DNA of 62,553 nucleotides, counting the filler, from Candidatus Woesearchaeota archaeon (GTDB taxonomy: Archaea; Nanobdellota; Nanobdellia; Woesearchaeales; B72-G16): the NCBI GenBank assembly GCA_003650545.1. It is 4 parts of 4 records of this genome, joined end to end, with 100 filler letters (N's around TTAATTAATTAA, not from the genome) between each part and the next. Parts side by side here need not be neighbours in the genome. Positions count along the whole stretch, not along the records: positions 35,472 to 52,671 come from QMQO01000029.1; 3 more parts are not named here. The stretch is one strand, 5' to 3'. The position numbers were made by a program, and so were the translations under genes. This document shows positions 1 to 62,553 of the stretch, one piece after another (positions within the stretch are counted from its first letter, which is position 1; every line of letters begins with the position of its first letter). The notes beneath the pieces are model-generated. The model was not told the origin of the DNA and did no database searches. It saw nothing but the letters and a program-made list of their open reading frames with translations.

Positions 1-272
1 GCTGAAGCTCCTTTAAGAAGCTGCATAGCCTTTTCATCATTCATGCCTTTTGGCAATGTCACAAGGCAATGTACATGTTCAGGCATAACAGAAAGAACAT
101 GGATTTTGATGTTATGCCTACTAGCAGCTTTGCGAATGCAAGCTTCGCAAAGATTTTTATATTTGAACTTCATAAACATCTTATAACGGTACTTCGTTAC
201 TCATTCAAGATGCCAAAAGTTGATTCCAACCTTATGGTTGTAATGCTCAAGTTTAACATTTGCAAATTTCAT
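1..272 (-). pseudogene. tnpA: IS200/IS605-family Y1 (HUH) transposase, N-terminal part, with in-frame TGA; runs off the window start
   Basis: Not in the ORF track. Manual translation from ATG at 272: MKFANVKLEHYNHKVGINFWHLE*VTKYRYKMF...VLSVMPEHVHCLVTLPKGM...AMQLLKGAS. It has the HxxWxTKYR motif (W codon is TGA at 203-201), the HUH motif (EHVH) and LKG. GGAGG lies upstream. Confidence 0.88.
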
Positions 273-282
273 TTTCGTTCGC

Positions 283-298
283 CTCCGCGACAGCGGAG
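283..298 (-). promoter_or_regulatory. Hairpin overlapping the tnpA Shine-Dalgarno-like GGAGG
   Basis: CTCCGC-GACA-GCGGAG perfect 6-bp stem. On the minus strand GGAG of the putative RBS lies in the stem. Confidence 0.5.
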
Positions 299-396
299 CT
301 CGCGCTAAAAAAATTGCAAAAAAAATTGAGTGCGTGCGCCAAATTCCGTTACGCACTCATTCATCAATCAAAAATATTAGAAAAAACTAACGGAGG

Positions 397-440
397 ACCT
401 CAATTCCTCCCAAACGTAAACGTTTGGGTATCCTTGAGGT
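397..440. mobile_element. IS200/IS605-type subterminal hairpin, probable left end
   Basis: ACCTCAA...CCTCC-CAAACG-TAAA-CGTTTG-GGTATC...TTGAGGT nested inverted repeats upstream of tnpA. Same scaffold as 35262-35288. Confidence 0.7.
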
Positions 441-547
441 AGATATAATGAAAGAACTTAAGAATACCCTCTAATTCTGTACCCCTCTCTAATCTTCTTT
501 TTAATCTCTCAGTAATTATAATAGACATTATTGTTATTCCACACTTA

Positions 548-853
548 TTATTTTTTAAACCTAAATAAATATTTTTTAAGATTAATTTTATTATTTTTAA
601 TTATTACTCCTTCTTTTTTTAAAAGTTTTATTTTTTTATCAACTCCTTTACTATATCCACCCAAACCTCCATCACTTGCAACCACGCGATGACAAGGAAC
701 TACAACTAACAGCTTATTATCATGCAATGCCCTTCCAACTGCGCGATAAACTTGCCCCTTACCACCTAAAGCTTTTCCAATTTCTTTATAGGTTGTAACC
801 CTCCCACAAGGGATCTTCTTGCAAAGTTCTAAAACACGCTCCTGAAAATTCAT
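548..853 (-). CDS. ogt: Methylated-DNA-protein-cysteine methyltransferase (MGMT), minimal single-domain form
   Basis: IPCGRVTTYKEI, RAVGRA, active-site PCHRV, GGLGGY. Confidence 0.9.
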   Translation of the reverse strand: MNFQERVLELCKKIPCGRVTTYKEIGKALGGKGQVYRAVGRALHDNKLLVVVPCHRVVASDGGLGGYSKGVDKKIKLLKKEGVIIKNNKINLKKYLFRFKK

Positions 854-1482
854 TTTACCAATTCAAGTAACTGATAGGGTTTACTGAAGATATAATCTGG
901 TTTTATTTTGGCAAGATCATTCTTTTTATGATAGCCCCATGTAACAGCAGCTGTCTTAACATCTGCAGCTTTCGCTTCCTTTAGATCGCCAACAGTATCA
1001 CAAACATAAATCAACTCATAACATTTAAAAACCTTCTTTAATCTCCCAAATTTCTTCTTTTTGCTAAACGCAGACTCAGCTCCCATAATCGTCTTAAAAC
1101 ACATTCTCAGAGAATTCTCTTCGAGATACTTTTTCATTAGTCTATTGAAATTAGAAGATACAATTATAAGCTCTGCCTTTTTGCACAACCGCCTCAATAC
1201 TGTTTTGATACCAGGGAACATTTTTACGGTTTTAAACTCCTCAATAAACATTTTTTTTATTGTTGGGCTAATAAGAACTATTTTTACTTTACTTATATTT
1301 AATTTTTTTGTAGCTTCTTCAAAAAAGTTTCCACGATATATTTGCAACAGATCTTTCCTAGTAACTATCTTAAACCTATACATCTTTCCTAAGATACCCC
1401 ATATCTTTAAAACCTCATCGAAGGAATTAACCAGAGTTCCGTCAAAATCAAACACAATCAATTTTTTCTGTTTTTGTTTCAT
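850..1482 (-). CDS. HAD-superfamily hydrolase (phosphoglycolate phosphatase-like)
   Basis: Motif I VFDFDGTL, motif II VSSN, motif IV YVCDTVGD, AVTWGY. Confidence 0.88.
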   Translation of the reverse strand: MKQKQKKLIVFDFDGTLVNSFDEVLKIWGILGKMYRFKIVTRKDLLQIYRGNFFEEATKKLNISKVKIVLISPTIKKMFIEEFKTVKMFPGIKTVLRRLCKKAELIIVSSNFNRLMKKYLEENSLRMCFKTIMGAESAFSKKKKFGRLKKVFKCYELIYVCDTVGDLKEAKAADVKTAAVTWGYHKKNDLAKIKPDYIFSKPYQLLELVK

Positions 1483-2099
1483 CTTAACATCATCAAAATT
1501 CTTCTAAAATTCCTCCTTGACATGTCATGTTTATAAATGCGAGCAGCATTCAACATCTTATCTTTGTAAATCTCAAATCCTTTTTCCTTTAATAACGCAG
1601 CAAAATTAGACGATGTCAAAAACTGGCAAAACTGTGTTACATTGTGCGGCTTTTTTGTCTGTTTACATCTTTCAAAATCTATCATTGTTACCTTCAATCG
1701 TTTTCCAACAATAATATGTTTCACAGGACGATGCATTTCTTCTTTATTTAATTTTAGCCTATCCATGAGATAGCACTGCGATAGAACATTCATTAGAACA
1801 CTTCTGATCGCAAACCTTGAAGCATTCTTAACAAAGTCGATTATGAACTCCCCTGGCACAAATTCATAAACAAGAAAGTTCTCGCCATAAAACAAAAGCT
1901 TTGGTCCGATTTTATACCTATTTAGAAACGCGATCTTTTCTCCTTCATTCCTTAGGTTACCACGCGCCTCACTTTTAGGATTAGGAACTTTTATAGCAAC
2001 CTTTTTCTTTCTATATTTTCCAATATAGATCAAGCCGCGCTTGCCTTTCATAAAAGGTTCTATTTTAGAGACATTATTAACAACCTCTTTTGGGATCAT
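1479..2099 (-). CDS. Archaeal Ser/Thr protein kinase-like protein
   Basis: KGKRGLIY Gly-loop, VAIK, NE helix, IGPKL, EEMHRPVKH catalytic-loop equivalent, IDFE. Confidence 0.75.
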   Translation of the reverse strand: MIPKEVVNNVSKIEPFMKGKRGLIYIGKYRKKKVAIKVPNPKSEARGNLRNEGEKIAFLNRYKIGPKLLFYGENFLVYEFVPGEFIIDFVKNASRFAIRSVLMNVLSQCYLMDRLKLNKEEMHRPVKHIIVGKRLKVTMIDFERCKQTKKPHNVTQFCQFLTSSNFAALLKEKGFEIYKDKMLNAARIYKHDMSRRNFRRILMMLR

Positions 2100-2119
2100 A
2101 AAAGGAGAATGGCTAAGAA

Positions 2120-2165
2120 TTATATAAATATTTGTAATTCCTCAATTACACCAAGCATTTATATA
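2120..2165. promoter_or_regulatory. Divergent archaeal TATA boxes with a central palindrome
   Basis: TTTATATA on minus strand (about 2121-2128) and on plus strand (2158-2165), each about 21-23 nt from a start codon. TGTAATT-CCTC-AATTACA at 2133-2150 lies between them. Confidence 0.55.
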
Positions 2166-2187
2166 ACAAAAAGATCTATAGTATCTT

Positions 2188-3075
2188 ATGTCTCTAGCTA
2201 TAAAAAACCCTCAGAAATTGTGCACAGATATAGAAAATTTTATAAAAAAGCAAGTCAAAGAATTTAACAGAAATGGAGCAATAGTTGGTGTATCTGGCGG
2301 TATAGATTCAGCCCTGACTTTAAAACTATGCGTCAATGCTTTAGGAAAAGAAAAAGTTCTCGCTTTGTTGATGTTTGAACGTGACAGCAATGAAGAAAAT
2401 AGAAAAGATGCTAAAGAGTTAGTAAAGTCACTTGGAGTTCGACAGAAAGAAATCAACATTACACAACAGCTTCGAAATTTCCCTGTTTATAGGTACGCTC
2501 CAACCATTTTAATGCGACCTGGTTTGGTTAGAAAGGGTTATGAATTTTTCACAAAAAAAACAGGAAAAACCATCTTACAGCAATCTTTAAAAGGAAGTCA
2601 TAATCGTGCTGTGTGCTTAGCAAATGCATTTTATCGCTTGAAACACCGCACAAGGATGGTTAATCTATACTATCATGCTGAAGTTGAAAACCTTCTAGCA
2701 GTAGGTGCAGCTAACAAAACAGAATCCAGAATCGGCTTTTTTGTAAAATATGGTATTGATGATAGTACAGACATAATGCCAATAATTGGTTTATATAAAA
2801 CGCAGGTTAGATATCTAGCTAAATTTTTTAAACTCCCAGAAAAGATAATAAAGAAGAATCCAAGTCCTGACATGGTTGCGGGCCTAACAGATGAGATAGC
2901 CATCGGCCTAAACTATGAAAAATTAGATTGCATACTGGACGCATTGGAACATAAGGAAAGCATTAAATCCATAGCAAAAAGTTGTAACATAGCTGAGAAG
3001 AAAGTTAAGTATATTAAGGAGCTTACAGCCAAGTCCACTCACATGAGAAGCCATGCTGTATGCTTTAATTTTTAA
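2188..3075 (+). CDS. nadE: NH3-dependent NAD+ synthetase
   Basis: GVSGGIDS PP-loop, GAANKTE, GFFVKYG, LYKTQV, PSPDM...TDE..IG. Confidence 0.9.
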   Translation: MSLAIKNPQKLCTDIENFIKKQVKEFNRNGAIVGVSGGIDSALTLKLCVNALGKEKVLALLMFERDSNEENRKDAKELVKSLGVRQKEINITQQLRNFPVYRYAPTILMRPGLVRKGYEFFTKKTGKTILQQSLKGSHNRAVCLANAFYRLKHRTRMVNLYYHAEVENLLAVGAANKTESRIGFFVKYGIDDSTDIMPIIGLYKTQVRYLAKFFKLPEKIIKKNPSPDMVAGLTDEIAIGLNYEKLDCILDALEHKESIKSIAKSCNIAEKKVKYIKELTAKSTHMRSHAVCFNF

Positions 3076-3305
3076 TTCTTTGAAGAGTTAAAGTAATATA
3101 AAGTAATAGAATGACTCAATAGGTTACCAGAGGATTCAGACTTGCTCCTGCCATGTTTCAGTCAGTCATCAAAGGTGACAAGAGTGATATTAGCTATTAT
3201 CATAAGTTACAGTAGCACACATAAATTAACAGCAGTATAAGTTAACAGCACCGACTCAACATAACCTTTAAATATCTTCTTTATTTCTATTTTGAAGAGG
3301 CAAAT

Positions 3306-4865
3306 GTGATGAAAAAGAGGCTGATTTTAATAGAGTTTTGTATAGCGATACTACTAGTTCATTCTACATCAGCTTACCTAAATTGGAGCAATGAAAATGC
3401 TTATCCTGTTTCACCCGCTGTTTACTCTGAAACAATTCAACATAATTTTAATATAACTTGGGAAAGTGACTATCCTATACATGCCGTGTTGATGGAAAAC
3501 AATTTTACTGGTAGCTTGCAAAACCAATCAGTAACCGGGAATCAATCCAATGTATATTACTACGACCACCAAAGTTTAGCAGTTGGTTTTTATCAATGGA
3601 GACAATATGCACAAAATAATATTTCTGAAACTAATTCCACTGATGTTTTCTATTATCAAGTTAATCCTGCAACACCTGTGCTAACTTTAACAGCAATACC
3701 TTCTTTCTCAGAAGTTATTGACACAGAGACAAACATCAGTTGTACAGCCAACACAACACAGGTAACACCTTTGCTATATCGCAACGATCGTCTAGTCTCT
3801 AACCCAGATGTACAAATCTTAGGTCTAGGAATTTATAACTATACCTGTAATGTAAGTTCGACACAAAACTTTACAGCAGCTACAACTAGCAAAATTCTAA
3901 GCATAATCGATGAGCCGGATAAAGAATTCCGCGTCAAGAATTTCACTCTATCAGCACCAGAAGTTATTTTTGATGTGTATACACCAGAAGATGATACCTG
4001 CTATTATCAACAAATAACACCAACAGTTGGAACAAAGACTCGGTTTTCATTCACAGGAGGAACATTCCATACTACTGGATTAACTCTCACAGCAGGATCT
4101 TATAGCTACAACATAAGCTGCAGCACTAATCATTCAATGCTAAATTTCCAGGTTACAACAGATATCGTTGATGAGATGTTTGTAGTGAGGGAAACATCAA
4201 GCATCTATACTGGGGATTATGCAATCTTCAAGCTACATCCTCGCGTCTCTAGTAAAGGTCTTTCTAACATACCAAAATCCCGCATCACGGTACGACTAAA
4301 TAATACTTCTATTAACTTTGTGGTACGAGATCTTGGTAATGGAGAATATGATGTGCGTTTTATTCCAGAATCAGCAGGCTATTACAACATCACTTTTACA
4401 GTTGACAACCTCGCGAAGAATAAGCTGATCCTTGTGGAAGATCTTTTACTCACAATAAAACATTTTGGAACTGGTTTTAATCCAGTATCGTACAAACAGA
4501 TAGTCTATTCTCCAGATTTATATATGCATGGCCTTGCTTCGGATGATAAAAATGTTTTTCTGGCAGGGAATTCAACTTTGTTGTATATATCTGCAAGAGC
4601 ATCTAATAATTCATTTATCTTTATAACTAGGCCAGCAGCTTTGGAAAACATAGACTCCTATTTAGAAACAGGTACATTCCTAAGTCTGAAAGGACCAAGC
4701 TTTGGCTTCAAACTGTTAGATAAATTCATTGTCAATATAATACTAAGCTATTCAGACATCATAATCCAAGGTAACAAAAATGTCCAACTTGGTCAGAACA
4801 ATTTAATTATTAAAAATGTAGGTTTTAACAGTTCATTAAATAAAACAATAATTCAAATAACATGA
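3306..4865 (+). CDS. Secreted Ig-like, sequon-rich pilus-associated protein
   Basis: N-terminal signal peptide, Thr/Ser/Asn-rich beta-type sequence, many NxS/T. First gene of the pilin operon. Confidence 0.65.
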   Translation: MMKKRLILIEFCIAILLVHSTSAYLNWSNENAYPVSPAVYSETIQHNFNITWESDYPIHAVLMENNFTGSLQNQSVTGNQSNVYYYDHQSLAVGFYQWRQYAQNNISETNSTDVFYYQVNPATPVLTLTAIPSFSEVIDTETNISCTANTTQVTPLLYRNDRLVSNPDVQILGLGIYNYTCNVSSTQNFTAATTSKILSIIDEPDKEFRVKNFTLSAPEVIFDVYTPEDDTCYYQQITPTVGTKTRFSFTGGTFHTTGLTLTAGSYSYNISCSTNHSMLNFQVTTDIVDEMFVVRETSSIYTGDYAIFKLHPRVSSKGLSNIPKSRITVRLNNTSINFVVRDLGNGEYDVRFIPESAGYYNITFTVDNLAKNKLILVEDLLLTIKHFGTGFNPVSYKQIVYSPDLYMHGLASDDKNVFLAGNSTLLYISARASNNSFIFITRPAALENIDSYLETGTFLSLKGPSFGFKLLDKFIVNIILSYSDIIIQGNKNVQLGQNNLIIKNVGFNSSLNKTIIQIT

Positions 4866-5365
4866 TGCAAAAAAAAAGCAGGAAAGGACAATTTTATATA
4901 TTCATGGCGATAGTGATTTTTACAGGAATTGTAGTAGTGCTATTAATATCGACAATTGAGTTTATAGAAGAGAGGAATATTTTCAATGAGCTATACACAA
5001 GCTATCTGACCGAATCTTCTTTTGTGATCAATAATAATTCATATTTTTTACAATTTGACAACTTTACAGATAGCTTTCTAGAGTTTTCTGTTATAACAGA
5101 GCCCAATTTTAGGCTGGCTTATGTTTATAAGAACAAAGAATATATCAAGATAAAGAATCTTTTGGATAAAACAATTAAAATTACAACTCCTCTAACAAGT
5201 TTTGATCTTGCTGCAAATGAAAACATAACAATAAATTCAACTAATTATGTAGTGCTGACTCTTGATTCATACGATTATAATTTCACAATCTCGAATAATG
5301 AATTAGACCTGCATGTGTTATTTAAAAGCCATTTTGAAAATGATATCAAAATTTATGCAAAATAA
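4862..5365 (+). CDS. Class III signal peptide (pilin-like) protein
   Basis: KKSRKG|QFYIFMAIVIF hydrophobic stretch. Confidence 0.7.
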   Translation: MMQKKSRKGQFYIFMAIVIFTGIVVVLLISTIEFIEERNIFNELYTSYLTESSFVINNNSYFLQFDNFTDSFLEFSVITEPNFRLAYVYKNKEYIKIKNLLDKTIKITTPLTSFDLAANENITINSTNYVVLTLDSYDYNFTISNNELDLHVLFKSHFENDIKIYAK

Positions 5366-5807
5366 AAAAGCAATTTCAGAGTACATATCTTGGGTACTCC
5401 TAATACTTATAGTTGTCACAATAGCTGTTATTGTAGCCACATTTGTTCAACGCTTTTCAGAGAAAAGCGTAAGTAATATACAAACATCTGTTAGTGTGGA
5501 AGAATGTAACTTTGTATCTGTTTCTGTCCCAGGTTTGTGTCAAAAACCGTTAAGTTTATATATAAATATAACCAACAACAATTTAATAACCATCACGGAA
5601 TTAAAATTCAGACTAGTTTATTTAAACAATTCCACAGACAATCAAAGAAAGATAATTACTATAATACCTGGCGATACAAAAGAATTAGAGTTACTCACAC
5701 AAGAAATAATTAAGAAGTTGGATATAATCCCTGTATTTCAAAAGGAAAATAAAAGAATCATTTGTGAAGAACAAAAGTACTCAACAGAAACAATTGAAAT
5801 TTGTTAA
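5355..5807 (+). CDS. Archaeal type IV pilin
   Basis: MQNKKA|ISEYISWVLLILIVV. Start moved from 5313 to the in-frame ATG at 5355. Confidence 0.75.
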   Translation: MQNKKAISEYISWVLLILIVVTIAVIVATFVQRFSEKSVSNIQTSVSVEECNFVSVSVPGLCQKPLSLYINITNNNLITITELKFRLVYLNNSTDNQRKIITIIPGDTKELELLTQEIIKKLDIIPVFQKENKRIICEEQKYSTETIEIC

Positions 5808-5818
5808 AGAGGTATAGC

Positions 5819-6313
5819 ATGAAAAGAAAGAAAGGTATTTCTCCACTTATAGCTACAGTTTTATTAATCGCTTTTGTTGTGGTTCTTGCAGCGCTTCTAT
5901 TTGATTTTGGAGAAAGATTTTTCCGTGACACTGTAAAGGATACTGAAGAACGGGCTACGCGAAAAGTTACATGTACAAGCACAGGCATAGAATTTCTAGA
6001 AATTGCAAATCAAAAAGAGGTCTGTTATAATGGGACTCATATCAAGTTTACAGTAATCAATAACGATATAACTGAAATAGAACAACTAAAATTAATTGTT
6101 GCTGGTAATGTCAGCACATTAAACGTGAATCTAAATAACTCCTATATTAATTCGTCAGAGGTTTCTGACCCTTTTATTTATCCTTACGATAACGCAACTT
6201 ACGGCACAATCAGAGCCATCACAATAATTCCTGGAATACGACTAGAAGGTGCCGGAACTGTAATATTCTGCACAGGCCGCGATATTACAGAAGATACAGT
6301 GAGGTCATGTTAA
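5819..6313 (+). CDS. Archaeal type IV pilin
   Basis: MKRKKG|ISPLIATVLLIAF. GAGGT precedes ATG 5819. Confidence 0.88.
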   Translation: MKRKKGISPLIATVLLIAFVVVLAALLFDFGERFFRDTVKDTEERATRKVTCTSTGIEFLEIANQKEVCYNGTHIKFTVINNDITEIEQLKLIVAGNVSTLNVNLNNSYINSSEVSDPFIYPYDNATYGTIRAITIIPGIRLEGAGTVIFCTGRDITEDTVRSC

Positions 6314-6904
6314 ATGATGACGATGCTAAAGAAGATATTAAAGAAGAAAGGTATTTCGCCTTTAGTAGCTACGGTACTTTTAATTGCATTCGCAGTGGCA
6401 TTAGGCGCATTAGTTATCAGCTTTGGTCAGAGCTTTTTGCAAAACCAAATAGGCACATCCGAGAAGGTTGCGGAGGGTTCTTTAGACTGTACTAACATAC
6501 GTTTAACTTTTGAAGAAGTTAAATTTGATATAGATGGGGGAGATAGTGTCTCAGGTCATTCAGGTGAAGCAGTGTTGAACATATCTTTTTATATTGAATC
6601 AGAGCTTGTATTAAGGGTCAAGGATTTTACTTTGGTAGCACAAACAGAAGATGGTGATTTCCAAAAGTTCTCTGAAGTCAATACAACCTGGAATCCAGGG
6701 GTTGTTCCAATAGATGTGACAGGTGTAGATTTCCGTAAAATAACCTACTATATTGACTTAGACCCTGACAATGATGAGTCCAAAAATATAACCAAAGTTA
6801 TCTTAATCCCTGTGTTATCAACAAGGGAAGGAACAGAGACAAGAAGTTGTAACAATCAGAAAGAGACTCTCAATTCGGATAGCACAAAATACTTTATTGT
6901 TTAG
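6314..6904 (+). CDS. Archaeal type IV pilin
   Basis: KKKG|ISPLVATVLLIAFAVALG. Confidence 0.88.
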   Translation: MMTMLKKILKKKGISPLVATVLLIAFAVALGALVISFGQSFLQNQIGTSEKVAEGSLDCTNIRLTFEEVKFDIDGGDSVSGHSGEAVLNISFYIESELVLRVKDFTLVAQTEDGDFQKFSEVNTTWNPGVVPIDVTGVDFRKITYYIDLDPDNDESKNITKVILIPVLSTREGTETRSCNNQKETLNSDSTKYFIV

Positions 6905-6975
6905 AATTGTTAGAAAACTTAAATATCCAAGAGCTAAGAGTAAAAATAAGAGCAAAAACTAAAAATCGAAAATGA

Positions 6976-7108
6976 AGAAAATCAGCTCTGATTTTCTGGT
7001 AATCCTAAAAATAAAACATAAATAAAACATATAAAACATAAAAAATTTACCAAGCAGATTTTTTGTGAACTTAAAATCCTAAAGGATTTTTTTGTTCTCA
7101 AAATCTGC
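6976..7108. promoter_or_regulatory. Two intergenic hairpins inside the pilin cluster
   Basis: AGAAAATCAG-CT-CTGATTTTCT (6976-6997) and nested GCAGATTTT..GAAC..AAAATCCT-AA-AGGATTTT..GTTC..AAAATCTGC (7054-7108). Confidence 0.45.
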
Positions 7109-7209
7109 CTTTTAATTAGATTTAAAGTATAAAAAAACTAAAAAACCAGATAAAAACCACAAAACCAGATTGTTCATGGTTTCAAATGCTCTTCCCCAGA
7201 AGGGATAAG

Positions 7210-7893
7210 ATGTCAAAAAAAGCACAAGTTTGGGTTTCTACTGTTTTATATATTTTGATAATCGTGACAGTTTTGGTGATAGTTCTAGGAGCAGCTTTGC
7301 CAATCATTAAAAATATCTCACACAAATCAAGCTATATCCGAAGCAAGGAAATCATGCTACAACTCGATAAAATTATTCAAGAAGTTGCTGACCAAGGGGC
7401 AGGTAGCCAACGTAACTTTCCTCTAAAGTTGACAGCAGGTACAATAACCATAGCAAATAGCAAAGTAATCTATACACAGAAAACAGACCAAGCAATAATC
7501 TATCCCCGAGCAGCTATAGAGATTGGCAATGTCAAAATCCAGTCGGATGCAGATGTTAACACCTACCAAACGGAAAATTACATAATTCTGAATAATTCTA
7601 GAATCTCTGTTAACTTTACAAGATGCGGTAATGAGAGCAATTATGTTAGTGTTAACACTGCCAACATCATAAACTCGATTACTTATGAAGGAAACAGTAT
7701 TAGCAATTTTCAATTTCTATTGAACGATGATGGCACAACAGGCACAGGCAATGGTTATATTAAACTTTTAGATGATGGCTCTAGTCTTAGCTTTGCTCGC
7801 GTAAAAGCGCACATAAATTCTAGTATTGAGTATGACTTGATTTTCACATTGCAGTCTAATGCAGATTTTTTACAGGTTAATGTTGAAAGATGA
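7210..7893 (+). CDS. Class III signal peptide (pilin-like) protein
   Basis: MSKKA|QVWVSTVLYILIIV. Start refined from 7186. Confidence 0.75.
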   Translation: MSKKAQVWVSTVLYILIIVTVLVIVLGAALPIIKNISHKSSYIRSKEIMLQLDKIIQEVADQGAGSQRNFPLKLTAGTITIANSKVIYTQKTDQAIIYPRAAIEIGNVKIQSDADVNTYQTENYIILNNSRISVNFTRCGNESNYVSVNTANIINSITYEGNSISNFQFLLNDDGTTGTGNGYIKLLDDGSSLSFARVKAHINSSIEYDLIFTLQSNADFLQVNVER

Positions 7894-8086
7894 CAAAAAT
7901 GCATATGCATACAGGTTTAAGCATTGCTTTCCTTCTTTTAGACAGACCAATTAGTATGAGTCTAGCAGGTCCAGCAATGCCGAGCAACTCATTAGGCATT
8001 TTTCACTTAACATTTTTCACTTAAATATCCTTATAACTTAGGATAAAATTAAAATATATATTCATGATAAATAAAAAAATAAAAAG

Positions 8087-8659
8087 ATGATTAGAAATAG
8101 AAAAAATCAAAAAAAAGCACTTTCACCTGTTGTGTCTGAAGTCATTCTCATTGCGTTAGCAGTTGCATTAGGTGCGTTCGTTTTAATTTGGGGAGAAGAT
8201 TTCATGAAAGAGAACCAGGGGACAGCAGAAGATGTCTCAGCACAAAAACAACAATGTTTACTGATTGAACTGGAATTCAAGAACATCAGCTATAACGCAA
8301 GATCTGAACGTGATTCAGCAAAGTTAAATATAACATTAGAGCTAAAAAGTGAACTAGGTATTAATATAACAGATATCTCAATACTCATCTTAAATGAACA
8401 AGGTGACAGCATTAAGTTATTTGCTAGTCAGAGCACAAACCAAGTTTTTTCTGGCTTTTTTCCTGCTTATATTCGAGGTATTGACCGCTTGCTTTTAGGA
8501 TATGATATCAATCGTTCAGATTTTAATGATATGAACATAAGCGATATTAGTGTTACACCAATAATAAATCACAAGAGCATCAATATTAGCTGTGTTGACC
8601 AAACAATCAAAATCAATAAAGAAGAACAAATCTTTGAATTATTTGACAGAAGCGAGTAA
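8087..8659 (+). CDS. Archaeal type IV pilin
   Basis: KKA|LSPVVSEVILIALAVALG. Resembles the 6314 pilin. Confidence 0.85.
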   Translation: MIRNRKNQKKALSPVVSEVILIALAVALGAFVLIWGEDFMKENQGTAEDVSAQKQQCLLIELEFKNISYNARSERDSAKLNITLELKSELGINITDISILILNEQGDSIKLFASQSTNQVFSGFFPAYIRGIDRLLLGYDINRSDFNDMNISDISVTPIINHKSINISCVDQTIKINKEEQIFELFDRSE

Positions 8660-8856
8660 AGAAAAAACGAGTAGAAAAAACGAGTAAAGAAAAATAAGAA
8701 TTAAAAGAAATCCTGATGTAAATAGTTCTTAAATAGTTCTCTTTTCAGAAAACACAATAATTAAAAATTAACATCAAAACATTTAACAACAGCAACCTTT
8801 ATATATAAAAACCACTTTTTTTCATATATGTTCAGTTGTGAAAAAGAGGTAATTTT

Positions 8857-10443
8857 ATGATTACGATACTTAGTAAATTTTTAAAAAAGCCTAAGCTGAA
8901 ACGAAAATTCATAATTGACTTCAGACCAAAACTAATAAAACTTCCAGAGATTAAAGACAAAAAACAAATAGATATAATTTATCCTCTGTTGCCACCTTTT
9001 GCCTATGCTAGAATATTCTGGGATACAAAGACTAAGCAGCTTGTTTATTTTCTAAAAGAGCCAAAACTAACAAAACAAGAGCAAGAGCAACTAACGATAA
9101 TTAAACAGGCACTGGTAGAACTAATCAATGTCAGTTATGTGAAAGCTAGCGAAGCGAATGTCCTGATTCCCTATCTTGAGAGGAATGTTAATTTTATAAT
9201 AAATGAGCTTCGTTTGCATATAGGAGATGAGAGCTATCAGAAAATTATGTATTACCTTTATCGAGATTTTGTTGGTCTCAACGAAATCGAGCCATTAATG
9301 GCTGATTATTTTATAGAAGACATAGAGTGCAATGGTGCAGGTTATCCTTTATATGTTGTGCACAGGAAATATCGCAGCATTCGCACAAACATCACAATCA
9401 AAGACACAAAATATTTAGCAAGGTTCGTTGAAAAGCTTGCACAAAAGTGTGGCAAATATGTGTCATTTGCAGATCCAATATTAGATGGTTCCTTGCCAGA
9501 TGGATCAAGAGTCAACGCAACTTATACAATAGATATCACAACGCGCGGTCCTACATTTACTATAAGAAAATTTACTAGAGAGCCATGGAGCCCCATTGAC
9601 TTAATGAATCTAGGCACAGCATCAGCAGAGATATTTGCATATATTTGGCTGACTGTACAAAACCGTTTTAATACAATCGTTATAGGTGAGACTGGCTCTG
9701 GCAAGACAACTTTCCTGAATGCTCTTCTTGCCTTTGTTCCACCAGAGGTAAGAATTGTTAGCATAGAAGATACGCGTGAGCTTAATCTGATCCATTCAAA
9801 TTGGCTGCCTGCTGTAACACGTCCTGGAATTGGAACACCAGATATTGAAGGAAAACGCTACGGCGAGGTTAGCTTGTTTTATCTATTAAAAGAAACTTTC
9901 AGACAAAATCCAGAGTATGTTGTTGTTGGGGAAACTCGAGGCCCTGAAACATATGTATTGTTTCAGGGAATGGCATCTGGCCATCCTTCATTCAGTACAT
10001 TCCATGCAAAAGATATCCACTCGTTAATAAGGCGTCTAGAAACACCACCTATAAATCTGTCTGCAAGTCTCATTGGAACTTTAGATGTTGTTATAGCGCT
10101 AACACACCAGAAAGATGGAAAAATAAACAAAAGAAGGTTACGCGAATTAGACGAAATCATAGAAGTGAAAGAAACAATAGGAAATATCCGCTACAACAGA
10201 TTATTCGAATGGGATCCTTTTGGTGACACATTTAAACAGCAACCAAGTTCATTTGTGCTACAGCAAATAAATAAACTAACAGGGATCAGCATGGAAGAGC
10301 TAGCCCTAGAGTATAAACGTCGTGTTAAACTGCTCAAAATAATGCAACACAGAAAAATCACTAACTTTGATAACTTCACCAAAATAGTAAGTCTTTACTA
10401 TAAGGATCCAAGTTTTGTTTTAAAGAATTTCGGAATAGAATGA
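8857..10443 (+). CDS. Type IV pilus assembly ATPase (PilB/FlaI/TadA family)
   Basis: Walker A GETGSGKT, SIEDTRE, RQNPEYVVVGETRG, GH..STFHA, TIRKF. Confidence 0.93.
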   Translation: MITILSKFLKKPKLKRKFIIDFRPKLIKLPEIKDKKQIDIIYPLLPPFAYARIFWDTKTKQLVYFLKEPKLTKQEQEQLTIIKQALVELINVSYVKASEANVLIPYLERNVNFIINELRLHIGDESYQKIMYYLYRDFVGLNEIEPLMADYFIEDIECNGAGYPLYVVHRKYRSIRTNITIKDTKYLARFVEKLAQKCGKYVSFADPILDGSLPDGSRVNATYTIDITTRGPTFTIRKFTREPWSPIDLMNLGTASAEIFAYIWLTVQNRFNTIVIGETGSGKTTFLNALLAFVPPEVRIVSIEDTRELNLIHSNWLPAVTRPGIGTPDIEGKRYGEVSLFYLLKETFRQNPEYVVVGETRGPETYVLFQGMASGHPSFSTFHAKDIHSLIRRLETPPINLSASLIGTLDVVIALTHQKDGKINKRRLRELDEIIEVKETIGNIRYNRLFEWDPFGDTFKQQPSSFVLQQINKLTGISMEELALEYKRRVKLLKIMQHRKITNFDNFTKIVSLYYKDPSFVLKNFGIE

Positions 10444-10455
10444 TGTGATATAATA

Positions 10456-12087
10456 ATGAAATCAAAAAAAAATCGTCTTTTGAAACAACTAAAGTTACTA
10501 AGAAAGCAATACGATGCAGGAATTATAACTCACAGCGAATATATCAGAAGAAAACTTAATGTTGAAAATAAACTGATGAAACGTGAAGCAGGATATGGAC
10601 TTACTGAAGAAGACATAAAGCATCTACAAAAATATGGTGTGATAAAAACACCCAAACAAATAGAGGCGCAAGCAAAACTTGTTGATGCAATTATATCAAA
10701 ATTCAAGAGAAGAAAATCAAAAATTAAAGTTGCAAAGCAACTTGCAAAGCAACCAGATGTTCTTAGAAGATTATACCTTAAAAAAAAACTTGCATGTGGA
10801 GAGCTACCAAAAAAACCAACAAGAAAAATATCAAGAATATCTTTTCTTGATCTAGCTAAAAATATATTTTCTTCAAAAACTAAACAAAAGAAAACAGTTA
10901 AAAAAAAAGTAGAGACATACGGAAAATCGAGTGTAAGAGAACTAATTTTAGAAAAACAAGTTGCTAAAAAGCAAATAAAAGCAAAAAAGATATCTTTAAG
11001 ATATAAACAAAGAAAACCAAAAAAAGAAACATCTGTAAGTTTGTTTGATAGATCAATCCAGAATGTTATACAAAAGTCTATGCAAGAAAAAGAAAAAAAG
11101 TTACGTTCAGAAATAAAAAAACTTTCTAAAGAAGATCTGCATAGGTTTATAGCTACAAGAAAAACAAAGAAAAAAGAAGAAGCTCTACAAACAGGACCTA
11201 AAACAGATCTCTTAGCAAAGATTGCTAACTCAACAATTGAGCGCTTGAGTCTAAGCTTTATCAAAAAGTCTCCTAAAACATTTGAGCAGCTTTATCAGAA
11301 CTACAAATTAAGTGGCATTGGTTATCTATTTAACACCTATGTCAACATAATGGTATTCTGTACAGTAGTCGTGTTTATATTTGCAACTGCTTTTTCCGTC
11401 ACACTTTTCTATTTACGTTATGATCCATTATATCTCTTTATATTAAAGGGGTTTTTTGCAGGAGCATTATCGGCTGCCATCACTTTTATTTTGTTTTACC
11501 TATATCCTAGTAGTAGAGCAAAGGTTAGAACAAGAAGTATTGATACAAATTTACCATTTGCAATAGACCATATGTCTGCTGTCGCACGTTCAGGAGTGCC
11601 ACCTATTAGCATACTAAGATTATTTGCAGAGACAAAAGAATATGGCCAGGTCTCAATCGAGATTAGAAAGATAGTTACCCTGGTTGATAATCTTGGTTAT
11701 GACCTTGAAACAGCTGTCAAAACAGTCGCTTCTAAGACACCTTCACAGCACATGCGCGATTTTTTAATTGGCCTGATCAACACAATAGACACAGGCGGTG
11801 ATTTAAATAAGTACCTAAGCTTAAAATCTGCCGACCTTAGAAGTGTTTATAACTTAACCAGGCAAAAGTTTATAGAAACAATCTCGCTATATTCAGATGT
11901 TTACACTGGTGTGATGATGACAGCTCCTCTTTTATTTGTTGTTATGTTTGTGTTAGTCAGCCTACTAGGCGGAAAAGTCGGCCCGTTTAATGTAAGAAAC
12001 CTTATAGCTATAAGCATTTATTTAATAGTCCCTGTTGTTAATTTTGCATTCCTGCTTTATTTAGAGTTTACACAACCAGGACAGTAA
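10456..12087 (+). CDS. TadC/FlaJ (T2SS F) platform protein with SHOCT-like, Lys-rich N-terminal extension
   Basis: C-terminal IDTNLPFA..HM..SG, YG.VS.E, TPS, GGDL..YL and TM helices. About 250-aa basic N-terminus. Confidence 0.85.
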   Translation: MKSKKNRLLKQLKLLRKQYDAGIITHSEYIRRKLNVENKLMKREAGYGLTEEDIKHLQKYGVIKTPKQIEAQAKLVDAIISKFKRRKSKIKVAKQLAKQPDVLRRLYLKKKLACGELPKKPTRKISRISFLDLAKNIFSSKTKQKKTVKKKVETYGKSSVRELILEKQVAKKQIKAKKISLRYKQRKPKKETSVSLFDRSIQNVIQKSMQEKEKKLRSEIKKLSKEDLHRFIATRKTKKKEEALQTGPKTDLLAKIANSTIERLSLSFIKKSPKTFEQLYQNYKLSGIGYLFNTYVNIMVFCTVVVFIFATAFSVTLFYLRYDPLYLFILKGFFAGALSAAITFILFYLYPSSRAKVRTRSIDTNLPFAIDHMSAVARSGVPPISILRLFAETKEYGQVSIEIRKIVTLVDNLGYDLETAVKTVASKTPSQHMRDFLIGLINTIDTGGDLNKYLSLKSADLRSVYNLTRQKFIETISLYSDVYTGVMMTAPLLFVVMFVLVSLLGGKVGPFNVRNLIAISIYLIVPVVNFAFLLYLEFTQPGQ

Positions 12088-12103
12088 AAAAAATGACAAT
12101 AAA

Positions 12104-13003
12104 ATGACAATAAAATTGAGCATAAACCACATCGTAGGAATCATTTTAGGAATCTCGGTTATAGTTGTAGATCTGGTTTTCCTAAGGAACACCAAATGGG
12201 TGTTTCCAGTTTTTATATTTGGTGTTGCTTTATTCTTCCTTCAGTATCTTTTAGAATATTTTCAAAGTGTGCAAAAAATATCAAGATTAGAAGATATATT
12301 TCCTAGCTTTGTTGAAGATTTGGTCTCTGCACTAAAATCAGGCATTCCCATGCATAAAGCTATCATTACTATTGGCAAGAACGATTATGGAGAGCTTAAT
12401 CCTTACATCAGGAAGTTAGCTAATCAAGTTGAATGGAATATCAGTTTAGACGATGCCTTGCGGACGTTTGCTAGAGAAACAAAAAGCAACATCATCAAAC
12501 GCGCCATCGAGACGGTGATGGAAGCAGAAAGTTATGGTGGCAACATTGGAACAGTATTGAGTTCAGTTACAGACTCTCTTATTAACATTAAAGAGATAAA
12601 AAAGAAGCGTGAAGCGACAATTCATGCACAGATAATTCAGAATTATATAATATTCATGGTGTTCTTAGCTGTTATAATTGTCATACAAAATTTTGTTGTA
12701 CCTTTCATGGCCCTTTACGAAAGCACTACTGGAATAGCGTCTGAGATTGTCCAAACAGGTTTACGAGAATTGCAGGTATCAGTTAGCATCGATTTTTCTT
12801 CTGCATTAGGATTCATTAGTTCCATCATAGCTTGGCTACAAAGCTTGAATGGATTATTCATAATGTTAGTCGTCATACAGGGTTTTTTAGCTGGTTTGGT
12901 TATTGGCAAGTTATCTACAGGAAACATTAGAGCTGGTTTGAAACACTCTGCAATATTAGCTATTCTTGGTTTGCTTGTGATCACGATTGCACAGGCGATA
13001 TAA
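12104..13003 (+). CDS. TadC/FlaJ (T2SS F) platform protein
   Basis: FPSFVEDL...SG, DYGEL, GGNI, QGFLAGLVIGKL...AGLKH. Confidence 0.88.
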   Translation: MTIKLSINHIVGIILGISVIVVDLVFLRNTKWVFPVFIFGVALFFLQYLLEYFQSVQKISRLEDIFPSFVEDLVSALKSGIPMHKAIITIGKNDYGELNPYIRKLANQVEWNISLDDALRTFARETKSNIIKRAIETVMEAESYGGNIGTVLSSVTDSLINIKEIKKKREATIHAQIIQNYIIFMVFLAVIIVIQNFVVPFMALYESTTGIASEIVQTGLRELQVSVSIDFSSALGFISSIIAWLQSLNGLFIMLVVIQGFLAGLVIGKLSTGNIRAGLKHSAILAILGLLVITIAQAI

Positions 13004-13049
13004 AACAAAAAATAAAAAGAAAATAAAAAATTGATAAAAGAATTGATAA

Positions 13050-13076
13050 AAGGCGAGTCCTGTAAGGCTTCGCTTT
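13050..13076. terminator. Imperfect hairpin between convergent genes
   Basis: AAGGCGAGTCC-TGTAA-GGCTTCGCTTT after the pilus operon. Confidence 0.35.
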
Positions 13077-13171
13077 GACTTTGCTATGATAAAGCTATTG
13101 TGAAACTAAGTGTTGGAAATTTCTGAGTTATAAATAATTTCTACAGCTATATAAAATTCTTAAAATTAGAA

Positions 13172-13714
13172 TCAACAGACACTCAAGAATAGTCTTAAGT
13201 CGCGGCCAGTGACACCTGTACCATTTAAAGTTTTTTCATTATTAATGCAGATCAAGTAAGGTGGTGTGACCGATGTCAGATTTAATTGCGATTCCAGCTC
13301 TAGCTCATTGCCGCGTTTCAGCCAATAAGTATTCTTGTAGTTTTGAACATATAACCTTACCGCTTCACTATTCTGACTGTCGTCATAGTAGAATATCAAG
13401 CTGTAGTTTTCAAGTCTTTTAGGCAGATTTGCTTTTATATTTGATTTTACATAACAATCATTGCTTTTATCACAGCTTTTATCGCTGCTTTTATCACCTT
13501 TTACTCTGATACATTCAGTAGCAGATATATTCATATTCTCAGGTGTTATTGCAACAAGTTCTGTTTTATTTGAAACAATCTTGTTTGTTTCTGAATAAAC
13601 TATTGTTTTTGCATTTGTCATTATATATAGATAACCAAAAGACGATAACACTGCAAGTATGCAAACTATTAAAATAATTGTTAGTACGATTACAATTTTG
13701 TCTGCTCTGTTCAC
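13172..13714 (-). CDS. Membrane-anchored thioredoxin-fold-like protein lacking CxxC
   Basis: N-terminal TM; IFYYDDSQNS...YWLK...TPPYLIC. Paralog of the next gene. Confidence 0.5.
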   Translation of the reverse strand: MNRADKIVIVLTIILIVCILAVLSSFGYLYIMTNAKTIVYSETNKIVSNKTELVAITPENMNISATECIRVKGDKSSDKSCDKSNDCYVKSNIKANLPKRLENYSLIFYYDDSQNSEAVRLYVQNYKNTYWLKRGNELELESQLNLTSVTPPYLICINNEKTLNGTGVTGRDLRLFLSVC

Positions 13715-13715
13715 T

Positions 13716-14252
13716 TTAACTGCATCTTTCTATAAAATCTTGAAGTTGAGACTCTGAAATCTCTCCTCTAATAACTTGCATGCTGCTGTAACACATAAAA
13801 GAAGGAACAGCACCATTTAAAGCAAGTTCTGCTTCGAAGACAGGATCATCACCTGCTTTTAACCAGTATATGGCAGGATGCTCCTTGACAAGTTGTTTCA
13901 TGTTTTCACTGTGAGGCTCGTCAGCATAATAGAATACAACTGTTCCAGATGGTAGTGTGTTTTCACTTGTTGCTTTATTAGGACTGGTAGGACTTTCATT
14001 TTTGATTTTATCCATATTATCAGGATAGAGCAGATTCTCTGTTGCTTGCTCGGATTTATCTTGTACTTTATCTTGTGCGCTATTATTCTTGACAATAAAC
14101 TTTTGTGGGGTGTTTATCTTCTTGTTTTGATTATTATTGTTTTGGTTATTATACTTCTCATTAAAATAAACATAGCTTAACAGAAGTGCCACTATTGCAA
14201 TCAAAATTACCAAAATAGTAAACAATAGCCATAAAATTTTATCTTGATTCAT
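13716..14252 (-). CDS. Membrane-anchored thioredoxin-fold-like protein lacking CxxC
   Basis: N-terminal TM, Asn-rich linker, VVFYYADEPHSENM...VPSFMC...GEISESQLQDF. Confidence 0.55.
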   Translation of the reverse strand: MNQDKILWLLFTILVILIAIVALLLSYVYFNEKYNNQNNNNQNKKINTPQKFIVKNNSAQDKVQDKSEQATENLLYPDNMDKIKNESPTSPNKATSENTLPSGTVVFYYADEPHSENMKQLVKEHPAIYWLKAGDDPVFEAELALNGAVPSFMCYSSMQVIRGEISESQLQDFIERCS

Positions 14253-14255
14253 TTT

Positions 14256-15110
14256 TTAACGTGTAAGACAGGCATCAACATAGGTAAATAACTTCTCTAG
14301 TGTTTCTGTGTTTCTAAGACTGATAAAGCAAAGTTTTGGCGCAACCATACCTATATAGTCTGCATAGGTTGGATCCCACAATTTTCTAGATTTTTGTTCG
14401 ATTACGCTAAAGCTATGCTCTTCGCCATTTAGTGCTGGATCAGAATTGTCTAAAAGGTAAGAACCTTCTACAATATCATCACCATGTTTTCCAAACATTA
14501 TACAGACGTCTTTTTCGTAGTCAGAATAATTTGTGCATAGCATATAAGAGCTTGTTGCTGGAACTGTAAAGTTATAACCTGAACATTCAAAAGCGTAATC
14601 AATTTCTATTGTTGGTATGCCTTTTTCTTGCAGATAACTATTTGTAAAATTTTTTGCATCGAATTGGCCAGGATGTACTTGTTTGTTGTTTGATGTTAAG
14701 CACGCATCCGTGATTGTATCTGTACAGCAAACCCTTACAGCCAAGTTTGTTGGCCTTTCGATGTAAGATTGAGTTGGAATAGTAAATGTTGGGTTTGCGC
14801 TATCTGCGATTTCTTCGTTATTCCTAAGCCAGTACTCAACATAACTCGTTCTTTTGTTTAAATCACCATATAAACAGGACGCATAATAACTAACTGTATC
14901 ACCTGTATAGATATTTGTTGAGTCATTAGAGCCTGATTGAGCCTCAATCCTACTATGGGTTATGGCAACAGGCGTATAAGTTCCTTGCTGGTTGCCACCT
15001 TCAGGAACGCCGCCACCACCGCTTCCCCCACAACCAGTTGTAGCATAGCTAAGTAATATTGTGCCTATACTCAACGCGGCAATGCTGATAAATCTCGACA
15101 ATCGTTTCAT
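14256..15110 (-). CDS. Putative lipoprotein
   Basis: Basic N-terminus, hydrophobic stretch, TTG-C followed by GGSGGGG linker. Confidence 0.6.
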   Translation of the reverse strand: MKRLSRFISIAALSIGTILLSYATTGCGGSGGGGVPEGGNQQGTYTPVAITHSRIEAQSGSNDSTNIYTGDTVSYYASCLYGDLNKRTSYVEYWLRNNEEIADSANPTFTIPTQSYIERPTNLAVRVCCTDTITDACLTSNNKQVHPGQFDAKNFTNSYLQEKGIPTIEIDYAFECSGYNFTVPATSSYMLCTNYSDYEKDVCIMFGKHGDDIVEGSYLLDNSDPALNGEEHSFSVIEQKSRKLWDPTYADYIGMVAPKLCFISLRNTETLEKLFTYVDACLTR

Positions 15111-15177
15111 TCAGATCCCTCCAATTTCTTAACATAAATCTTATAAATAAGTCTCTATCAATCACAGAACTCTTTTT

Positions 15178-17805
15178 TTAGTTGATAATAGTAACACTTC
15201 CAGATAGCTCGTTATTGTTTTCTGAAAGTTCTGCAACCTTATTTTCTTTATCAACTGTTATTGTATAAGCATATGTTCCCGGATTAGAGTAACTATGTAT
15301 GTAATGCACGGTCTTCTTGTGATGAGCTTTCACTTTGATAGGACGCTGTGATGTATATGTTGTTCCAAGATCGTCTTTAAACGTCCAGTAGACATCATCA
15401 GCATCGGCATCTCCTATGTTTTTTATGATTATTTTGATGCTGAATTTATGGTTTGCTTTTGGTGTATTTACTGTTGCCCCTGTTTCAGCAACAATAAGGT
15501 CTGGTTTACCAGAATCGATAACATTTACTATCCATGTCTGACTTGTTTTCAGGCCGTAAGGATCTGTGACATCAAGTCTGACACTATAACTGCCTGTATT
15601 TTGGAAGTTAATTGTTATAGAGTTACTTTCTCCTTGTAGTTCGCCATCAAGGTACCATCTATATTTAATAGGATCTTTGTCAGGGTCGTATACTAGAGCA
15701 GAAAACTCATGTCGGCCTTTAACTACTTGTACCGTGCTCTGATCTGGGCTAACCTGCGTTATCACCGGTGCTCGGTTTGGCACAACATCATTGATCGTTA
15801 TACTTATCTGCTGTGAATCTTCTAACTCACCATCTGTTACATGTACTGTAACATTGTATTTACCTGCGTCATTATAATCCGTCTGCCATGTGTTAGTCAT
15901 CATATCACCAGTGTAATAGTAGGTAAGACTGTCTCCATCGGGATCATGAGCAACAGGATTTATCTCTATTAGATCACCTTCGTTTACAACAATATCTGGA
16001 ATGTAGTTAAGCACTGGTGGATGATTTTCAGTTGGTTCGCTATAGAAATATATGTGCCATACTATTGATGCATTTAGTTCACCATCTGATGCTGTAACTT
16101 TTACATAGGTTTCTCTTTGAATATTTCTAATTGTAAAACTATCTTTGTCTCCAGAGATTTGTCTAACAAGAGTATTGTCCAAGAACCAATATAGAGTCAA
16201 TTCGTCACCGTCTGGATCATCGAATTCTGCACTAAAGGTTACATCTTGCCCACGATAAATTTGATAATTTTTAGATGGGGAGTAATTTTCTACATCAGGT
16301 CTGTGATTATCCCTTTCAAGTATACTTCTAACTTCTATATTTATTGTTTGTGAATCTGTATAAGTACCATCAGACACTTTTACAGTAACTGTATAGTTTC
16401 CTTCGTCTCCTTTTTCTGTTATCCACTTATTTCCGTTCATATCCCCAGAGTAAGTAAATGTTAGAGTATTACCATTAGGATCATAAGCTGTTGGATTAAT
16501 GACGACAGTATCTCCTTCATAGACAACTATATCTTCAATCCAGTTTAATATGGGTCTATCAGCTTCATCATAAACCTTTGCCCAGATATATGGGCCTGAT
16601 CCAGGAAGACAGTTTTCGACTTCTGAATCAGATGCAGTTTCATCTTTATCGCATGTCTTAATCGTGATTGCACCGTCGCCAGATGCAAAAGTGATTCTTG
16701 CTGCTCTATCTAACACACCATGATTGGACAATAAATACCTTGCCTTCACTGTTGCTGGATGCAATATATTGTCCCATTTTGCTATATAGTTCCAATTGCC
16801 TGTTCCATCGTCCATAATAACCCCGTTTCCTGTTTTAGGCTTATACCAATTTAAAATAACTTCATAAGGATAACCATAACTAGCCTCACCATCACATTTC
16901 TCATCAATTTTTCCATCACTACACCAACCATTTGTAAACATATAGTAGCCATCTGTGTTTATATCAACATAATGCGTTGAAGAATCGTATGCACCATACA
17001 TATAATCCATTAGAGATGGATGCATAGTTGTTGATTTCAAGTAAGCAACCGTTACTATAGGCTCATCAAATCTAAAGAAATATAAGCCACGCTCAGAATA
17101 AAATCTGACATTTTCTCCAGCATCAATGAATACATTTTCATTTGGTCCTATTATTCCTAATTGTGTATAATTAAACTGTCCTATCATTTGCGAATATCGA
17201 TAGTCCCCTGGATCTCCAAATTTGTCTTCTTGTGAATGTAATGTTACAAGTGCTCCAGCTGTCCAATCAAAGTGATATTCGCTCAATTGTACAACTGTTA
17301 AATTCCATTCTTTGTATGCCTGTAATGAACCGTCTGTGACTACTACTTTTACAGTGTGTACCCCTATATTTGTATTTGAACCAATGAAAGTATAAGTGTT
17401 CCCTATACCAGAACTGACATCATCTATAAACCATTCGTAGGACAGGCTGTCACCATCTGTATCGCTTGCAGTTACAATAAAAACTTGGCTTTGAGTTTCT
17501 AGAATTTCTGGATTTGATGTTGGGATGAATGATCTGATTTCTGGTGCGTCATTGATACAGTTCTGATCAACATCGTCATCAAGTTCTGTTGCACCTGGAT
17601 ATATGCTTGCATTATTATCATCACAGTCTACTGTATTGTCATAACCATCTCCATCTAAATCGACAATATAATCGCAGTACAATACATTCCTGTATTCTGT
17701 AAAGGTTGTATTTTGGATCTCTCCACAGTTGTTGGTATCGTACTGTGTCAAGTTCCTTGACTGGTTCATTGTGTTGTCTGGAAGACATGTTATGTTAAAC
17801 CAGTC
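15178..17805 (-). CDS. Large surface protein, 5' truncated by contig end: MopE-like metal-binding repeat, tandem Ig/PKD/cadherin-like repeats, C-terminal CARDB-like domain
   Basis: Frame stays open to the contig edge (DWFNITCLPDNTMNQ...). DLDGDGY..DCDDNNASIYPGATE, repeated N.AP..DPDGD.L.Y.W, PDLIV...KNIG...V.EL.E.NN. Confidence 0.8.
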   Translation of the reverse strand, partial: DWFNITCLPDNTMNQSRNLTQYDTNNCGEIQNTTFTEYRNVLYCDYIVDLDGDGYDNTVDCDDNNASIYPGATELDDDVDQNCINDAPEIRSFIPTSNPEILETQSQVFIVTASDTDGDSLSYEWFIDDVSSGIGNTYTFIGSNTNIGVHTVKVVVTDGSLQAYKEWNLTVVQLSEYHFDWTAGALVTLHSQEDKFGDPGDYRYSQMIGQFNYTQLGIIGPNENVFIDAGENVRFYSERGLYFFRFDEPIVTVAYLKSTTMHPSLMDYMYGAYDSSTHYVDINTDGYYMFTNGWCSDGKIDEKCDGEASYGYPYEVILNWYKPKTGNGVIMDDGTGNWNYIAKWDNILHPATVKARYLLSNHGVLDRAARITFASGDGAITIKTCDKDETASDSEVENCLPGSGPYIWAKVYDEADRPILNWIEDIVVYEGDTVVINPTAYDPNGNTLTFTYSGDMNGNKWITEKGDEGNYTVTVKVSDGTYTDSQTINIEVRSILERDNHRPDVENYSPSKNYQIYRGQDVTFSAEFDDPDGDELTLYWFLDNTLVRQISGDKDSFTIRNIQRETYVKVTASDGELNASIVWHIYFYSEPTENHPPVLNYIPDIVVNEGDLIEINPVAHDPDGDSLTYYYTGDMMTNTWQTDYNDAGKYNVTVHVTDGELEDSQQISITINDVVPNRAPVITQVSPDQSTVQVVKGRHEFSALVYDPDKDPIKYRWYLDGELQGESNSITINFQNTGSYSVRLDVTDPYGLKTSQTWIVNVIDSGKPDLIVAETGATVNTPKANHKFSIKIIIKNIGDADADDVYWTFKDDLGTTYTSQRPIKVKAHHKKTVHYIHSYSNPGTYAYTITVDKENKVAELSENNNELSGSVTIIN

Positions 17806-17806
17806 A

Positions 17807-17906
17807 NNNNNNNNNNNNNNNNNNNNNNNNNNNNNNNNNNNNNNNNNNNNTTAATTAATTAANNNNNNNNNNNNNNNNNNNNNNNNNNNNNNNNNNNNNN
17901 NNNNNN
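17807..17906. other. Artificial contig linker
   Basis: 44 N + TTAATTAATTAA + 44 N. Confidence 0.98.
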
Positions 17907-18114
17907 ATCTAATGTATAGTCATATTATTACTAATTATTCATTTTAAAAAGCATTTTCTCAAGATTATTTCAAAAAAAAATTAAAATCCTATTTTTATAT
18001 TTCTTCTTTTAGCAATCTTTTAGCTTTTAGCCCTCAATATTTAATCATATCAGTTATTATTTTATTTTTACACCATTCATAATACAACATTCTGCTGTCA
18101 AGATATCTTAATAG

Positions 18115-19218
18115 CTATTCAAGCACAGAAGGAACAGGGTAAGGAGAAGGTGTTGTATATGTTCCAGGTCCTGTTGCAACCTCTCCTACAGAACCCTCGT
18201 CAAAATCTTCAAAATCTGTTGCCTGCGGTGGTTCGTATTGTGGCAGAACTTGCTCTGTTACTGGAGCTGTTGTTGACGAATAACCAGCTGGCTCTTCCCC
18301 AACTCTTAATGGTCTTTCGCCTTCTTTTGTTATTGGTACGCACATTTCACCAGACCAGCCTAGACCTCCGCCACTTATAACTCTTAGACATATCTGAGTG
18401 TATTCTGTAAACAGATCCATTATTCTTGCGTTAGGTCCGTATTCACAGTATTTGCAATAACTTGGAGGGCTTATGACCTCACCAGCATCATTCGTCTCAA
18501 CAGGTTTTGTCCATATCCTTATAGGATATTTATCTTTCCAAAGAGACACCACACGACCATTTCTGCTTTTTAGATCGATGTTAAATGCAATCTCAGAATT
18601 GTCTTCTATGTATACATTATATTCTATTGTGTAGCGCCATTTCTGAACTAGTAATGGCTCAACAACATTGTTTGGTTTTTTTAGGAAGCACACACCAATG
18701 TTGCTTCCAATTGACTGAGGCCTACATGATACATCTTCTGGATCAACTTTGCCCTGAAGATGTTTATTCACAACACTCGTACAATTAGCTGTTTCTGAGC
18801 AGTATATTGGCACAGCAACCTTAGATTTTTTACCATGCCAGTAGCTTGTCCTCTGAAAGATTATGTCGCCATAATCAGCATGAGAGCTTGATGTGTGTAT
18901 AGAAACCCCTGGTGGTGGTGATATTTTCTTTTTACATATTTTTGCAACTTGATACTCTGTTCCTGCAAGAAGGAAAGATTTTTGTAACAGCCTATCTACA
19001 TCTTCCTGCCATGCTTTGAACGCGTCTCCTGGTAGAAAGTATGCAAGTCCAGACAGACCTGTAAACCGATTTAGGAGATTCCCAATTTCATTGCCATCTG
19101 CTACACCTGCAGCTACACCCACGATTAATAGTGCAACTACAAACACAACCATCATCTTCCATCTCATTCCATCATATTTGTTAGCCATTAAAATATATTG
19201 TTTTCCCACCTTATTCAT
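18115..19218 (-). CDS. Exported Cys-containing hypothetical protein with Pro/Thr/acidic tail
   Basis: ORF track; hydrophobic N-terminal segment. Confidence 0.65.
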   Translation of the reverse strand: MNKVGKQYILMANKYDGMRWKMMVVFVVALLIVGVAAGVADGNEIGNLLNRFTGLSGLAYFLPGDAFKAWQEDVDRLLQKSFLLAGTEYQVAKICKKKISPPPGVSIHTSSSHADYGDIIFQRTSYWHGKKSKVAVPIYCSETANCTSVVNKHLQGKVDPEDVSCRPQSIGSNIGVCFLKKPNNVVEPLLVQKWRYTIEYNVYIEDNSEIAFNIDLKSRNGRVVSLWKDKYPIRIWTKPVETNDAGEVISPPSYCKYCEYGPNARIMDLFTEYTQICLRVISGGGLGWSGEMCVPITKEGERPLRVGEEPAGYSSTTAPVTEQVLPQYEPPQATDFEDFDEGSVGEVATGPGTYTTPSPYPVPSVLE

Positions 19219-19235
19219 CTCACACTAAACCTCAC
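19210..19235. repeat. 26-bp direct repeat, copy 1
   Basis: CTTATTCATCTCACACTAAACCTCAC, identical to 20238-20263. Confidence 0.95.
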
Positions 19236-19808
19236 AAACACATCAACAATAGCATGAACATCGCCAAACAAAACATGTTTTTTAGCTATCTCAACAGCCA
19301 AAGCTTTTTTCTGTTGAAAAGCCTTTTGTAACGCCATTAAACTAACAAACTCAACATTAATTTTTCTAGGATATCTTCTTAATATTTTTTTTATTTTATC
19401 TTTATTCGACCTGCCCACAATAACTAAATCAACATCTGAATCTGGCTTTTCCTTCCCAACTGCAAAACTTCCGAACAAGATTATAGCTTCAGCAAGAGGG
19501 CTCAACTCTTCAAAGATTATCTTTAACTCAGGATTGGTTAACACCTGTATAGATTTGTTCAGCTCAGCCATCTCTATCAACAGTTTTGCTTGTAGATTGT
19601 TCAGGTTCAAGCTGTATTCAATGTTTCGTCCCTTTTTATTTGCATTTAAAATCCTTAGTCTAACAAGCTCTTTCAGATGAGTAAGTGCAGTCTGTGGACT
19701 AACCGAAAGTTTTCGGGCAATCTCTCGCCCTGTAAACGCATTTGAATAACCTTCCAGGTACAAGGATGTTATGTCCATTTTTTTAGACATATGTCTAATT
19801 TTTTTCAT
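19215..19808 (-). CDS. wHTH-fused minimal nucleotidyltransferase (MNT antitoxin-like)
   Basis: N-terminal REIARKL..SPQT HTH; LFGSFAVG...SDVD nucleotidyltransferase motif. Confidence 0.85.
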   Translation of the reverse strand: MKKIRHMSKKMDITSLYLEGYSNAFTGREIARKLSVSPQTALTHLKELVRLRILNANKKGRNIEYSLNLNNLQAKLLIEMAELNKSIQVLTNPELKIIFEELSPLAEAIILFGSFAVGKEKPDSDVDLVIVGRSNKDKIKKILRRYPRKINVEFVSLMALQKAFQQKKALAVEIAKKHVLFGDVHAIVDVFVRFSVR

Positions 19809-20246
19809 TTAAATTTCCTCCCTTAAAATAGTCCTGAATTCATCAATGTCTAGGTTATTCAATAATGTCTTACATTTCAACACAAAAGCTTTAATCTTAC
19901 TTTCGTCTTTTAATTCAACATCTTTAAGGTAGTATTGTGCATCTATTCTATCCCTCTTTAACGCTTCTATTAACTCAATATCTTCTTTTTCAAAATCAGG
20001 CAAAATGCTCATCAACGCAATCGTACAGTCATGTATCTCACTTTTCACACCAGCTTTCATCAAAACAGAATATAACGCATTATAACAAGCGTAATATGCA
20101 ATTATGACTCTCCACTTACCCTTAGCAACAAACATATTTTCAAGGGTATCATTTGCTTCTTCAATATATTCTTTGCTTAAATTAGCATTTGGCTCTATAA
20201 ACTCCAAGCCTCTTTTTTGTTCAAAACACCATTTTAGCTTATTCAT
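19809..20246 (-). CDS. HEPN domain protein
   Basis: AYYACYNA...H...RIDAQY pattern; coupled to the MNT gene. Confidence 0.85.
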   Translation of the reverse strand: MNKLKWCFEQKRGLEFIEPNANLSKEYIEEANDTLENMFVAKGKWRVIIAYYACYNALYSVLMKAGVKSEIHDCTIALMSILPDFEKEDIELIEALKRDRIDAQYYLKDVELKDESKIKAFVLKCKTLLNNLDIDEFRTILREEI

Positions 20247-20263
20247 CTCACACTAAACCTCAC
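20238..20263. repeat. 26-bp direct repeat, copy 2
   Basis: Identical to 19210-19235. Confidence 0.95.
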
Positions 20264-21037
20264 GGTTCTTTCTGCAACATCTCCTGTAACATCATCATGT
20301 ATCTTAACAGTAACATCATAATCGCCAGGCTCAAACAGCCTACCCCTTAAAATATTCCTAAATTCAAATTCATTCTTTCTTTCATAATCTTCAACAATGT
20401 TGTTGATCCTGCTATCAGGTAACTCGTCGATAGTCAACAACGACACAACCTCGCCATCCTTCTTTGTTTCAATGCTTTCATAGATATTTACATGATAACG
20501 ACCATCATCTTGCAACTCATATTTAAAGCCTTGCACCTTAACATACAGGTAAACATCCTCGCCAAGCCGAAACTCATTCTTTGGTTTGTATTCATAGGTA
20601 TAATCTTCAACATAATCCGAGCTATCCAGTTCAGATATTAAAAACAGAAGCATAGGATCATAGCTTCCAAACAACATTGGCTTTTCAACAACTGGCGTCT
20701 TTTCTTCTCCTTCAGGGAGAGCAGGTGGTTTAGGTGTTACTGGCACCACAACAGGCCTAGTAAAATAAGTAGCCAAGAACACACCCAAAACAACCACAAC
20801 CATCACAGTAGAAACACCAATGATTAAGTTGCGATGGTAAAAAAAGTTTATACGCCTGACAGGATGCGGCATCATTCTAAAATGTTTAGGAACCTTAACA
20901 GTGCTTGCAGCAGCAATTGCATCAGCAATATCTTTCTCAGAATAGCCTTGCATCCTTAGAGCATTTGCAATCTGCTCTCTTGTAAAACCTTCATTTAGTT
21001 CTTGTCTAATGTAATGAACTATTCTTTGGTCTGCCAT
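20243..21037 (-). CDS. Single-pass membrane protein with small helical N-domain and Ig-like C-domain
   Basis: YIRQEL..GF.REQI..AL..QGY, central TM, PGDY.V.V.I.D. Confidence 0.65.
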   Translation of the reverse strand: MADQRIVHYIRQELNEGFTREQIANALRMQGYSEKDIADAIAAASTVKVPKHFRMMPHPVRRINFFYHRNLIIGVSTVMVVVVLGVFLATYFTRPVVVPVTPKPPALPEGEEKTPVVEKPMLFGSYDPMLLFLISELDSSDYVEDYTYEYKPKNEFRLGEDVYLYVKVQGFKYELQDDGRYHVNIYESIETKKDGEVVSLLTIDELPDSRINNIVEDYERKNEFEFRNILRGRLFEPGDYDVTVKIHDDVTGDVAERTVRFSVR

Positions 21038-21047
21038 TTTTATTTTT

Positions 21048-24000
21048 TTATTTCAAAGCATCGCAATAACTATTCATGTTTGTCCTCCATTTCTCTTCAT
21101 CATCTTCCAGCCTTTTGAGTTGTGATTGCATTGATTTGATCCTGCCATATGTTGTACCAAGATAATCAGCATAAGCAACTTTTTGACAGAACACATGAGC
21201 ATTAGAATTAGAACAGAACTTTTTACATTTTTTTGCAGCATACAATCCAAATAATGCAAGCGGGTTACTCATCCTGTTTCTTATTAATCTACCGATTTTA
21301 TCCAAAACAACAGTCTGTGGAAGAAAATTGAACAGCTCGCCTCGCCAGTATTTACATTTCTCAAAAGCATAGTTCTGATCACAGATCTCCCTTGGCAAGC
21401 CTTGCGGCACCAATGTCTGCAGACAATAGGCTTTTTTACATTCAATCTCATTCAGCTCATTCATCTTTATCAATATTCCAGGCAAACATAATTTAGCAAC
21501 ATCACCAACCAATGTTTCCCTTTCAGTTGAGTATGGATTAACCCATGAAAAAGCAGGCTCATAATAGCTCAGGTCAGAGCTCTCTTCTTCTTCACCTTCA
21601 TCATCATTACTTGTACCTTGAGGGCTCCCTAGTTCACTTAGATAATCAACATAACCCCCAATGTCAAGACTCTTCTTAACATCCTCTATGATCTCATTAA
21701 GTTTGTCAATATCTTCTCCTCCATCTACTATTTTACCAAGCGGTTTACTACAAGACACAAAGTCGCAAAAACGATCTAAGCTATCTATACTTATTATCTC
21801 TGTATCGCTAGCTTTTTCACTCTGTTTACAAGCATTGGTTTTTGCAACTTCCGTAAGGTCATCCTTAGATTTAAGCCACACCTCTATATCATTCCATACC
21901 TCCCTTATCCCATTAATCAAACCAATATAATTACAGAGTTTTCTTGCTGTTTCTATGCTCTCTGCCAGGTTCCTTATACGATCTTTCTTCTTGCCTCCTT
22001 TCAAGTCTTTGATCTCCTGTCTCAACCCCTCGCCGATATCACCCATCGGCAGGTTGTACAGCTCAATATAGGTATCCCCCTTATCCCTATCCTTGTATGA
22101 CTCAAATGTGATCAACTTAGGTGCATATAACTTAACACTGTCCCGCGCTATAACAGTAAATGTACAGTTAATAGGTATAAACTGAACATCCATGCTCATC
22201 CTATTCATTATAAACTCTAAAACAAGATGGTTGCTGTTTGCACCATAAATATTGTTAACATGAGCAATATAATCCTTGTTAGAGCCAAAGATACAGCTCG
22301 GAGGATTCACATGGATCTCTACAGCCCTCACACCAGATCTTCCAGATCTAAATTCAAAATCAAAATACACAATCTCATTTGTTAATTGTGCAGTCCGCCT
22401 GTTAACCATGCCAGACCTTTTAACCTTTGCAATATAAAAACCCGAATCTTCGGTTCCAGGTGGCTCAAGAACAGTCAGCTTGCGTTCAAATGTTACTGAT
22501 TTGTTAGCAAAGTTATAGAATGTAAATCTAATCCTTACATTTCTGTTTGTTTCCAGCAAGGTATCTGTCTGCGCAAAACATTCCCTATCCTCGCACTGGA
22601 ATACAACTTCACCTAGATTGTTACTTAGCTTAGACAGATTAGCCTTTCCATAAGCCATAGGCACCTGACTATCAAACACAAACCTGAAAACAATGCTTTG
22701 GCCCTGCGTAAAGTAGTCATAACCCTCTTCATTTGTGATGAATTCGTCAATCAGCTTGGGTGGTTCTGTGCTAACAACAAAGGTTTGTGTGTTCCCACCA
22801 AGATCGACTAAGTCAGCCTCATTGCCAACATCATCTTTTACAAATCGAATCACAGCAGTTGCTATCTTGCTTGTATAGCCAGGCTTGAGGTTAACATCCC
22901 TCCAAAAACAAATCCACCTTCCACCACTAAGGTTACACTCTGGTTTTCGTACAGCCTCTCCAGTCGCAAAATTACCAAAATCCACCTCAATGTTATGGTT
23001 GAACATTCCTGCCCCAACCTCGTCTATAAGCATCACAAATGTATTCTTATTTGATACAAAGCTAGTGCCATTCTCTAAAGACAAACTTGTGCCAAAATAT
23101 TCAACAACTGGTGGCTGGTCATCCTTCACAATGGTTTTCTCTGCAACAATCTCTTGATAATTTCCAAGAACATCACTCACATTAATGTATATCCTAACAT
23201 CGCCGCCGTCTTTCAGGTGAACATTTTCCCAGTAGAACTGTTTTATCAGGGCATCATAGCCATCAGCTTCCTTATAAACATTCATGTTCTGATCACTCAG
23301 CTCATAAAAGTTAGCCTTGACACCTTCTTTCTCAACATCAGAATCATCTGAAACATTTATATAAACCCTGTCTAACACAATAGGGTAGGCACCAACATAT
23401 TCAACAGGAACGCCATGTCTCGTCAGGTTTATCATGGTAACATCTGGTGCTTTTCTGTCAATTTCAACCTGCTGGCATTTAGGATCTGACAGCTGCTGCA
23501 TCCAGTCCGCAGCCTGTAGGCAGAATGATACATTTGCCACAACATTTTCAGGGATCACGCTTGGATCAAACATAAAGCTACCTGATCTCGTGCGCTCAAA
23601 CTTTCCTGTTATCTCTGTTATGTTGATCTCGCCCACACCATCAATGTAATACACCAGAAAAAGTAATCCTGCTGATCTTCCTTGGTACTCTGCTGGATCT
23701 TCGACATCAAACTTGATCTCAACAGGTTTTCTGCCAAGCTTACCGTCTGGAAGAACAACATCAAACACACTCACTACAGGTGGACTATCATCTATTGTAA
23801 AGTCAATCTGTTTACTTGAAACAGCTACCCTGTTCCTGTTTAACAATTCAACAGAATAAATAATATGATTATCAGCGCCAAAGTCAAACTGTTCTGGCAT
23901 CTCATCCTGGTAGATGCAGGTCCAGATATTTGTGTATTTCCTGCTACAGTCAAACAACATGTTCTCAGTTGCGTGTCTAATCTCGACTGTAAACGGTCCT

Positions 24001-24197
24001 ATAGTTGTGTTATCCACCTCTACCTCGATGTACCTTTTATCAATCCTGCGTAGAAATCCTTCAACACCATCAACACCATAATATTTTGGCTGGGTAAGTA
24101 TATCTGCAGCAGCCACAGCTACAAATAGCAGAGCCAATACTAACATTAACATTATCTTTGCATTTGTATTATTGTTGATGTTATTGTTGACATTCAT
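21048..24197 (-). CDS. Large exported protein, Ig-like repeats plus Cys-rich helical C-terminus
   Basis: Signal peptide, D..PP repeat boundaries, many C-terminal Cys. Confidence 0.7.
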   Translation of the reverse strand: MNVNNNINNNTNAKIMLMLVLALLFVAVAAADILTQPKYYGVDGVEGFLRRIDKRYIEVEVDNTTIGPFTVEIRHATENMLFDCSRKYTNIWTCIYQDEMPEQFDFGADNHIIYSVELLNRNRVAVSSKQIDFTIDDSPPVVSVFDVVLPDGKLGRKPVEIKFDVEDPAEYQGRSAGLLFLVYYIDGVGEINITEITGKFERTRSGSFMFDPSVIPENVVANVSFCLQAADWMQQLSDPKCQQVEIDRKAPDVTMINLTRHGVPVEYVGAYPIVLDRVYINVSDDSDVEKEGVKANFYELSDQNMNVYKEADGYDALIKQFYWENVHLKDGGDVRIYINVSDVLGNYQEIVAEKTIVKDDQPPVVEYFGTSLSLENGTSFVSNKNTFVMLIDEVGAGMFNHNIEVDFGNFATGEAVRKPECNLSGGRWICFWRDVNLKPGYTSKIATAVIRFVKDDVGNEADLVDLGGNTQTFVVSTEPPKLIDEFITNEEGYDYFTQGQSIVFRFVFDSQVPMAYGKANLSKLSNNLGEVVFQCEDRECFAQTDTLLETNRNVRIRFTFYNFANKSVTFERKLTVLEPPGTEDSGFYIAKVKRSGMVNRRTAQLTNEIVYFDFEFRSGRSGVRAVEIHVNPPSCIFGSNKDYIAHVNNIYGANSNHLVLEFIMNRMSMDVQFIPINCTFTVIARDSVKLYAPKLITFESYKDRDKGDTYIELYNLPMGDIGEGLRQEIKDLKGGKKKDRIRNLAESIETARKLCNYIGLINGIREVWNDIEVWLKSKDDLTEVAKTNACKQSEKASDTEIISIDSLDRFCDFVSCSKPLGKIVDGGEDIDKLNEIIEDVKKSLDIGGYVDYLSELGSPQGTSNDDEGEEEESSDLSYYEPAFSWVNPYSTERETLVGDVAKLCLPGILIKMNELNEIECKKAYCLQTLVPQGLPREICDQNYAFEKCKYWRGELFNFLPQTVVLDKIGRLIRNRMSNPLALFGLYAAKKCKKFCSNSNAHVFCQKVAYADYLGTTYGRIKSMQSQLKRLEDDEEKWRTNMNSYCDALK

Positions 24198-24298
24198 TTT
24201 AAATTGATGCCTTGAAAGTTTTTATTTCTAAAACCACTCTAAAAACCCAAAATGGATTAGTAACCCAAAAATGGGTTAGTGGCCTTAGTCTTCATTCT

Positions 24299-26461
24299 TC
24301 AGGATATTGTCGGTTTTAATGCGCTATAGCGATATTTTTTTGAGTACATCTCTATCTGGCCCATCTGACCTAGATCCTCTATCTTTAGCTCTGTCCTTGG
24401 GACTGACAACAGATCGATCCAAGCAACCCTTAGCTTTAGATTTCCTTTGTTTAGATCCTCCCTTGTAAGTTCTAAATAGCCAGTATTCTCATTAAGCAAC
24501 AATCCGCCGGATAAATGTTTATCAAGCTCCAATGGCTCTTCTGGAATGATCAAAGTTATCGTCTTTTTCTGGAATGGAATACCAGTCTTCACCTGGAAAG
24601 ATCTATCATCAGGCTCGACAACCAATGGTTGCTCATTAATTGTCTGCACTTCAACCCTGTATCTCCCACGGATAAGCTTAATTTTTTCAGTAGGCTCATC
24701 CCTTGTAAGTTTTGCTGATACAAATACATCTGGTTCAAAAGGTCCTTCTTTGATTCTATCAAACATAACAATTGCACTCTCTTTATAATCAAGTTCTCTA
24801 TCTGGTAAGGCTGTCTGCAAACTCCACACGCCTGTCTGCAGGTTCTTTGAGACACGTTTTTTTACAACATTTACAGTAACATCCTTGAAAGGTTCCATCT
24901 GAGCATTAACTTGGCTAGAGCCAGGTATCACGATGTCTGCAAACGTATTAGCATAATCCGGATGCATAAACTCTAGCTTGCCAATGACACCAGATGGAAA
25001 CAACCCTTCCAAGAATCCTTGTTTGGTAACTCCAACAAAACAATCATTATCTGCAACCTTGAGAGTAACCACCACTCCGTCTATTGGTTTTCCTGTCACT
25101 TTATCAGTTACATTAACAGGCACAAGGATATTCTTGTTAGCAACATCACAAAAATTCTGTTCAACTTCTGGTGGTTGCTCTAGAACATAGTCTTCTGAGA
25201 GCGGGGTATTTGCACGCACATTGCTTTCCATAGCAAACATAAACCTGTACCCTTCAGGTGAGCAACAATCTGCCTTCTCATCGATGATACTAACAATAAC
25301 AGGATAACTCACATCATAATAAAAGCGATAATCTTGGTAACCGAACAGTATTCCTCCAAATGTGTTAGTGTAAGAAAGCGGCTTGCAGATCTCGCCGTCA
25401 CAATTCAGGTCAAAATAAGTATCCCACCATGGTTGATATATAAAACGCACACCATAGCCATGATCATCTAGTGGGATCTGAGCATTATTAAGAATCTGCT
25501 CTGCAATCGTTCTGATCAATTCGTCCTCTTCTGCAGGCAGATAATATCTCTTGGAGCCTATATTTTCGTCTAAGAAAAAAAAGTTAACATAGTCTGACAA
25601 CATATCCTTTACTTTCTCTTTTACCTCTGACTTCAACCAGTAGACATTGCTTCCTATTGCAAAATCTGTCGCCTCCATTGGCGGCAATTTTGTCTCATCG
25701 ATCGGCTGTGAAAAAGTAGCTATGTAGTCCAGCGCTTGTTTCTCGAGATATTTATATTCTTTTTCAAGATCAGTTATATTACTAGCAAGATCATATATCC
25801 GTTTTAAGGGTACTTTCTTAACAATCACCAGAGGCTCCAGAACCTTAAACAAATCATCCTTAGTTATCCTAAGTGGCAATGTTACTGTAAACTGCACATC
25901 TTTGTTCCTGATTAAAACATCTGCAGATGCAGCATCTAGTTCCTCTACTGAAAAGCCCTCCTCTTTTGCTTTGTTCAGCTCGCGAGTAACACAATTGCGA
26001 GCAGCCTGCACAACATAACGCTCAAGCTGCTTCTGGATAGACTTATCTGTGCTGTATAATGGTGGACGTTTACTTGAAAACCGGCAGTTTCTATTACAAT
26101 CGTTTCTGCTGGACAAGTAATACCAGTAAGGAACATCAACCCCTGAGTCTATGCCCAAGGTTACATAATCGCCATCAACAGGTGTAAATCCTTTTCTGAA
26201 GCTTGTTCTAGTAAAAGTAGGGTCTGTCAGACTGATATAGCCGCCATGCTGACCAATCTTCCTCAGGCCATCTTCAGCTGCAATCGAGAAACACCCTGTT
26301 AAAGCGCTCTTTAGAGAAGAAACATCGAGCCTGCCAACACCAGGAACCCTACTTGTTATTCTAACAGCAATAATCGCACCAACAATAATCAGAATTATGA
26401 CAATAGCAACTATTATAAATATAGTTATCTGAGCCTTCTTCCCTCTTTTTAAAGCATACAT
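24299..26461 (-). CDS. Large class III signal peptide protein
   Basis: KRGKKA|QITIFIIVAIVII; C...G..GGY...VPYWYY. Confidence 0.75.
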   Translation of the reverse strand: MYALKRGKKAQITIFIIVAIVIILIIVGAIIAVRITSRVPGVGRLDVSSLKSALTGCFSIAAEDGLRKIGQHGGYISLTDPTFTRTSFRKGFTPVDGDYVTLGIDSGVDVPYWYYLSSRNDCNRNCRFSSKRPPLYSTDKSIQKQLERYVVQAARNCVTRELNKAKEEGFSVEELDAASADVLIRNKDVQFTVTLPLRITKDDLFKVLEPLVIVKKVPLKRIYDLASNITDLEKEYKYLEKQALDYIATFSQPIDETKLPPMEATDFAIGSNVYWLKSEVKEKVKDMLSDYVNFFFLDENIGSKRYYLPAEEDELIRTIAEQILNNAQIPLDDHGYGVRFIYQPWWDTYFDLNCDGEICKPLSYTNTFGGILFGYQDYRFYYDVSYPVIVSIIDEKADCCSPEGYRFMFAMESNVRANTPLSEDYVLEQPPEVEQNFCDVANKNILVPVNVTDKVTGKPIDGVVVTLKVADNDCFVGVTKQGFLEGLFPSGVIGKLEFMHPDYANTFADIVIPGSSQVNAQMEPFKDVTVNVVKKRVSKNLQTGVWSLQTALPDRELDYKESAIVMFDRIKEGPFEPDVFVSAKLTRDEPTEKIKLIRGRYRVEVQTINEQPLVVEPDDRSFQVKTGIPFQKKTITLIIPEEPLELDKHLSGGLLLNENTGYLELTREDLNKGNLKLRVAWIDLLSVPRTELKIEDLGQMGQIEMYSKKYRYSALKPTIS

Positions 26462-26549
26462 CGTGATACCTTCTTAGAATAGTTATCTTGTTCAGATTTA
26501 TAAGTTTTTTGGTTAAAAATATATGAAAAAAAATGTAAAAAGAGCTGAG

Positions 26550-29500
26550 CTAATCGCTTTGGGTTGAGATTGAAGCAGCCTCCATAAAATAATTATACAA
26601 TCTTTCGTCAGAGCTATATGAATATGCAATAGTTCGAAGAATTTCTTCTGCTTGAATTTCTGCAGCAGCTTCATTTCCTAACTGACGTTTTTTAAGATCA
26701 ACATATCCATTAAAAAGATCTTCTGGGCTATACTTATCCATCAGCACCCATATTTCCTCATCATAGTCCTTATTGTACGCTACTCTTATCGCCCTCATTG
26801 TTGCTATCAATTCAGCGTCAGCATGATTGGTAAATTCATCTTTAGCAGACCCAAGATTCTTTTCAACCAACTCATTTGCATGTTCTATTGCTCCAGAACT
26901 TATAGCTGGTCTTTCTGGTATTTGGCTAACCCTTGTTTTTTGGCTAACCATGGTTTCTTTTAAGTTAAAGAGCTGTTCTCCTTCGCTTGCTTTGATGTCT
27001 TCAATTTCAGAGTTATAAAGATTGTAGCAATCTGTGTCGTCTTTAGAACAATAATTTCTAAGTTCTCTTAGACAAATAAGTTGTTTTATTTTATCTCCAC
27101 TATCAACTGCCCGATTATATTCTTCCCTCAATTCACTTATCCTACCTAGATCATAAGGTAAAGAACCTGCCTCTTCAATATATCTCTTTTCTTCTTCTGA
27201 ATAGGGTGTATCGCCCCTTTCAGAGATGTAATCCAAAGCATCTTGCTCTGTTTTTATGAAATCCATGTTATTAATCAAAAAGTTTATAAGATCTTTTTCT
27301 ACTTCAGATGCTCTAGGATTATTGCTAATCCTAAGGATTTCTAATTCATCTGCTAGAGAATTCATATAAGCCAGTTTTTTATCATCGATATCCTCTGGTC
27401 TCATAATTACTGGTGTTGTTGGAACATTTACATTATCTGCAGAAGCAAATCTAGCAACATCCCCTGTTGAAGGATCTACTACAGCATCATCTAATGTGAC
27501 AGTTGCAGTACCATCTTCATTTACGCTAAACTCATAATCTGTCCCTGGGATTTTATATTTATTATCGCCTATCTTTATTGCATAGTTATATTTTTTCCTA
27601 CCAATAATCATCTCAATAGGGATAACAGAGTTATATAATCTAGTGTTAACATTTTCTTGTGTATCTCTTATAGCGTCTATGTCTTTACCCTCTTTTATTT
27701 CTGATTCTATAAGTACTTTTCGAGATTCTTGTAGCAACATTGTACTCAAAGCATTTATATCTAGTGAATGTTTTGTTCTGCAATTATCAGGGGCAACAGA
27801 GTCCTTAACACATTCATATACAACATCATCAACCACTTTGTAACATTTATCCATGAGAGTTGTTGAAACACATCTCCCTGTACTCAATAAGAATTTAATT
27901 TCCTCAACATAATCAGCTGAGCTTAATTCCTCTGTATCAACATCACTTCTTGTAATTAATAATATATAAGAATCATTAGTCACCATGTACGTCGTCTTGT
28001 CATCACCCAAGGTAATCGCTTCATCTTTTCCTAGTATTTTTTTTGTACTACAGTAATCAGAGTCAGTTTCAACTGCTACACTATGCTTATAAAGTGAACA
28101 TTTCATATCTAGGTTACAGAAAAGTTGACCATGACATTTTGATGATTCTGAAATAACAGACACAGAGTTACAATTATCAAATATCTCTCCTCTCTCTTTA
28201 AGAAAATAAACTACAGAAATTCCTTGACAATCAATTATCTGTTTACCGATAAAGCCAACCAGGTCAAATTTAGTAGGCCTATTAAATCTTACTATGCCAT
28301 AATCATCTGCTTCTTCATCATACTCAAAAAGAATATCTCCCTTATCAAGGACATAATAATCCAAGAAAGTTCCTCGATTAGAGCTATCAACAACAACACG
28401 CCCTTCGCTGTTAAACTGCACTAATGTTTTAACATAGGTAGGAAGTTTACCTGTCTTTCTCCAAGAAGTAATATCCTCAACTATGTTTTCTGCTGTATAA
28501 TAAGGGTCCTGAAACTTATAGTTAGCAATCCTCCCAAATACACCTGTGTCAAAAAAGAGAACGCGTTCTATACGTTCTCTATCATAATCGTATGTCTTGA
28601 TCACGCCAAAGCTATCTTCAATCGCAGCTACATAGTATGTTTCGTCGTCACTAGCTCCGCGACCATACGCAGGATATTTATTGCAAACCCCTTTATCGCC
28701 ACAAACACCTGTATAAGATACTGTATTTAAATCTGGAGAACGTACACTTACTTTGAATTGCCTATCTAAATCTCCAGGGATGACAAAATTATTAAACACA
28801 ACATCCGGCATGTTTAATATAGAACCCATATCCATTAAAATATCATATCCTCCATCTGCCCGAGAATATGTTAAAAAACCATCTGAATTAAAAGAAATAT
28901 CTCTATTATCTAAATGAAAAATTGTATTTTGGACATCTGTAGTAACACTGTTCCCGTTTATCTTTATTGTTCCTGGGGAAAGTAAAGAGATATCCAATCC
29001 TTCTGCATTTTGTATCCTTACATCACCATTATTACCAGAACTAATCTTATAGCCCGGAGTCATGTTCTGTATTATAACATCGTAAGAACTACCAAAACCT
29101 CCTTCAGGAGGAAACAGACTAATAGTCAAAACACCTAAAAGAGAGCTAATAAAACCACCGCCGCCATCATCGCAGAATAAAGTTTCTTGAATTTTTAAGC
29201 ATTTTTGATCGTCATCCATAACAGCTTCAACAGATTTGCCAGATAAATCGCGAAGTGATACACTAACACCAAAACTAAAAACTCCATCAAAATATTCACC
29301 TAACCCATTTGATTTGAAAGAACTAAGTTCAAACTTTGTTTTAATTGCTTCATCAAAAATTTCTGGGTACCGATTCCTGAACGCAACAAAGATTGATTTT
29401 ACTTCTGTAGAATGAGTTTTCATATATTCTTCTAGTCCAAAAATTAAGGAGGGATCCATATCCCTGATTATTTTTGCAGCATCATACGCATCAATCCTGC

Positions 29501-29684
29501 TTGTATCTAATAAACATCCTAAATCATTTCTTATAGCTTCTTGTATCTCCATTTTATTTTCAGCATAATTCTCATATGTTGTTTTATCTGGACATTCTGC
29601 ACATGATACATCTGCTAAAAAAATTATCAACACAACAAAAAGTAAAATGGTTGTTGTTATTTTTCTTGTTATTATTCTTCTCAT
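26550..29684 (-). CDS. Large exported hypothetical protein
   Basis: ORF track; N-terminal signal peptide, acidic composition. Confidence 0.65.
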   Translation of the reverse strand: MRRIITRKITTTILLFVVLIIFLADVSCAECPDKTTYENYAENKMEIQEAIRNDLGCLLDTSRIDAYDAAKIIRDMDPSLIFGLEEYMKTHSTEVKSIFVAFRNRYPEIFDEAIKTKFELSSFKSNGLGEYFDGVFSFGVSVSLRDLSGKSVEAVMDDDQKCLKIQETLFCDDGGGGFISSLLGVLTISLFPPEGGFGSSYDVIIQNMTPGYKISSGNNGDVRIQNAEGLDISLLSPGTIKINGNSVTTDVQNTIFHLDNRDISFNSDGFLTYSRADGGYDILMDMGSILNMPDVVFNNFVIPGDLDRQFKVSVRSPDLNTVSYTGVCGDKGVCNKYPAYGRGASDDETYYVAAIEDSFGVIKTYDYDRERIERVLFFDTGVFGRIANYKFQDPYYTAENIVEDITSWRKTGKLPTYVKTLVQFNSEGRVVVDSSNRGTFLDYYVLDKGDILFEYDEEADDYGIVRFNRPTKFDLVGFIGKQIIDCQGISVVYFLKERGEIFDNCNSVSVISESSKCHGQLFCNLDMKCSLYKHSVAVETDSDYCSTKKILGKDEAITLGDDKTTYMVTNDSYILLITRSDVDTEELSSADYVEEIKFLLSTGRCVSTTLMDKCYKVVDDVVYECVKDSVAPDNCRTKHSLDINALSTMLLQESRKVLIESEIKEGKDIDAIRDTQENVNTRLYNSVIPIEMIIGRKKYNYAIKIGDNKYKIPGTDYEFSVNEDGTATVTLDDAVVDPSTGDVARFASADNVNVPTTPVIMRPEDIDDKKLAYMNSLADELEILRISNNPRASEVEKDLINFLINNMDFIKTEQDALDYISERGDTPYSEEEKRYIEEAGSLPYDLGRISELREEYNRAVDSGDKIKQLICLRELRNYCSKDDTDCYNLYNSEIEDIKASEGEQLFNLKETMVSQKTRVSQIPERPAISSGAIEHANELVEKNLGSAKDEFTNHADAELIATMRAIRVAYNKDYDEEIWVLMDKYSPEDLFNGYVDLKKRQLGNEAAAEIQAEEILRTIAYSYSSDERLYNYFMEAASISTQSD

Positions 29685-30691
29685 TTTACTGTTATGGTAA
29701 CCTCCTGCGTTGTGTTAAGTTTACCATCCGTAACACTAAACACGACTGTATGCGTACCAACATGCTTTGGTTCTAATGTTATATTCATCACACCTAAACC
29801 ATGATTCACATAAAACAACACACTGTCTGTATCATAATATAAAATATCGTCATCATAATCTTTAGCCTTCATCTTATAATACAGTTGTTCTCCAACCAAA
29901 GCAGTCATATCTGGTATGAACTCTAGCTCTGGGGCGTGATTGACAATATCATATTTTGTTGCAAATAAAAACATCAATGGTAGGTCATTCACCAATTTTT
30001 TACTATCTTGCACAACATAAACAGAAGTATCAGTATAAGTTAATGCATTTATACTAACCTTATATTTATTTGATAATTCAGACATCAAAGAAATGTAAAT
30101 TGAGTTAGGATCTTTAGTAGTCTGCTCTGTTATTGCTTTAGCAATGTTGATAATGCTTAAAAGATCAACCTTAACATCTCCATAAAATTTTTCTAAGATC
30201 TTCTTCTCACCAGCTTTTCTTAAACTCAAAGGATAATTCACATAAGCCTCTACCTTTCTAGAGCTAATACTAATATCTGCATGTGGTTCTCCAGCCTCAA
30301 CCTCAAAGCCCATCAATCTTATTGGTTTCAAATTTTTTAAACACTTTAACAATTCTGCATTTATATAATCTTCAAGACCTCGCTCCCATTTCTTTTTCGT
30401 AATAACATCAACGTTTCCATTAAAATAATAATAAGGTATATAAGCATAGTCTGCTTCAAAGCGATTTTCGGGTAAATGATAGTACCCCCCATGAAGAGCT
30501 GTAAATAATACTCCTGCACCTAATGTCTGCTTCACACATCCATCTACAAAATTCTTAACTGGCAGAATATCTGTCTCTATAACCTCCTCCCTCTCAACCC
30601 CAAGCTTAGGTATAATAACAAATGAGATTATAATCGCTATTAGAACTACTATACCGATGATAACATACACGCTTGTCTGGCCTTTCTCCAT
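29681..30691 (-). CDS. Class III signal peptide protein with C-terminal Ig/cadherin-like domain
   Basis: MEKG|QTSVYVIIGIVV; HGGY..IPYY; NHAP...D.D.D.L.Y...VTDG. Confidence 0.75.
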   Translation of the reverse strand: MEKGQTSVYVIIGIVVLIAIIISFVIIPKLGVEREEVIETDILPVKNFVDGCVKQTLGAGVLFTALHGGYYHLPENRFEADYAYIPYYYFNGNVDVITKKKWERGLEDYINAELLKCLKNLKPIRLMGFEVEAGEPHADISISSRKVEAYVNYPLSLRKAGEKKILEKFYGDVKVDLLSIINIAKAITEQTTKDPNSIYISLMSELSNKYKVSINALTYTDTSVYVVQDSKKLVNDLPLMFLFATKYDIVNHAPELEFIPDMTALVGEQLYYKMKAKDYDDDILYYDTDSVLFYVNHGLGVMNITLEPKHVGTHTVVFSVTDGKLNTTQEVTITVK

Positions 30692-30779
30692 TTTACCTCT
30701 TTTTTATAACAAGAATAGAAAAATAGTATATAAATATTACTATACCCAACCCGAATATTACTATAATTGCAAAATATTA

Positions 30780-33479
30780 CTATACAACCCTACCATTATC
30801 CAATTGTGGTATCACATCTTCAACAACATCGTCGTGGAAATACATCTGACCGTCTACTACAATCATTTTATTTACTCTAAAGAAATCATAGCTGATTGTA
30901 CTTCTATCAATCTTATAACCTGCAGGTTTCAATTCAGTTCCTGGCTTTTTTTCTGAACCAATCAATCCAATCTTACTAGCATACGAAACAGCTAATATCA
31001 TCCCTTCACTCCACACCCCATTAAATCTTGCTTTCTCAATGTTACATAAAACAACAACCTTCTTGTTTAGTATATCCTCTTTCTTGAAATATGGTTTAAG
31101 CCCAGCAACAAGAATACGTTTTTCACCTGTATCTACTTCTATCTTGTACAGTTTATCAGAACCAGGGATATCATCGATTTTTTTGACTAAACCAACTTTT
31201 AGATAAAAAGGGAACACATCTTTCTTCATTTTTGTTTTCTTCTTTCCCTGAAACTTCTTTTTAAATGTAGCAACCTGTTTATCGTCTAGCTTATTGAACA
31301 ATATTGCTGGCTTACCAATCTTATGCTTTGCTTTTACAGTAATTTTGCCAAGATCCGTCAAACAACCCTGTTTTATATTTAGCTGCGTGTTTATCTTTGT
31401 GGCTGTCTCCGGCATATATGGTTGGATTAGGATCGCCAAGTCCTTGACAACATTAATCAGGTTAAACATTGCACTGTCTGCTTTCTTTTTGTTCTGCTTT
31501 ATCGCCTTCCAGGGTTCTTGCTTCTGGAAATATTGATTTCCAACCCTAGAAACATTAAACACCTCTCTTAAAGCATCTTTCAGCTTTATCTCGTTTAAAA
31601 GTTTTGCAATATTATTTTCTGTTTTCTTAATACGATCCCATAATTTTTTGTCTCTAACACCAATCGGTACAATCCCATTATAGAATCTATTCAAGAATGT
31701 AATAGTTCGATTTATAAGGTTACCCAAATTAGCAACAAGCTCATTATTAACCTTGCTCTGAAAATCCTGCCAACTAAACTCGCTGTCTGTCTTCTCCGGC
31801 CTGACCGCCATTATGTAATATCGCCAAACATCTGCAGGTATGCCTGTCTTGATCGCATCATCTCCAAAAACACCTTCTCCACGAGATTTGGAAAACTTAC
31901 CAGTCTCATAATTAAGGTACTCATTAGAGCTAATTGTATCTAATAAAACATAATTGTCGCGAGTCCCAATCAAAAAAGCAGGGAACATAATAGTGTGGAA
32001 TGGGATATTATCCTTACCCATGAATTGCACCAATCTTACATCAGAAGAGTGCCACCAGCTACGCCAGTCTTTCCTGTTCTCTTTTGTTATCCCTATATAG
32101 CCAATAGGAGCATCAAACCAACTATAGAACACTTTGTTTTCATAGCCTTTTTTAGGGACACTAATCCCCCATGTTAGATCGCGCGTAATAGCCCTTAACT
32201 TTAAGCCTTCTTTCAGCCATGCTTTAGTCATAGATACAGCATTAGGAGTCCAGTTCTGCTTCTTACTATCAAACCACACCTGCAACTCTTGTTGCAACTT
32301 CGGTAGATCTATAAACAAGTGTTTTGTCTTCTTAACTTCAGGCATATCATTGCAGACCTTACAACGAGGATATTTTAGTTCTGTAGCATTTAATAAATGG
32401 CCGCACCTCTCGCACTGATCACCTCTGGCTTCCTCATAGCCACAGTACGGGCAGATTCCCTCAACATATCTATCTGCTAGAAATTTGTCACATTGCTTAC
32501 AGAACAATTGCTCGATTTCTTGCTCCACAATAAAACCGTTCTTGTCTAGTCTTTTAAAGATGTCAACAGTGACTTCCTCATTCTCCTTACTGGTTGTCCT
32601 GCCATAACAGTCAAAGCTACAATTAAACCAGTTATATATTTCAGTATGAATCTTAAAGTATTTGTCAACCAATTCGCGGGGTGTAACCCCTTCTTCCATC
32701 GCTCTTGTCTCAGCAGTTGTGCCATATTCGTCAGTACCAAGAACGCTTATTACCTTAACTTTCTTTAGCCTAAGATATCTGCTATAAACATCTGCACTTA
32801 GAATGCACACCATGGTTCCAAGATGAGGAACATTATTAACATATGGAAGAGCGCTTGTTACGAGAGTTCTCGTGTATTTCTTTGTGTATTTCTTTGGCAC
32901 TTTTATTGGTAATCTTAATTGAGATCTTAGCGATTCGGAAACAGGAACAATTTTTTTAGAAGAGGGTCTTTTTAAAACAGACTTTGGTGACTTTTTAACA
33001 TTTGAAAGTTTCGCCAGATTTGTAGTTGGTTTTTTATGTAGGCTAGTAACAGATCTCGTATTTGATTTGGTAACAGATTTGGTAATAGATTTAACAGATT
33101 TAGTAATAGGTTTAATAGATTTAGTAACATATTTCACATCAGATTTTATATTAGAATTTATATTAGAATTTATATTAAGTTTCGTATCAAATTTTATAGT
33201 AGGATTAGCAGTAGGTTTCACATTAAGTTTTACTTTTTTTTCTTCCTTGGCTTTTGCTTTCTTTTTCTTCGTTTTGATCTTCGTTTTGTTCGCTTTGGAT
33301 ATTTCAGCTTTAACACTCTCTGATCCTTCTAGACCGATCTCTGTTTTTTTTGATTTTTTTGTTTTTTTAGACTTCTTTATTTCAGTTTCGGCTTTTATTT
33401 CTGTCTCAGCTTGTTTTACTAATTCTTTTATAGATATTCCTTTCTTCACCTTTTTTTTAGGCTTCACCTTTTTCGCCAT
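30780..33479 (-). CDS. metG: Methionyl-tRNA synthetase with C-terminal tRNA-binding domain and about 200-aa Lys-rich N-terminal extension
   Basis: TSALPYVNNVPHLG, GTDEYG, Zn knuckles, WFDAPIGY, GKDNIPFH, KFSKS, SEGMILA. Confidence 0.96.
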   Translation of the reverse strand: MAKKVKPKKKVKKGISIKELVKQAETEIKAETEIKKSKKTKKSKKTEIGLEGSESVKAEISKANKTKIKTKKKKAKAKEEKKVKLNVKPTANPTIKFDTKLNINSNINSNIKSDVKYVTKSIKPITKSVKSITKSVTKSNTRSVTSLHKKPTTNLAKLSNVKKSPKSVLKRPSSKKIVPVSESLRSQLRLPIKVPKKYTKKYTRTLVTSALPYVNNVPHLGTMVCILSADVYSRYLRLKKVKVISVLGTDEYGTTAETRAMEEGVTPRELVDKYFKIHTEIYNWFNCSFDCYGRTTSKENEEVTVDIFKRLDKNGFIVEQEIEQLFCKQCDKFLADRYVEGICPYCGYEEARGDQCERCGHLLNATELKYPRCKVCNDMPEVKKTKHLFIDLPKLQQELQVWFDSKKQNWTPNAVSMTKAWLKEGLKLRAITRDLTWGISVPKKGYENKVFYSWFDAPIGYIGITKENRKDWRSWWHSSDVRLVQFMGKDNIPFHTIMFPAFLIGTRDNYVLLDTISSNEYLNYETGKFSKSRGEGVFGDDAIKTGIPADVWRYYIMAVRPEKTDSEFSWQDFQSKVNNELVANLGNLINRTITFLNRFYNGIVPIGVRDKKLWDRIKKTENNIAKLLNEIKLKDALREVFNVSRVGNQYFQKQEPWKAIKQNKKKADSAMFNLINVVKDLAILIQPYMPETATKINTQLNIKQGCLTDLGKITVKAKHKIGKPAILFNKLDDKQVATFKKKFQGKKKTKMKKDVFPFYLKVGLVKKIDDIPGSDKLYKIEVDTGEKRILVAGLKPYFKKEDILNKKVVVLCNIEKARFNGVWSEGMILAVSYASKIGLIGSEKKPGTELKPAGYKIDRSTISYDFFRVNKMIVVDGQMYFHDDVVEDVIPQLDNGRVV

Positions 33480-33481
33480 CT

Positions 33482-34168
33482 TTAAACCAAAAAATCTACT
33501 TCCTTAATTTCCTTTTTTCCGTCAATGTCTAAATTCCGAATGATCTTTCCCTTTCTTTTCGCCTGGAGCCTTGCTGCAGCCGGATCTTTCTCAACCAATT
33601 TTTCATCCACAACAACATCTGTTATCAAGAACATATGATCTACAACAACCTCTTTATAATCGTCTTTAACATCGAACAACAAATCATCAATCAAACTCTT
33701 CTTGCTCTTGTCTAATGTAACATTACAAAACTTTTCGTCAAACTTGCCTTTTGGATTATGTGGTGCTTTTTTGACCTTGAATTTGATTTCCTCGGTATCA
33801 ACATCAAACAACATATAGTCCATCATAAACTGTTGGACAATTTTCTTTAGTTCTTCAACAGGCACAGTCTCATCTATTGTAGCCACAAAGAACCCTTTCT
33901 TTTTCTCATGATCCTTCTCCAGATCCAACTTGAAGTCTTTTTTAGAGTAAATCCTACCTTTTAGCTTCACTGTTTCGTCATCTATATTTTCAGAAATGAA
34001 CTTAATTATCTCATTTGCAAACTCAAAGCTCGTCCAGAGCCTTATCTTTTGACCCATCTTAACTCGGATCACAGCTCTGCCTTCATATGTTCCGGGACCA
34101 AATCTAACAAATTGATTGTGCACAAGATCATCGATCTGTTTTTTAAAAATTTTTCGTATGAAGTTCAT
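33482..34168 (-). CDS. Hypothetical protein
   Basis: ORF track; 2 nt upstream of metG, so probably co-transcribed. Confidence 0.7.
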   Translation of the reverse strand: MNFIRKIFKKQIDDLVHNQFVRFGPGTYEGRAVIRVKMGQKIRLWTSFEFANEIIKFISENIDDETVKLKGRIYSKKDFKLDLEKDHEKKKGFFVATIDETVPVEELKKIVQQFMMDYMLFDVDTEEIKFKVKKAPHNPKGKFDEKFCNVTLDKSKKSLIDDLLFDVKDDYKEVVVDHMFLITDVVVDEKLVEKDPAAARLQAKRKGKIIRNLDIDGKKEIKEVDFLV

Positions 34169-34342
34169 GGTTCATCATCTCCCATTTATATTAAATCCCA
34201 TTTATATTAAGTCTTTATCTTTCTTTGTTATAAGTCTGTCTTCATTCTTTCTTTGACATATGTCTTTATTTTTCTTTATAATCTTTATCTTTCTTTATAA
34301 TCTCTTTCTCATTCTTTTCTTATTAACTTTATAATCTTTTAA

Positions 34343-35146
34343 TTATAATCTTTTAACTTCGATACTTATCGCATTTGCCAAAACTTTGATTTGTTTTGGG
34401 CATTCAACAAACTCATAGTTATTCATTTCACAATACTTAATAAGCTTTTCTCTTTCTACAGCATTTTTAAACAGAGCGATCACATTTAATCCTCTATGAT
34501 TTGGATGTAGCACCTCAAAACCTAACTCTACCAACTCCTTTTTTATTTTTTTATTGATGCTTAATAAAAATTTTAATCTTCTATTTAATCCTTTCAGCTT
34601 AACAGACAATTCCTCTAACCAAGCATCGTTAAATCTCTTAGCCTCGTATTTTTTAGTCAGATCATCATCAATCTCAAAGTTTGCAGCCAACATGCCACCA
34701 TAGCCTAAGTTTATAGGCTTTGCTTTGCCAAAGCTAGCGATTATGATATCACCAACTGAAGCATCTTTAACAGGCATTCCCGTTACATCATTTATCAGCA
34801 TACACTCATTAGCTGAACATGCGTTTTGAATCATCCCAATATTTTGTTCGGCATGATAGCCTGCCAGATAGTTAACAAGTAAAACCGCATCTGAACTGGA
34901 TTTTTTCATGAGATCATCTTTCAGAACCAGACCATAGTCTGTTTTCAGATAAACAATTTTCATTTTCAATTTTTTAGAAAATTGTTTATATGTAAGCCAC
35001 CCCCCTTGATCCTGTAGTAGCACATTTTTCTTACCAGCCAGTCTAGCGATTTCCAGCGCTAACTTAATAGCAGTGTTGCCCCTGTCTAACAAAATGATGT
35101 TATTTTTATCAGTTAGTCTTTTTAACAAACCTATTGAACTTAACAT
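34343..35146 (-). CDS. PLP-dependent transferase-like protein (DegT/DnrJ-like fold)
   Basis: RGNTAI, DQGGW, INDVTG, SFGKAKPINLGYGG. Confidence 0.6.
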   Translation of the reverse strand: MLSSIGLLKRLTDKNNIILLDRGNTAIKLALEIARLAGKKNVLLQDQGGWLTYKQFSKKLKMKIVYLKTDYGLVLKDDLMKKSSSDAVLLVNYLAGYHAEQNIGMIQNACSANECMLINDVTGMPVKDASVGDIIIASFGKAKPINLGYGGMLAANFEIDDDLTKKYEAKRFNDAWLEELSVKLKGLNRRLKFLLSINKKIKKELVELGFEVLHPNHRGLNVIALFKNAVEREKLIKYCEMNNYEFVECPKQIKVLANAISIEVKRL

Positions 35147-35257
35147 AACAGTAGATAATTAACAATAGTTTATAAAAGTAAAGGAAATTAAAGAGAAAGG
35201 TAAGTAAAAAAATATAAGATAAAAAAGTAAAAAAGGGGAAATTGAAAAAATAAAAAA

Positions 35258-35371
35258 TGAACCTCCTTGGGCTAAAGCCCAAGGTATCGATTAAGCAAAA
35301 GAGCCGAGCTTCTTTTGCTGTGGTAAATCCCAATGACCTTGGGAATGTGAAACGTAATGCTGAATTGTTTC
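35258..35371 (-). mobile_element. tnpA: IS200-family element right end: tnpA C-terminus plus subterminal hairpin, cut by contig end
   Basis: Minus-strand 35371-35291 reads ETIQHYVSHSQGHWDLPQQKKLGSFA* (resembles the catalytic Tyr helix). Hairpin CCTTGGGC-TAAA-GCCCAAGG at 35265-35284; end reads GGTTCA on the minus strand. Confidence 0.7.
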
Positions 35372-35471
35372 NNNNNNNNNNNNNNNNNNNNNNNNNNNNN
35401 NNNNNNNNNNNNNNNTTAATTAATTAANNNNNNNNNNNNNNNNNNNNNNNNNNNNNNNNNNNNNNNNNNNN
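35372..35471. other. Artificial contig linker
   Basis: 44 N + TTAATTAATTAA + 44 N. Confidence 0.98.
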
Positions 35472-35590
35472 ACACTTTTCTAAATATACTTTTCTAAAAC
35501 ACTTTTTGGATTTTTCCTTTTCTGATTTTCTAAAATTATTTTTAAATAAAAATTAAATAAAAATCTCTGTGGTCTGGTTGTGATTTTGTT

Positions 35591-35630
35591 CCGGAAATCT
35601 TCCGTCATATAATAATAAAGACTTATAAAT
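35591..35630 (+). promoter_or_regulatory. Palindromic operator plus TATA of the toxin operon
   Basis: C-CGGAA-ATC-TTCCG at 35591, ACTTATAAAT at 35621, start codon 35653. Confidence 0.6.
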
Positions 35631-35652
35631 AATTTTCCTATATATTTTAAGT

Positions 35653-38600
35653 GTGAGATGGACCAAGAAACCGATAGCAGTATTTCTAATATTAATAGTA
35701 ATAAACATGCACATTGTGTTTGCACAGAGTTTATCTCCTATTAAGACAGCACCCAGTGCTAGTGAAGGTGGATATTTCTGTAAAAATGACAAAGATTGTC
35801 CCACTGGCACATATTGTTCAGGCAAAAAAGATCATTTTATGAATGATAGATGCTGCCCTTATAATTCAGAATATGATTACAGTGAAGATCTGTGTATCCA
35901 GGTCTGTGTTGATCAGGATCTTGATAATTCTGGTGTTTTCTGTGCTGAGGGGAAAGATTGTAGAGAACTGTCTAAGCTAACAACAAACGAATGTTTATTT
36001 AACAAAGACTGCGATGATGAAGATCAAGAGAGATCTGCTATTAATAGTGAAATATGTGGTGATGGAATTGATAATGATTGTGACGATAAAGTAGACGAAG
36101 CTGAGTGTATTAATAAAACTTATGATTCTCATCAGTTATATCTCCAAGAAAATATGTATGATGAAGAAACCTACAAGAGATGCAAAAGATATTTTCTTCT
36201 GGTAAACAGGGAAAACCCATGCGATGACTGTGGAGGCATTTTTAATGGGTGTGATGAAAAACGCTGCTCGAGCCTTGGAGAAGATTGTGTCTATCATGGA
36301 AGCTGGTTGTTGTTAGGATTACGAGGCAAATGTCTTCATGATATTGAGATAGATGAAAATGAATTAGCAAAATGCTTTGATGTTTTACATTGTTTTGATG
36401 GTGTGTTCCAACCTCAGATGGGTGAGCAAAGATTAGATTGTGGCGGTTCGTGCTTGCCTTGCGAAGATAAATTTGAAATAAGCATAGAGGACTCTGCTCC
36501 ATATATAACTGTATACAAACAACCAGGAGATATTGTGTCCTTAAGGATATACTCGCCTGAAGATACAACAATTAGACTAGATTACAGGGCTCTGGATGAA
36601 TATGGTGAAGAACTTTCTTACTTTCAGCTTGAACCGTTAGATGGCTGTGAAAAAGGAAGAGAGATAAACATAAGTCAAGGTGTGAATTATTGTAAATTCC
36701 AAATTCCTACATGGGCAGCACCATATTATTCGTTTGAGGTAAATGATCAAGAAGTTCAATTAGATATCATAAAAGACCCGTTGTATATAATATTAACCAA
36801 TAAACTAAATTTGTTTGATCACTGCAGTGTAAGCCCAAGAATTTTAGAGTCTCAGAATTTTAAATTTCTAGAAAAACTCTATTTTACAGCCGAAGAAAAT
36901 AGAGGGATAGTCTATGACATAAATGATTATATTGAAACTGAGTCATGGAACTCATGGGATGTGCATAATCTTCAAGAAAAATTAAAAAAATTCATAAAGC
37001 AAAAAGTAGGGGTAGATGATGAGCATTATCCCCATGTTCTATTTGTTGGTGGCGACAGTGTCATTCCTTTTTACAGATATACAGATTTTTTAGAAAATAG
37101 TGGTGGAGTATCATTTAAATCAGACAGCGCATATTCGCCCAAATGCAAGCAAGTAACTAGCATGCACACAGGGGATGTTTTTAGTGTAAACGACATATTG
37201 ATTGTGTTGCCAGATTCAGGCATAGACAAAAACCATGAAGATGTTAAAAAAATTCAAAAAGCCTTGTACCTTAAGTTTGGACATTTCTACTGCAGCTGTG
37301 GGGATTACTATCTTGATGTACTTGATAGTCTCCAAAATCAACCAGATGGTTCTGAACAGAGAGAAAGTTTGAAAGATTATTTAGGTGAAATATTTAGCGA
37401 TGAGACTGATTACAATGAGACTGATTATGATCGTATTAGAGAAATGTTGAACCCTTATTCAGCTGAATTATTCTTAGCACCTTGGGAGTATAGCACAAAC
37501 AAAGATGTACCTTTAAGTGAAGAAGATGCTAAAGTTATAAAAAATACATGCAGGATATATTTTGAAGAAGCATCTTGCCCTAGTCTTGTTGATTTCTTGA
37601 AACAACAAAAAATTTTGAAGCAAATGAATGATAGATATCCTGTTGAGCAGATGAATGCGATTGTGGATTCCATTGTTGATAATATGGAAGAGTATGTATT
37701 CAGAGAAGGAAATAAGGAATATTTGGATATGGGTAAAGTTTTTTTGAAAACATTGAATTATTATTACGATGACAACATCCCGTTTTCTGATCAAGAGTTG
37801 TATGCATATATTAATATCATACCATTTGTCCCTTTGTCTCCAGGTATTGATGTTGTAAGCGCTACGAAACATCTCATAATTTATCATATATTTGGCCTCG
37901 AACCGAATGGCCAACCAAAGAGATTCCCTATTGGCAATGGTAATATCAATTCGCCTGAAGATATCAAATTATATTATGCAAGCGAGATTCAAAGAAATTT
38001 TGAAGGATTATTAGAAAATAAAAATGCAATCATAATAGGCAACAAAGACAATAATTTCTTGTTTACTGAATTTGATGCTGCTTATGACGAACCTGTTATC
38101 ACAATAGACAGAAATGAATATTCAAAAGAAGGTTACCATCTCTTTGTAAATCTACCAAGAAACAACATAACGAAAGCTGCTAAGTTTCTTGTACCCTTTA
38201 TAAACGGTGGGTTTTGGCTTTGTGTTCCTAGGGATAGTCATGCTGTTATTTTGATTGATCTAACACTGGTCGGCATTGGTTTAATGACTGGAGCAGATTT
38301 TATAGCTGACATATATGGTGTTGCAACAGAATGTGACAAACTTTTTAGAGAAACTAAAGTTTGCGAAGAAAATAAATTTGAATCATTTTTCTGGTGCTCT
38401 CTTAATGTTGTTGCTCTTTCTATACCCTTTGTAACAGGGGCTCATCTTATCTCGTCAGCAATAAAATCTGGAAAAAACGCAAAAAGATTAACTCAAGGGT
38501 TCACTCGAGCCATAGAACATTCTGACGAACTTATTTCAATAATAAGCAAAAGTGACAGCTTGAAAGATGTTATTAAAAGTGCAGACGATCTTGAAGATGG

Positions 38601-40812
38601 TTTTAGTAAATTTGGCAAATTACTTGGTAAAGCTAGAGAATCTGGCGTCATTAATTATGATGACACGAACAAAATACTGTATAGCCTGGTTGATATGGCT
38701 GATAATGTTGCAGGTAATTCTGACGAAGTAGCAGAATTCTGGGGCAGAATTGCCAAGATAGGTAAGACATGGGATGACAAATCAGTTGGGCTACTGAAAC
38801 AAGTTGGCCATATTGATAATGTTGTCAGAGGCAGGATGTTCATAAAAAAAGTTGATGATATGCTTACTATTGCAAGACAGACAGGCAAATATGATGAAAC
38901 AGTAGAATTGCTCACTCTAGGAGCAAGTAAGTTAGATTCTTTAACCAATCTACCAAAAATTGGTCACAGGGTTTTTGATGCACCAGATATTGCAGATCCT
39001 ATAATAAGAGAAGGTAAAAGGATTGAGAGTTTCTTAGAGTATCAAAAAGGACTGGGTTCTATCTCTAAGCTAGAGAAAGCAGAGGGTGCTGCAAGGGTTA
39101 TTTTTGAGTTTGGAGCGCCTGGTGCTAGATTCAGTGATGAGATTGCTGATGAGCTTATAAGGGGTGTAAAGCTTTTTAGTGATGGTAGCGTTGCTGAGTC
39201 GTTTATAAAAAACATAAATAAATTTGGACTAGAGAAAAACGCAATCAAAAAAATAAGACTAGTCCCTGCTAGTGTGTTCTCTACAACAAGTGATGGTGCA
39301 AGAATAACCACTAAACAGAGCAGAAACATAATCGAGATTGCAGCCACATCACCTATGGAGCTTGATGATTTAAAATTTAAGCAATTAATGGGCAGCAACT
39401 TTATTCCACACGAGATAGCTCATGCAAAAGTAAGGGAAACATTCGGAAGCCTGAACAGAGCAATAAATAATCTTCCTACATTTGAGTCTTATAAATATAA
39501 AATACGATCAGAGTGGTTTGAAGAATTTCTTGCAAATAGATTGGTTGAACGTACCCTGGATGTAGACGATCTCAAGAAATTTAAAAATGGTGAAAAGATC
39601 TTGCTTGAGGACTTAGATGTTGGTGCGAATGTTGGTAATAGCTTCTTAAACAATTTTAATTATATTGATTTTGATTATCTTGGATTTATAAAGAGTGAAG
39701 TAAACCAGTTTGGGGGTGATAAGACTACTAAACTTTTAAATCAATTCGATCAAGGAATAAAAAATGGCATATCAGATTATCTAATAAAAACAAGAGGATT
39801 CACTCAGTCTCAAGTAGAGGACACTATTGTTTTGATAAAGAATCACATAGATGATGTTGCAAATGAGTTCGAAAAAAACGCAGACGAACTGATAGACAAA
39901 GGCATAAGATCAACAGGTGAAACAGATGCCCTCTACTCTAAAGCCATCCAGAAAGCTGTTGATATAGCAGACGAATTCGGTGAACTTGAAACAGTTACTG
40001 TTAATCTAAGACAGATGTTAAAGAGTGAACTAAGTCTGTCTGACGAAGTTATTAGTAGTCTAAGCGACGAACAAGTCAGAGCAATAGTCAGACTTCAGAA
40101 AATTATAGGAAAAGATCCAACTTTAAGAATAATTGACGAGAGCTGGGATGTTTTAGTTACTGTGAATAAAATAATTGATAAAGTACCTAGAGCATCCTCG
40201 GACCTTGCAGAAGACATAGCTTTTGTGTTAGAACATCATAGCAGAGAGATTGATAATATATTGAAAAATAGCGAAAATGTAGAAAATATAGGTCAGGATG
40301 CTTTTGAGTTTATGGCAAGAAGACGTATTTTAAAAGAAAATAAAGGCTCTAAAGTATTCACAAAAGACATATTTATTAAGAAAGTTGACAGTGACGGGAA
40401 ACTACATTTCATCGGGAGAGGAGAAGAATTTGACAATGTCATAACAGAAAAACTAGCAAACAATAATCTTAAAATCATTGGCTTTGTTGAAGTCAAGGCA
40501 GGCACTTCTAATGGAGTAATTGGAAAATTAGTTGAACAAATGGAAAGAAGAAAATCTCTACTTAATGATGTTAAAAAAGATTTGTCTAATAAAAAATATT
40601 ATTTGGCCAAAGATTCAACAAATAAAATCATTGAAGCAAATGAAATAGATGAAATTGCATCTAAAAGGATAATAAATAAAAATTCGTATGGTGTTGTTGT
40701 TGATGATGTCCCAAATTTTGAGGAAGGTAAAAATATATATAAAGCAGGCTATACAAAGGATCAACTAACTCAAACATTTGAAAACTTAAAGAACTTAAAA
40801 AGTCTAGAATAG
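35653..40812 (+). CDS. Secreted polymorphic-toxin-like protein: Cys-rich N-terminus, C25-like segment, HExxH domain, C-terminal PD-(D/E)xK-like nuclease
   Basis: Signal peptide; EICGDGIDNDCD; DCGGSC; VLFVGGDSVIPFY; hydrophobic pre-toxin-like helices; HEIAH (39409-39423) plus EEFLA; G...FE / EFD / VEVKAG. Confidence 0.7.
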   Translation: MRWTKKPIAVFLILIVINMHIVFAQSLSPIKTAPSASEGGYFCKNDKDCPTGTYCSGKKDHFMNDRCCPYNSEYDYSEDLCIQVCVDQDLDNSGVFCAEGKDCRELSKLTTNECLFNKDCDDEDQERSAINSEICGDGIDNDCDDKVDEAECINKTYDSHQLYLQENMYDEETYKRCKRYFLLVNRENPCDDCGGIFNGCDEKRCSSLGEDCVYHGSWLLLGLRGKCLHDIEIDENELAKCFDVLHCFDGVFQPQMGEQRLDCGGSCLPCEDKFEISIEDSAPYITVYKQPGDIVSLRIYSPEDTTIRLDYRALDEYGEELSYFQLEPLDGCEKGREINISQGVNYCKFQIPTWAAPYYSFEVNDQEVQLDIIKDPLYIILTNKLNLFDHCSVSPRILESQNFKFLEKLYFTAEENRGIVYDINDYIETESWNSWDVHNLQEKLKKFIKQKVGVDDEHYPHVLFVGGDSVIPFYRYTDFLENSGGVSFKSDSAYSPKCKQVTSMHTGDVFSVNDILIVLPDSGIDKNHEDVKKIQKALYLKFGHFYCSCGDYYLDVLDSLQNQPDGSEQRESLKDYLGEIFSDETDYNETDYDRIREMLNPYSAELFLAPWEYSTNKDVPLSEEDAKVIKNTCRIYFEEASCPSLVDFLKQQKILKQMNDRYPVEQMNAIVDSIVDNMEEYVFREGNKEYLDMGKVFLKTLNYYYDDNIPFSDQELYAYINIIPFVPLSPGIDVVSATKHLIIYHIFGLEPNGQPKRFPIGNGNINSPEDIKLYYASEIQRNFEGLLENKNAIIIGNKDNNFLFTEFDAAYDEPVITIDRNEYSKEGYHLFVNLPRNNITKAAKFLVPFINGGFWLCVPRDSHAVILIDLTLVGIGLMTGADFIADIYGVATECDKLFRETKVCEENKFESFFWCSLNVVALSIPFVTGAHLISSAIKSGKNAKRLTQGFTRAIEHSDELISIISKSDSLKDVIKSADDLEDGFSKFGKLLGKARESGVINYDDTNKILYSLVDMADNVAGNSDEVAEFWGRIAKIGKTWDDKSVGLLKQVGHIDNVVRGRMFIKKVDDMLTIARQTGKYDETVELLTLGASKLDSLTNLPKIGHRVFDAPDIADPIIREGKRIESFLEYQKGLGSISKLEKAEGAARVIFEFGAPGARFSDEIADELIRGVKLFSDGSVAESFIKNINKFGLEKNAIKKIRLVPASVFSTTSDGARITTKQSRNIIEIAATSPMELDDLKFKQLMGSNFIPHEIAHAKVRETFGSLNRAINNLPTFESYKYKIRSEWFEEFLANRLVERTLDVDDLKKFKNGEKILLEDLDVGANVGNSFLNNFNYIDFDYLGFIKSEVNQFGGDKTTKLLNQFDQGIKNGISDYLIKTRGFTQSQVEDTIVLIKNHIDDVANEFEKNADELIDKGIRSTGETDALYSKAIQKAVDIADEFGELETVTVNLRQMLKSELSLSDEVISSLSDEQVRAIVRLQKIIGKDPTLRIIDESWDVLVTVNKIIDKVPRASSDLAEDIAFVLEHHSREIDNILKNSENVENIGQDAFEFMARRRILKENKGSKVFTKDIFIKKVDSDGKLHFIGRGEEFDNVITEKLANNNLKIIGFVEVKAGTSNGVIGKLVEQMERRKSLLNDVKKDLSNKKYYLAKDSTNKIIEANEIDEIASKRIINKNSYGVVVDDVPNFEEGKNIYKAGYTKDQLTQTFENLKNLKSLE

Positions 40813-40819
40813 GTGAAAA

Positions 40820-41200
40820 ATGGGAATAAGAATGTATGCAAAAATTAATGGAAAGAAAGAAGAGATTTACTTATCTGGAAGAAATATAGAAACCATGAGG
40901 TTTAGTTTAGTGTACGAATTGGAGAAAGTAAAGGAATTGGCCAAGAGACTGTTCAGAATATTAGAATCTTGCGAAAACGAATGGAAAAGCAAAATAGAAA
41001 AAGAAAGAAATTTTGACAAGTTTAATCTTAATGCTGAAACCATAATTGAAGAGATAAAAACTGTTTTTGAAAACAAAGAAAATAAGATGTACAAAAATGT
41101 GAATTGGGTTTATTTAACAGATATACTAAAACGTTTGTATCATTTTACTGAAAAAGCAAAAAAAGAGGGTTATAATACTATAAATTTTTTCATATTTTAG
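40820..41200 (+). CDS. Candidate immunity protein
   Basis: 126-aa cytoplasmic ORF 7 nt after the toxin stop, AGGTGA RBS. Confidence 0.55.
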   Translation: MGIRMYAKINGKKEEIYLSGRNIETMRFSLVYELEKVKELAKRLFRILESCENEWKSKIEKERNFDKFNLNAETIIEEIKTVFENKENKMYKNVNWVYLTDILKRLYHFTEKAKKEGYNTINFFIF

Positions 41201-41205
41201 GAAAA

Positions 41206-41484
41206 ATGGTACAGATATACAAAATAAAATGCAAGAGATGTGGTTATGAAAAAGAAGTATCAGAAGGATTAGCAAATAGACTTGCAAATATCAAATATAA
41301 AATCTATTATTGTTCAAAATGCAAAGAAATATTTCATTCATTAAAAGAATATTGTCCTGAATGTGGTTCAAAAAGCCAGTTGCTATCGCCCTTACAGTAC
41401 TGTTCATTGCAGTCTAATAAAATCAGATGTCCTAAATGTAAGGGCAAGTTATGTGTGGAGGAAAAAGAAGGTTATGTATACTAA
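41206..41484 (+). CDS. Small multi-Zn-ribbon protein, possible second immunity or accessory protein
   Basis: Four CxxC pairs: CKRC, CSKC, CPEC, CPKC. Confidence 0.65.
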   Translation: MVQIYKIKCKRCGYEKEVSEGLANRLANIKYKIYYCSKCKEIFHSLKEYCPECGSKSQLLSPLQYCSLQSNKIRCPKCKGKLCVEEKEGYVY

Positions 41485-42644
41485 ACAGATCTGAGCATGA
41501 TTACAAAATGAATAATAATTATAAAATGACTCACATGAAAATAATCTGGTTGTTGCTAGTAGGCCTTGTTTTTACTAGTGTTTGCCATGCACGGGTAACA
41601 TTGACTACAACTGTAGATGCAACATTCATTTCTAGAATAGACGCACCAAACATCGAGAAGCTTTATAAGAGTCTGGATCTTGATTATTTTAACTTTAAAG
41701 AAATAAAAATATATGAAGAGAATCATTGCAGTAGAGACAGCATATTAAACAGCATTGGGAAGCTACTAGACAAAGTTTTTTTAGGGTCATACAATATGCT
41801 TTTTTTGAAAAAGTTAAAAGAGAATGGGATACTTCTCGTATACCCAAAGAAAAGATTTATCCAAGAAGATGCGTCACATAAATTTTTGTTGAGTTCGTTT
41901 TATTCATTCAAAGACGATATAAAAGAAAAAAAACCATTGATAATCTACAACTGGGACAAAGCGATAGAAGATGAAGAGTTCAATTATGTTATGAATGAGC
42001 TCTCTCCGGATGTGGCTCTACTAACTAGCTCCTACAAAACAGCATCAGAACAATTCCTAAAAGCATTTATATGTAGTCTTGATGCACACGAATCTGGCAC
42101 ACTGGGGGATGCTTATTTAAGCGCAAGGAATAGGTACAGGTTGTTGAACGAAGAAAAAGAAAGTAAGATAAAACTTCTTTCTTATGTCTACTTTGGTCTG
42201 CCATATGCAAAATTCAGCTTGCCGAATCCAAAACCTAGTAGAGAAGAGGTACTTTTGCCTTGTGAAGATTTTGACGAATATATAAAACTACTTCCATTGT
42301 TCAAATCAAGTTTGCCTGCTGCACCTGGACAACAAAAAGACGAATTAAATGTAACTAATAATGGAGACATACCCATTGATCTAGATATTTGGGAGTATCA
42401 TGCTAAACAAATAAAAACATTTTGTGATCAACACAGTCATAAATTTCAGCTGAAATGGTACGATGGTTTTGTTTTAGCTTACCCATTAAGTAGACTTATT
42501 TATTCCTCGATTTATCCCTATGAAGAATATTCTCACCCATATTATAAGCCAATACACAAAGTAATCTATCTGGCTGCAGAATATTGTAAAGGTTATTTTC
42601 AGCTTGAAAAATATCCAGAGAAAACATACATGGGGGAATATTGA
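41451..42644 (+). CDS. Secreted protein with degenerate C25/caspase-fold C-terminal motif; true start probably 41526 or 41535
   Basis: MKIIWLLLVGLVF signal; TLGDAYLSARNRY...YVYFGLP. Confidence 0.5.
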   Translation: MCGGKRRLCILNRSEHDYKMNNNYKMTHMKIIWLLLVGLVFTSVCHARVTLTTTVDATFISRIDAPNIEKLYKSLDLDYFNFKEIKIYEENHCSRDSILNSIGKLLDKVFLGSYNMLFLKKLKENGILLVYPKKRFIQEDASHKFLLSSFYSFKDDIKEKKPLIIYNWDKAIEDEEFNYVMNELSPDVALLTSSYKTASEQFLKAFICSLDAHESGTLGDAYLSARNRYRLLNEEKESKIKLLSYVYFGLPYAKFSLPNPKPSREEVLLPCEDFDEYIKLLPLFKSSLPAAPGQQKDELNVTNNGDIPIDLDIWEYHAKQIKTFCDQHSHKFQLKWYDGFVLAYPLSRLIYSSIYPYEEYSHPYYKPIHKVIYLAAEYCKGYFQLEKYPEKTYMGEY

Positions 42645-43900
42645 TGAAAAATATATCGATGAAAAATAGGGTTTATATGATATTGGTTTTATTATTGGTT
42701 TTGTTTTTGATTTTTATTTCGTTTAGTCTTGCTATTGATGAGCATGGCAAAAAAAGTTATGTGTACGTAGCCAGTCATCCAACAGTCATAAATGTCGATG
42801 GCTTTCAATTGATAGATATAAAAGGCAACGAGCAATTGCTTTTAGATAGAGAGCTTGTATTACCATTTGCAAAACAAGAACTCATATTTCCCGAAGGTGT
42901 TTTTGTTGAAGGTCCTTTTATAGATGAATTTAGAGAGCCTGAAGAATTCAAAGCTAATATCCCTGAATGGTCTGAAGATCTAGGGTACATAAAAAGAACA
43001 TGCGAAAAAAATAAACATAATGCAAGCCTAACTTCTATACACACAGAGATCAACAATAAGTTACACTACATTGTAACAGTAAAGCCTGTCGAGGTTATAG
43101 ATTGTGATAAAGGTCTTTTTAAACTTTATAAGGAAATAGTTTATCATTTTGAATATGAAATAAAAACACCTGTGCTAATAGAATCTGTAGATGTGCCTAA
43201 ATCAGTAAGAAAGAACAGCAATGTTGTTATTAACTACAGCCTAATTAAGGTTGGGAATGACAAACTAAGTGGAAAGGTAGTCGTAACTGATATGTTTGAT
43301 AATATTTTAAAGAGTGAAAATATAGAATTTATAACTGGCACAAAACAATTGATGTTTAACATTAACAACAGCAACTCTGTTGATTACCTCTTAAAAATAA
43401 TCAGTGACGACCATAGTGTTTTATCTATGAAAAAATTCAAATTGGAGATAATAGATACTAATCTATTTATCGAACTGCCTGATGAGGTCCTGTCTGGTGA
43501 ATCCATTCCAGTAAGTGTGCATATAAATAATATCAATGAACACAACTTAAATGCTACCATAATAGCAGAATTAAAAAGTTTACTAAGTAATTATCCTGTT
43601 TCAAGAAATGAAAAAACAGTAGTTGCAACAACTGGAGAGAACATAATAGAAATAGTGCTTGGGACAGATCCAGAAGGAACGCCTCCTGGTTTGTATACTG
43701 TTTATTTACATGCTGTCCTTAATGGTGATATGTTCACGGATACAAGATCTATAGATATACTTTCAGAGGAAGAGTATAAAGAGTATAGTAAGACTAACCA
43801 AAAGAAGGATTACACTATTTTAGGAATAATTATAACCATCACACTGTGTCTAATCTTAGCATTTATATCTCTTAAATTCTTAAAGAAAAATAGAACATAG
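42641..43900 (+). CDS. Membrane-anchored protein, C25-propeptide-like N-terminus plus Ig-like domains
   Basis: Signal peptide, DGFQLIDIKG...VLPF....IFPEG, PGLY.V, C-terminal TM followed by KKNR. Confidence 0.55.
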   Translation: MMKNISMKNRVYMILVLLLVLFLIFISFSLAIDEHGKKSYVYVASHPTVINVDGFQLIDIKGNEQLLLDRELVLPFAKQELIFPEGVFVEGPFIDEFREPEEFKANIPEWSEDLGYIKRTCEKNKHNASLTSIHTEINNKLHYIVTVKPVEVIDCDKGLFKLYKEIVYHFEYEIKTPVLIESVDVPKSVRKNSNVVINYSLIKVGNDKLSGKVVVTDMFDNILKSENIEFITGTKQLMFNINNSNSVDYLLKIISDDHSVLSMKKFKLEIIDTNLFIELPDEVLSGESIPVSVHINNINEHNLNATIIAELKSLLSNYPVSRNEKTVVATTGENIIEIVLGTDPEGTPPGLYTVYLHAVLNGDMFTDTRSIDILSEEEYKEYSKTNQKKDYTILGIIITITLCLILAFISLKFLKKNRT

Positions 43901-44044
43901 AACTAGAATAACATAGAACTAGAATATAGAATATAAAACTAGAATATAGAGTATAGAACTAAAATAGAGAATATAAAACTGGAATATAGATATAGACTAG
44001 AATATAGAATATAAAACTGAATATAGAATTATAGAATATAGAAC
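43891..44044. repeat. Degenerate TAGAATA-type tandem repeat
   Basis: Many copies of TAGAA(T/C)A and AACTAGAATATAG variants, without unique spacers. Confidence 0.8.
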
Positions 44045-44177
44045 CAATTATCAATAATAATATCAATAATAGCTGGAATAGCTGGAGGAAACAAATGAAG
44101 ATATCAATGGCTAGAAGAACCAAAATATAGCTGAAATACATCCAAAGAGATCGCAATCCGAGAAGAATCCGTTTTTG

Positions 44178-44217
44178 CCGAAAATCTTCCGGAAAATGCT
44201 AGTGAATACTTATAAAT
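44178..44217 (+). promoter_or_regulatory. Palindromic operator plus TATA of the T4SS-like operon
   Basis: C-CGAAA-ATC-TTCCG at 44178, ACTTATAAAT at 44208, ATG 44242. Confidence 0.6.
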
Positions 44218-44241
44218 GAACCTAACCTTAATAGACGATAT

Positions 44242-45798
44242 ATGACAAGATTAAAAAATAAAAAAAGCACGGGTGTGGTTGCGCTTCTCTTCACTATTCT
44301 GATACTTATTGCACTAATGTTAATAACGATTTTGTTCCTGCTGGAGATGATGGATCTTGCTGCAGCCATGATTGCAGGTGTTGTTGTGATGCTGCTCGCA
44401 ATCCTGGTTGCGATTGTGGTGGTAATGAGCGCGAATGCCACAAGTATAACTAAAGTAAAGCCAAAACCTGCAGCGGTTACTGAAAAAAATCTAAAAAATG
44501 TTCCTAAAAAAATTATAACAATACAAAAAAAACCTAAAGTTATAGTTAAAAAGATAGTTAAAAAGATTGGTCCTGATCTCGAACTTCAAGCCAGATACTC
44601 TGAGCTTAATGCTGCACTGGAAATAGCAAAGAGGGAGAAATTATCATTACAAGAAAAACTAAAACTAAAAGAGATTGAGTTTGAGCAGCTTAAAGAAGAA
44701 TATGATGACCTTAAGAAATCACTCCGCGAGAAGATTCGCGAACTCGATGACAAAAAACGCACAGCAAGAGAAGATGCAGAAAAGGTTTCATCCTTTGAGC
44801 TAAAGTTACAGAGACAGCGAAACTATCTCGAAAGTAAATGTAAGGCTCTTGAAGAGATTGAACAAAGAAGAGTCGAGTCTGAGAGGAAAACAAAAAGAGA
44901 GCTTTCATCGATTAAAAGGAAATTATTTCAACTAAACTCAAAGAACGTGGAGTTAGAAAAACTAAAGAAAAGACTTGAGAAATTGGTTAACCAAAAAAAT
45001 GTTGCTGTAGAAAGCCTCAGAGAAGAGAAAAAAAGTTTAAAGAACCAACTAAAAGAGATAACTAAAGAAAAAACAGCACTCGCAAAAGAACTGCAGAAAA
45101 CAAAAAGTAAGATTGAGAGATTAAACAAGCAGAAAAACTTAGCTAAAAATGTAGTTGACGTTGCTGTTGAGATGGAAAATATAAAAAAACACAGGACAAA
45201 AGAAAGTAAACCGAAAAAAAGCAAAGAAAAAATGCTTGCAAAAGAACTGAAAGAACCAAGATTAGATATTTCAAGGTTGAAGAAGTCTCTCGATAGAATT
45301 AAAACAGATATAGCGCTCAAAAAATTTAAAAAAGTAAAATCTAAATCTCTAGAAAAGAAAACAAAAGCTGTCAATGCTGATGAGATCAAAACAGAAAAAA
45401 TTAAAAAAGAAAAGGTTAAAGAAAAAAAAACAGAAGAAAAACCCCTATTCCGACTGAACTTCTTATCGCGGTTAAAAAGACATGAAAAAGAAAAAGACTA
45501 TGAAATTGCTGAGACTCCAAAAAAGATAGTGATGGCAGATAACATTGTGTTAGAAGAGAAGTGCCAAGACAAACTAGACGTGAGCGACAGAATGACAGAA
45601 ATAAAAAATATAGCCGAAAGAATTCAAAAAGAGAAAGGCTGCTTTAAGATTAGCCAACTCTTAGCCGAATTTCTAAGAAAATATCCTGACCACAATAGGA
45701 AAGAAGTGATGGAAGATATAACAAACTGGCTTGATGAAGAAGAAAACATTGTTAACTCAGGCAAAAAAGTTAACATCTATAGATTTGTTGCTCTATAG
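44242..45798 (+). CDS. Membrane-anchored Lys/Glu-rich coiled-coil protein
   Basis: Two N-terminal TM helices, long heptad-like region, small globular C-terminus. Confidence 0.7.
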   Translation: MTRLKNKKSTGVVALLFTILILIALMLITILFLLEMMDLAAAMIAGVVVMLLAILVAIVVVMSANATSITKVKPKPAAVTEKNLKNVPKKIITIQKKPKVIVKKIVKKIGPDLELQARYSELNAALEIAKREKLSLQEKLKLKEIEFEQLKEEYDDLKKSLREKIRELDDKKRTAREDAEKVSSFELKLQRQRNYLESKCKALEEIEQRRVESERKTKRELSSIKRKLFQLNSKNVELEKLKKRLEKLVNQKNVAVESLREEKKSLKNQLKEITKEKTALAKELQKTKSKIERLNKQKNLAKNVVDVAVEMENIKKHRTKESKPKKSKEKMLAKELKEPRLDISRLKKSLDRIKTDIALKKFKKVKSKSLEKKTKAVNADEIKTEKIKKEKVKEKKTEEKPLFRLNFLSRLKRHEKEKDYEIAETPKKIVMADNIVLEEKCQDKLDVSDRMTEIKNIAERIQKEKGCFKISQLLAEFLRKYPDHNRKEVMEDITNWLDEEENIVNSGKKVNIYRFVAL

Positions 45799-45860
45799 AT
45801 GTCTTTCAATATCTTTAGACAATAAATCACATTAAATTACAATAAATTTTTAAAAAAAAT

Positions 45861-46238
45861 ATGGAGGTCGAAAAAATGCGCAAGGAAAAATTAGGCAAGA
45901 AAGATAAAATGATTACTGTTGGTTTGACCGTAGTGTTATTAGTGTTGATTGCTTTTCCTTTTGTGTCTGCACAGGTAGAAGGCAATCTAACAGGCGATGC
46001 ATTGGTTGCTTGCCAGAAAATCAACAGCGTGATCAATACGATTACACTTTTAGTGATGAGCATTGGCGGCGGTTTGGCAGTATTGATACTGATAATAACT
46101 GGGATAATGTTTATGAACGCAAAAGACCCAACTGATAAGGACAAACTTGGCAGTAAAATGAGGTCGGTAATCATCGGCCTAGTGATTATATTGGTTGCAC
46201 CATGGATCGTGCAGATGATCTTTACAAAACCATGTTAG
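45861..46238 (+). CDS. TrbC/VirB2-like pilin
   Basis: Signal peptide, then two hydrophobic helices around GIMFMNAKDPTDKDKLGSKMRSVIIGL..ILVAP. Confidence 0.75.
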   Translation: MEVEKMRKEKLGKKDKMITVGLTVVLLVLIAFPFVSAQVEGNLTGDALVACQKINSVINTITLLVMSIGGGLAVLILIITGIMFMNAKDPTDKDKLGSKMRSVIIGLVIILVAPWIVQMIFTKPC

Positions 46239-46247
46239 ATCGGAAGA

Positions 46248-47867
46248 ATGAAACTGACTATCATAATTTTTTTTGTATTTTTAGCTATGGTTATGCTGAG
46301 CTATGCTAGCTATGATGAAGATACGCTACTTGTAAAGAATTGTAAAAAGGCAACCTATTATGCACAAATCGATGATGATTTTTGCGATTGGGTTGAAGAT
46401 GATCCTGAGCTGAATGCTCTACCAGAAGATCAACAAAAAACCTACATGATATCGCAACTAATGGGGGTTGACCGGACTGTGATAGATGAACACGAGTTCG
46501 TAGAACTCTGGAACAAAGGCATTATAGTAGATACAGATTTTCCTAGCGAGCTTTCTGACGAAGCAAAAGAACTTAGGTATGAGACAATAGGAAATGTCTG
46601 GACAGCCTTGATAGGAGTAATTCCGTCTTACATGGAAAATGGTACGCTTTATACTCTAAAAGAAGGTGATGCAGTAGCTGTTGCTCATTATGACCTATTT
46701 CCGCCAAAGAATTTTGCAGAAAGTAGAAGTACAACCGCTTTGTATTGTGGTGGCGGCAGCACAAATAGTGATAGATATGGAAGAGGAGATTGCAAGACTA
46801 TATACCATGACTTTAGCCATGAAGCTGATTTAAGGATCTATCAAGGAGAAAGTGAGTTAGTAGGAGAGGTATCAGATAAGCAAGAGTTGAATCTTTACGG
46901 GCATTTTGAACGGTTCGGAACTAACTATTGGTCAAAATTAAAGGTCAGGCATACCTTTTATGCAGATCATTATAAATGGAAAAAAGCTGGCTGTTGTAAA
47001 GCTTGTAAGTGTGAAGAGCCTCCATGTGGATGTTGCACTTACTATTATAGATGCTCCCTCTCGCAAAGTGGCAGGAATAATAAGATAAATCACATACTTC
47101 ATCTAAAACATGATTATGACCAAAATATCAAACAATATCAAAAACCTAACTTCAGCCATAAAATCACTCTATACGACGAGCAGACAAAGCCAGTAGTCAA
47201 AGTGGAGACAGATGCTGATGATTACGAAATCAGATTCTTAAACGGTGCAAAGTTTATGCATTTCAGTTCAGATTATTTTACTGGTTGGTGGCTAGCTCCT
47301 TATAACGCATTATATACTACTAGAACAGTGAACGAAAACTATTATGCTAGTCCGGATGTAAGGGTTATATCTACAAATAATGTTACATTTGAAACTGATC
47401 CTGCTAATATTGGTAGTTGTACATTTACTTACTACTATCGTTTTAATAAGCCTGGTTTTGACTCTGAAACTGTGCCTTGTGAGATTGTTAGGAAACTTTC
47501 TCCTAAGATGACAATTGCAACTGACAAGGGAGTGTACAAAGAAGAAGAGGTTATAACCTTAAGAATAAATGTTTCAGAGAATGATTGTGGAATAACAGGT
47601 TATGTTACAGCCAATTATGATAATATTTCAAAACAGGTGCCAGTCTATAACGGATATGGGGAATCTAAATTTATTGCAAAAAAAAATAGTAATTTTATCA
47701 CTGTTAACTATTCAGGAGAGTTGTCTATTGCAAGGAGCAAGAATATAAAAGTTCTTGACAAGAATTTCATAAACATAGTCTATACGCTTGTCTTTTTTTG
47801 TTTTTTTAGCATGGTTATCATAAGACTGTATATTGTAAAAATTAAGAGAATGTGGTTGTCAAGATGA
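46248..47867 (+). CDS. Exported, C-terminally anchored protein with a Cys cluster
   Basis: Signal peptide; GCCKACKCEEPPCGCC; C-terminal TM. Confidence 0.65.
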   Translation: MKLTIIIFFVFLAMVMLSYASYDEDTLLVKNCKKATYYAQIDDDFCDWVEDDPELNALPEDQQKTYMISQLMGVDRTVIDEHEFVELWNKGIIVDTDFPSELSDEAKELRYETIGNVWTALIGVIPSYMENGTLYTLKEGDAVAVAHYDLFPPKNFAESRSTTALYCGGGSTNSDRYGRGDCKTIYHDFSHEADLRIYQGESELVGEVSDKQELNLYGHFERFGTNYWSKLKVRHTFYADHYKWKKAGCCKACKCEEPPCGCCTYYYRCSLSQSGRNNKINHILHLKHDYDQNIKQYQKPNFSHKITLYDEQTKPVVKVETDADDYEIRFLNGAKFMHFSSDYFTGWWLAPYNALYTTRTVNENYYASPDVRVISTNNVTFETDPANIGSCTFTYYYRFNKPGFDSETVPCEIVRKLSPKMTIATDKGVYKEEEVITLRINVSENDCGITGYVTANYDNISKQVPVYNGYGESKFIAKKNSNFITVNYSGELSIARSKNIKVLDKNFINIVYTLVFFCFFSMVIIRLYIVKIKRMWLSR

Positions 47868-48850
47868 ACAAAAAAAGAAATGGAAAAAGGAGTTTTTTAT
47901 TGCTCATATCTCTTATATCTATTTTGATAGCTTGTATATTTATAAGTGTTGCTGCAGCTAAAGATGACCAAGTTATATCAGACGAATGTGAAAACATAAA
48001 ACCTGGCGAATACGATAAACAGGTTATTTGTGAGCTTGAAACCTACATATTGAGCGCTAATAAAGTTATACAAGATAACACAAACAACATGATGGAAGAA
48101 GTCATAAAAAGTACTTCTTTTGAGATTTCTATCGATGAGAAGGTGAAGAACGCACACTACCTGATTTTTGCGATAGCTGGTGCAGTTATGGTTCTCTTCT
48201 TGGTGTTAACAGGCCACATGTATATTGTTTCTGCTGCAAATCCTGAAAAAAGAGAAAAAGCAAAAAGGCAATTAAAGAATATTATGATTATTCTGATAAT
48301 TGCTGGTGCGCTTATGCCTATCATATCAGTGATAAATGACCTTGGCAACACAACCAATGTTATGTTTGCTCAAACTTATAAAATTGATGAAGACTTTTTT
48401 ACGAATGTAACATTTGAATCTGAAGTGACTGATCCTGGCACATATTCTGGAAATTTAGAGAAGTTTGGCTATATGATATCTTATTCACCGCCATTTATCA
48501 AAGCTGCAAGATGGTACCTCATGTCTATGGAAGCCAGGAATGTCATACTTATCTTTTTAATAGTTATTGCTCCATTTATTTTAATTATGTTTTATTTTGA
48601 GCCCATGAAAGAGTTTGGTAAGGTCTTTGCATATCTGTTTTTGATAGAGTTGTTCCTACCCGCTATATTTATGCTCGTGCTGCATTTCACAAGCGGCAAT
48701 CTCAATGAGTTTGCAAGAATGAACCGGATTACTGCTGCACTTTATTTTTGCGTTGCTATTCATGCGATACTTGTACTTGTCGCTATTTTAAAAGCCGGTG
48801 TGAGTGCAATTCAGGATATGAAAGAGAGAGTTGCCATACAAAGCAAATAA
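47852..48850 (+). CDS. VirB6/TrbL-like polytopic membrane protein
   Basis: G.MYI.SA.NPEKR.KAK pilin-like hairpin followed by R..IL.FL..IAPF multi-TM region; position in the operon. Confidence 0.6.
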   Translation: MVVKMNKKRNGKRSFLLLISLISILIACIFISVAAAKDDQVISDECENIKPGEYDKQVICELETYILSANKVIQDNTNNMMEEVIKSTSFEISIDEKVKNAHYLIFAIAGAVMVLFLVLTGHMYIVSAANPEKREKAKRQLKNIMIILIIAGALMPIISVINDLGNTTNVMFAQTYKIDEDFFTNVTFESEVTDPGTYSGNLEKFGYMISYSPPFIKAARWYLMSMEARNVILIFLIVIAPFILIMFYFEPMKEFGKVFAYLFLIELFLPAIFMLVLHFTSGNLNEFARMNRITAALYFCVAIHAILVLVAILKAGVSAIQDMKERVAIQSK

Positions 48851-48993
48851 TTGCCAACAAAATAAACGAATAAACGCTTCATTTAATGCTTGCTGCTCAG
48901 ACAACAGCAGTATAACAATGTTGCAACACTTAGAAAATGAGGAAAATGATAGTAAATCGTATGAGCAAAAGAAAATAACCTGAAGGCGATATT

Positions 48994-49971
48994 ATGACAT
49001 ACGAAATTCCAAAAAATCTGAATCGTTATTCAGAATTATTCCTCTGGGGAATGACATTTAAGCAGTTTGGATATGCACTAATATGCATCATGGCAATAGC
49101 ATTCATTATAATGAAAGCCGTGATTTTTCCAATTTGGCTTAGGATCTCTGTATGTTTTCCAATTGCAGGTCTTGGTATATTGCTTGTGTTTTACAAACTT
49201 GATGAAAAAATCAAAGACCGCAGAAACGAACAGAAGAGTCTGCATAACACCTCTTTTAATGATAGCAAGATGGATTATTTTGTAAATGTTAAAGAGATAA
49301 CAGATAATGCGATAATCAACAAGAATGGTGCAATGGTGGCTGTGCTGCAAGTTACTCCATTGGATTTTTCGATTTTATCTGAGAATAAAAAAGAGGCTAT
49401 TTTGAATGCCTATCAACAATGGTTAAAAAGCCTAGATTACGAAACGCAAATTGTTTCAAGATCAGTCAGCTTAGACATCTCTAGATGGCTAAACAATTTG
49501 GCAGAAAAGCCAAGTGTTAAGCAGAACATGGAACATTATCGTATCTTTAGAGAATGGATGCTTGAGCAGGTTAGTAAATCAACAGTCAGAAATAGATTGT
49601 TCTATATCCTGCTACCATACTGGATGGATCTAAGCACAACAAACAAGACCTGGAAATATTGGTTCAACCTATTAATTGGAAGAGTTCCAGATACAAGAGA
49701 AAAGAGCCCTGCGTACCTCAAAGCAGTAAAAAAACTTACAGAACGCGCAGATAATTGCATGGAGTTGTTAAAACGTTGTGGTGTCGAAGTCAAAAGACTT
49801 GATAACGCTGAATTATTGGAACTTTATGCTTCATATTTCGCCAATGTTGCTAAGCTTAACAATACAACTGTCTGGCCTTCACTCTGGTTAGGAAAAGATC
49901 GGGAGGAAAAACAAAATGTTGTTTTCAAGCAAACAAAAGACGAACTTGCAAGCAAAGGATTTATGCTATAG
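48994..49971 (+). CDS. PrgI/VirB3-like protein fused to a VirB4-N/TraC-like domain
   Basis: YEIPKNL.RY.E.FLWGMTFKQF plus two TM; ..P.DF..LSE....I..Y..WL.SL....QI. Confidence 0.7.
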   Translation: MTYEIPKNLNRYSELFLWGMTFKQFGYALICIMAIAFIIMKAVIFPIWLRISVCFPIAGLGILLVFYKLDEKIKDRRNEQKSLHNTSFNDSKMDYFVNVKEITDNAIINKNGAMVAVLQVTPLDFSILSENKKEAILNAYQQWLKSLDYETQIVSRSVSLDISRWLNNLAEKPSVKQNMEHYRIFREWMLEQVSKSTVRNRLFYILLPYWMDLSTTNKTWKYWFNLLIGRVPDTREKSPAYLKAVKKLTERADNCMELLKRCGVEVKRLDNAELLELYASYFANVAKLNNTTVWPSLWLGKDREEKQNVVFKQTKDELASKGFML

Positions 49972-50653
49972 AAAGTTGAATATTGAAGATATCAAAGATG
50001 ATCTTCTCCTTTTAAGAGATGGTAGTATGTACGTCATTGTTGAGCTTGCTGGCACAAACTTTGAAAAACTTAGCGAAGAAGAAAGATTAGCTATAGAGAG
50101 TAAATATAGAATGTGGATTGAAAGTCTGACACATCCTGTTCAGATGGTTGGAAGAACTGTTAACGCCGAGTTAGACAAACAATTTTTGATGATAAAAAGC
50201 ACTATTGAGCAAAGCATAAAAGAAAAGATGAGCAACAAAAAAGAAAGGACAGACAAGAGGTTAGAACTAAAGTCCGTACTGCGCGAGTTTAAAGAGTTTA
50301 GCGAATGGTTGGAAGGTTTACTAAAGAACTGTGAAGAGACAAGACTATACTATTTAGTCATTCCATATCTGCCATACTACACTAAAAGAGAAGCCAAGAA
50401 AAAAGATAACTACGAAACTGCAAAGTTATTGCTAGAAAAAAGAAGTGGCTCTTGTATCAAGACGCTTTCTATACTTGGCTTTAAACCTCGCAGGTTAAGG
50501 ACTGTTGATATAAGCTCTCTGCTCAAATCATATTTTTGTCCTTATTTGTTCATTAATGGAGAGCGTCAGTTTATTTGCTCAGATGAATGGGCAGTCTTAT
50601 GGGACTGTTGGAAATTTCAAAATAAAAAGATGGAGGGAAAAAATGAGAGCTAA
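49916..50653 (+). CDS. Soluble paralog of the VirB4-N/TraC-like domain
   Basis: DG......NF..LSEEE...I...Y..WI.SL..P.Q...R aligns by eye with the preceding gene. Confidence 0.65.
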   Translation: MLFSSKQKTNLQAKDLCYRKLNIEDIKDDLLLLRDGSMYVIVELAGTNFEKLSEEERLAIESKYRMWIESLTHPVQMVGRTVNAELDKQFLMIKSTIEQSIKEKMSNKKERTDKRLELKSVLREFKEFSEWLEGLLKNCEETRLYYLVIPYLPYYTKREAKKKDNYETAKLLLEKRSGSCIKTLSILGFKPRRLRTVDISSLLKSYFCPYLFINGERQFICSDEWAVLWDCWKFQNKKMEGKNES

Positions 50654-52658
50654 TTTTACCGAGATTGATCTTATTGCTGATGAGCTAGCTAACATAGTCG
50701 CAACGAAGGGTGTCGTGTTACCAGAAGAGTTTGAAATGCTAGCTAAAGAACTCTCAAAAAAAGAGAAGAAGATTTTGATGAAAAAACTATTTGCAATGAA
50801 CATTGAAAAGAAAGAGGATTTATTACAGGCTAAGAGAGATGGAAGCTTTCAGACAGAATTTATAGCTAATAAGGATATATTATCTTTCTTGATTAGACCT
50901 GAATACGTTAATAGTAATCCTGATTATATACAAGTGGGAACGCAATATTTTCGCGGCATGGTCGCCACTGGTTTCCCTGCCAAAGTTAACGAGAACTGGC
51001 TTGGCAAGCTTATTCAAGAGAGAAGCAATATTGACTTTAGCATATTTATCTGGCCATCTTCTGTTCGTGCATTAGAGGTTTATCTTTCAGACGAACTCAA
51101 GAAAGTAGAGAACGATCTTTACAGTTATACAAAACGTGGTCTTCACAACCCATCTTTAGAAGCTAGGAAAAAAGAATTGCTTGAGCAGCTTGATAACCTC
51201 ATTAAAGGAACATATAAACTTTACAAAATGTCTCTATATCTGATAAGCAAGGGTACTTCACCTGAAGCAACTATGACTCTTTCTAATAGGATACTTTCTT
51301 CATTAAGAGCAGAAGGTATTGAAGCAAAACAAGCAATAAACTATCAAGAACAACTAATGAAGTCTGTTATTCCTACAGGAAGAGATTACATGCAAGGCAG
51401 ACAGATCTTCGTACCTGGTCCAGCTGCAGCTGCTGCTTTTCCATTTAGCTCTGACTACTATGCAGCAGATGAAGAAGATGGCATTTTGCTTGGATTTAAT
51501 GATAATGAGATTCCTATTGGCTTGTCTATTTGGAAATTGCCTAAGTATGTTGGCGTTATAATAGGTGCAACTGGAGCTGGGAAATCATACGCAGCAAAAG
51601 CACTTGTATTGAATGATAGGATGGTTAATGGTACTAAAATTTTCATTCTCGATCCAGAGAATGAGTACACAGAGATGTGCAAGCGCATCAAAAACTCGCA
51701 GATAATCTCGCTTGATAGAAAGTCGAAGACAATACCTAACGTGTTGTCATTGATGGGTGCTAGCTTAACTGATAAGTTGATTGCGCTTCCAAAGGTGTTG
51801 TCTGTATTATTTGAAGGTGTTACAGAGACCCAAAAACCTTTGCTCGAGAGTGCTTTAATTGAAACGTATAAACGTAAAGGCATTACTGAAGCAAATGAAA
51901 AAAGTTGGAAAAAGAAGGCGCCTAAACTCTCTGACCTTCTTAGAGTGCTAAATGCTAGAAAAAGAACTGCAACAGACCCTAACATCAGGAGCGATTACGA
52001 AGTTTTAGCTAGTAAACTTACAAGGTACACAACAGGAATATTTAAGTTTTTGAATCAAAGCCATAATAATCTAACTCTTGATTCAGACTTTGTCGTGTTT
52101 GAATTCAAGAACCTACCAGATGAAATCAGGCCTGTTATGATGATGATCTTATTAGAGTTCATCAAGACAAAATTCTTGAACGATGATGCAAAGAAGATGC
52201 TTGTTTTAGATGAAGCATGGCGCGTGCTTAAGAATAAAACAGAGGCGGACTATATTGAAAACTTTGCAAGAACATTCAGGAAATCTAACGGAGCTCTATT
52301 GTTATTGACGCAGAGTGTTGCAGAGCTGAAGGATAGTCCTGAAGGAAAAGCCTATCTGGCTAACACAGCATTCCAGTTTATCTTGAGGACTGAGGGAATT
52401 GTGTTAGATGAAACTGCAAAGTTGTTCCACCTGAATAAGACTGAGCAAGACATTATTAGGAATGCTGGCTTGGGACAGGGCATACTTATTTGGGGAGACA
52501 AACGTCATAAGATTAATGTAAAGGTGGATCCAAAAACACATGAGCTAATAACAACTCATCCAGAAGAAGTTAAAGCTAGGAAAGCTAAGGCTAACAAAAA
52601 AATGAGAAAAAAAATAAAGAAAAAAGTAAGCAAAAGAAAAAATAGGATAAGTAAATAA
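50643..52658 (+). CDS. virB4: VirB4-family T4SS ATPase
   Basis: Walker A GATGAGKS, ILDPENEY, Walker B LVLDEAW, RTFRK.NG, TQS, G.G. Start refined from 50556 (GGAGG RBS). Confidence 0.9.
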   Translation: MRANFTEIDLIADELANIVATKGVVLPEEFEMLAKELSKKEKKILMKKLFAMNIEKKEDLLQAKRDGSFQTEFIANKDILSFLIRPEYVNSNPDYIQVGTQYFRGMVATGFPAKVNENWLGKLIQERSNIDFSIFIWPSSVRALEVYLSDELKKVENDLYSYTKRGLHNPSLEARKKELLEQLDNLIKGTYKLYKMSLYLISKGTSPEATMTLSNRILSSLRAEGIEAKQAINYQEQLMKSVIPTGRDYMQGRQIFVPGPAAAAAFPFSSDYYAADEEDGILLGFNDNEIPIGLSIWKLPKYVGVIIGATGAGKSYAAKALVLNDRMVNGTKIFILDPENEYTEMCKRIKNSQIISLDRKSKTIPNVLSLMGASLTDKLIALPKVLSVLFEGVTETQKPLLESALIETYKRKGITEANEKSWKKKAPKLSDLLRVLNARKRTATDPNIRSDYEVLASKLTRYTTGIFKFLNQSHNNLTLDSDFVVFEFKNLPDEIRPVMMMILLEFIKTKFLNDDAKKMLVLDEAWRVLKNKTEADYIENFARTFRKSNGALLLLTQSVAELKDSPEGKAYLANTAFQFILRTEGIVLDETAKLFHLNKTEQDIIRNAGLGQGILIWGDKRHKINVKVDPKTHELITTHPEEVKARKAKANKKMRKKIKKKVSKRKNRISK

Positions 52659-52671
52659 AAAGGTAGATAAG

Positions 52672-52771
52672 NNNNNNNNNNNNNNNNNNNNNNNNNNNNN
52701 NNNNNNNNNNNNNNNTTAATTAATTAANNNNNNNNNNNNNNNNNNNNNNNNNNNNNNNNNNNNNNNNNNNN
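52672..52771. other. Artificial contig linker
   Basis: 44 N + TTAATTAATTAA + 44 N. Confidence 0.98.
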
Positions 52772-52772
52772 G

Positions 52773-52955
52773 AAAGTAGAACTTAAAGATAAATTAAAGA
52801 ACTTTCTAATAGATGTTTTAGACGAGATGACATTAAGGAGAGAAAAAGATGAAAATGGCAAAGAAATGCAGAAAGGTTTGTATGCGAGTTGGGCGATTTG
52901 GCAAGTTAAAGAAGAAATTTTAGGAAAAGAGGAAATAGAAAGAGAAATAGAATAA
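52773..52955 (+). CDS. Partial hypothetical phage protein (3' end)
   Basis: Open frame KVELKDKLKNFL...IEREIE* ending 1 nt before the next ATG. Confidence 0.55.
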   Translation, partial: KVELKDKLKNFLIDVLDEMTLRREKDENGKEMQKGLYASWAIWQVKEEILGKEEIEREIE

Positions 52956-52956
52956 T

Positions 52957-54309
52957 ATGAAAACACTTTATACTGATAATACAATTTTAACACAAGACAA
53001 GAAATCCACTTGTTTGCAAAGTGATGCTTCAAGTGGTTCTACAACTATTGAAGTTCAATCAATAGTTGGTTTTTCAACTAATCAAATTTTATGCATTGGA
53101 GAAATAGGAAGTGAAAAAACAGAAATTGTAAAAACCCATTCTTCAACCGCTCCCTCTGGAAATACAATTACGTTAGCAAGTGCTTTAACTTTTGACCATC
53201 CACAAGATACAAAAGTTTATATTATTGATTTTGACCAAGTAGAAATTAGTTGGGCATCAACTACAGGTGGAGATAAATCAGTTTTAGCAACAATTGATAT
53301 TCAAGCAGATCAGAAAGAAACAATTTACAAAGATACAACTAAAAGTTCAGGATATTATTTTGTAAGATTTAAAGATAGTATCAACACTCTTTATTCAGAT
53401 TATTCAGACCCAATTCCTTATTCAGGCTATGAAGATAATACAGTTTGGGCAATAAAAGATAGAGCATTAAAGGCAACAAATGAAAAGATTGGAGATTTAA
53501 TAACTCACGAATATTTAAATGAAAGTTTATGGGAAGCAAGGAGAGAATATCACAAAGCCCCAGGCAAAAGACCTTTTAGAAAAAAATTTAATGTAGATTT
53601 AGGAAATGTGACAACTGGAATGTATAAAATTGCTGTGCCTTCTGATTTAGAAAAACCCTATACTGCAGAAAATATCTTTGGCATTAGAATTGGCACAAGT
53701 GAAAATCTAAAATACTATGACAAAAAAGAATGGGACGAAGATTATAGAAATGTAGCCCATACAACTTTAGCAAGTGATTACACAGTAGGAGATACTACAA
53801 TAACTTTAACAAATTCAAGAGATTTTGATGATTCTGGCTCAATTAAAATAGGCGATGATACAATTAAGTATTCAGCAAATAATAGGTCAACTGGAGTTTT
53901 AACTATTTCAGAAGATGGAAGTTCCAATCATTCAAGTGGCGATGATGTTTGGCAAAATGTAAGTTATGGATTGCCAACAAAATATACGGTTTTTACCGAA
54001 GATGGGACGAATTATTATATTTATTTTAACAGACCAATTGATGATGATTATGAAGACCAAAACATTTGGATAGATTATTATAGAACTTTACCAACTTATG
54101 ATTCAGATGCCGATGAATTAGATGAGCCAGAATACGATATGTTTGTAAATTATTTGGCGTGGAAAATTAAAAAAAGAAAAAATGAAGGATTACAACCATT
54201 AGATGATCCAGATTATACTTTATGGTTAGCAAAAAAGAACGATGCTTTAAAGAAAGAAAGGTTGGGGCAAACGGTTAGGTTTGTGCCCGAAATAAGTCAT
54301 TTACAATAA
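52957..54309 (+). CDS. Putative head-tail adaptor / virion structural protein
   Basis: Two L.SD...G.TTI modules; G.P..Y, I..DYY, YLAWK; precedes the nozzle-like gene. Confidence 0.55.
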   Translation: MKTLYTDNTILTQDKKSTCLQSDASSGSTTIEVQSIVGFSTNQILCIGEIGSEKTEIVKTHSSTAPSGNTITLASALTFDHPQDTKVYIIDFDQVEISWASTTGGDKSVLATIDIQADQKETIYKDTTKSSGYYFVRFKDSINTLYSDYSDPIPYSGYEDNTVWAIKDRALKATNEKIGDLITHEYLNESLWEARREYHKAPGKRPFRKKFNVDLGNVTTGMYKIAVPSDLEKPYTAENIFGIRIGTSENLKYYDKKEWDEDYRNVAHTTLASDYTVGDTTITLTNSRDFDDSGSIKIGDDTIKYSANNRSTGVLTISEDGSSNHSSGDDVWQNVSYGLPTKYTVFTEDGTNYYIYFNRPIDDDYEDQNIWIDYYRTLPTYDSDADELDEPEYDMFVNYLAWKIKKRKNEGLQPLDDPDYTLWLAKKNDALKKERLGQTVRFVPEISHLQ

Positions 54310-54310
54310 A

Positions 54311-55792
54311 ATGGCAGTAAAATTAAATCCAATTGAAATAAGAAATTTAGGAACATATGGCTTAATTAGAGAAGCAAGTGTTGATGATAACTTAATTCCA
54401 GATGGAGCGGTTGTGGAAGCAAAAAATGTTCATTTTGATAGAATTGGAGCAGTAACTTTAAGATTAGGAATTTCAAATTTGCACGGAACAGTTTCAGCAG
54501 GTTATCCTTGTTTAGGAGTGCATAATGCCTTTCATTCTACCCTTTTAGTAGTTTTTTCAGATGGAACTAATAATGATATTTATTGCTATCATTATCAAGA
54601 TCCTATATATGGAACTTACTGGGGAAAATCCTTAGAAGATGATACAAAAGATGCCAAAACGAGATTTGTAGATTTTGCTGGTAGAACAATAAGGGTGAAT
54701 GGGGTTGATTCAAGTATAAGAGTTTGGACGGGAGTGGATGATGGACCAAGTTATTGGGAGTATAGCGGTGATCCAATAAATCCTCAACAATTATGGAATG
54801 ATGATGATCCTATTAAACCGAAATTTATTGAGGTTTTCAAGTCAAGAGTTTATTTAGCAGGTGATAGTAAATATCCCGATAGGTTGTTTTTTTCAACAGT
54901 TATTGATTCAAGCGGAAATATAAGTTGGTTGCTGGATACAAACTATGTAGATATTAATCCTAAAGATGGTGAAAATATAACTGCTCTTAAAAGATATTCA
55001 TTAGAATTACTTATTTTTAAACCAAATTATATTTATAGGTTTAGAACTTCAGGAGTTGATCCAGATCCTTTAATTAAAATAGGAACAAGAAGTCAAGAAT
55101 CAGTTATTGAAGGAAAGAAAGGATTGTATTTTCATCACGATACAGGATTTTATAGATATTCCGGAGGTTATCCAGTTGAAATTTCAAAGCCAATTTTGGA
55201 TTTTGTAGAAAATATTAGTTATTCAAATTACGAGGATATATGTGCTTGGAAGGATAATGACCATATTTATTGGTCGGTTGGAGATGTGACAATTAATGGA
55301 GAAACTTGGAAAAATGTAGTTTTAAGATATACAGAGTCAACTGAGGTTTGGACGGTTTATTCTTATGCCTATCGTCCTACTTGGGCGGGTGAATATGATG
55401 ATGGATATGAAATAAGAAGGATATTTGGGGCTGATAATGGAGTAGTTTATAAATTAGATGATGGTTATACTGATGATGGAGAACCGATTGGTTATTATTT
55501 TATTACGAAATGGTATGAATTGGGTAGTATTCTTGATAGAAAAGTTATTCAAGAAATTGTTGCTTTGATGGAAAAATCTCAGGCAAGTAAAGTTATGTAT
55601 CAAATAGATGATGAATCAAAATGGAAAGATTTAGGTCAAACCCAAGAATTTCTAACCTATTTTAAGAATTTAAATCAAAAATGTTATAGAATTAGATTTA
55701 AATTAGCAGGAATTTCCAGGGTTGAACCATTTATTTTTAAAGGATTTATTATTTCAGAATGTTTAAATGAAGGCAAAATTGAAAAATTATAA
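54311..55792 (+). CDS. Phage stabilisation / tail nozzle beta-propeller (P22 gp10- or T7 gp12-like)
   Basis: A.NV.FD..GA...R.G; FKSRVYLAG..PDRLFFS; DGENITAL...LLIFK; G.P.EIS.PI. Confidence 0.7.
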   Translation: MAVKLNPIEIRNLGTYGLIREASVDDNLIPDGAVVEAKNVHFDRIGAVTLRLGISNLHGTVSAGYPCLGVHNAFHSTLLVVFSDGTNNDIYCYHYQDPIYGTYWGKSLEDDTKDAKTRFVDFAGRTIRVNGVDSSIRVWTGVDDGPSYWEYSGDPINPQQLWNDDDPIKPKFIEVFKSRVYLAGDSKYPDRLFFSTVIDSSGNISWLLDTNYVDINPKDGENITALKRYSLELLIFKPNYIYRFRTSGVDPDPLIKIGTRSQESVIEGKKGLYFHHDTGFYRYSGGYPVEISKPILDFVENISYSNYEDICAWKDNDHIYWSVGDVTINGETWKNVVLRYTESTEVWTVYSYAYRPTWAGEYDDGYEIRRIFGADNGVVYKLDDGYTDDGEPIGYYFITKWYELGSILDRKVIQEIVALMEKSQASKVMYQIDDESKWKDLGQTQEFLTYFKNLNQKCYRIRFKLAGISRVEPFIFKGFIISECLNEGKIEKL

Positions 55793-55794
55793 TT

Positions 55795-56634
55795 ATGGAT
55801 ATCCTTTTAAAAGGAAAAAATATAGATATTTATAGTTATGGATTTGATAAAGGATTATACAGAAACAGAATTGTGAAAAGTCCAATAGTTTATGATATTA
55901 TACAAGACAATAAAGATGTTGCTTTAATTAACTGGAAAGAATTTGAAATAGGAAAAGAGAATGAAAAAGTATTGCAATTTAATATCAGACCAGATAAATC
56001 AGAAGTTTTAGCAGCTATAAATGGAAATTTAAAAAGAAAAGACTTTCACTGGATTACTTATTTTGAATCTTTAGATGGTTTTGAAACTTCAGGAACTGTC
56101 AATATTAGTGGAACAAATATCAATGTGACTACGGCAGCTACAGCTGACAGTGTAAGTTATATAAGGAAAAAGCCGGCTATTGGGACTGCCTCTGTTCAAT
56201 TAAGTTGGGATAAAGATAGAAGACTTGATACTACTATTACCGTTAATTCAACCACTGCTCAAGATATTTACATTATTAGTGGTTATGAGTGGGGAAATGG
56301 TATAGGATTTTATATTGAAAATAATGAGTTGTATGGTTGGAGAGGAGGAGGATTTGGAACTGTAAGTCATATTTTAGGATACTTGGGAACTGATTATACA
56401 GGAAATATTCATTTAACTGCTGAACTTATTGCTGGTAAAAAGGTAATTTTTTATGTAAATGGAGAAAAAAAGGCAGAAAGTAAAAGGAATTATCCCTCTG
56501 AAGATCCTGGAGGTGCATATTTTCCTATAGGAGATGATTACGCTCATTGGTTGATAAATTTCCGTGTTAAGACAACAGAAGATGCTGCTAAAGAGATTTC
56601 TCTTTCATATGTAGATGTTTGGCAGAGTTCATAA
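55795..56634 (+). CDS. Phage structural protein, beta-sandwich-like
   Basis: Beta-rich, FYVNGE motif, position in the module. Confidence 0.5.
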   Translation: MDILLKGKNIDIYSYGFDKGLYRNRIVKSPIVYDIIQDNKDVALINWKEFEIGKENEKVLQFNIRPDKSEVLAAINGNLKRKDFHWITYFESLDGFETSGTVNISGTNINVTTAATADSVSYIRKKPAIGTASVQLSWDKDRRLDTTITVNSTTAQDIYIISGYEWGNGIGFYIENNELYGWRGGGFGTVSHILGYLGTDYTGNIHLTAELIAGKKVIFYVNGEKKAESKRNYPSEDPGGAYFPIGDDYAHWLINFRVKTTEDAAKEISLSYVDVWQSS

Positions 56635-56653
56635 ATAGTTAAATAAAAAAACT

Positions 56654-58231
56654 ATGGCAAAAACACTTTTTGAATTATGGACACCAAAACAGAAAACGGC
56701 GTGGTATAGGGCAAGTTCAAGTGTTAAGAAGTTGCTTTCTCCTTATATCTTAAAAGCAAGTAGGGGCGAAATTCCTATTTCTGAATTTAATAAAATGGCG
56801 TGGAAATACGGGGCTGCTGATTTGATGGTGAAAGAAGAAACTCCAAAACCTAAGCCAGTTTCTACATCAAAAATAATAACATCAACTACTCCAACCATTT
56901 CTAAATCAACAACCTCTAAAAAAGTTTATACTGTTAAACGGGGTGATTCTCTTTCTACGATAGCTGCAAAATATGGAATGGATTGGAAAACTTTACACAA
57001 AGCAAATCCACAGATTAAAAATCCAAGTTTGATTTATCCTGGGCAAAAATTAGTTATTCCTACAACAAAAACTAAAAAAACAACTCCTGATCTTGATCCT
57101 AATAAAGTTTACCTTGCTTTAAATTTAAAAAATGGAGTAGTAGATAAAGTATATGGCACAAAAGAAATAGAAGGGCAGATAAGAGAGGGAAAGATTAGGT
57201 TAGCCACTCGGGCAGAGTATGAAAAGGCAAAGGATTTTCATTCAATGGCTTATAGTTTATGGAAGTCAGAAACTGGTGGAAAAGGAAGTTTTCCAGATTG
57301 GATACAAAAGAATTGGAGGCATTATGTTCTTGGCGAGCCAAAACCAAAGCCGACTACTACTAAACAAGAAAGAATTAAGCAAATTTCAGAAACTTTAAAA
57401 GAAGCAGGGAAATCAGCCAAAGATATTTCAAGAAAACTTTCTACTTTAAAGGAAGCGGAAGAAAAAGGATTGAAAATTACTCCGAAAACAACGAGCGAGG
57501 AAGCGGAAGAGTATTTAGAGAGTTTGAAAGATACAGGAACTACCACTATCACTTTACCGCCAGAATTTCAAGAATTACTTGATACTTTAAAGGATTATTT
57601 GATAGAATTACAAAAAAGAGGTAAAATACCAGCACCAAAGGATTTGACTCCAGACGAGATTGCCAAATTTCTAACTCAAGCTGAAAAGGAAATTTCTCCG
57701 TATTATGCAACCCAATTAAAATTAGCAAAGGAAGGATTTTTAAGAAGTTTAGGATATACTCAAGAAACCATTGACAGATTAACAGAAGAAGCCCAGAGAG
57801 AATAACAGCAAAATTTAAGAGCATTAGGAGAAACAATGGCAGAGAGAGGTTTTGCTGAATCAGGTATAAGAAAAAGAAGTGAAAGAGAATTGGCTTGGGA
57901 TACACAAAGACAATTAGAAGAAGCAAGAAGACGAGCATTATTTGAAACTGGGACTTTGGCAAGGCAATTTGCTCAAGAATGGGGTGAAGGAGGATTACCA
58001 AGAACTACAGAAATTCCAGCCGTTAGAAATGTAAGAGTTTTATGGGGACAACCAGTATTCCAAGAAGTAGGAAAAACCTATCTATACGAGTTAAGACCAG
58101 AGGTTTACAAAGGGCTTATTGGGGAGAAAGAATGGGAAAAGAAAGCGGCAATTCAACAAAGAAAGGCTGAATTAGTTGGAGCCGAAAGAGAAAAAAGGCA
58201 AACACAAGCATTAAGAAAATTATCTTTATAA
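56654..58231 (+). CDS. LysM-containing virion/ejection protein, interrupted by one in-frame TAA at 57803-57805 (track ORFs 56654-57805 and 57836-58231)
   Basis: YTVKRGDSLSTIAAKYG...ANPQIKNPSLIYPGQKLVIP LysM. Both ORFs share a frame, with QQNLRALGET between them. Confidence 0.7.
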
Positions 58232-58238
58232 AAAAACT

Positions 58239-59393
58239 ATGGCTACAGAAAGAGAAAGAATTTTAGCACAAGCAGGCGACCCTCTTTCTCTTAATGAAGT
58301 AAGAGGAGAGCAAGCCGAACAAACAACACAAACTTTGAAATATAGCCCAGAGGTGTTTTTAGAGTTTGGTAAGCAAATAATGAATTTATTGTCTCAATCT
58401 CGGCAATTAGGGACAGCACTTTTTGTAGAGGAAGAATTGTCAGCAAGAGAGAGAATGGCAGAAGAAGTTTTAAAACCTGCTGAAGCAGGAATGCCGCCAA
58501 CTTTACAGCAAAAAATTAGAAGTGCTGAGGTTTCTTCATTAGAACCTTTATTAACTGGAGCCAGAGAAAGAAGGCAGACCTTTGCCGAGCAATTAAGAGG
58601 GTTTGGTACAGCATTAGAACAAGCGAGAGTATTGGGAACTACTTTAGCAAGTTTAGAGCAACGAGTATTAGAAAATCAACTAACAGCCAAACAAGAGGCA
58701 AGAAAAACTATTGAAAGTATGTATAAGTTAGGTGGAAAGCAGGCATTTAGTCATTTAGATGATAAAGAAAAGAGAAAGTGGGAAGCGTTGGCAGGATTAC
58801 CTAAAGGTTTTATTGATGCTTTACCAGAAGTTGAGACAGAAGAATGGACAGAACCTTATACTTTATCAACTGGTGAAGTAGTTCAAAAGAATAAATTAAC
58901 TGGTGAAATAAAAGTTATTAGTAAACCATCAGCAAAAGCAGGTCAACCAGAATTTTCTCAATTATATTCTACTGAAATGGCAACTCGGACTATTAGTAAG
59001 GTAGATGATTTATTAAGGAGGGTTAGTAGATCAACAGTGGGAGGTTTAGCATTGATTCTTTCAAAAGTTCCTGAAACGAGTGCTTATAATTTCAAAGCAG
59101 ATTTAGAGAGTTTGAAGTCAAATATTGCTTTTAATGAGTTAACAGCAATGAGACAGGCATCTAAAACAGGAGGAGCGTTAGGGCAGGTTTCAGATAGAGA
59201 AGGTAGATTGTTAGAATCAGCTTTGGCCTCACTTGATATCGGACAAAGCCCAGAGCATTTTGAAGAAAATTTAAGGAAAATAAAAGAATCAATTCAAAGA
59301 TGGCAAAATGTTTTAAAGCAATATCAAAGTGGAAATTTATCTACAACTCCTTCACAAACTAAAATAGAAGATCCATTAGGTTTATTTAAATAA
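58239..59393 (+). CDS. Putative DNA ejection (pilot) protein
   Basis: Helical; C-terminal L.AMRQASKTGGALGQVSDRE..LL..L...QS motif; ends DPLGLF. Confidence 0.6.
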   Translation: MATERERILAQAGDPLSLNEVRGEQAEQTTQTLKYSPEVFLEFGKQIMNLLSQSRQLGTALFVEEELSARERMAEEVLKPAEAGMPPTLQQKIRSAEVSSLEPLLTGARERRQTFAEQLRGFGTALEQARVLGTTLASLEQRVLENQLTAKQEARKTIESMYKLGGKQAFSHLDDKEKRKWEALAGLPKGFIDALPEVETEEWTEPYTLSTGEVVQKNKLTGEIKVISKPSAKAGQPEFSQLYSTEMATRTISKVDDLLRRVSRSTVGGLALILSKVPETSAYNFKADLESLKSNIAFNELTAMRQASKTGGALGQVSDREGRLLESALASLDIGQSPEHFEENLRKIKESIQRWQNVLKQYQSGNLSTTPSQTKIEDPLGLFK

Positions 59394-59394
59394 T

Positions 59395-60891
59395 ATGACA
59401 GAACAAAAAATTACAATTGAAGAATTGGGTAGAAGAGTAAAAGGAAAATATCCAGAATATCAGAATTACTCCGATGTAGAGATTGGACAGAGGATGTTAA
59501 ATAAATATCCTGTTTATAAGAAATACATTATTGAAACTGAAAAACCTGAAGGGAGGATTGAACCAAAGAGAATGTCTTTTTTGAAATCTTCAGTCGAGAA
59601 ACCTCTTTATCAAAAAGTTGCTGAGCCAATTGCAAAGTTTGGAATGGCTGTCATTCCTGGTTTAAAGCCAATTGCTAAAGGAATTAGATTAGCTATTTTT
59701 AAGCATTTTACTCCAGAAGGTAGAGAGTTAGAGAAGAAAATTACTGAAGGAACTGCTACTCCGGAAGAGCAAAAAGCATATCAAGAATTATATCTAAAAG
59801 AAGCTCCTACTTCTAAAGAGATTATTGGGTCGGCTGGTAAGCTTGGGTTGTTTACTGCAACAAGTGGAGCAAAATTTGCTTTTCCATTTTTGAAAAGTGT
59901 TAAAACATTGCCAACTCTAACAAAATGGGCTGGTTTAGGAGGTTTGTATGGAATTGCAGATGCAATTGAAAAGATGCCAGAAAAAGATGAAAAGAATTTT
60001 ATAATTAAAAAAGCAGCGCAAGGAGCATTAACTTCAACCTTTTTTGCTTCTTTATTAGGTGGAATAGGTAGATTGTCAGAAGGAGTAGTTAATACTTTTA
60101 GTAATGCTATTGCCAGATACAGTAAAAATCCCGAGAAGGCAAGAAGTTTTTTTGCTAAAAGATCTTTATTGGGTAGTGGAAAAAAGATAGAAAAAGAAAT
60201 TAGCAACGAATTGAAAAAATATGAAAATATGATAGGAAATGAATTAAAGGCAAGTAAGGAGAGAATTTTAATGAAGGAAGTATTGAATAAAGCAGTTGAA
60301 AATAAATCTAAACTTTTAGGAGTGGGGAAGAGGTTTATGGAGAAAGAAACTGCGTTAAAAGAGTTTAACAATGCTTTGAAAAAGGTTGACCCAAGTTTAA
60401 GAATTTCTTTAAGACACAAGCCAACTTATGAAGAGTTAAATTGGATTAGAAGACAAATTGATAAAAAACTAACTGATAGGAGTTTTCGGAAATCTCTTAC
60501 TGAATTACCAAACGTGAAAGAGAATTTGATGATTTTGAGGCATGCAATACAAGATATTATTAAGTCAAAATTTCCAGAAACAAAATCTATTTTTGATGAA
60601 TATTCTATGGCAGTATCAGCAAAACAAGCAATAAATAATCTTTTAGAAAGAGCAGAGAAAGGACATTTTTTGAATTTGCCTGATATCATATCTGGAACAT
60701 TAATAGGTGCGCCTTGGTTTTTTCTCCATAAACCCGAAATGGCAATAACAACAGCATTCGGAGCAGTTGCTTTAAGAAATCCAATTGTTCAATATAATTT
60801 GAAGATTTTGCCACAGATGGTTAGCAAAATTATTGGCAGACCATTAACAGGTGCGGAAGTAGGTATTTTTCAAAATTTAGTTAATAAATAA
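59395..60891 (+). CDS. Putative DNA ejection protein
   Basis: N-terminal KYPEY...D...KYP.Y motif, Gly/Ala hydrophobic helices, basic composition. Confidence 0.55.
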   Translation: MTEQKITIEELGRRVKGKYPEYQNYSDVEIGQRMLNKYPVYKKYIIETEKPEGRIEPKRMSFLKSSVEKPLYQKVAEPIAKFGMAVIPGLKPIAKGIRLAIFKHFTPEGRELEKKITEGTATPEEQKAYQELYLKEAPTSKEIIGSAGKLGLFTATSGAKFAFPFLKSVKTLPTLTKWAGLGGLYGIADAIEKMPEKDEKNFIIKKAAQGALTSTFFASLLGGIGRLSEGVVNTFSNAIARYSKNPEKARSFFAKRSLLGSGKKIEKEISNELKKYENMIGNELKASKERILMKEVLNKAVENKSKLLGVGKRFMEKETALKEFNNALKKVDPSLRISLRHKPTYEELNWIRRQIDKKLTDRSFRKSLTELPNVKENLMILRHAIQDIIKSKFPETKSIFDEYSMAVSAKQAINNLLERAEKGHFLNLPDIISGTLIGAPWFFLHKPEMAITTAFGAVALRNPIVQYNLKILPQMVSKIIGRPLTGAEVGIFQNLVNK

Positions 60892-60892
60892 T

Positions 60893-60967
60893 ATGGATAC
60901 ATTACTTGCAATAATTTGGACAATTGTTATAGGGTATATTTTGATTTTTAAAGATCCAACACGATAA
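60893..60967 (+). CDS. 24-aa single-TM peptide
   Basis: MDTLLAIIWTIVIGYILIFKDPTR*; TAATATG junction as at 52953-52959 and 59391-59397. Confidence 0.45.
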   Translation: MDTLLAIIWTIVIGYILIFKDPTR

Positions 60968-60980
60968 AAAGAAGACAAAA

Positions 60981-62291
60981 ATGACTATTTTGAATTCTTT
61001 CTTTAGACAATTTGATTTAAGGGAGAAGGTTTTTAAAGAAACGGTTGAAACACTAAGAAAAAGAAAGAGATTTTTAATCTACGATTTTGGTTTATGCACA
61101 GAGGTCGCCGAAAGAATAGCCAGAGACGGACACGAAGTTTACTACTTTGTTCCTTGGCAAGATGCATTTCCGGAGATGAGAAAGGCAGTAATAGGCGAAG
61201 GATTAGTAAAGAGAATTAAGTATTTTTGGGATTATGTAGATAAAGTTGATTATATTTGTTTTTTTGATACCCACACTCACGATATTGCAGAATATTTAAG
61301 AAAGAAAGGGTATAAAGTATTTGCTCCTTTTAAAGCAGAATTGCTGGAATTGGATAGAATTAAAGGAAGAGAAGTGCAGAAAATAGTTGGTTTGCTAACA
61401 CAAAAAACACAAGTTATTAAAGGATTAGATGCTTTAAAAAAGTATTTACAAAAAGTTTCAGATAAATGGATAAAACTTAATACTTTTAGAGGCACAATTG
61501 AAACTTGGCATCATAGGAATTTTGATGTTTCAGAGGCACAATTTTTAGAGAAGTTGGGTTATGATTTGGGCCCGAAAAGAAATGATGTGGAATTTCTTAT
61601 TGAAGATAGTATTGAAGGAGTAGAACCGGGCTTTGATGGAATGGTAGTAGATGGAAATTATTTATCATCTTGTATGTATGGCTACGAAGCAAAAGGAGCA
61701 GGTTATATTGGCAGAATTGTGCCTTATAAAAAATTGCCTCAACCTTTAAAAGAAGTAAACGACAAACTAAGTATTGCTTTTCAGAAAACGAAGGCAAGAA
61801 CCTTTTTTTCAACAGAGGTTAGAATTACAAAAGAAGGAAAGGGTTATTTGATAGATCCGACAATTAGGTTGCCAATGCCAGTACCGGGTGCAATTGAATT
61901 AGAGATTTATGAGAATATAGTTAATGCGATTATAAATGCTTGCGAAGGGAAAATAACAAATTTAAGACCATTAGCAAGGTATGGAGCGGGGGTTGCGTTA
62001 GAAAGTGAGTGGGCAGAAAATAACTGGTTGAACGTTGATTTTCCACCCAAATTAAGACGATGGATTAAGTTTAGAATGGCTTGTCAACTTAATGGAAAAT
62101 ACTATGCAGTGCCGGGTTTTTCAAGTGTTTGCTCGGTAATTGCAATAGGAAATTCAATTGAAGAGGTAGTGAGATTAGTAAAAGAGAGGGTTAAAATGGT
62201 TTCAGGGAGAGAATTAGACACTGATGCTGGAGGATTAGATTTGGTTATAGAGGAAATTAAAAAAGGCAAGAAATATGGTATTAATTTTTAA
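60981..62291 (+). CDS. ATP-grasp ligase, PurD-like
   Basis: LELDR..G, WIK, IE..IEGVE, STEVRI....YLIDPT.R.P.P. Confidence 0.7.
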   Translation: MTILNSFFRQFDLREKVFKETVETLRKRKRFLIYDFGLCTEVAERIARDGHEVYYFVPWQDAFPEMRKAVIGEGLVKRIKYFWDYVDKVDYICFFDTHTHDIAEYLRKKGYKVFAPFKAELLELDRIKGREVQKIVGLLTQKTQVIKGLDALKKYLQKVSDKWIKLNTFRGTIETWHHRNFDVSEAQFLEKLGYDLGPKRNDVEFLIEDSIEGVEPGFDGMVVDGNYLSSCMYGYEAKGAGYIGRIVPYKKLPQPLKEVNDKLSIAFQKTKARTFFSTEVRITKEGKGYLIDPTIRLPMPVPGAIELEIYENIVNAIINACEGKITNLRPLARYGAGVALESEWAENNWLNVDFPPKLRRWIKFRMACQLNGKYYAVPGFSSVCSVIAIGNSIEEVVRLVKERVKMVSGRELDTDAGGLDLVIEEIKKGKKYGINF

Positions 62292-62296
62292 AAACT

Positions 62297-62553
62297 ATGG
62301 AAAAGAAATTTAAACTATACAAAAAATTAGGAGCAACTTTAATAGATAAGGGCATTTGGTTTTTGAAAACCGCCCATAATGTTAAAGTTAAGAAAATTAT
62401 TACTTGGAAGGAATTAGTTGATATTCTAAACAAGAAATACAAAGTGCCACGGGACAAGATTATTTGTGCTGATGGAGAATATCACTTAACTGATTGGCAA
62501 ACTTGGCAAAGTTTAATAGAATATGATTGGACAGATAAAAGAAAGTATAGAAA
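62297..62553 (+). CDS. Partial ORF, possibly transglutaminase/papain-like
   Basis: MEKKFKLY...ADGEY...YDWTDKRKYR, open to the window end. Catalytic residues are not visible. Confidence 0.5.
   Translation, partial: MEKKFKLYKKLGATLIDKGIWFLKTAHNVKVKKIITWKELVDILNKKYKVPRDKIICADGEYHLTDWQTWQSLIEYDWTDKRKYR

What the first reader, a model, noticed from the sequence alone, without database searches (positions are those of the whole stretch)
35653..52658. Candidate DPANN T4SS-like apparatus coupled to a polymorphic toxin-immunity locus
Seen on one contig and strand: giant secreted toxin-like gene, two small candidate immunity genes, two C25-related exported proteins, then coiled-coil, VirB2-like, Cys-cluster, VirB6-like, PrgI-like, TraC-N-like and VirB4 genes. 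No relaxase, VirD4, integrase or replication gene is visible, but the contig ends right after virB4. Known: VirB2/B3/B4/B6 form the minimal T4SS core. Inference: a contact-dependent effector or kin-discrimination system in a symbiotic archaeon rather than a plain conjugation module. The toxin has its own Sec-type signal, so it may be surface-displayed rather than a classical T4SS substrate.
Basis: partly seen in the sequence, partly recalled or inferred. Interest (0 to 1): 0.9.

Follow-up and report, generated by a model that had tools for sequence, protein, structure and literature searches.

The report
Archaeal type IV secretion-like gene module
A small symbiotic-type archaeon carries a conserved, relaxase-less set of type IV secretion genes like the one ultra-small bacteria need to live on their hosts, but the giant neighbouring gene called a toxin shows no detectable toxin features.

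Summary
The gene order is real: 12 same-strand ORFs fill one 17.2-kb contig (35472-52671), bounded by artificial N linkers.

The last seven ORFs form a type IV secretion (T4SS)-like core:
- coiled-coil membrane protein
- VirB2-like pilin
- Cys-rich anchored protein
- VirB6-like protein with a pilin-like N-terminus
- PrgI/VirB3 fused to a VirB4 N-domain
- a second VirB4 N-domain (TrsD-like)
- VirB4 ATPase with intact Walker motifs

This core recurs in 6 of 6 related loci, all from records labelled Archaea. There it sits among housekeeping genes, with no relaxase, coupling protein or integrase.

The VirB4 belongs to a separate archaeal clade. The next-best matches, at about 28% identity, are Patescibacteria where named.

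The "polymorphic toxin-immunity" half is not supported. The 1719-aa protein is an orphan with no toxin, immunity or C25 hit, and none of the five upstream genes is conserved beside the core.

Two leads remain: one relative has a secreted M23-Ntox44 protein in the same upstream position, sharing the giant's N-terminal Cys-rich stretch, and the giant's tip has a nuclease-like motif.

Verdict: a new archaeal variant of the relaxase-less Patescibacteria-type T4SS; toxin coupling unproven.

The parts
35472..52671 (.). One 17,200-bp contig, bounded on both sides by artificial linkers (44 N, TTAATTAATTAA, 44 N). It is not physically linked to the rest of the window.
   Evidence: Its tetranucleotide profile correlates 0.974 and 0.960 with pieces A and B, which carry archaeal pilus genes and MetRS, and 0.918 with piece D.
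35653..40812 (+). Orphan 1719-aa membrane protein. It has an N-terminal leader (residues 4-30) and a Cys-rich region (38 Cys, all within residues 43-915). Hydrophobic segments lie at 862-885 and 912-937, followed by a Cys-free, mostly helical C-terminal half (938-1719). That half carries HEIAH at 1253 and a nuclease-like motif at 1591-1615. Function unknown; most likely a surface or host-contact protein with a cytoplasmic tail.
   Evidence: No family or homologue. Residues 40-103 are 37% identical to L003's M23-Ntox44 protein (E 8e-13). The model of 938-1719 is unusable (pLDDT 37.4).
40820..41200 (+). 126-aa ORF with no hydrophobic segment, 7 nt after the giant's stop.
   Evidence: DUF7660 at E=0.009, 16.5 bits against a cut-off of 27; searches found nothing significant; no match in the 6 loci.
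41206..41484 (+). 92-aa double zinc-ribbon protein with 10 Cys.
   Evidence: DZR 1.8e-4, Zn_ribbon_6 2.1e-4, all below cut-off.
41451..42644 (+). 397-aa exported or N-anchored protein of unknown family. The likely start is further in, near 41508, so it would not overlap the previous gene.
   Evidence: hydrophobic segment at 26-52; no Pfam hit at E<=10 including C25; no PDB hit; sequence read.
42641..43900 (+). 419-aa surface protein with an N-terminal leader and a C-terminal membrane anchor; unknown family.
   Evidence: segments 5-36 and 389-416; searches found nothing.
43890..44043 (.). Tandem array of about 6-7 copies of a 20-nt unit, in the 341-nt spacer between the accessory cluster and the core. 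Possibly an operator-like site; function unknown.
   Evidence: TRF score 164-182. The 15-nt core occurs 4 times here and nowhere else in the window; 0 of 100 shuffles reach 4. No such array upstream of the core in L002, L003 or L004.
44242..45798 (+). First gene of the conserved core: a 518-aa protein with N-terminal membrane helices, a long charged coiled-coil-like middle and a conserved C-terminal domain of about 70 aa.
   Evidence: (SMC-type 3e-6). The C-terminal domain is found in L001, L002 (as an 85-aa stand-alone ORF) and L003.
45861..46238 (+). VirB2/TrbC-like T4SS pilin: a leader followed by two hydrophobic helices joined by a conserved DP-x-[DE]-K loop.
   Evidence: T4SS_pilin 1.1e-12, TrbC 3e-11, both above cut-off; Mbov_0395 pilin-like, 5.9e-10.
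46248..47867 (+). 539-aa Cys-rich protein with a leader and a C-terminal anchor. It is a conserved, lineage-specific core member, beta-rich, possibly an adhesin or tip.
   Evidence: 5 sequences, 8 invariant Cys. 0 of 5 members have a meaningful Pfam hit. The model has pLDDT 55.3, and fold search gives TM-scores <=0.21, so it is uninformative.
47852..48850 (+). VirB6/CedA-like polytopic membrane protein (6 hydrophobic segments) whose N-terminal part is homologous to the pilin.
   Evidence: 6 of 6 family members hit T4SS_pilin and 0 of 6 hit TrbL/VirB6. hhalign of pilin family against this family: 95.7%, E 8e-9.
48994..49971 (+). PrgI/VirB3-like membrane hairpin fused to a VirB4 N-terminal (TrsD-like) domain.
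   Evidence: PrgI, 32.4 bits against 27; positions 3-195 of the Mycoplasma ICE VirB4 model; TrsD 2e-4; 961 relatives at E<=0.001, some fused into proteins of 885-1099 aa.
49916..50653 (+). Second, free-standing VirB4 N-terminal (TrsD-like) domain protein.
   Evidence: E 1.8e-15 to the previous ORF; hhalign 99.3%.
50556..52658 (+). VirB4-family ATPase with Walker A and B intact. The true start is probably downstream of 50556: the database copy has 691 aa, and alignments to relatives begin at residues 29-51.

Best explanation
The region holds two units.

**Unit 2 (44242-52658).** This is a conserved, chromosomally embedded, relaxase-less T4SS-like machine of Woesearchaeota-type (DPANN) archaea. 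It is an archaeal counterpart of the pilus-bearing monoderm-type T4SS of Patescibacteria.
- Shown: it encodes a VirB4 ATPase with intact Walker motifs, a VirB3/PrgI anchor fused to a VirB4 N-domain, a second such domain (the TrsC-TrsD-TrsE-style split), a VirB6/CedA-like membrane protein, a VirB2-like pilin and two lineage-specific envelope proteins.
- Inferred from established T4SS biology: VirB4, docked through VirB3 to the VirB6-like channel, extracts pilin from the membrane and builds a pilus or short conduit through the envelope. The Cys-rich anchored protein and the coiled-coil protein would serve as adhesin/tip and scaffold.
- Inferred: because no coupling protein or relaxase accompanies it, here or in relatives, it is not a canonical conjugation system. 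It more likely serves contact-dependent exchange of macromolecules with a host cell. The direction (uptake as in Ced/Ted, or export of effectors) is unresolved.

**Unit 1 (35653-43900).** This is a genome-specific accessory cluster: a giant orphan membrane protein, two small cytoplasmic proteins and two exported or anchored proteins.
- Inferred from the Cys distribution and flanking charges: the giant protein has its Cys-rich N-part outside and its 780-aa Cys-free C-part inside the cell.
- It is best read as a variable surface or host-contact protein cluster that happens to occupy, or has been recruited to, the variable position upstream of the core. It is not a demonstrated polymorphic toxin-immunity pair.
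For: - Core identity: Pfam hits above cut-off for pilin, PrgI and VirB4. NCBIfam's best models are the Mycoplasma ICE VirB4 and pilin and the CD1110 VirB4, i.e. monoderm type. Walker A and B are present. The pilin to VirB6-like homology matches what Beltran et al. describe for CedA/CedA1 and VirB6/VirB2 (PMC9905601, passages).
- Conservation: the same gene order, pilin / Cys539 / VirB6-like / PrgI-TrsD / TrsD / VirB4, is seen in whatever part of it each of 6 of 6 loci covers.
- Chromosomal setting: the flanks carry panB/panC/panE, a Hef-associated-nuclease-like gene, a diphthamide-synthesis fragment, L11 (best model PRK01143, 202.6 bits against a cut-off of 162, while the bacterial L11 model falls below its cut-off), deoxyhypusine synthase and CDC48 (1034.8 bits against 802.65). 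One relative lies on a 568-kb contig.
- No relaxase, T4CP or integrase among 34 flank ORFs or on this contig.
- Clade: 30 archaeal VirB4 rows form one group (SH-aLRT 100), apart from 44 second-tier rows (99), which are Patescibacteria wherever they carry a name.
- Analogy: the Patescibacteria T4SS is chromosomal, has VirB4, TrsD, PrgI, VirB6 and VirB2-like pilins, mostly lacks relaxases (PMC12102498, passages), and is essential for epibiotic growth (PMC10633639, passages).
- Unit 1 is variable: none of its 5 proteins has a match in the six loci, apart from residues 40-103 of the giant.
- Topology: 38 Cys lie before residue 916 and 0 after. The segment after the second hydrophobic stretch has 5 K/R against 3 D/E, while the loop between the two stretches has 4 K/R against 7 D/E.
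Against: - The contig breaks 13 nt after VirB4 and 181 nt before the giant gene, so what flanks this particular copy is unknown.
- The archaeal nature of this contig is inferred from relatives and from composition. It carries no archaeal marker gene itself.
- Only 3 of the 6 loci give useful flanks. Three of the six carry the record label 'uncultured Methanosarcinales archaeon', which I could not verify.
- NCBIfam scores for VirB4 are below every curated cut-off (209 bits against 590), so it is a divergent member.
- No VirB8-like or VirB1-like component was found on the contig.
- Function and direction of transport are pure inference; there are no expression or imaging data.
- The tight spacing giant/126-aa/92-aa (7 and 5 nt) and the M23-Ntox44 protein upstream of the core in L003 are what a toxin reading would predict.
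- The topology call rests on simple hydropathy and charge counts, not on a dedicated predictor.
Confidence: 0.6

Rival explanations
1. The giant protein is a polymorphic toxin, surface-displayed or T4SS-delivered. The two small genes downstream are its immunity proteins, and the T4SS-like apparatus forms one contact-dependent antagonism or kin-discrimination system with them.
For: - In L003, a leader-bearing 657-aa protein with Peptidase_M23 (3.2e-21) and the polymorphic-toxin domain Ntox44 (5.9e-13, 49.5 bits against a cut-off of 24) lies directly upstream of the core.
- It shares a Cys-rich N-terminal stretch, at the same distance from the leader, with the giant protein (37% over 65 aa, E 8e-13).
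- The giant gene is followed at 7 and 5 nt by two small ORFs without leaders.
- Its tip has a stretch at 1591-1615 that fits a PD-(D/E)xK-type pattern. I wrote that pattern from memory after seeing the sequence, so the count of 1 of 5000 shuffles is biased.
- HEIAH at 1253 could be a processing peptidase, but 165 of 5000 shuffles contain HExxH by chance.
Against: - No toxin or immunity family hit in Pfam (even at E<=5 on six sub-fragments), NCBIfam, PADLOC or PHROGs.
- No PDB sequence match for the tip at E<=10 that is nuclease-like.
- No homologue of any length class was found for the C-terminal half, and none of 945-3009 aa for the whole protein. There is therefore no family with swapped tips.
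- The cluster is absent beside the core in 6 of 6 loci.
- A 341-nt spacer containing a repeat array separates it from the core.
- Charge and Cys distribution place the C-terminal half in the cytoplasm, not at an exposed tip.
- The M23 protein in L003 could simply be the wall hydrolase (VirB1 role) that monoderm T4SSs carry; the Pontibacillus plasmid has an M23-type gene right after its VirB4.
Confidence: 0.12
2. The contig is a fragment of a conjugative plasmid or integrative element. Its relaxase, coupling protein and replication or integration genes lie beyond the contig ends.
For: - The contig ends 13 nt after VirB4 and begins just before the giant gene.
- The upstream half consists of orphan genes, as mobile-element cargo often does.
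- An iteron-like tandem array is present.
- The wider VirB4 family is mainly conjugative: of the 5000 best plasmid records, 4315 are typed conjugative.
- Archaeal conjugative plasmids lack recognisable relaxases anyway (PMC9905601, passage), so absence of a relaxase is weak evidence in archaea.
Against: - Relatives with longer contigs show housekeeping genes directly on both sides of the core, and no coupling protein or integrase among 34 flank ORFs.
- One relative sits on a 568-kb contig.
- The best plasmid VirB4 matches are at most 26.7% identical.
- The composition matches the archaeal pieces of the same window.
Confidence: 0.12
3. The core is specifically a nucleic-acid importer, a third archaeal 'domesticated T4SS' working like Ced (Sulfolobales) and Ted (Thermoproteales). 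It would feed a nucleotide-auxotrophic symbiont from its host. This overlaps with the best explanation and differs only in fixing the direction and the cargo.
For: - It has the same minimal trio as Ced/Ted: VirB2-like pilin, a VirB6-like protein whose N-terminus resembles the pilin, and a VirB4-like ATPase. It also lacks a relaxase and coupling protein (PMC9905601, passages).
- There is a weak CedB model hit (1.9e-9, 36.7 bits against a cut-off of 700).
- A 2026 preprint reports acquisition of host RNA by a cultivated Minisyncoccota parasite and tubular structures that may be T4SS pili (10.64898/2026.06.21.733656, passages).
Against: - Sequence affinity is to monoderm bacterial and Patescibacteria VirB4, not to CedB/TedB.
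- No HerA/NurA/Rad50 or ParA-like genes were seen in the neighbourhoods I examined.
- Nothing here indicates the direction of transport.
Confidence: 0.25

Closest known systems
Patescibacteria (CPR) T4SS (Quinonero-Coronel et al. 2025, PMC12102498; Wang et al. 2023, PMC10633639; passages read)
   Same: - Monoderm-type VirB4 with a PrgI/VirB3, a TrsD-like VirB4 N-domain protein, a VirB6-like protein and VirB2-like pilins.
- Chromosomal location, with no relaxase or coupling protein in the cluster.
- The owner is an ultra-small organism with a reduced genome.
- CPR proteins are the next-best VirB4 matches after the archaeal clade.
   Different: - The host domain is Archaea.
- VirB4 is only about 28% identical, and the archaeal rows form their own group on a long stem rather than nesting inside the sampled second-tier rows.
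- PrgI is fused to the TrsD-like domain here, whereas the paper reports no VirB3-VirB4 fusions.
- There is a single pilin gene rather than pilin arrays.
- Two extra conserved genes (Cys539, coiled-coil protein) have no named counterpart.
- No wall hydrolase lies on this contig.
MPF-FATA conjugation systems of monoderm bacteria (pGO1 TrsC/TrsD/TrsE, CD1110-type ICEs, Mycoplasma ICE)
   Same: - Best NCBIfam models for VirB4, the pilin-like protein and the N-domain pieces.
- The same split of VirB3, VirB4 N-domain and VirB4 ATPase.
   Different: - All scores are below curated cut-offs.
- No VirD4/TcpA, relaxase or VirB8-like gene is present.
- It has a VirB2-like pilin, which these systems normally lack (PMC12857230, passage).
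- It is not on a plasmid or ICE in relatives.
Ced and Ted DNA-import systems of Crenarchaeota (Beltran et al. 2023, PMC9905601; passages read)
   Same: - An archaeal, domesticated, relaxase-less T4SS derivative made of a pilin, a VirB6-like channel with a pilin-like N-terminus and a VirB4-like ATPase.
   Different: - No meaningful sequence affinity (CedB model 36.7 bits against a cut-off of 700).
- A different lineage of VirB4.
- VirB3/TrsD pieces are present.
- The owners are DPANN-type rather than free-living hyperthermophiles.
SPEARE-type giant proteins of Nanohaloarchaeota next to VirB4/TraG-like ATPases (La Cono et al. 2023, PMC10266531; passages read)
   Same: - A DPANN genome with a giant protein (outside part, membrane segment, large inside part) close to a VirB4-family ATPase.
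- The authors propose it is a host-subjugation secretion device.
   Different: - The giant protein here has no ATPase domain (no Walker A), no Ig-repeat array and no internal repeats.
- It is not adjacent to VirB4; ten genes lie between them.
- It is not conserved among relatives.
Polymorphic toxin systems (Zhang et al. 2012, PMC3482391; passages read)
   Same: - A leader-bearing large protein followed closely by small ORFs.
- One relative carries an Ntox44 domain protein in the same position.
   Different: - No recognised toxin or immunity domain, no repeats (RHS or filamentous haemagglutinin type), and no family with a conserved N-terminus and variable tips.
- The tip is probably cytoplasmic.

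Membership tests
Type IV secretion system, monoderm (MPF-FATA / Patescibacteria-type) | VirB4-family ATPase with Walker A and B motifs | tested here: met
   Pfam P-loop_TraG, AAA_10 and DUF87 are above cut-off. Motifs are at residues 337 and 548. NCBIfam VirB4 models match at 6.5e-62 but below curated cut-offs.
Type IV secretion system, monoderm (MPF-FATA / Patescibacteria-type) | VirB3/PrgI membrane anchor next to VirB4 | tested here: met
   PrgI scores 32.4 bits against a cut-off of 27. It lies two genes upstream of VirB4 and is conserved in 6 of 6 loci.
Type IV secretion system, monoderm (MPF-FATA / Patescibacteria-type) | VirB6/PrgH-type polytopic channel protein | tested here: inconclusive
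   It has six hydrophobic segments and a pilin-like N-terminus, as described for VirB6/CedA. However, 0 of 6 family members hit the TrbL/VirB6 Pfam model.
Type IV secretion system, monoderm (MPF-FATA / Patescibacteria-type) | VirB2-like pilin (a feature of the Patescibacteria type, not of classical monoderm systems) | tested here: met
   T4SS_pilin scores 48.2 bits and TrbC 43.8 bits, both above cut-off. The alignment shows a leader plus two helices.
Type IV secretion system, monoderm (MPF-FATA / Patescibacteria-type) | VirB8-like and VirB1-like (wall hydrolase) components | tested here: not met
   None on this contig. An M23 peptidase is present upstream of the core in 1 of 6 loci (L003).
Conjugative element (plasmid or ICE) | Relaxase and type IV coupling protein (VirD4/TcpA) near VirB4 | tested here: not met
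   None on the contig and none among 34 flank ORFs of the relatives. The contig ends 13 nt after VirB4, so for this copy the test is incomplete.
Conjugative element (plasmid or ICE) | Integrase or replication gene, and location outside housekeeping context | tested here: not met
   The flanks in L002, L003 and L005 are housekeeping genes. No terminal repeat of the contig was found.
Polymorphic toxin-immunity system | Recognisable C-terminal toxin domain | tested here: not met
   Pfam on the whole protein and on six fragments at E<=5, NCBIfam, PADLOC, PHROGs, PDB sequences and the Atlas (28) gave no hit to a toxin family. The structure model was unusable (pLDDT 37.4).
Polymorphic toxin-immunity system | Family of proteins sharing the N-terminal part with differing C-terminal tips | tested here: not met
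   There were 0 relatives of 945-3009 aa and 0 relatives of 30-944 aa for residues 938-1719. Only a 65-aa stretch is shared with one protein. The sensitivity of these searches is limited by the need for shared 5-residue words.
Polymorphic toxin-immunity system | Immunity protein of a known family immediately downstream, binding the toxin | tested here: inconclusive
   No immunity family hit.
Peptidase C25 (gingipain-like) | Match to the C25 catalytic or propeptide domain, with catalytic His and Cys | tested here: not met
   No Peptidase_C25 or Propeptide_C25 hit for 41451-42644 or 42641-43900 at E<=10, nor for the giant. No PDB sequence hits. Motif-level resemblances that I recall were not tested at fold level.
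Ced/Ted archaeal DNA import | CedB/TedB-type ATPase with CedA/TedA and CedA1/TedC | tested here: not met
   The CedB model scores 36.7 bits against a cut-off of 700. The architecture is analogous but the sequence lineage differs.

The most novel reading that the evidence does not exclude
Woesearchaeota-type archaea carry a domesticated T4SS whose upstream position is a swap site. That position would hold Sec-exported effectors that share a short Cys-rich leader module but carry different payloads. In one genome the payload is a peptidoglycan peptidase fused to Ntox44. Here it is a 1719-aa orphan whose cytoplasmic tail would be cut by its own HExxH peptidase to release a nuclease-like tip, held in check by the adjacent small proteins. 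If so, this is the first T4SS-linked polymorphic effector system in Archaea, used to attack or exploit host cells, possibly bacteria.
Probability: 0.1. Interest if true: 0.85.

Novelty: new variant of a known kind. Interest (0 to 1): 0.6.

Why it matters
DPANN archaea and Patescibacteria are the two great radiations of ultra-small, host-dependent microbes, and how they tap their hosts is largely unknown. In Patescibacteria the pilus-bearing, relaxase-less T4SS is the first T4SS shown to be essential for its owner's growth.

A conserved counterpart sitting among housekeeping genes in Woesearchaeota-type archaea would mean both radiations use the same kind of machine for host contact, either by gene transfer between them or by parallel domestication. 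It would also give DPANN biology a concrete, testable candidate for the host interface.

I found no description of it in print:
- Six full-text searches returned no paper describing such a module in DPANN, Woesearchaeota or Nanoarchaeota.
- In a December 2025 T4SS review the word DPANN does not occur, and the passages shown from its archaeal section name only Sulfolobus-type plasmids and pT33-3.
- A Black Sea study that binned both groups reports VirB4 only in Patescibacteria.

Subscription journals and preprint supplements were not searchable. Public annotation already names some of these proteins 'VirB4 family'.

Tried and rejected
**Giant protein.**
- No result from Pfam whole and in six pieces, NCBIfam, PADLOC, PHROGs, PDB sequences for the whole protein and the tip (18, 90), the ESM Atlas for residues 938-1719 and 280-860 (28, 80), tblastn against plasmids, or self-BLAST for repeats (102).
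- The AlphaFold2 single-sequence model of 938-1719 has pLDDT 37.4 and pTM 0.21. It is too poor for a fold search, so none was run.

**Cys539 family.**
- The model from a 5-sequence alignment has pLDDT 55.3.
- Foldseek against PDB gave only strings of Ig-like domains with TM-scores <=0.21, and the PDB profile search gave E>=0.02. I treat all of this as uninformative.
- The PrgI-like profile against PDB found nothing.

**C25 idea.** Rejected at the level of sequence profiles.

**Circular contig or terminal repeats.** None found.

**Repeat array as a shared regulatory element.** Not found upstream of the core in L002, L003 or L004.

**VirB4 against phage records.** 43 weak matches with no annotated feature under those listed; not informative.

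**Rooting the VirB4 tree.** With four plasmid sequences the outgroup did not fall on one side of any branch and long branches met. The tree therefore does not say who donated to whom.

- Complex prediction of tip plus 126-aa protein: tool not available.
- Cluster look-up for organism names of unnamed VirB4 relatives: switched off.
- Makarova et al. 2019 (mBio) on archaeal polymorphic toxins: not held. I know it only from citations in other papers.

Full report
**What the window is.** The 62,553-base window is not one molecule. Three identical artificial linkers (44 N, a 12-base all-frame stop spacer, 44 N) at 17807-17906, 35372-35471 and 52672-52771 split it into four pieces. The finding covers exactly piece C, 35472-52671 (17,200 bp).
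The contig also begins only 181 nt before the giant ORF.
- The genes after 52772 in the window (LysM protein, phage-like internal protein) belong to another contig and say nothing about what follows VirB4.
- Piece C matches pieces A and B in tetranucleotide usage (r = 0.974 and 0.960). Piece D matches less well (0.87-0.92).
- Piece A carries an archaeal-type pilus locus: a FlaI-like ATPase, PilB3_C, two TadC-like proteins and archaeal Pilin_N.

**The genes.** Twelve ORFs lie on the + strand in two blocks.
- Block 1 (35653-43900) holds the 1719-aa ORF, ORFs of 126 and 92 aa that follow at 7 and 5 nt, and two ORFs of 397 and 419 aa.
- A 341-nt spacer contains a tandem array of a 20-nt unit.
- Block 2 (44242-52658) holds seven ORFs that are tightly packed or overlapping.

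**Block 2 is a T4SS-like core.**
- 45861-46238 is a VirB2/TrbC-type pilin (T4SS_pilin 48.2 bits, TrbC 43.8 bits, both above cut-off). It has a leader and two helices.
- 47852-48850 has six hydrophobic segments and a pilin-like N-terminal part (T4SS_pilin 31.6 bits). All 6 family members hit this model and none hits the VirB6/TrbL model. Profile comparison with the pilin family gives 95.7%. A pilin-like N-terminus is what Beltran et al. report for CedA and, more weakly, VirB6 (PMC9905601, passages).
- 48994-49971 has a PrgI/VirB3 hairpin (32.4 bits against 27). Its remainder matches the N-terminal 195 positions of the Mycoplasma ICE VirB4 model.
- 49916-50653 is a second copy of that VirB4 N-domain. 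This is the TrsD type.
- 50556-52658 is the VirB4 ATPase, with Walker A at residue 337 and Walker B at 548.
- 44242-45798 (membrane helices, a charged coiled-coil-like middle, a conserved C-terminal domain of about 70 aa) and 46248-47867 (leader, 16 Cys, C-terminal anchor) have no known family.

**Relatives of the core.**
- The VirB4 search returned 171 proteins at E<=0.001 among 8000 scored candidates. After the window's own protein come 31 proteins at 46-63% identity. Five of them carry an organism name, four Woesearchaeota and one Nanoarchaeota; the other 26 are unnamed. One lies on a 568-kb contig.
- From rank 33 on, identity drops to about 25-33%. Every organism name there is Patescibacteria (Woesebacteria, Gracilibacteria, Doudnabacteria, 'Patescibacteria group') or plain 'bacterium'.
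- In a quick maximum-likelihood tree of 78 rows, the 30 archaeal rows form one group (SH-aLRT 100) on a long stem and the 44 sampled second-tier rows form another (99). The four plasmid outgroups did not behave, so the root and the direction of any transfer are open.
- The best plasmid matches are at most 26.7% identical and come from Bacillota and Actinomycetota.

**Neighbourhoods.** I used the single genome scan with an alignment of the PrgI-like protein, so that 10-kb flanks would reach both sides of the core.
- 27 stretches matched the pattern and 6 were confirmed. All 6 come from records labelled Archaea: 2 Woesearchaeota, 1 'archaeon', and 3 'uncultured Methanosarcinales archaeon', a label I could not check.
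- BLAST of the 12 window proteins against all ORFs of these loci shows the core order conserved wherever the contig covers it: pilin, Cys539, VirB6-like, PrgI-TrsD, TrsD, VirB4. The C-terminal domain of the coiled-coil protein comes first in L001, L002 and L003. L002 has an extra VirB4-like piece.
- None of the five block-1 proteins has a match. The one exception is residues 40-103 of the giant protein.
- Pfam on 34 flank ORFs and NCBIfam on seven found housekeeping genes. Upstream in L002 are panC, panB, panE, a DHH/Hef-associated-nuclease-like protein, CYTH and a diphthamide-synthesis fragment. Upstream in L003 are L11 (archaeal-type model above cut-off, bacterial model below) and a Bro-N protein. 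Downstream in L005 are an HTH regulator, deoxyhypusine synthase, CDC48, NIF3 and a PPIase. Downstream in L003 are two small ORFs and a convergent 1942-aa beta-helix protein.
- No relaxase, coupling protein, integrase or replication protein appeared.

**Block 1: the claimed toxin locus.** The giant protein has a convincing leader when read from its GTG start.
- All 38 Cys lie in residues 43-915, with a MopE-like Cys motif just below the Pfam cut-off. Two moderately hydrophobic stretches lie at 862-885 (which contains three Asp) and 912-937. The C-terminal half of 782 residues has no Cys.
- The stretch after the second segment is K/R-rich, and the loop between the two is acidic and contains Cys. 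I therefore infer one true membrane span, with the N-part outside and the C-part inside.
- It matched no toxin or other informative family in any library or collection tried. It has no relative of 945-3009 aa, and its C-half has none of 30-944 aa, among 5.8 billion clustered sequences. It has no internal repeats.
- The single-sequence structure model is unusable (pLDDT 37.4). It suggests only a helical body and a mixed alpha/beta tip.
- The 126-aa ORF has one sub-threshold hit (DUF7660, E 0.009), and no held paper mentions that family. The 92-aa ORF is a double zinc ribbon.
- The 397- and 419-aa ORFs are exported or anchored but show no C25 signal.

**What keeps the toxin idea alive.**
- In L003 the gene directly upstream of the core encodes a leader-bearing 657-aa protein with Peptidase_M23 and Ntox44. 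Zhang et al. list Ntox44 as an all-alpha polymorphic-toxin domain with no known immunity protein (PMC3482391, passage).
- Its N-terminal Cys-rich stretch aligns with the giant's at the same offset from the leader (37% over 65 aa, E 8e-13).
- The giant's tip contains a stretch at 1591-1615 that fits a restriction-endonuclease-type pattern. I composed that pattern from memory after reading the sequence, so the count of 1 of 5000 shuffles is not a fair test.
- HExxH at 1253 occurs by chance in 165 of 5000 shuffles.
- Against this, the M23 protein may simply play the wall-hydrolase role usual in monoderm T4SSs; a Pontibacillus plasmid has such a gene right after its VirB4. Two instances do not make a family.

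**Interpretation.** The solid result is the core: a conserved, housekeeping-embedded, relaxase-less, pilin-bearing T4SS derivative in Woesearchaeota-type archaea.
- Its nearest described counterpart is the Patescibacteria T4SS. That system has the same parts list and the same lack of relaxase (PMC12102498, passages) and is essential for epibiotic growth of Southlakia (PMC10633639, passage).
- Its nearest archaeal analogues are the Ced/Ted importers, which share the logic but not the sequence lineage.
- By analogy I propose a contact-dependent conduit or pilus to the host cell, with the direction of transport unknown.
- Block 1 is best seen as a genome-specific cluster of envelope proteins next to it. 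The nanohaloarchaeal SPEARE-type giants, with their VirB4-like ATPases, are a loose parallel (PMC10266531, passages).

**Novelty and limits.**
- Six full-text searches found no description of such a module in DPANN. In a recent review the word DPANN does not occur. A Black Sea study found VirB4 only in its Patescibacteria bins.
- Database annotation does already call some of these proteins VirB4-family.
- Only three loci gave useful flanks.
- The smaller block-1 proteins were not searched against the large collections.
- Bioinformatic absence of a relaxase is weak evidence in archaea, where conjugative plasmids also lack recognisable relaxases.

Noticed in passing
window 43890-44043: A tandem array of about 6-7 copies of a 20-nt unit lies in the spacer between the accessory cluster and the T4SS-like core. 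Its 15-nt core occurs four times there and nowhere else in the window. No counterpart was seen upstream of the core in three relatives. It could be an operator or an iteron.
   Followed up: partly
window 52772-62553 (separate contig): A phage-like fragment. It has a LysM protein (Pfam 5e-17), a protein matching PHROG 2534 ('released from the phage upon host infection', 2e-15), and tblastn matches of 34-38% over about 30% of the query to Microcystis and Brucella phage ORFs, annotated 'putative peptidoglycan hydrolase' in the Brucella phage records. Its composition fits the other pieces less well (r = 0.87-0.92). It is probably a bacteriophage contig binned with the archaeon.
   Followed up: partly
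window 19215-20246: An adjacent nucleotidyltransferase (197 aa) and HEPN (145 aa) pair. It recalls the MNT-HEPN family that Makarova et al. list as conserved in DPANN in housekeeping context (PMC6393860, passage).
   Followed up: no
window 21048-30691: Four consecutive minus-strand ORFs of 1049, 720, 1044 and 336 aa have no Pfam hit. The 720- and 336-aa proteins are weakly similar to each other (E 1e-7).
   Followed up: no
window 3306-13003: An archaeal type IV pilus locus. It has several paralogous pilin-like ORFs (one with Pilin_N), a FlaI-like ATPase with PilB3_C, and two TadC/T2SSF proteins. A second surface-filament system is thus binned with the T4SS-like core.
   Followed up: no
L001, L004, L006 ends; L002 and window piece C ends: Three of six related contigs stop at or just after the PrgI-like gene. 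Two contigs (L002 and the window's) stop within about 110 nt after VirB4. These recurrent assembly breaks at the same places may reflect strain variation around the core.
   Followed up: no
L003 1569-3542: An archaeal MAG encodes a leader-bearing protein that combines a Cys-rich N-terminus, a peptidoglycan peptidase M23 domain and Ntox44, right next to the T4SS-like core. A peptidoglycan-cleaving enzyme in an archaeon hints at bacterial targets.
   Followed up: partly
L002 11601-12749: An extra 382-aa ORF between the TrsD-like gene and VirB4 matches the middle of the VirB4 model (positions 229-481, 9e-13). VirB4 pieces have therefore been duplicated more than once in this clade.
   Followed up: no
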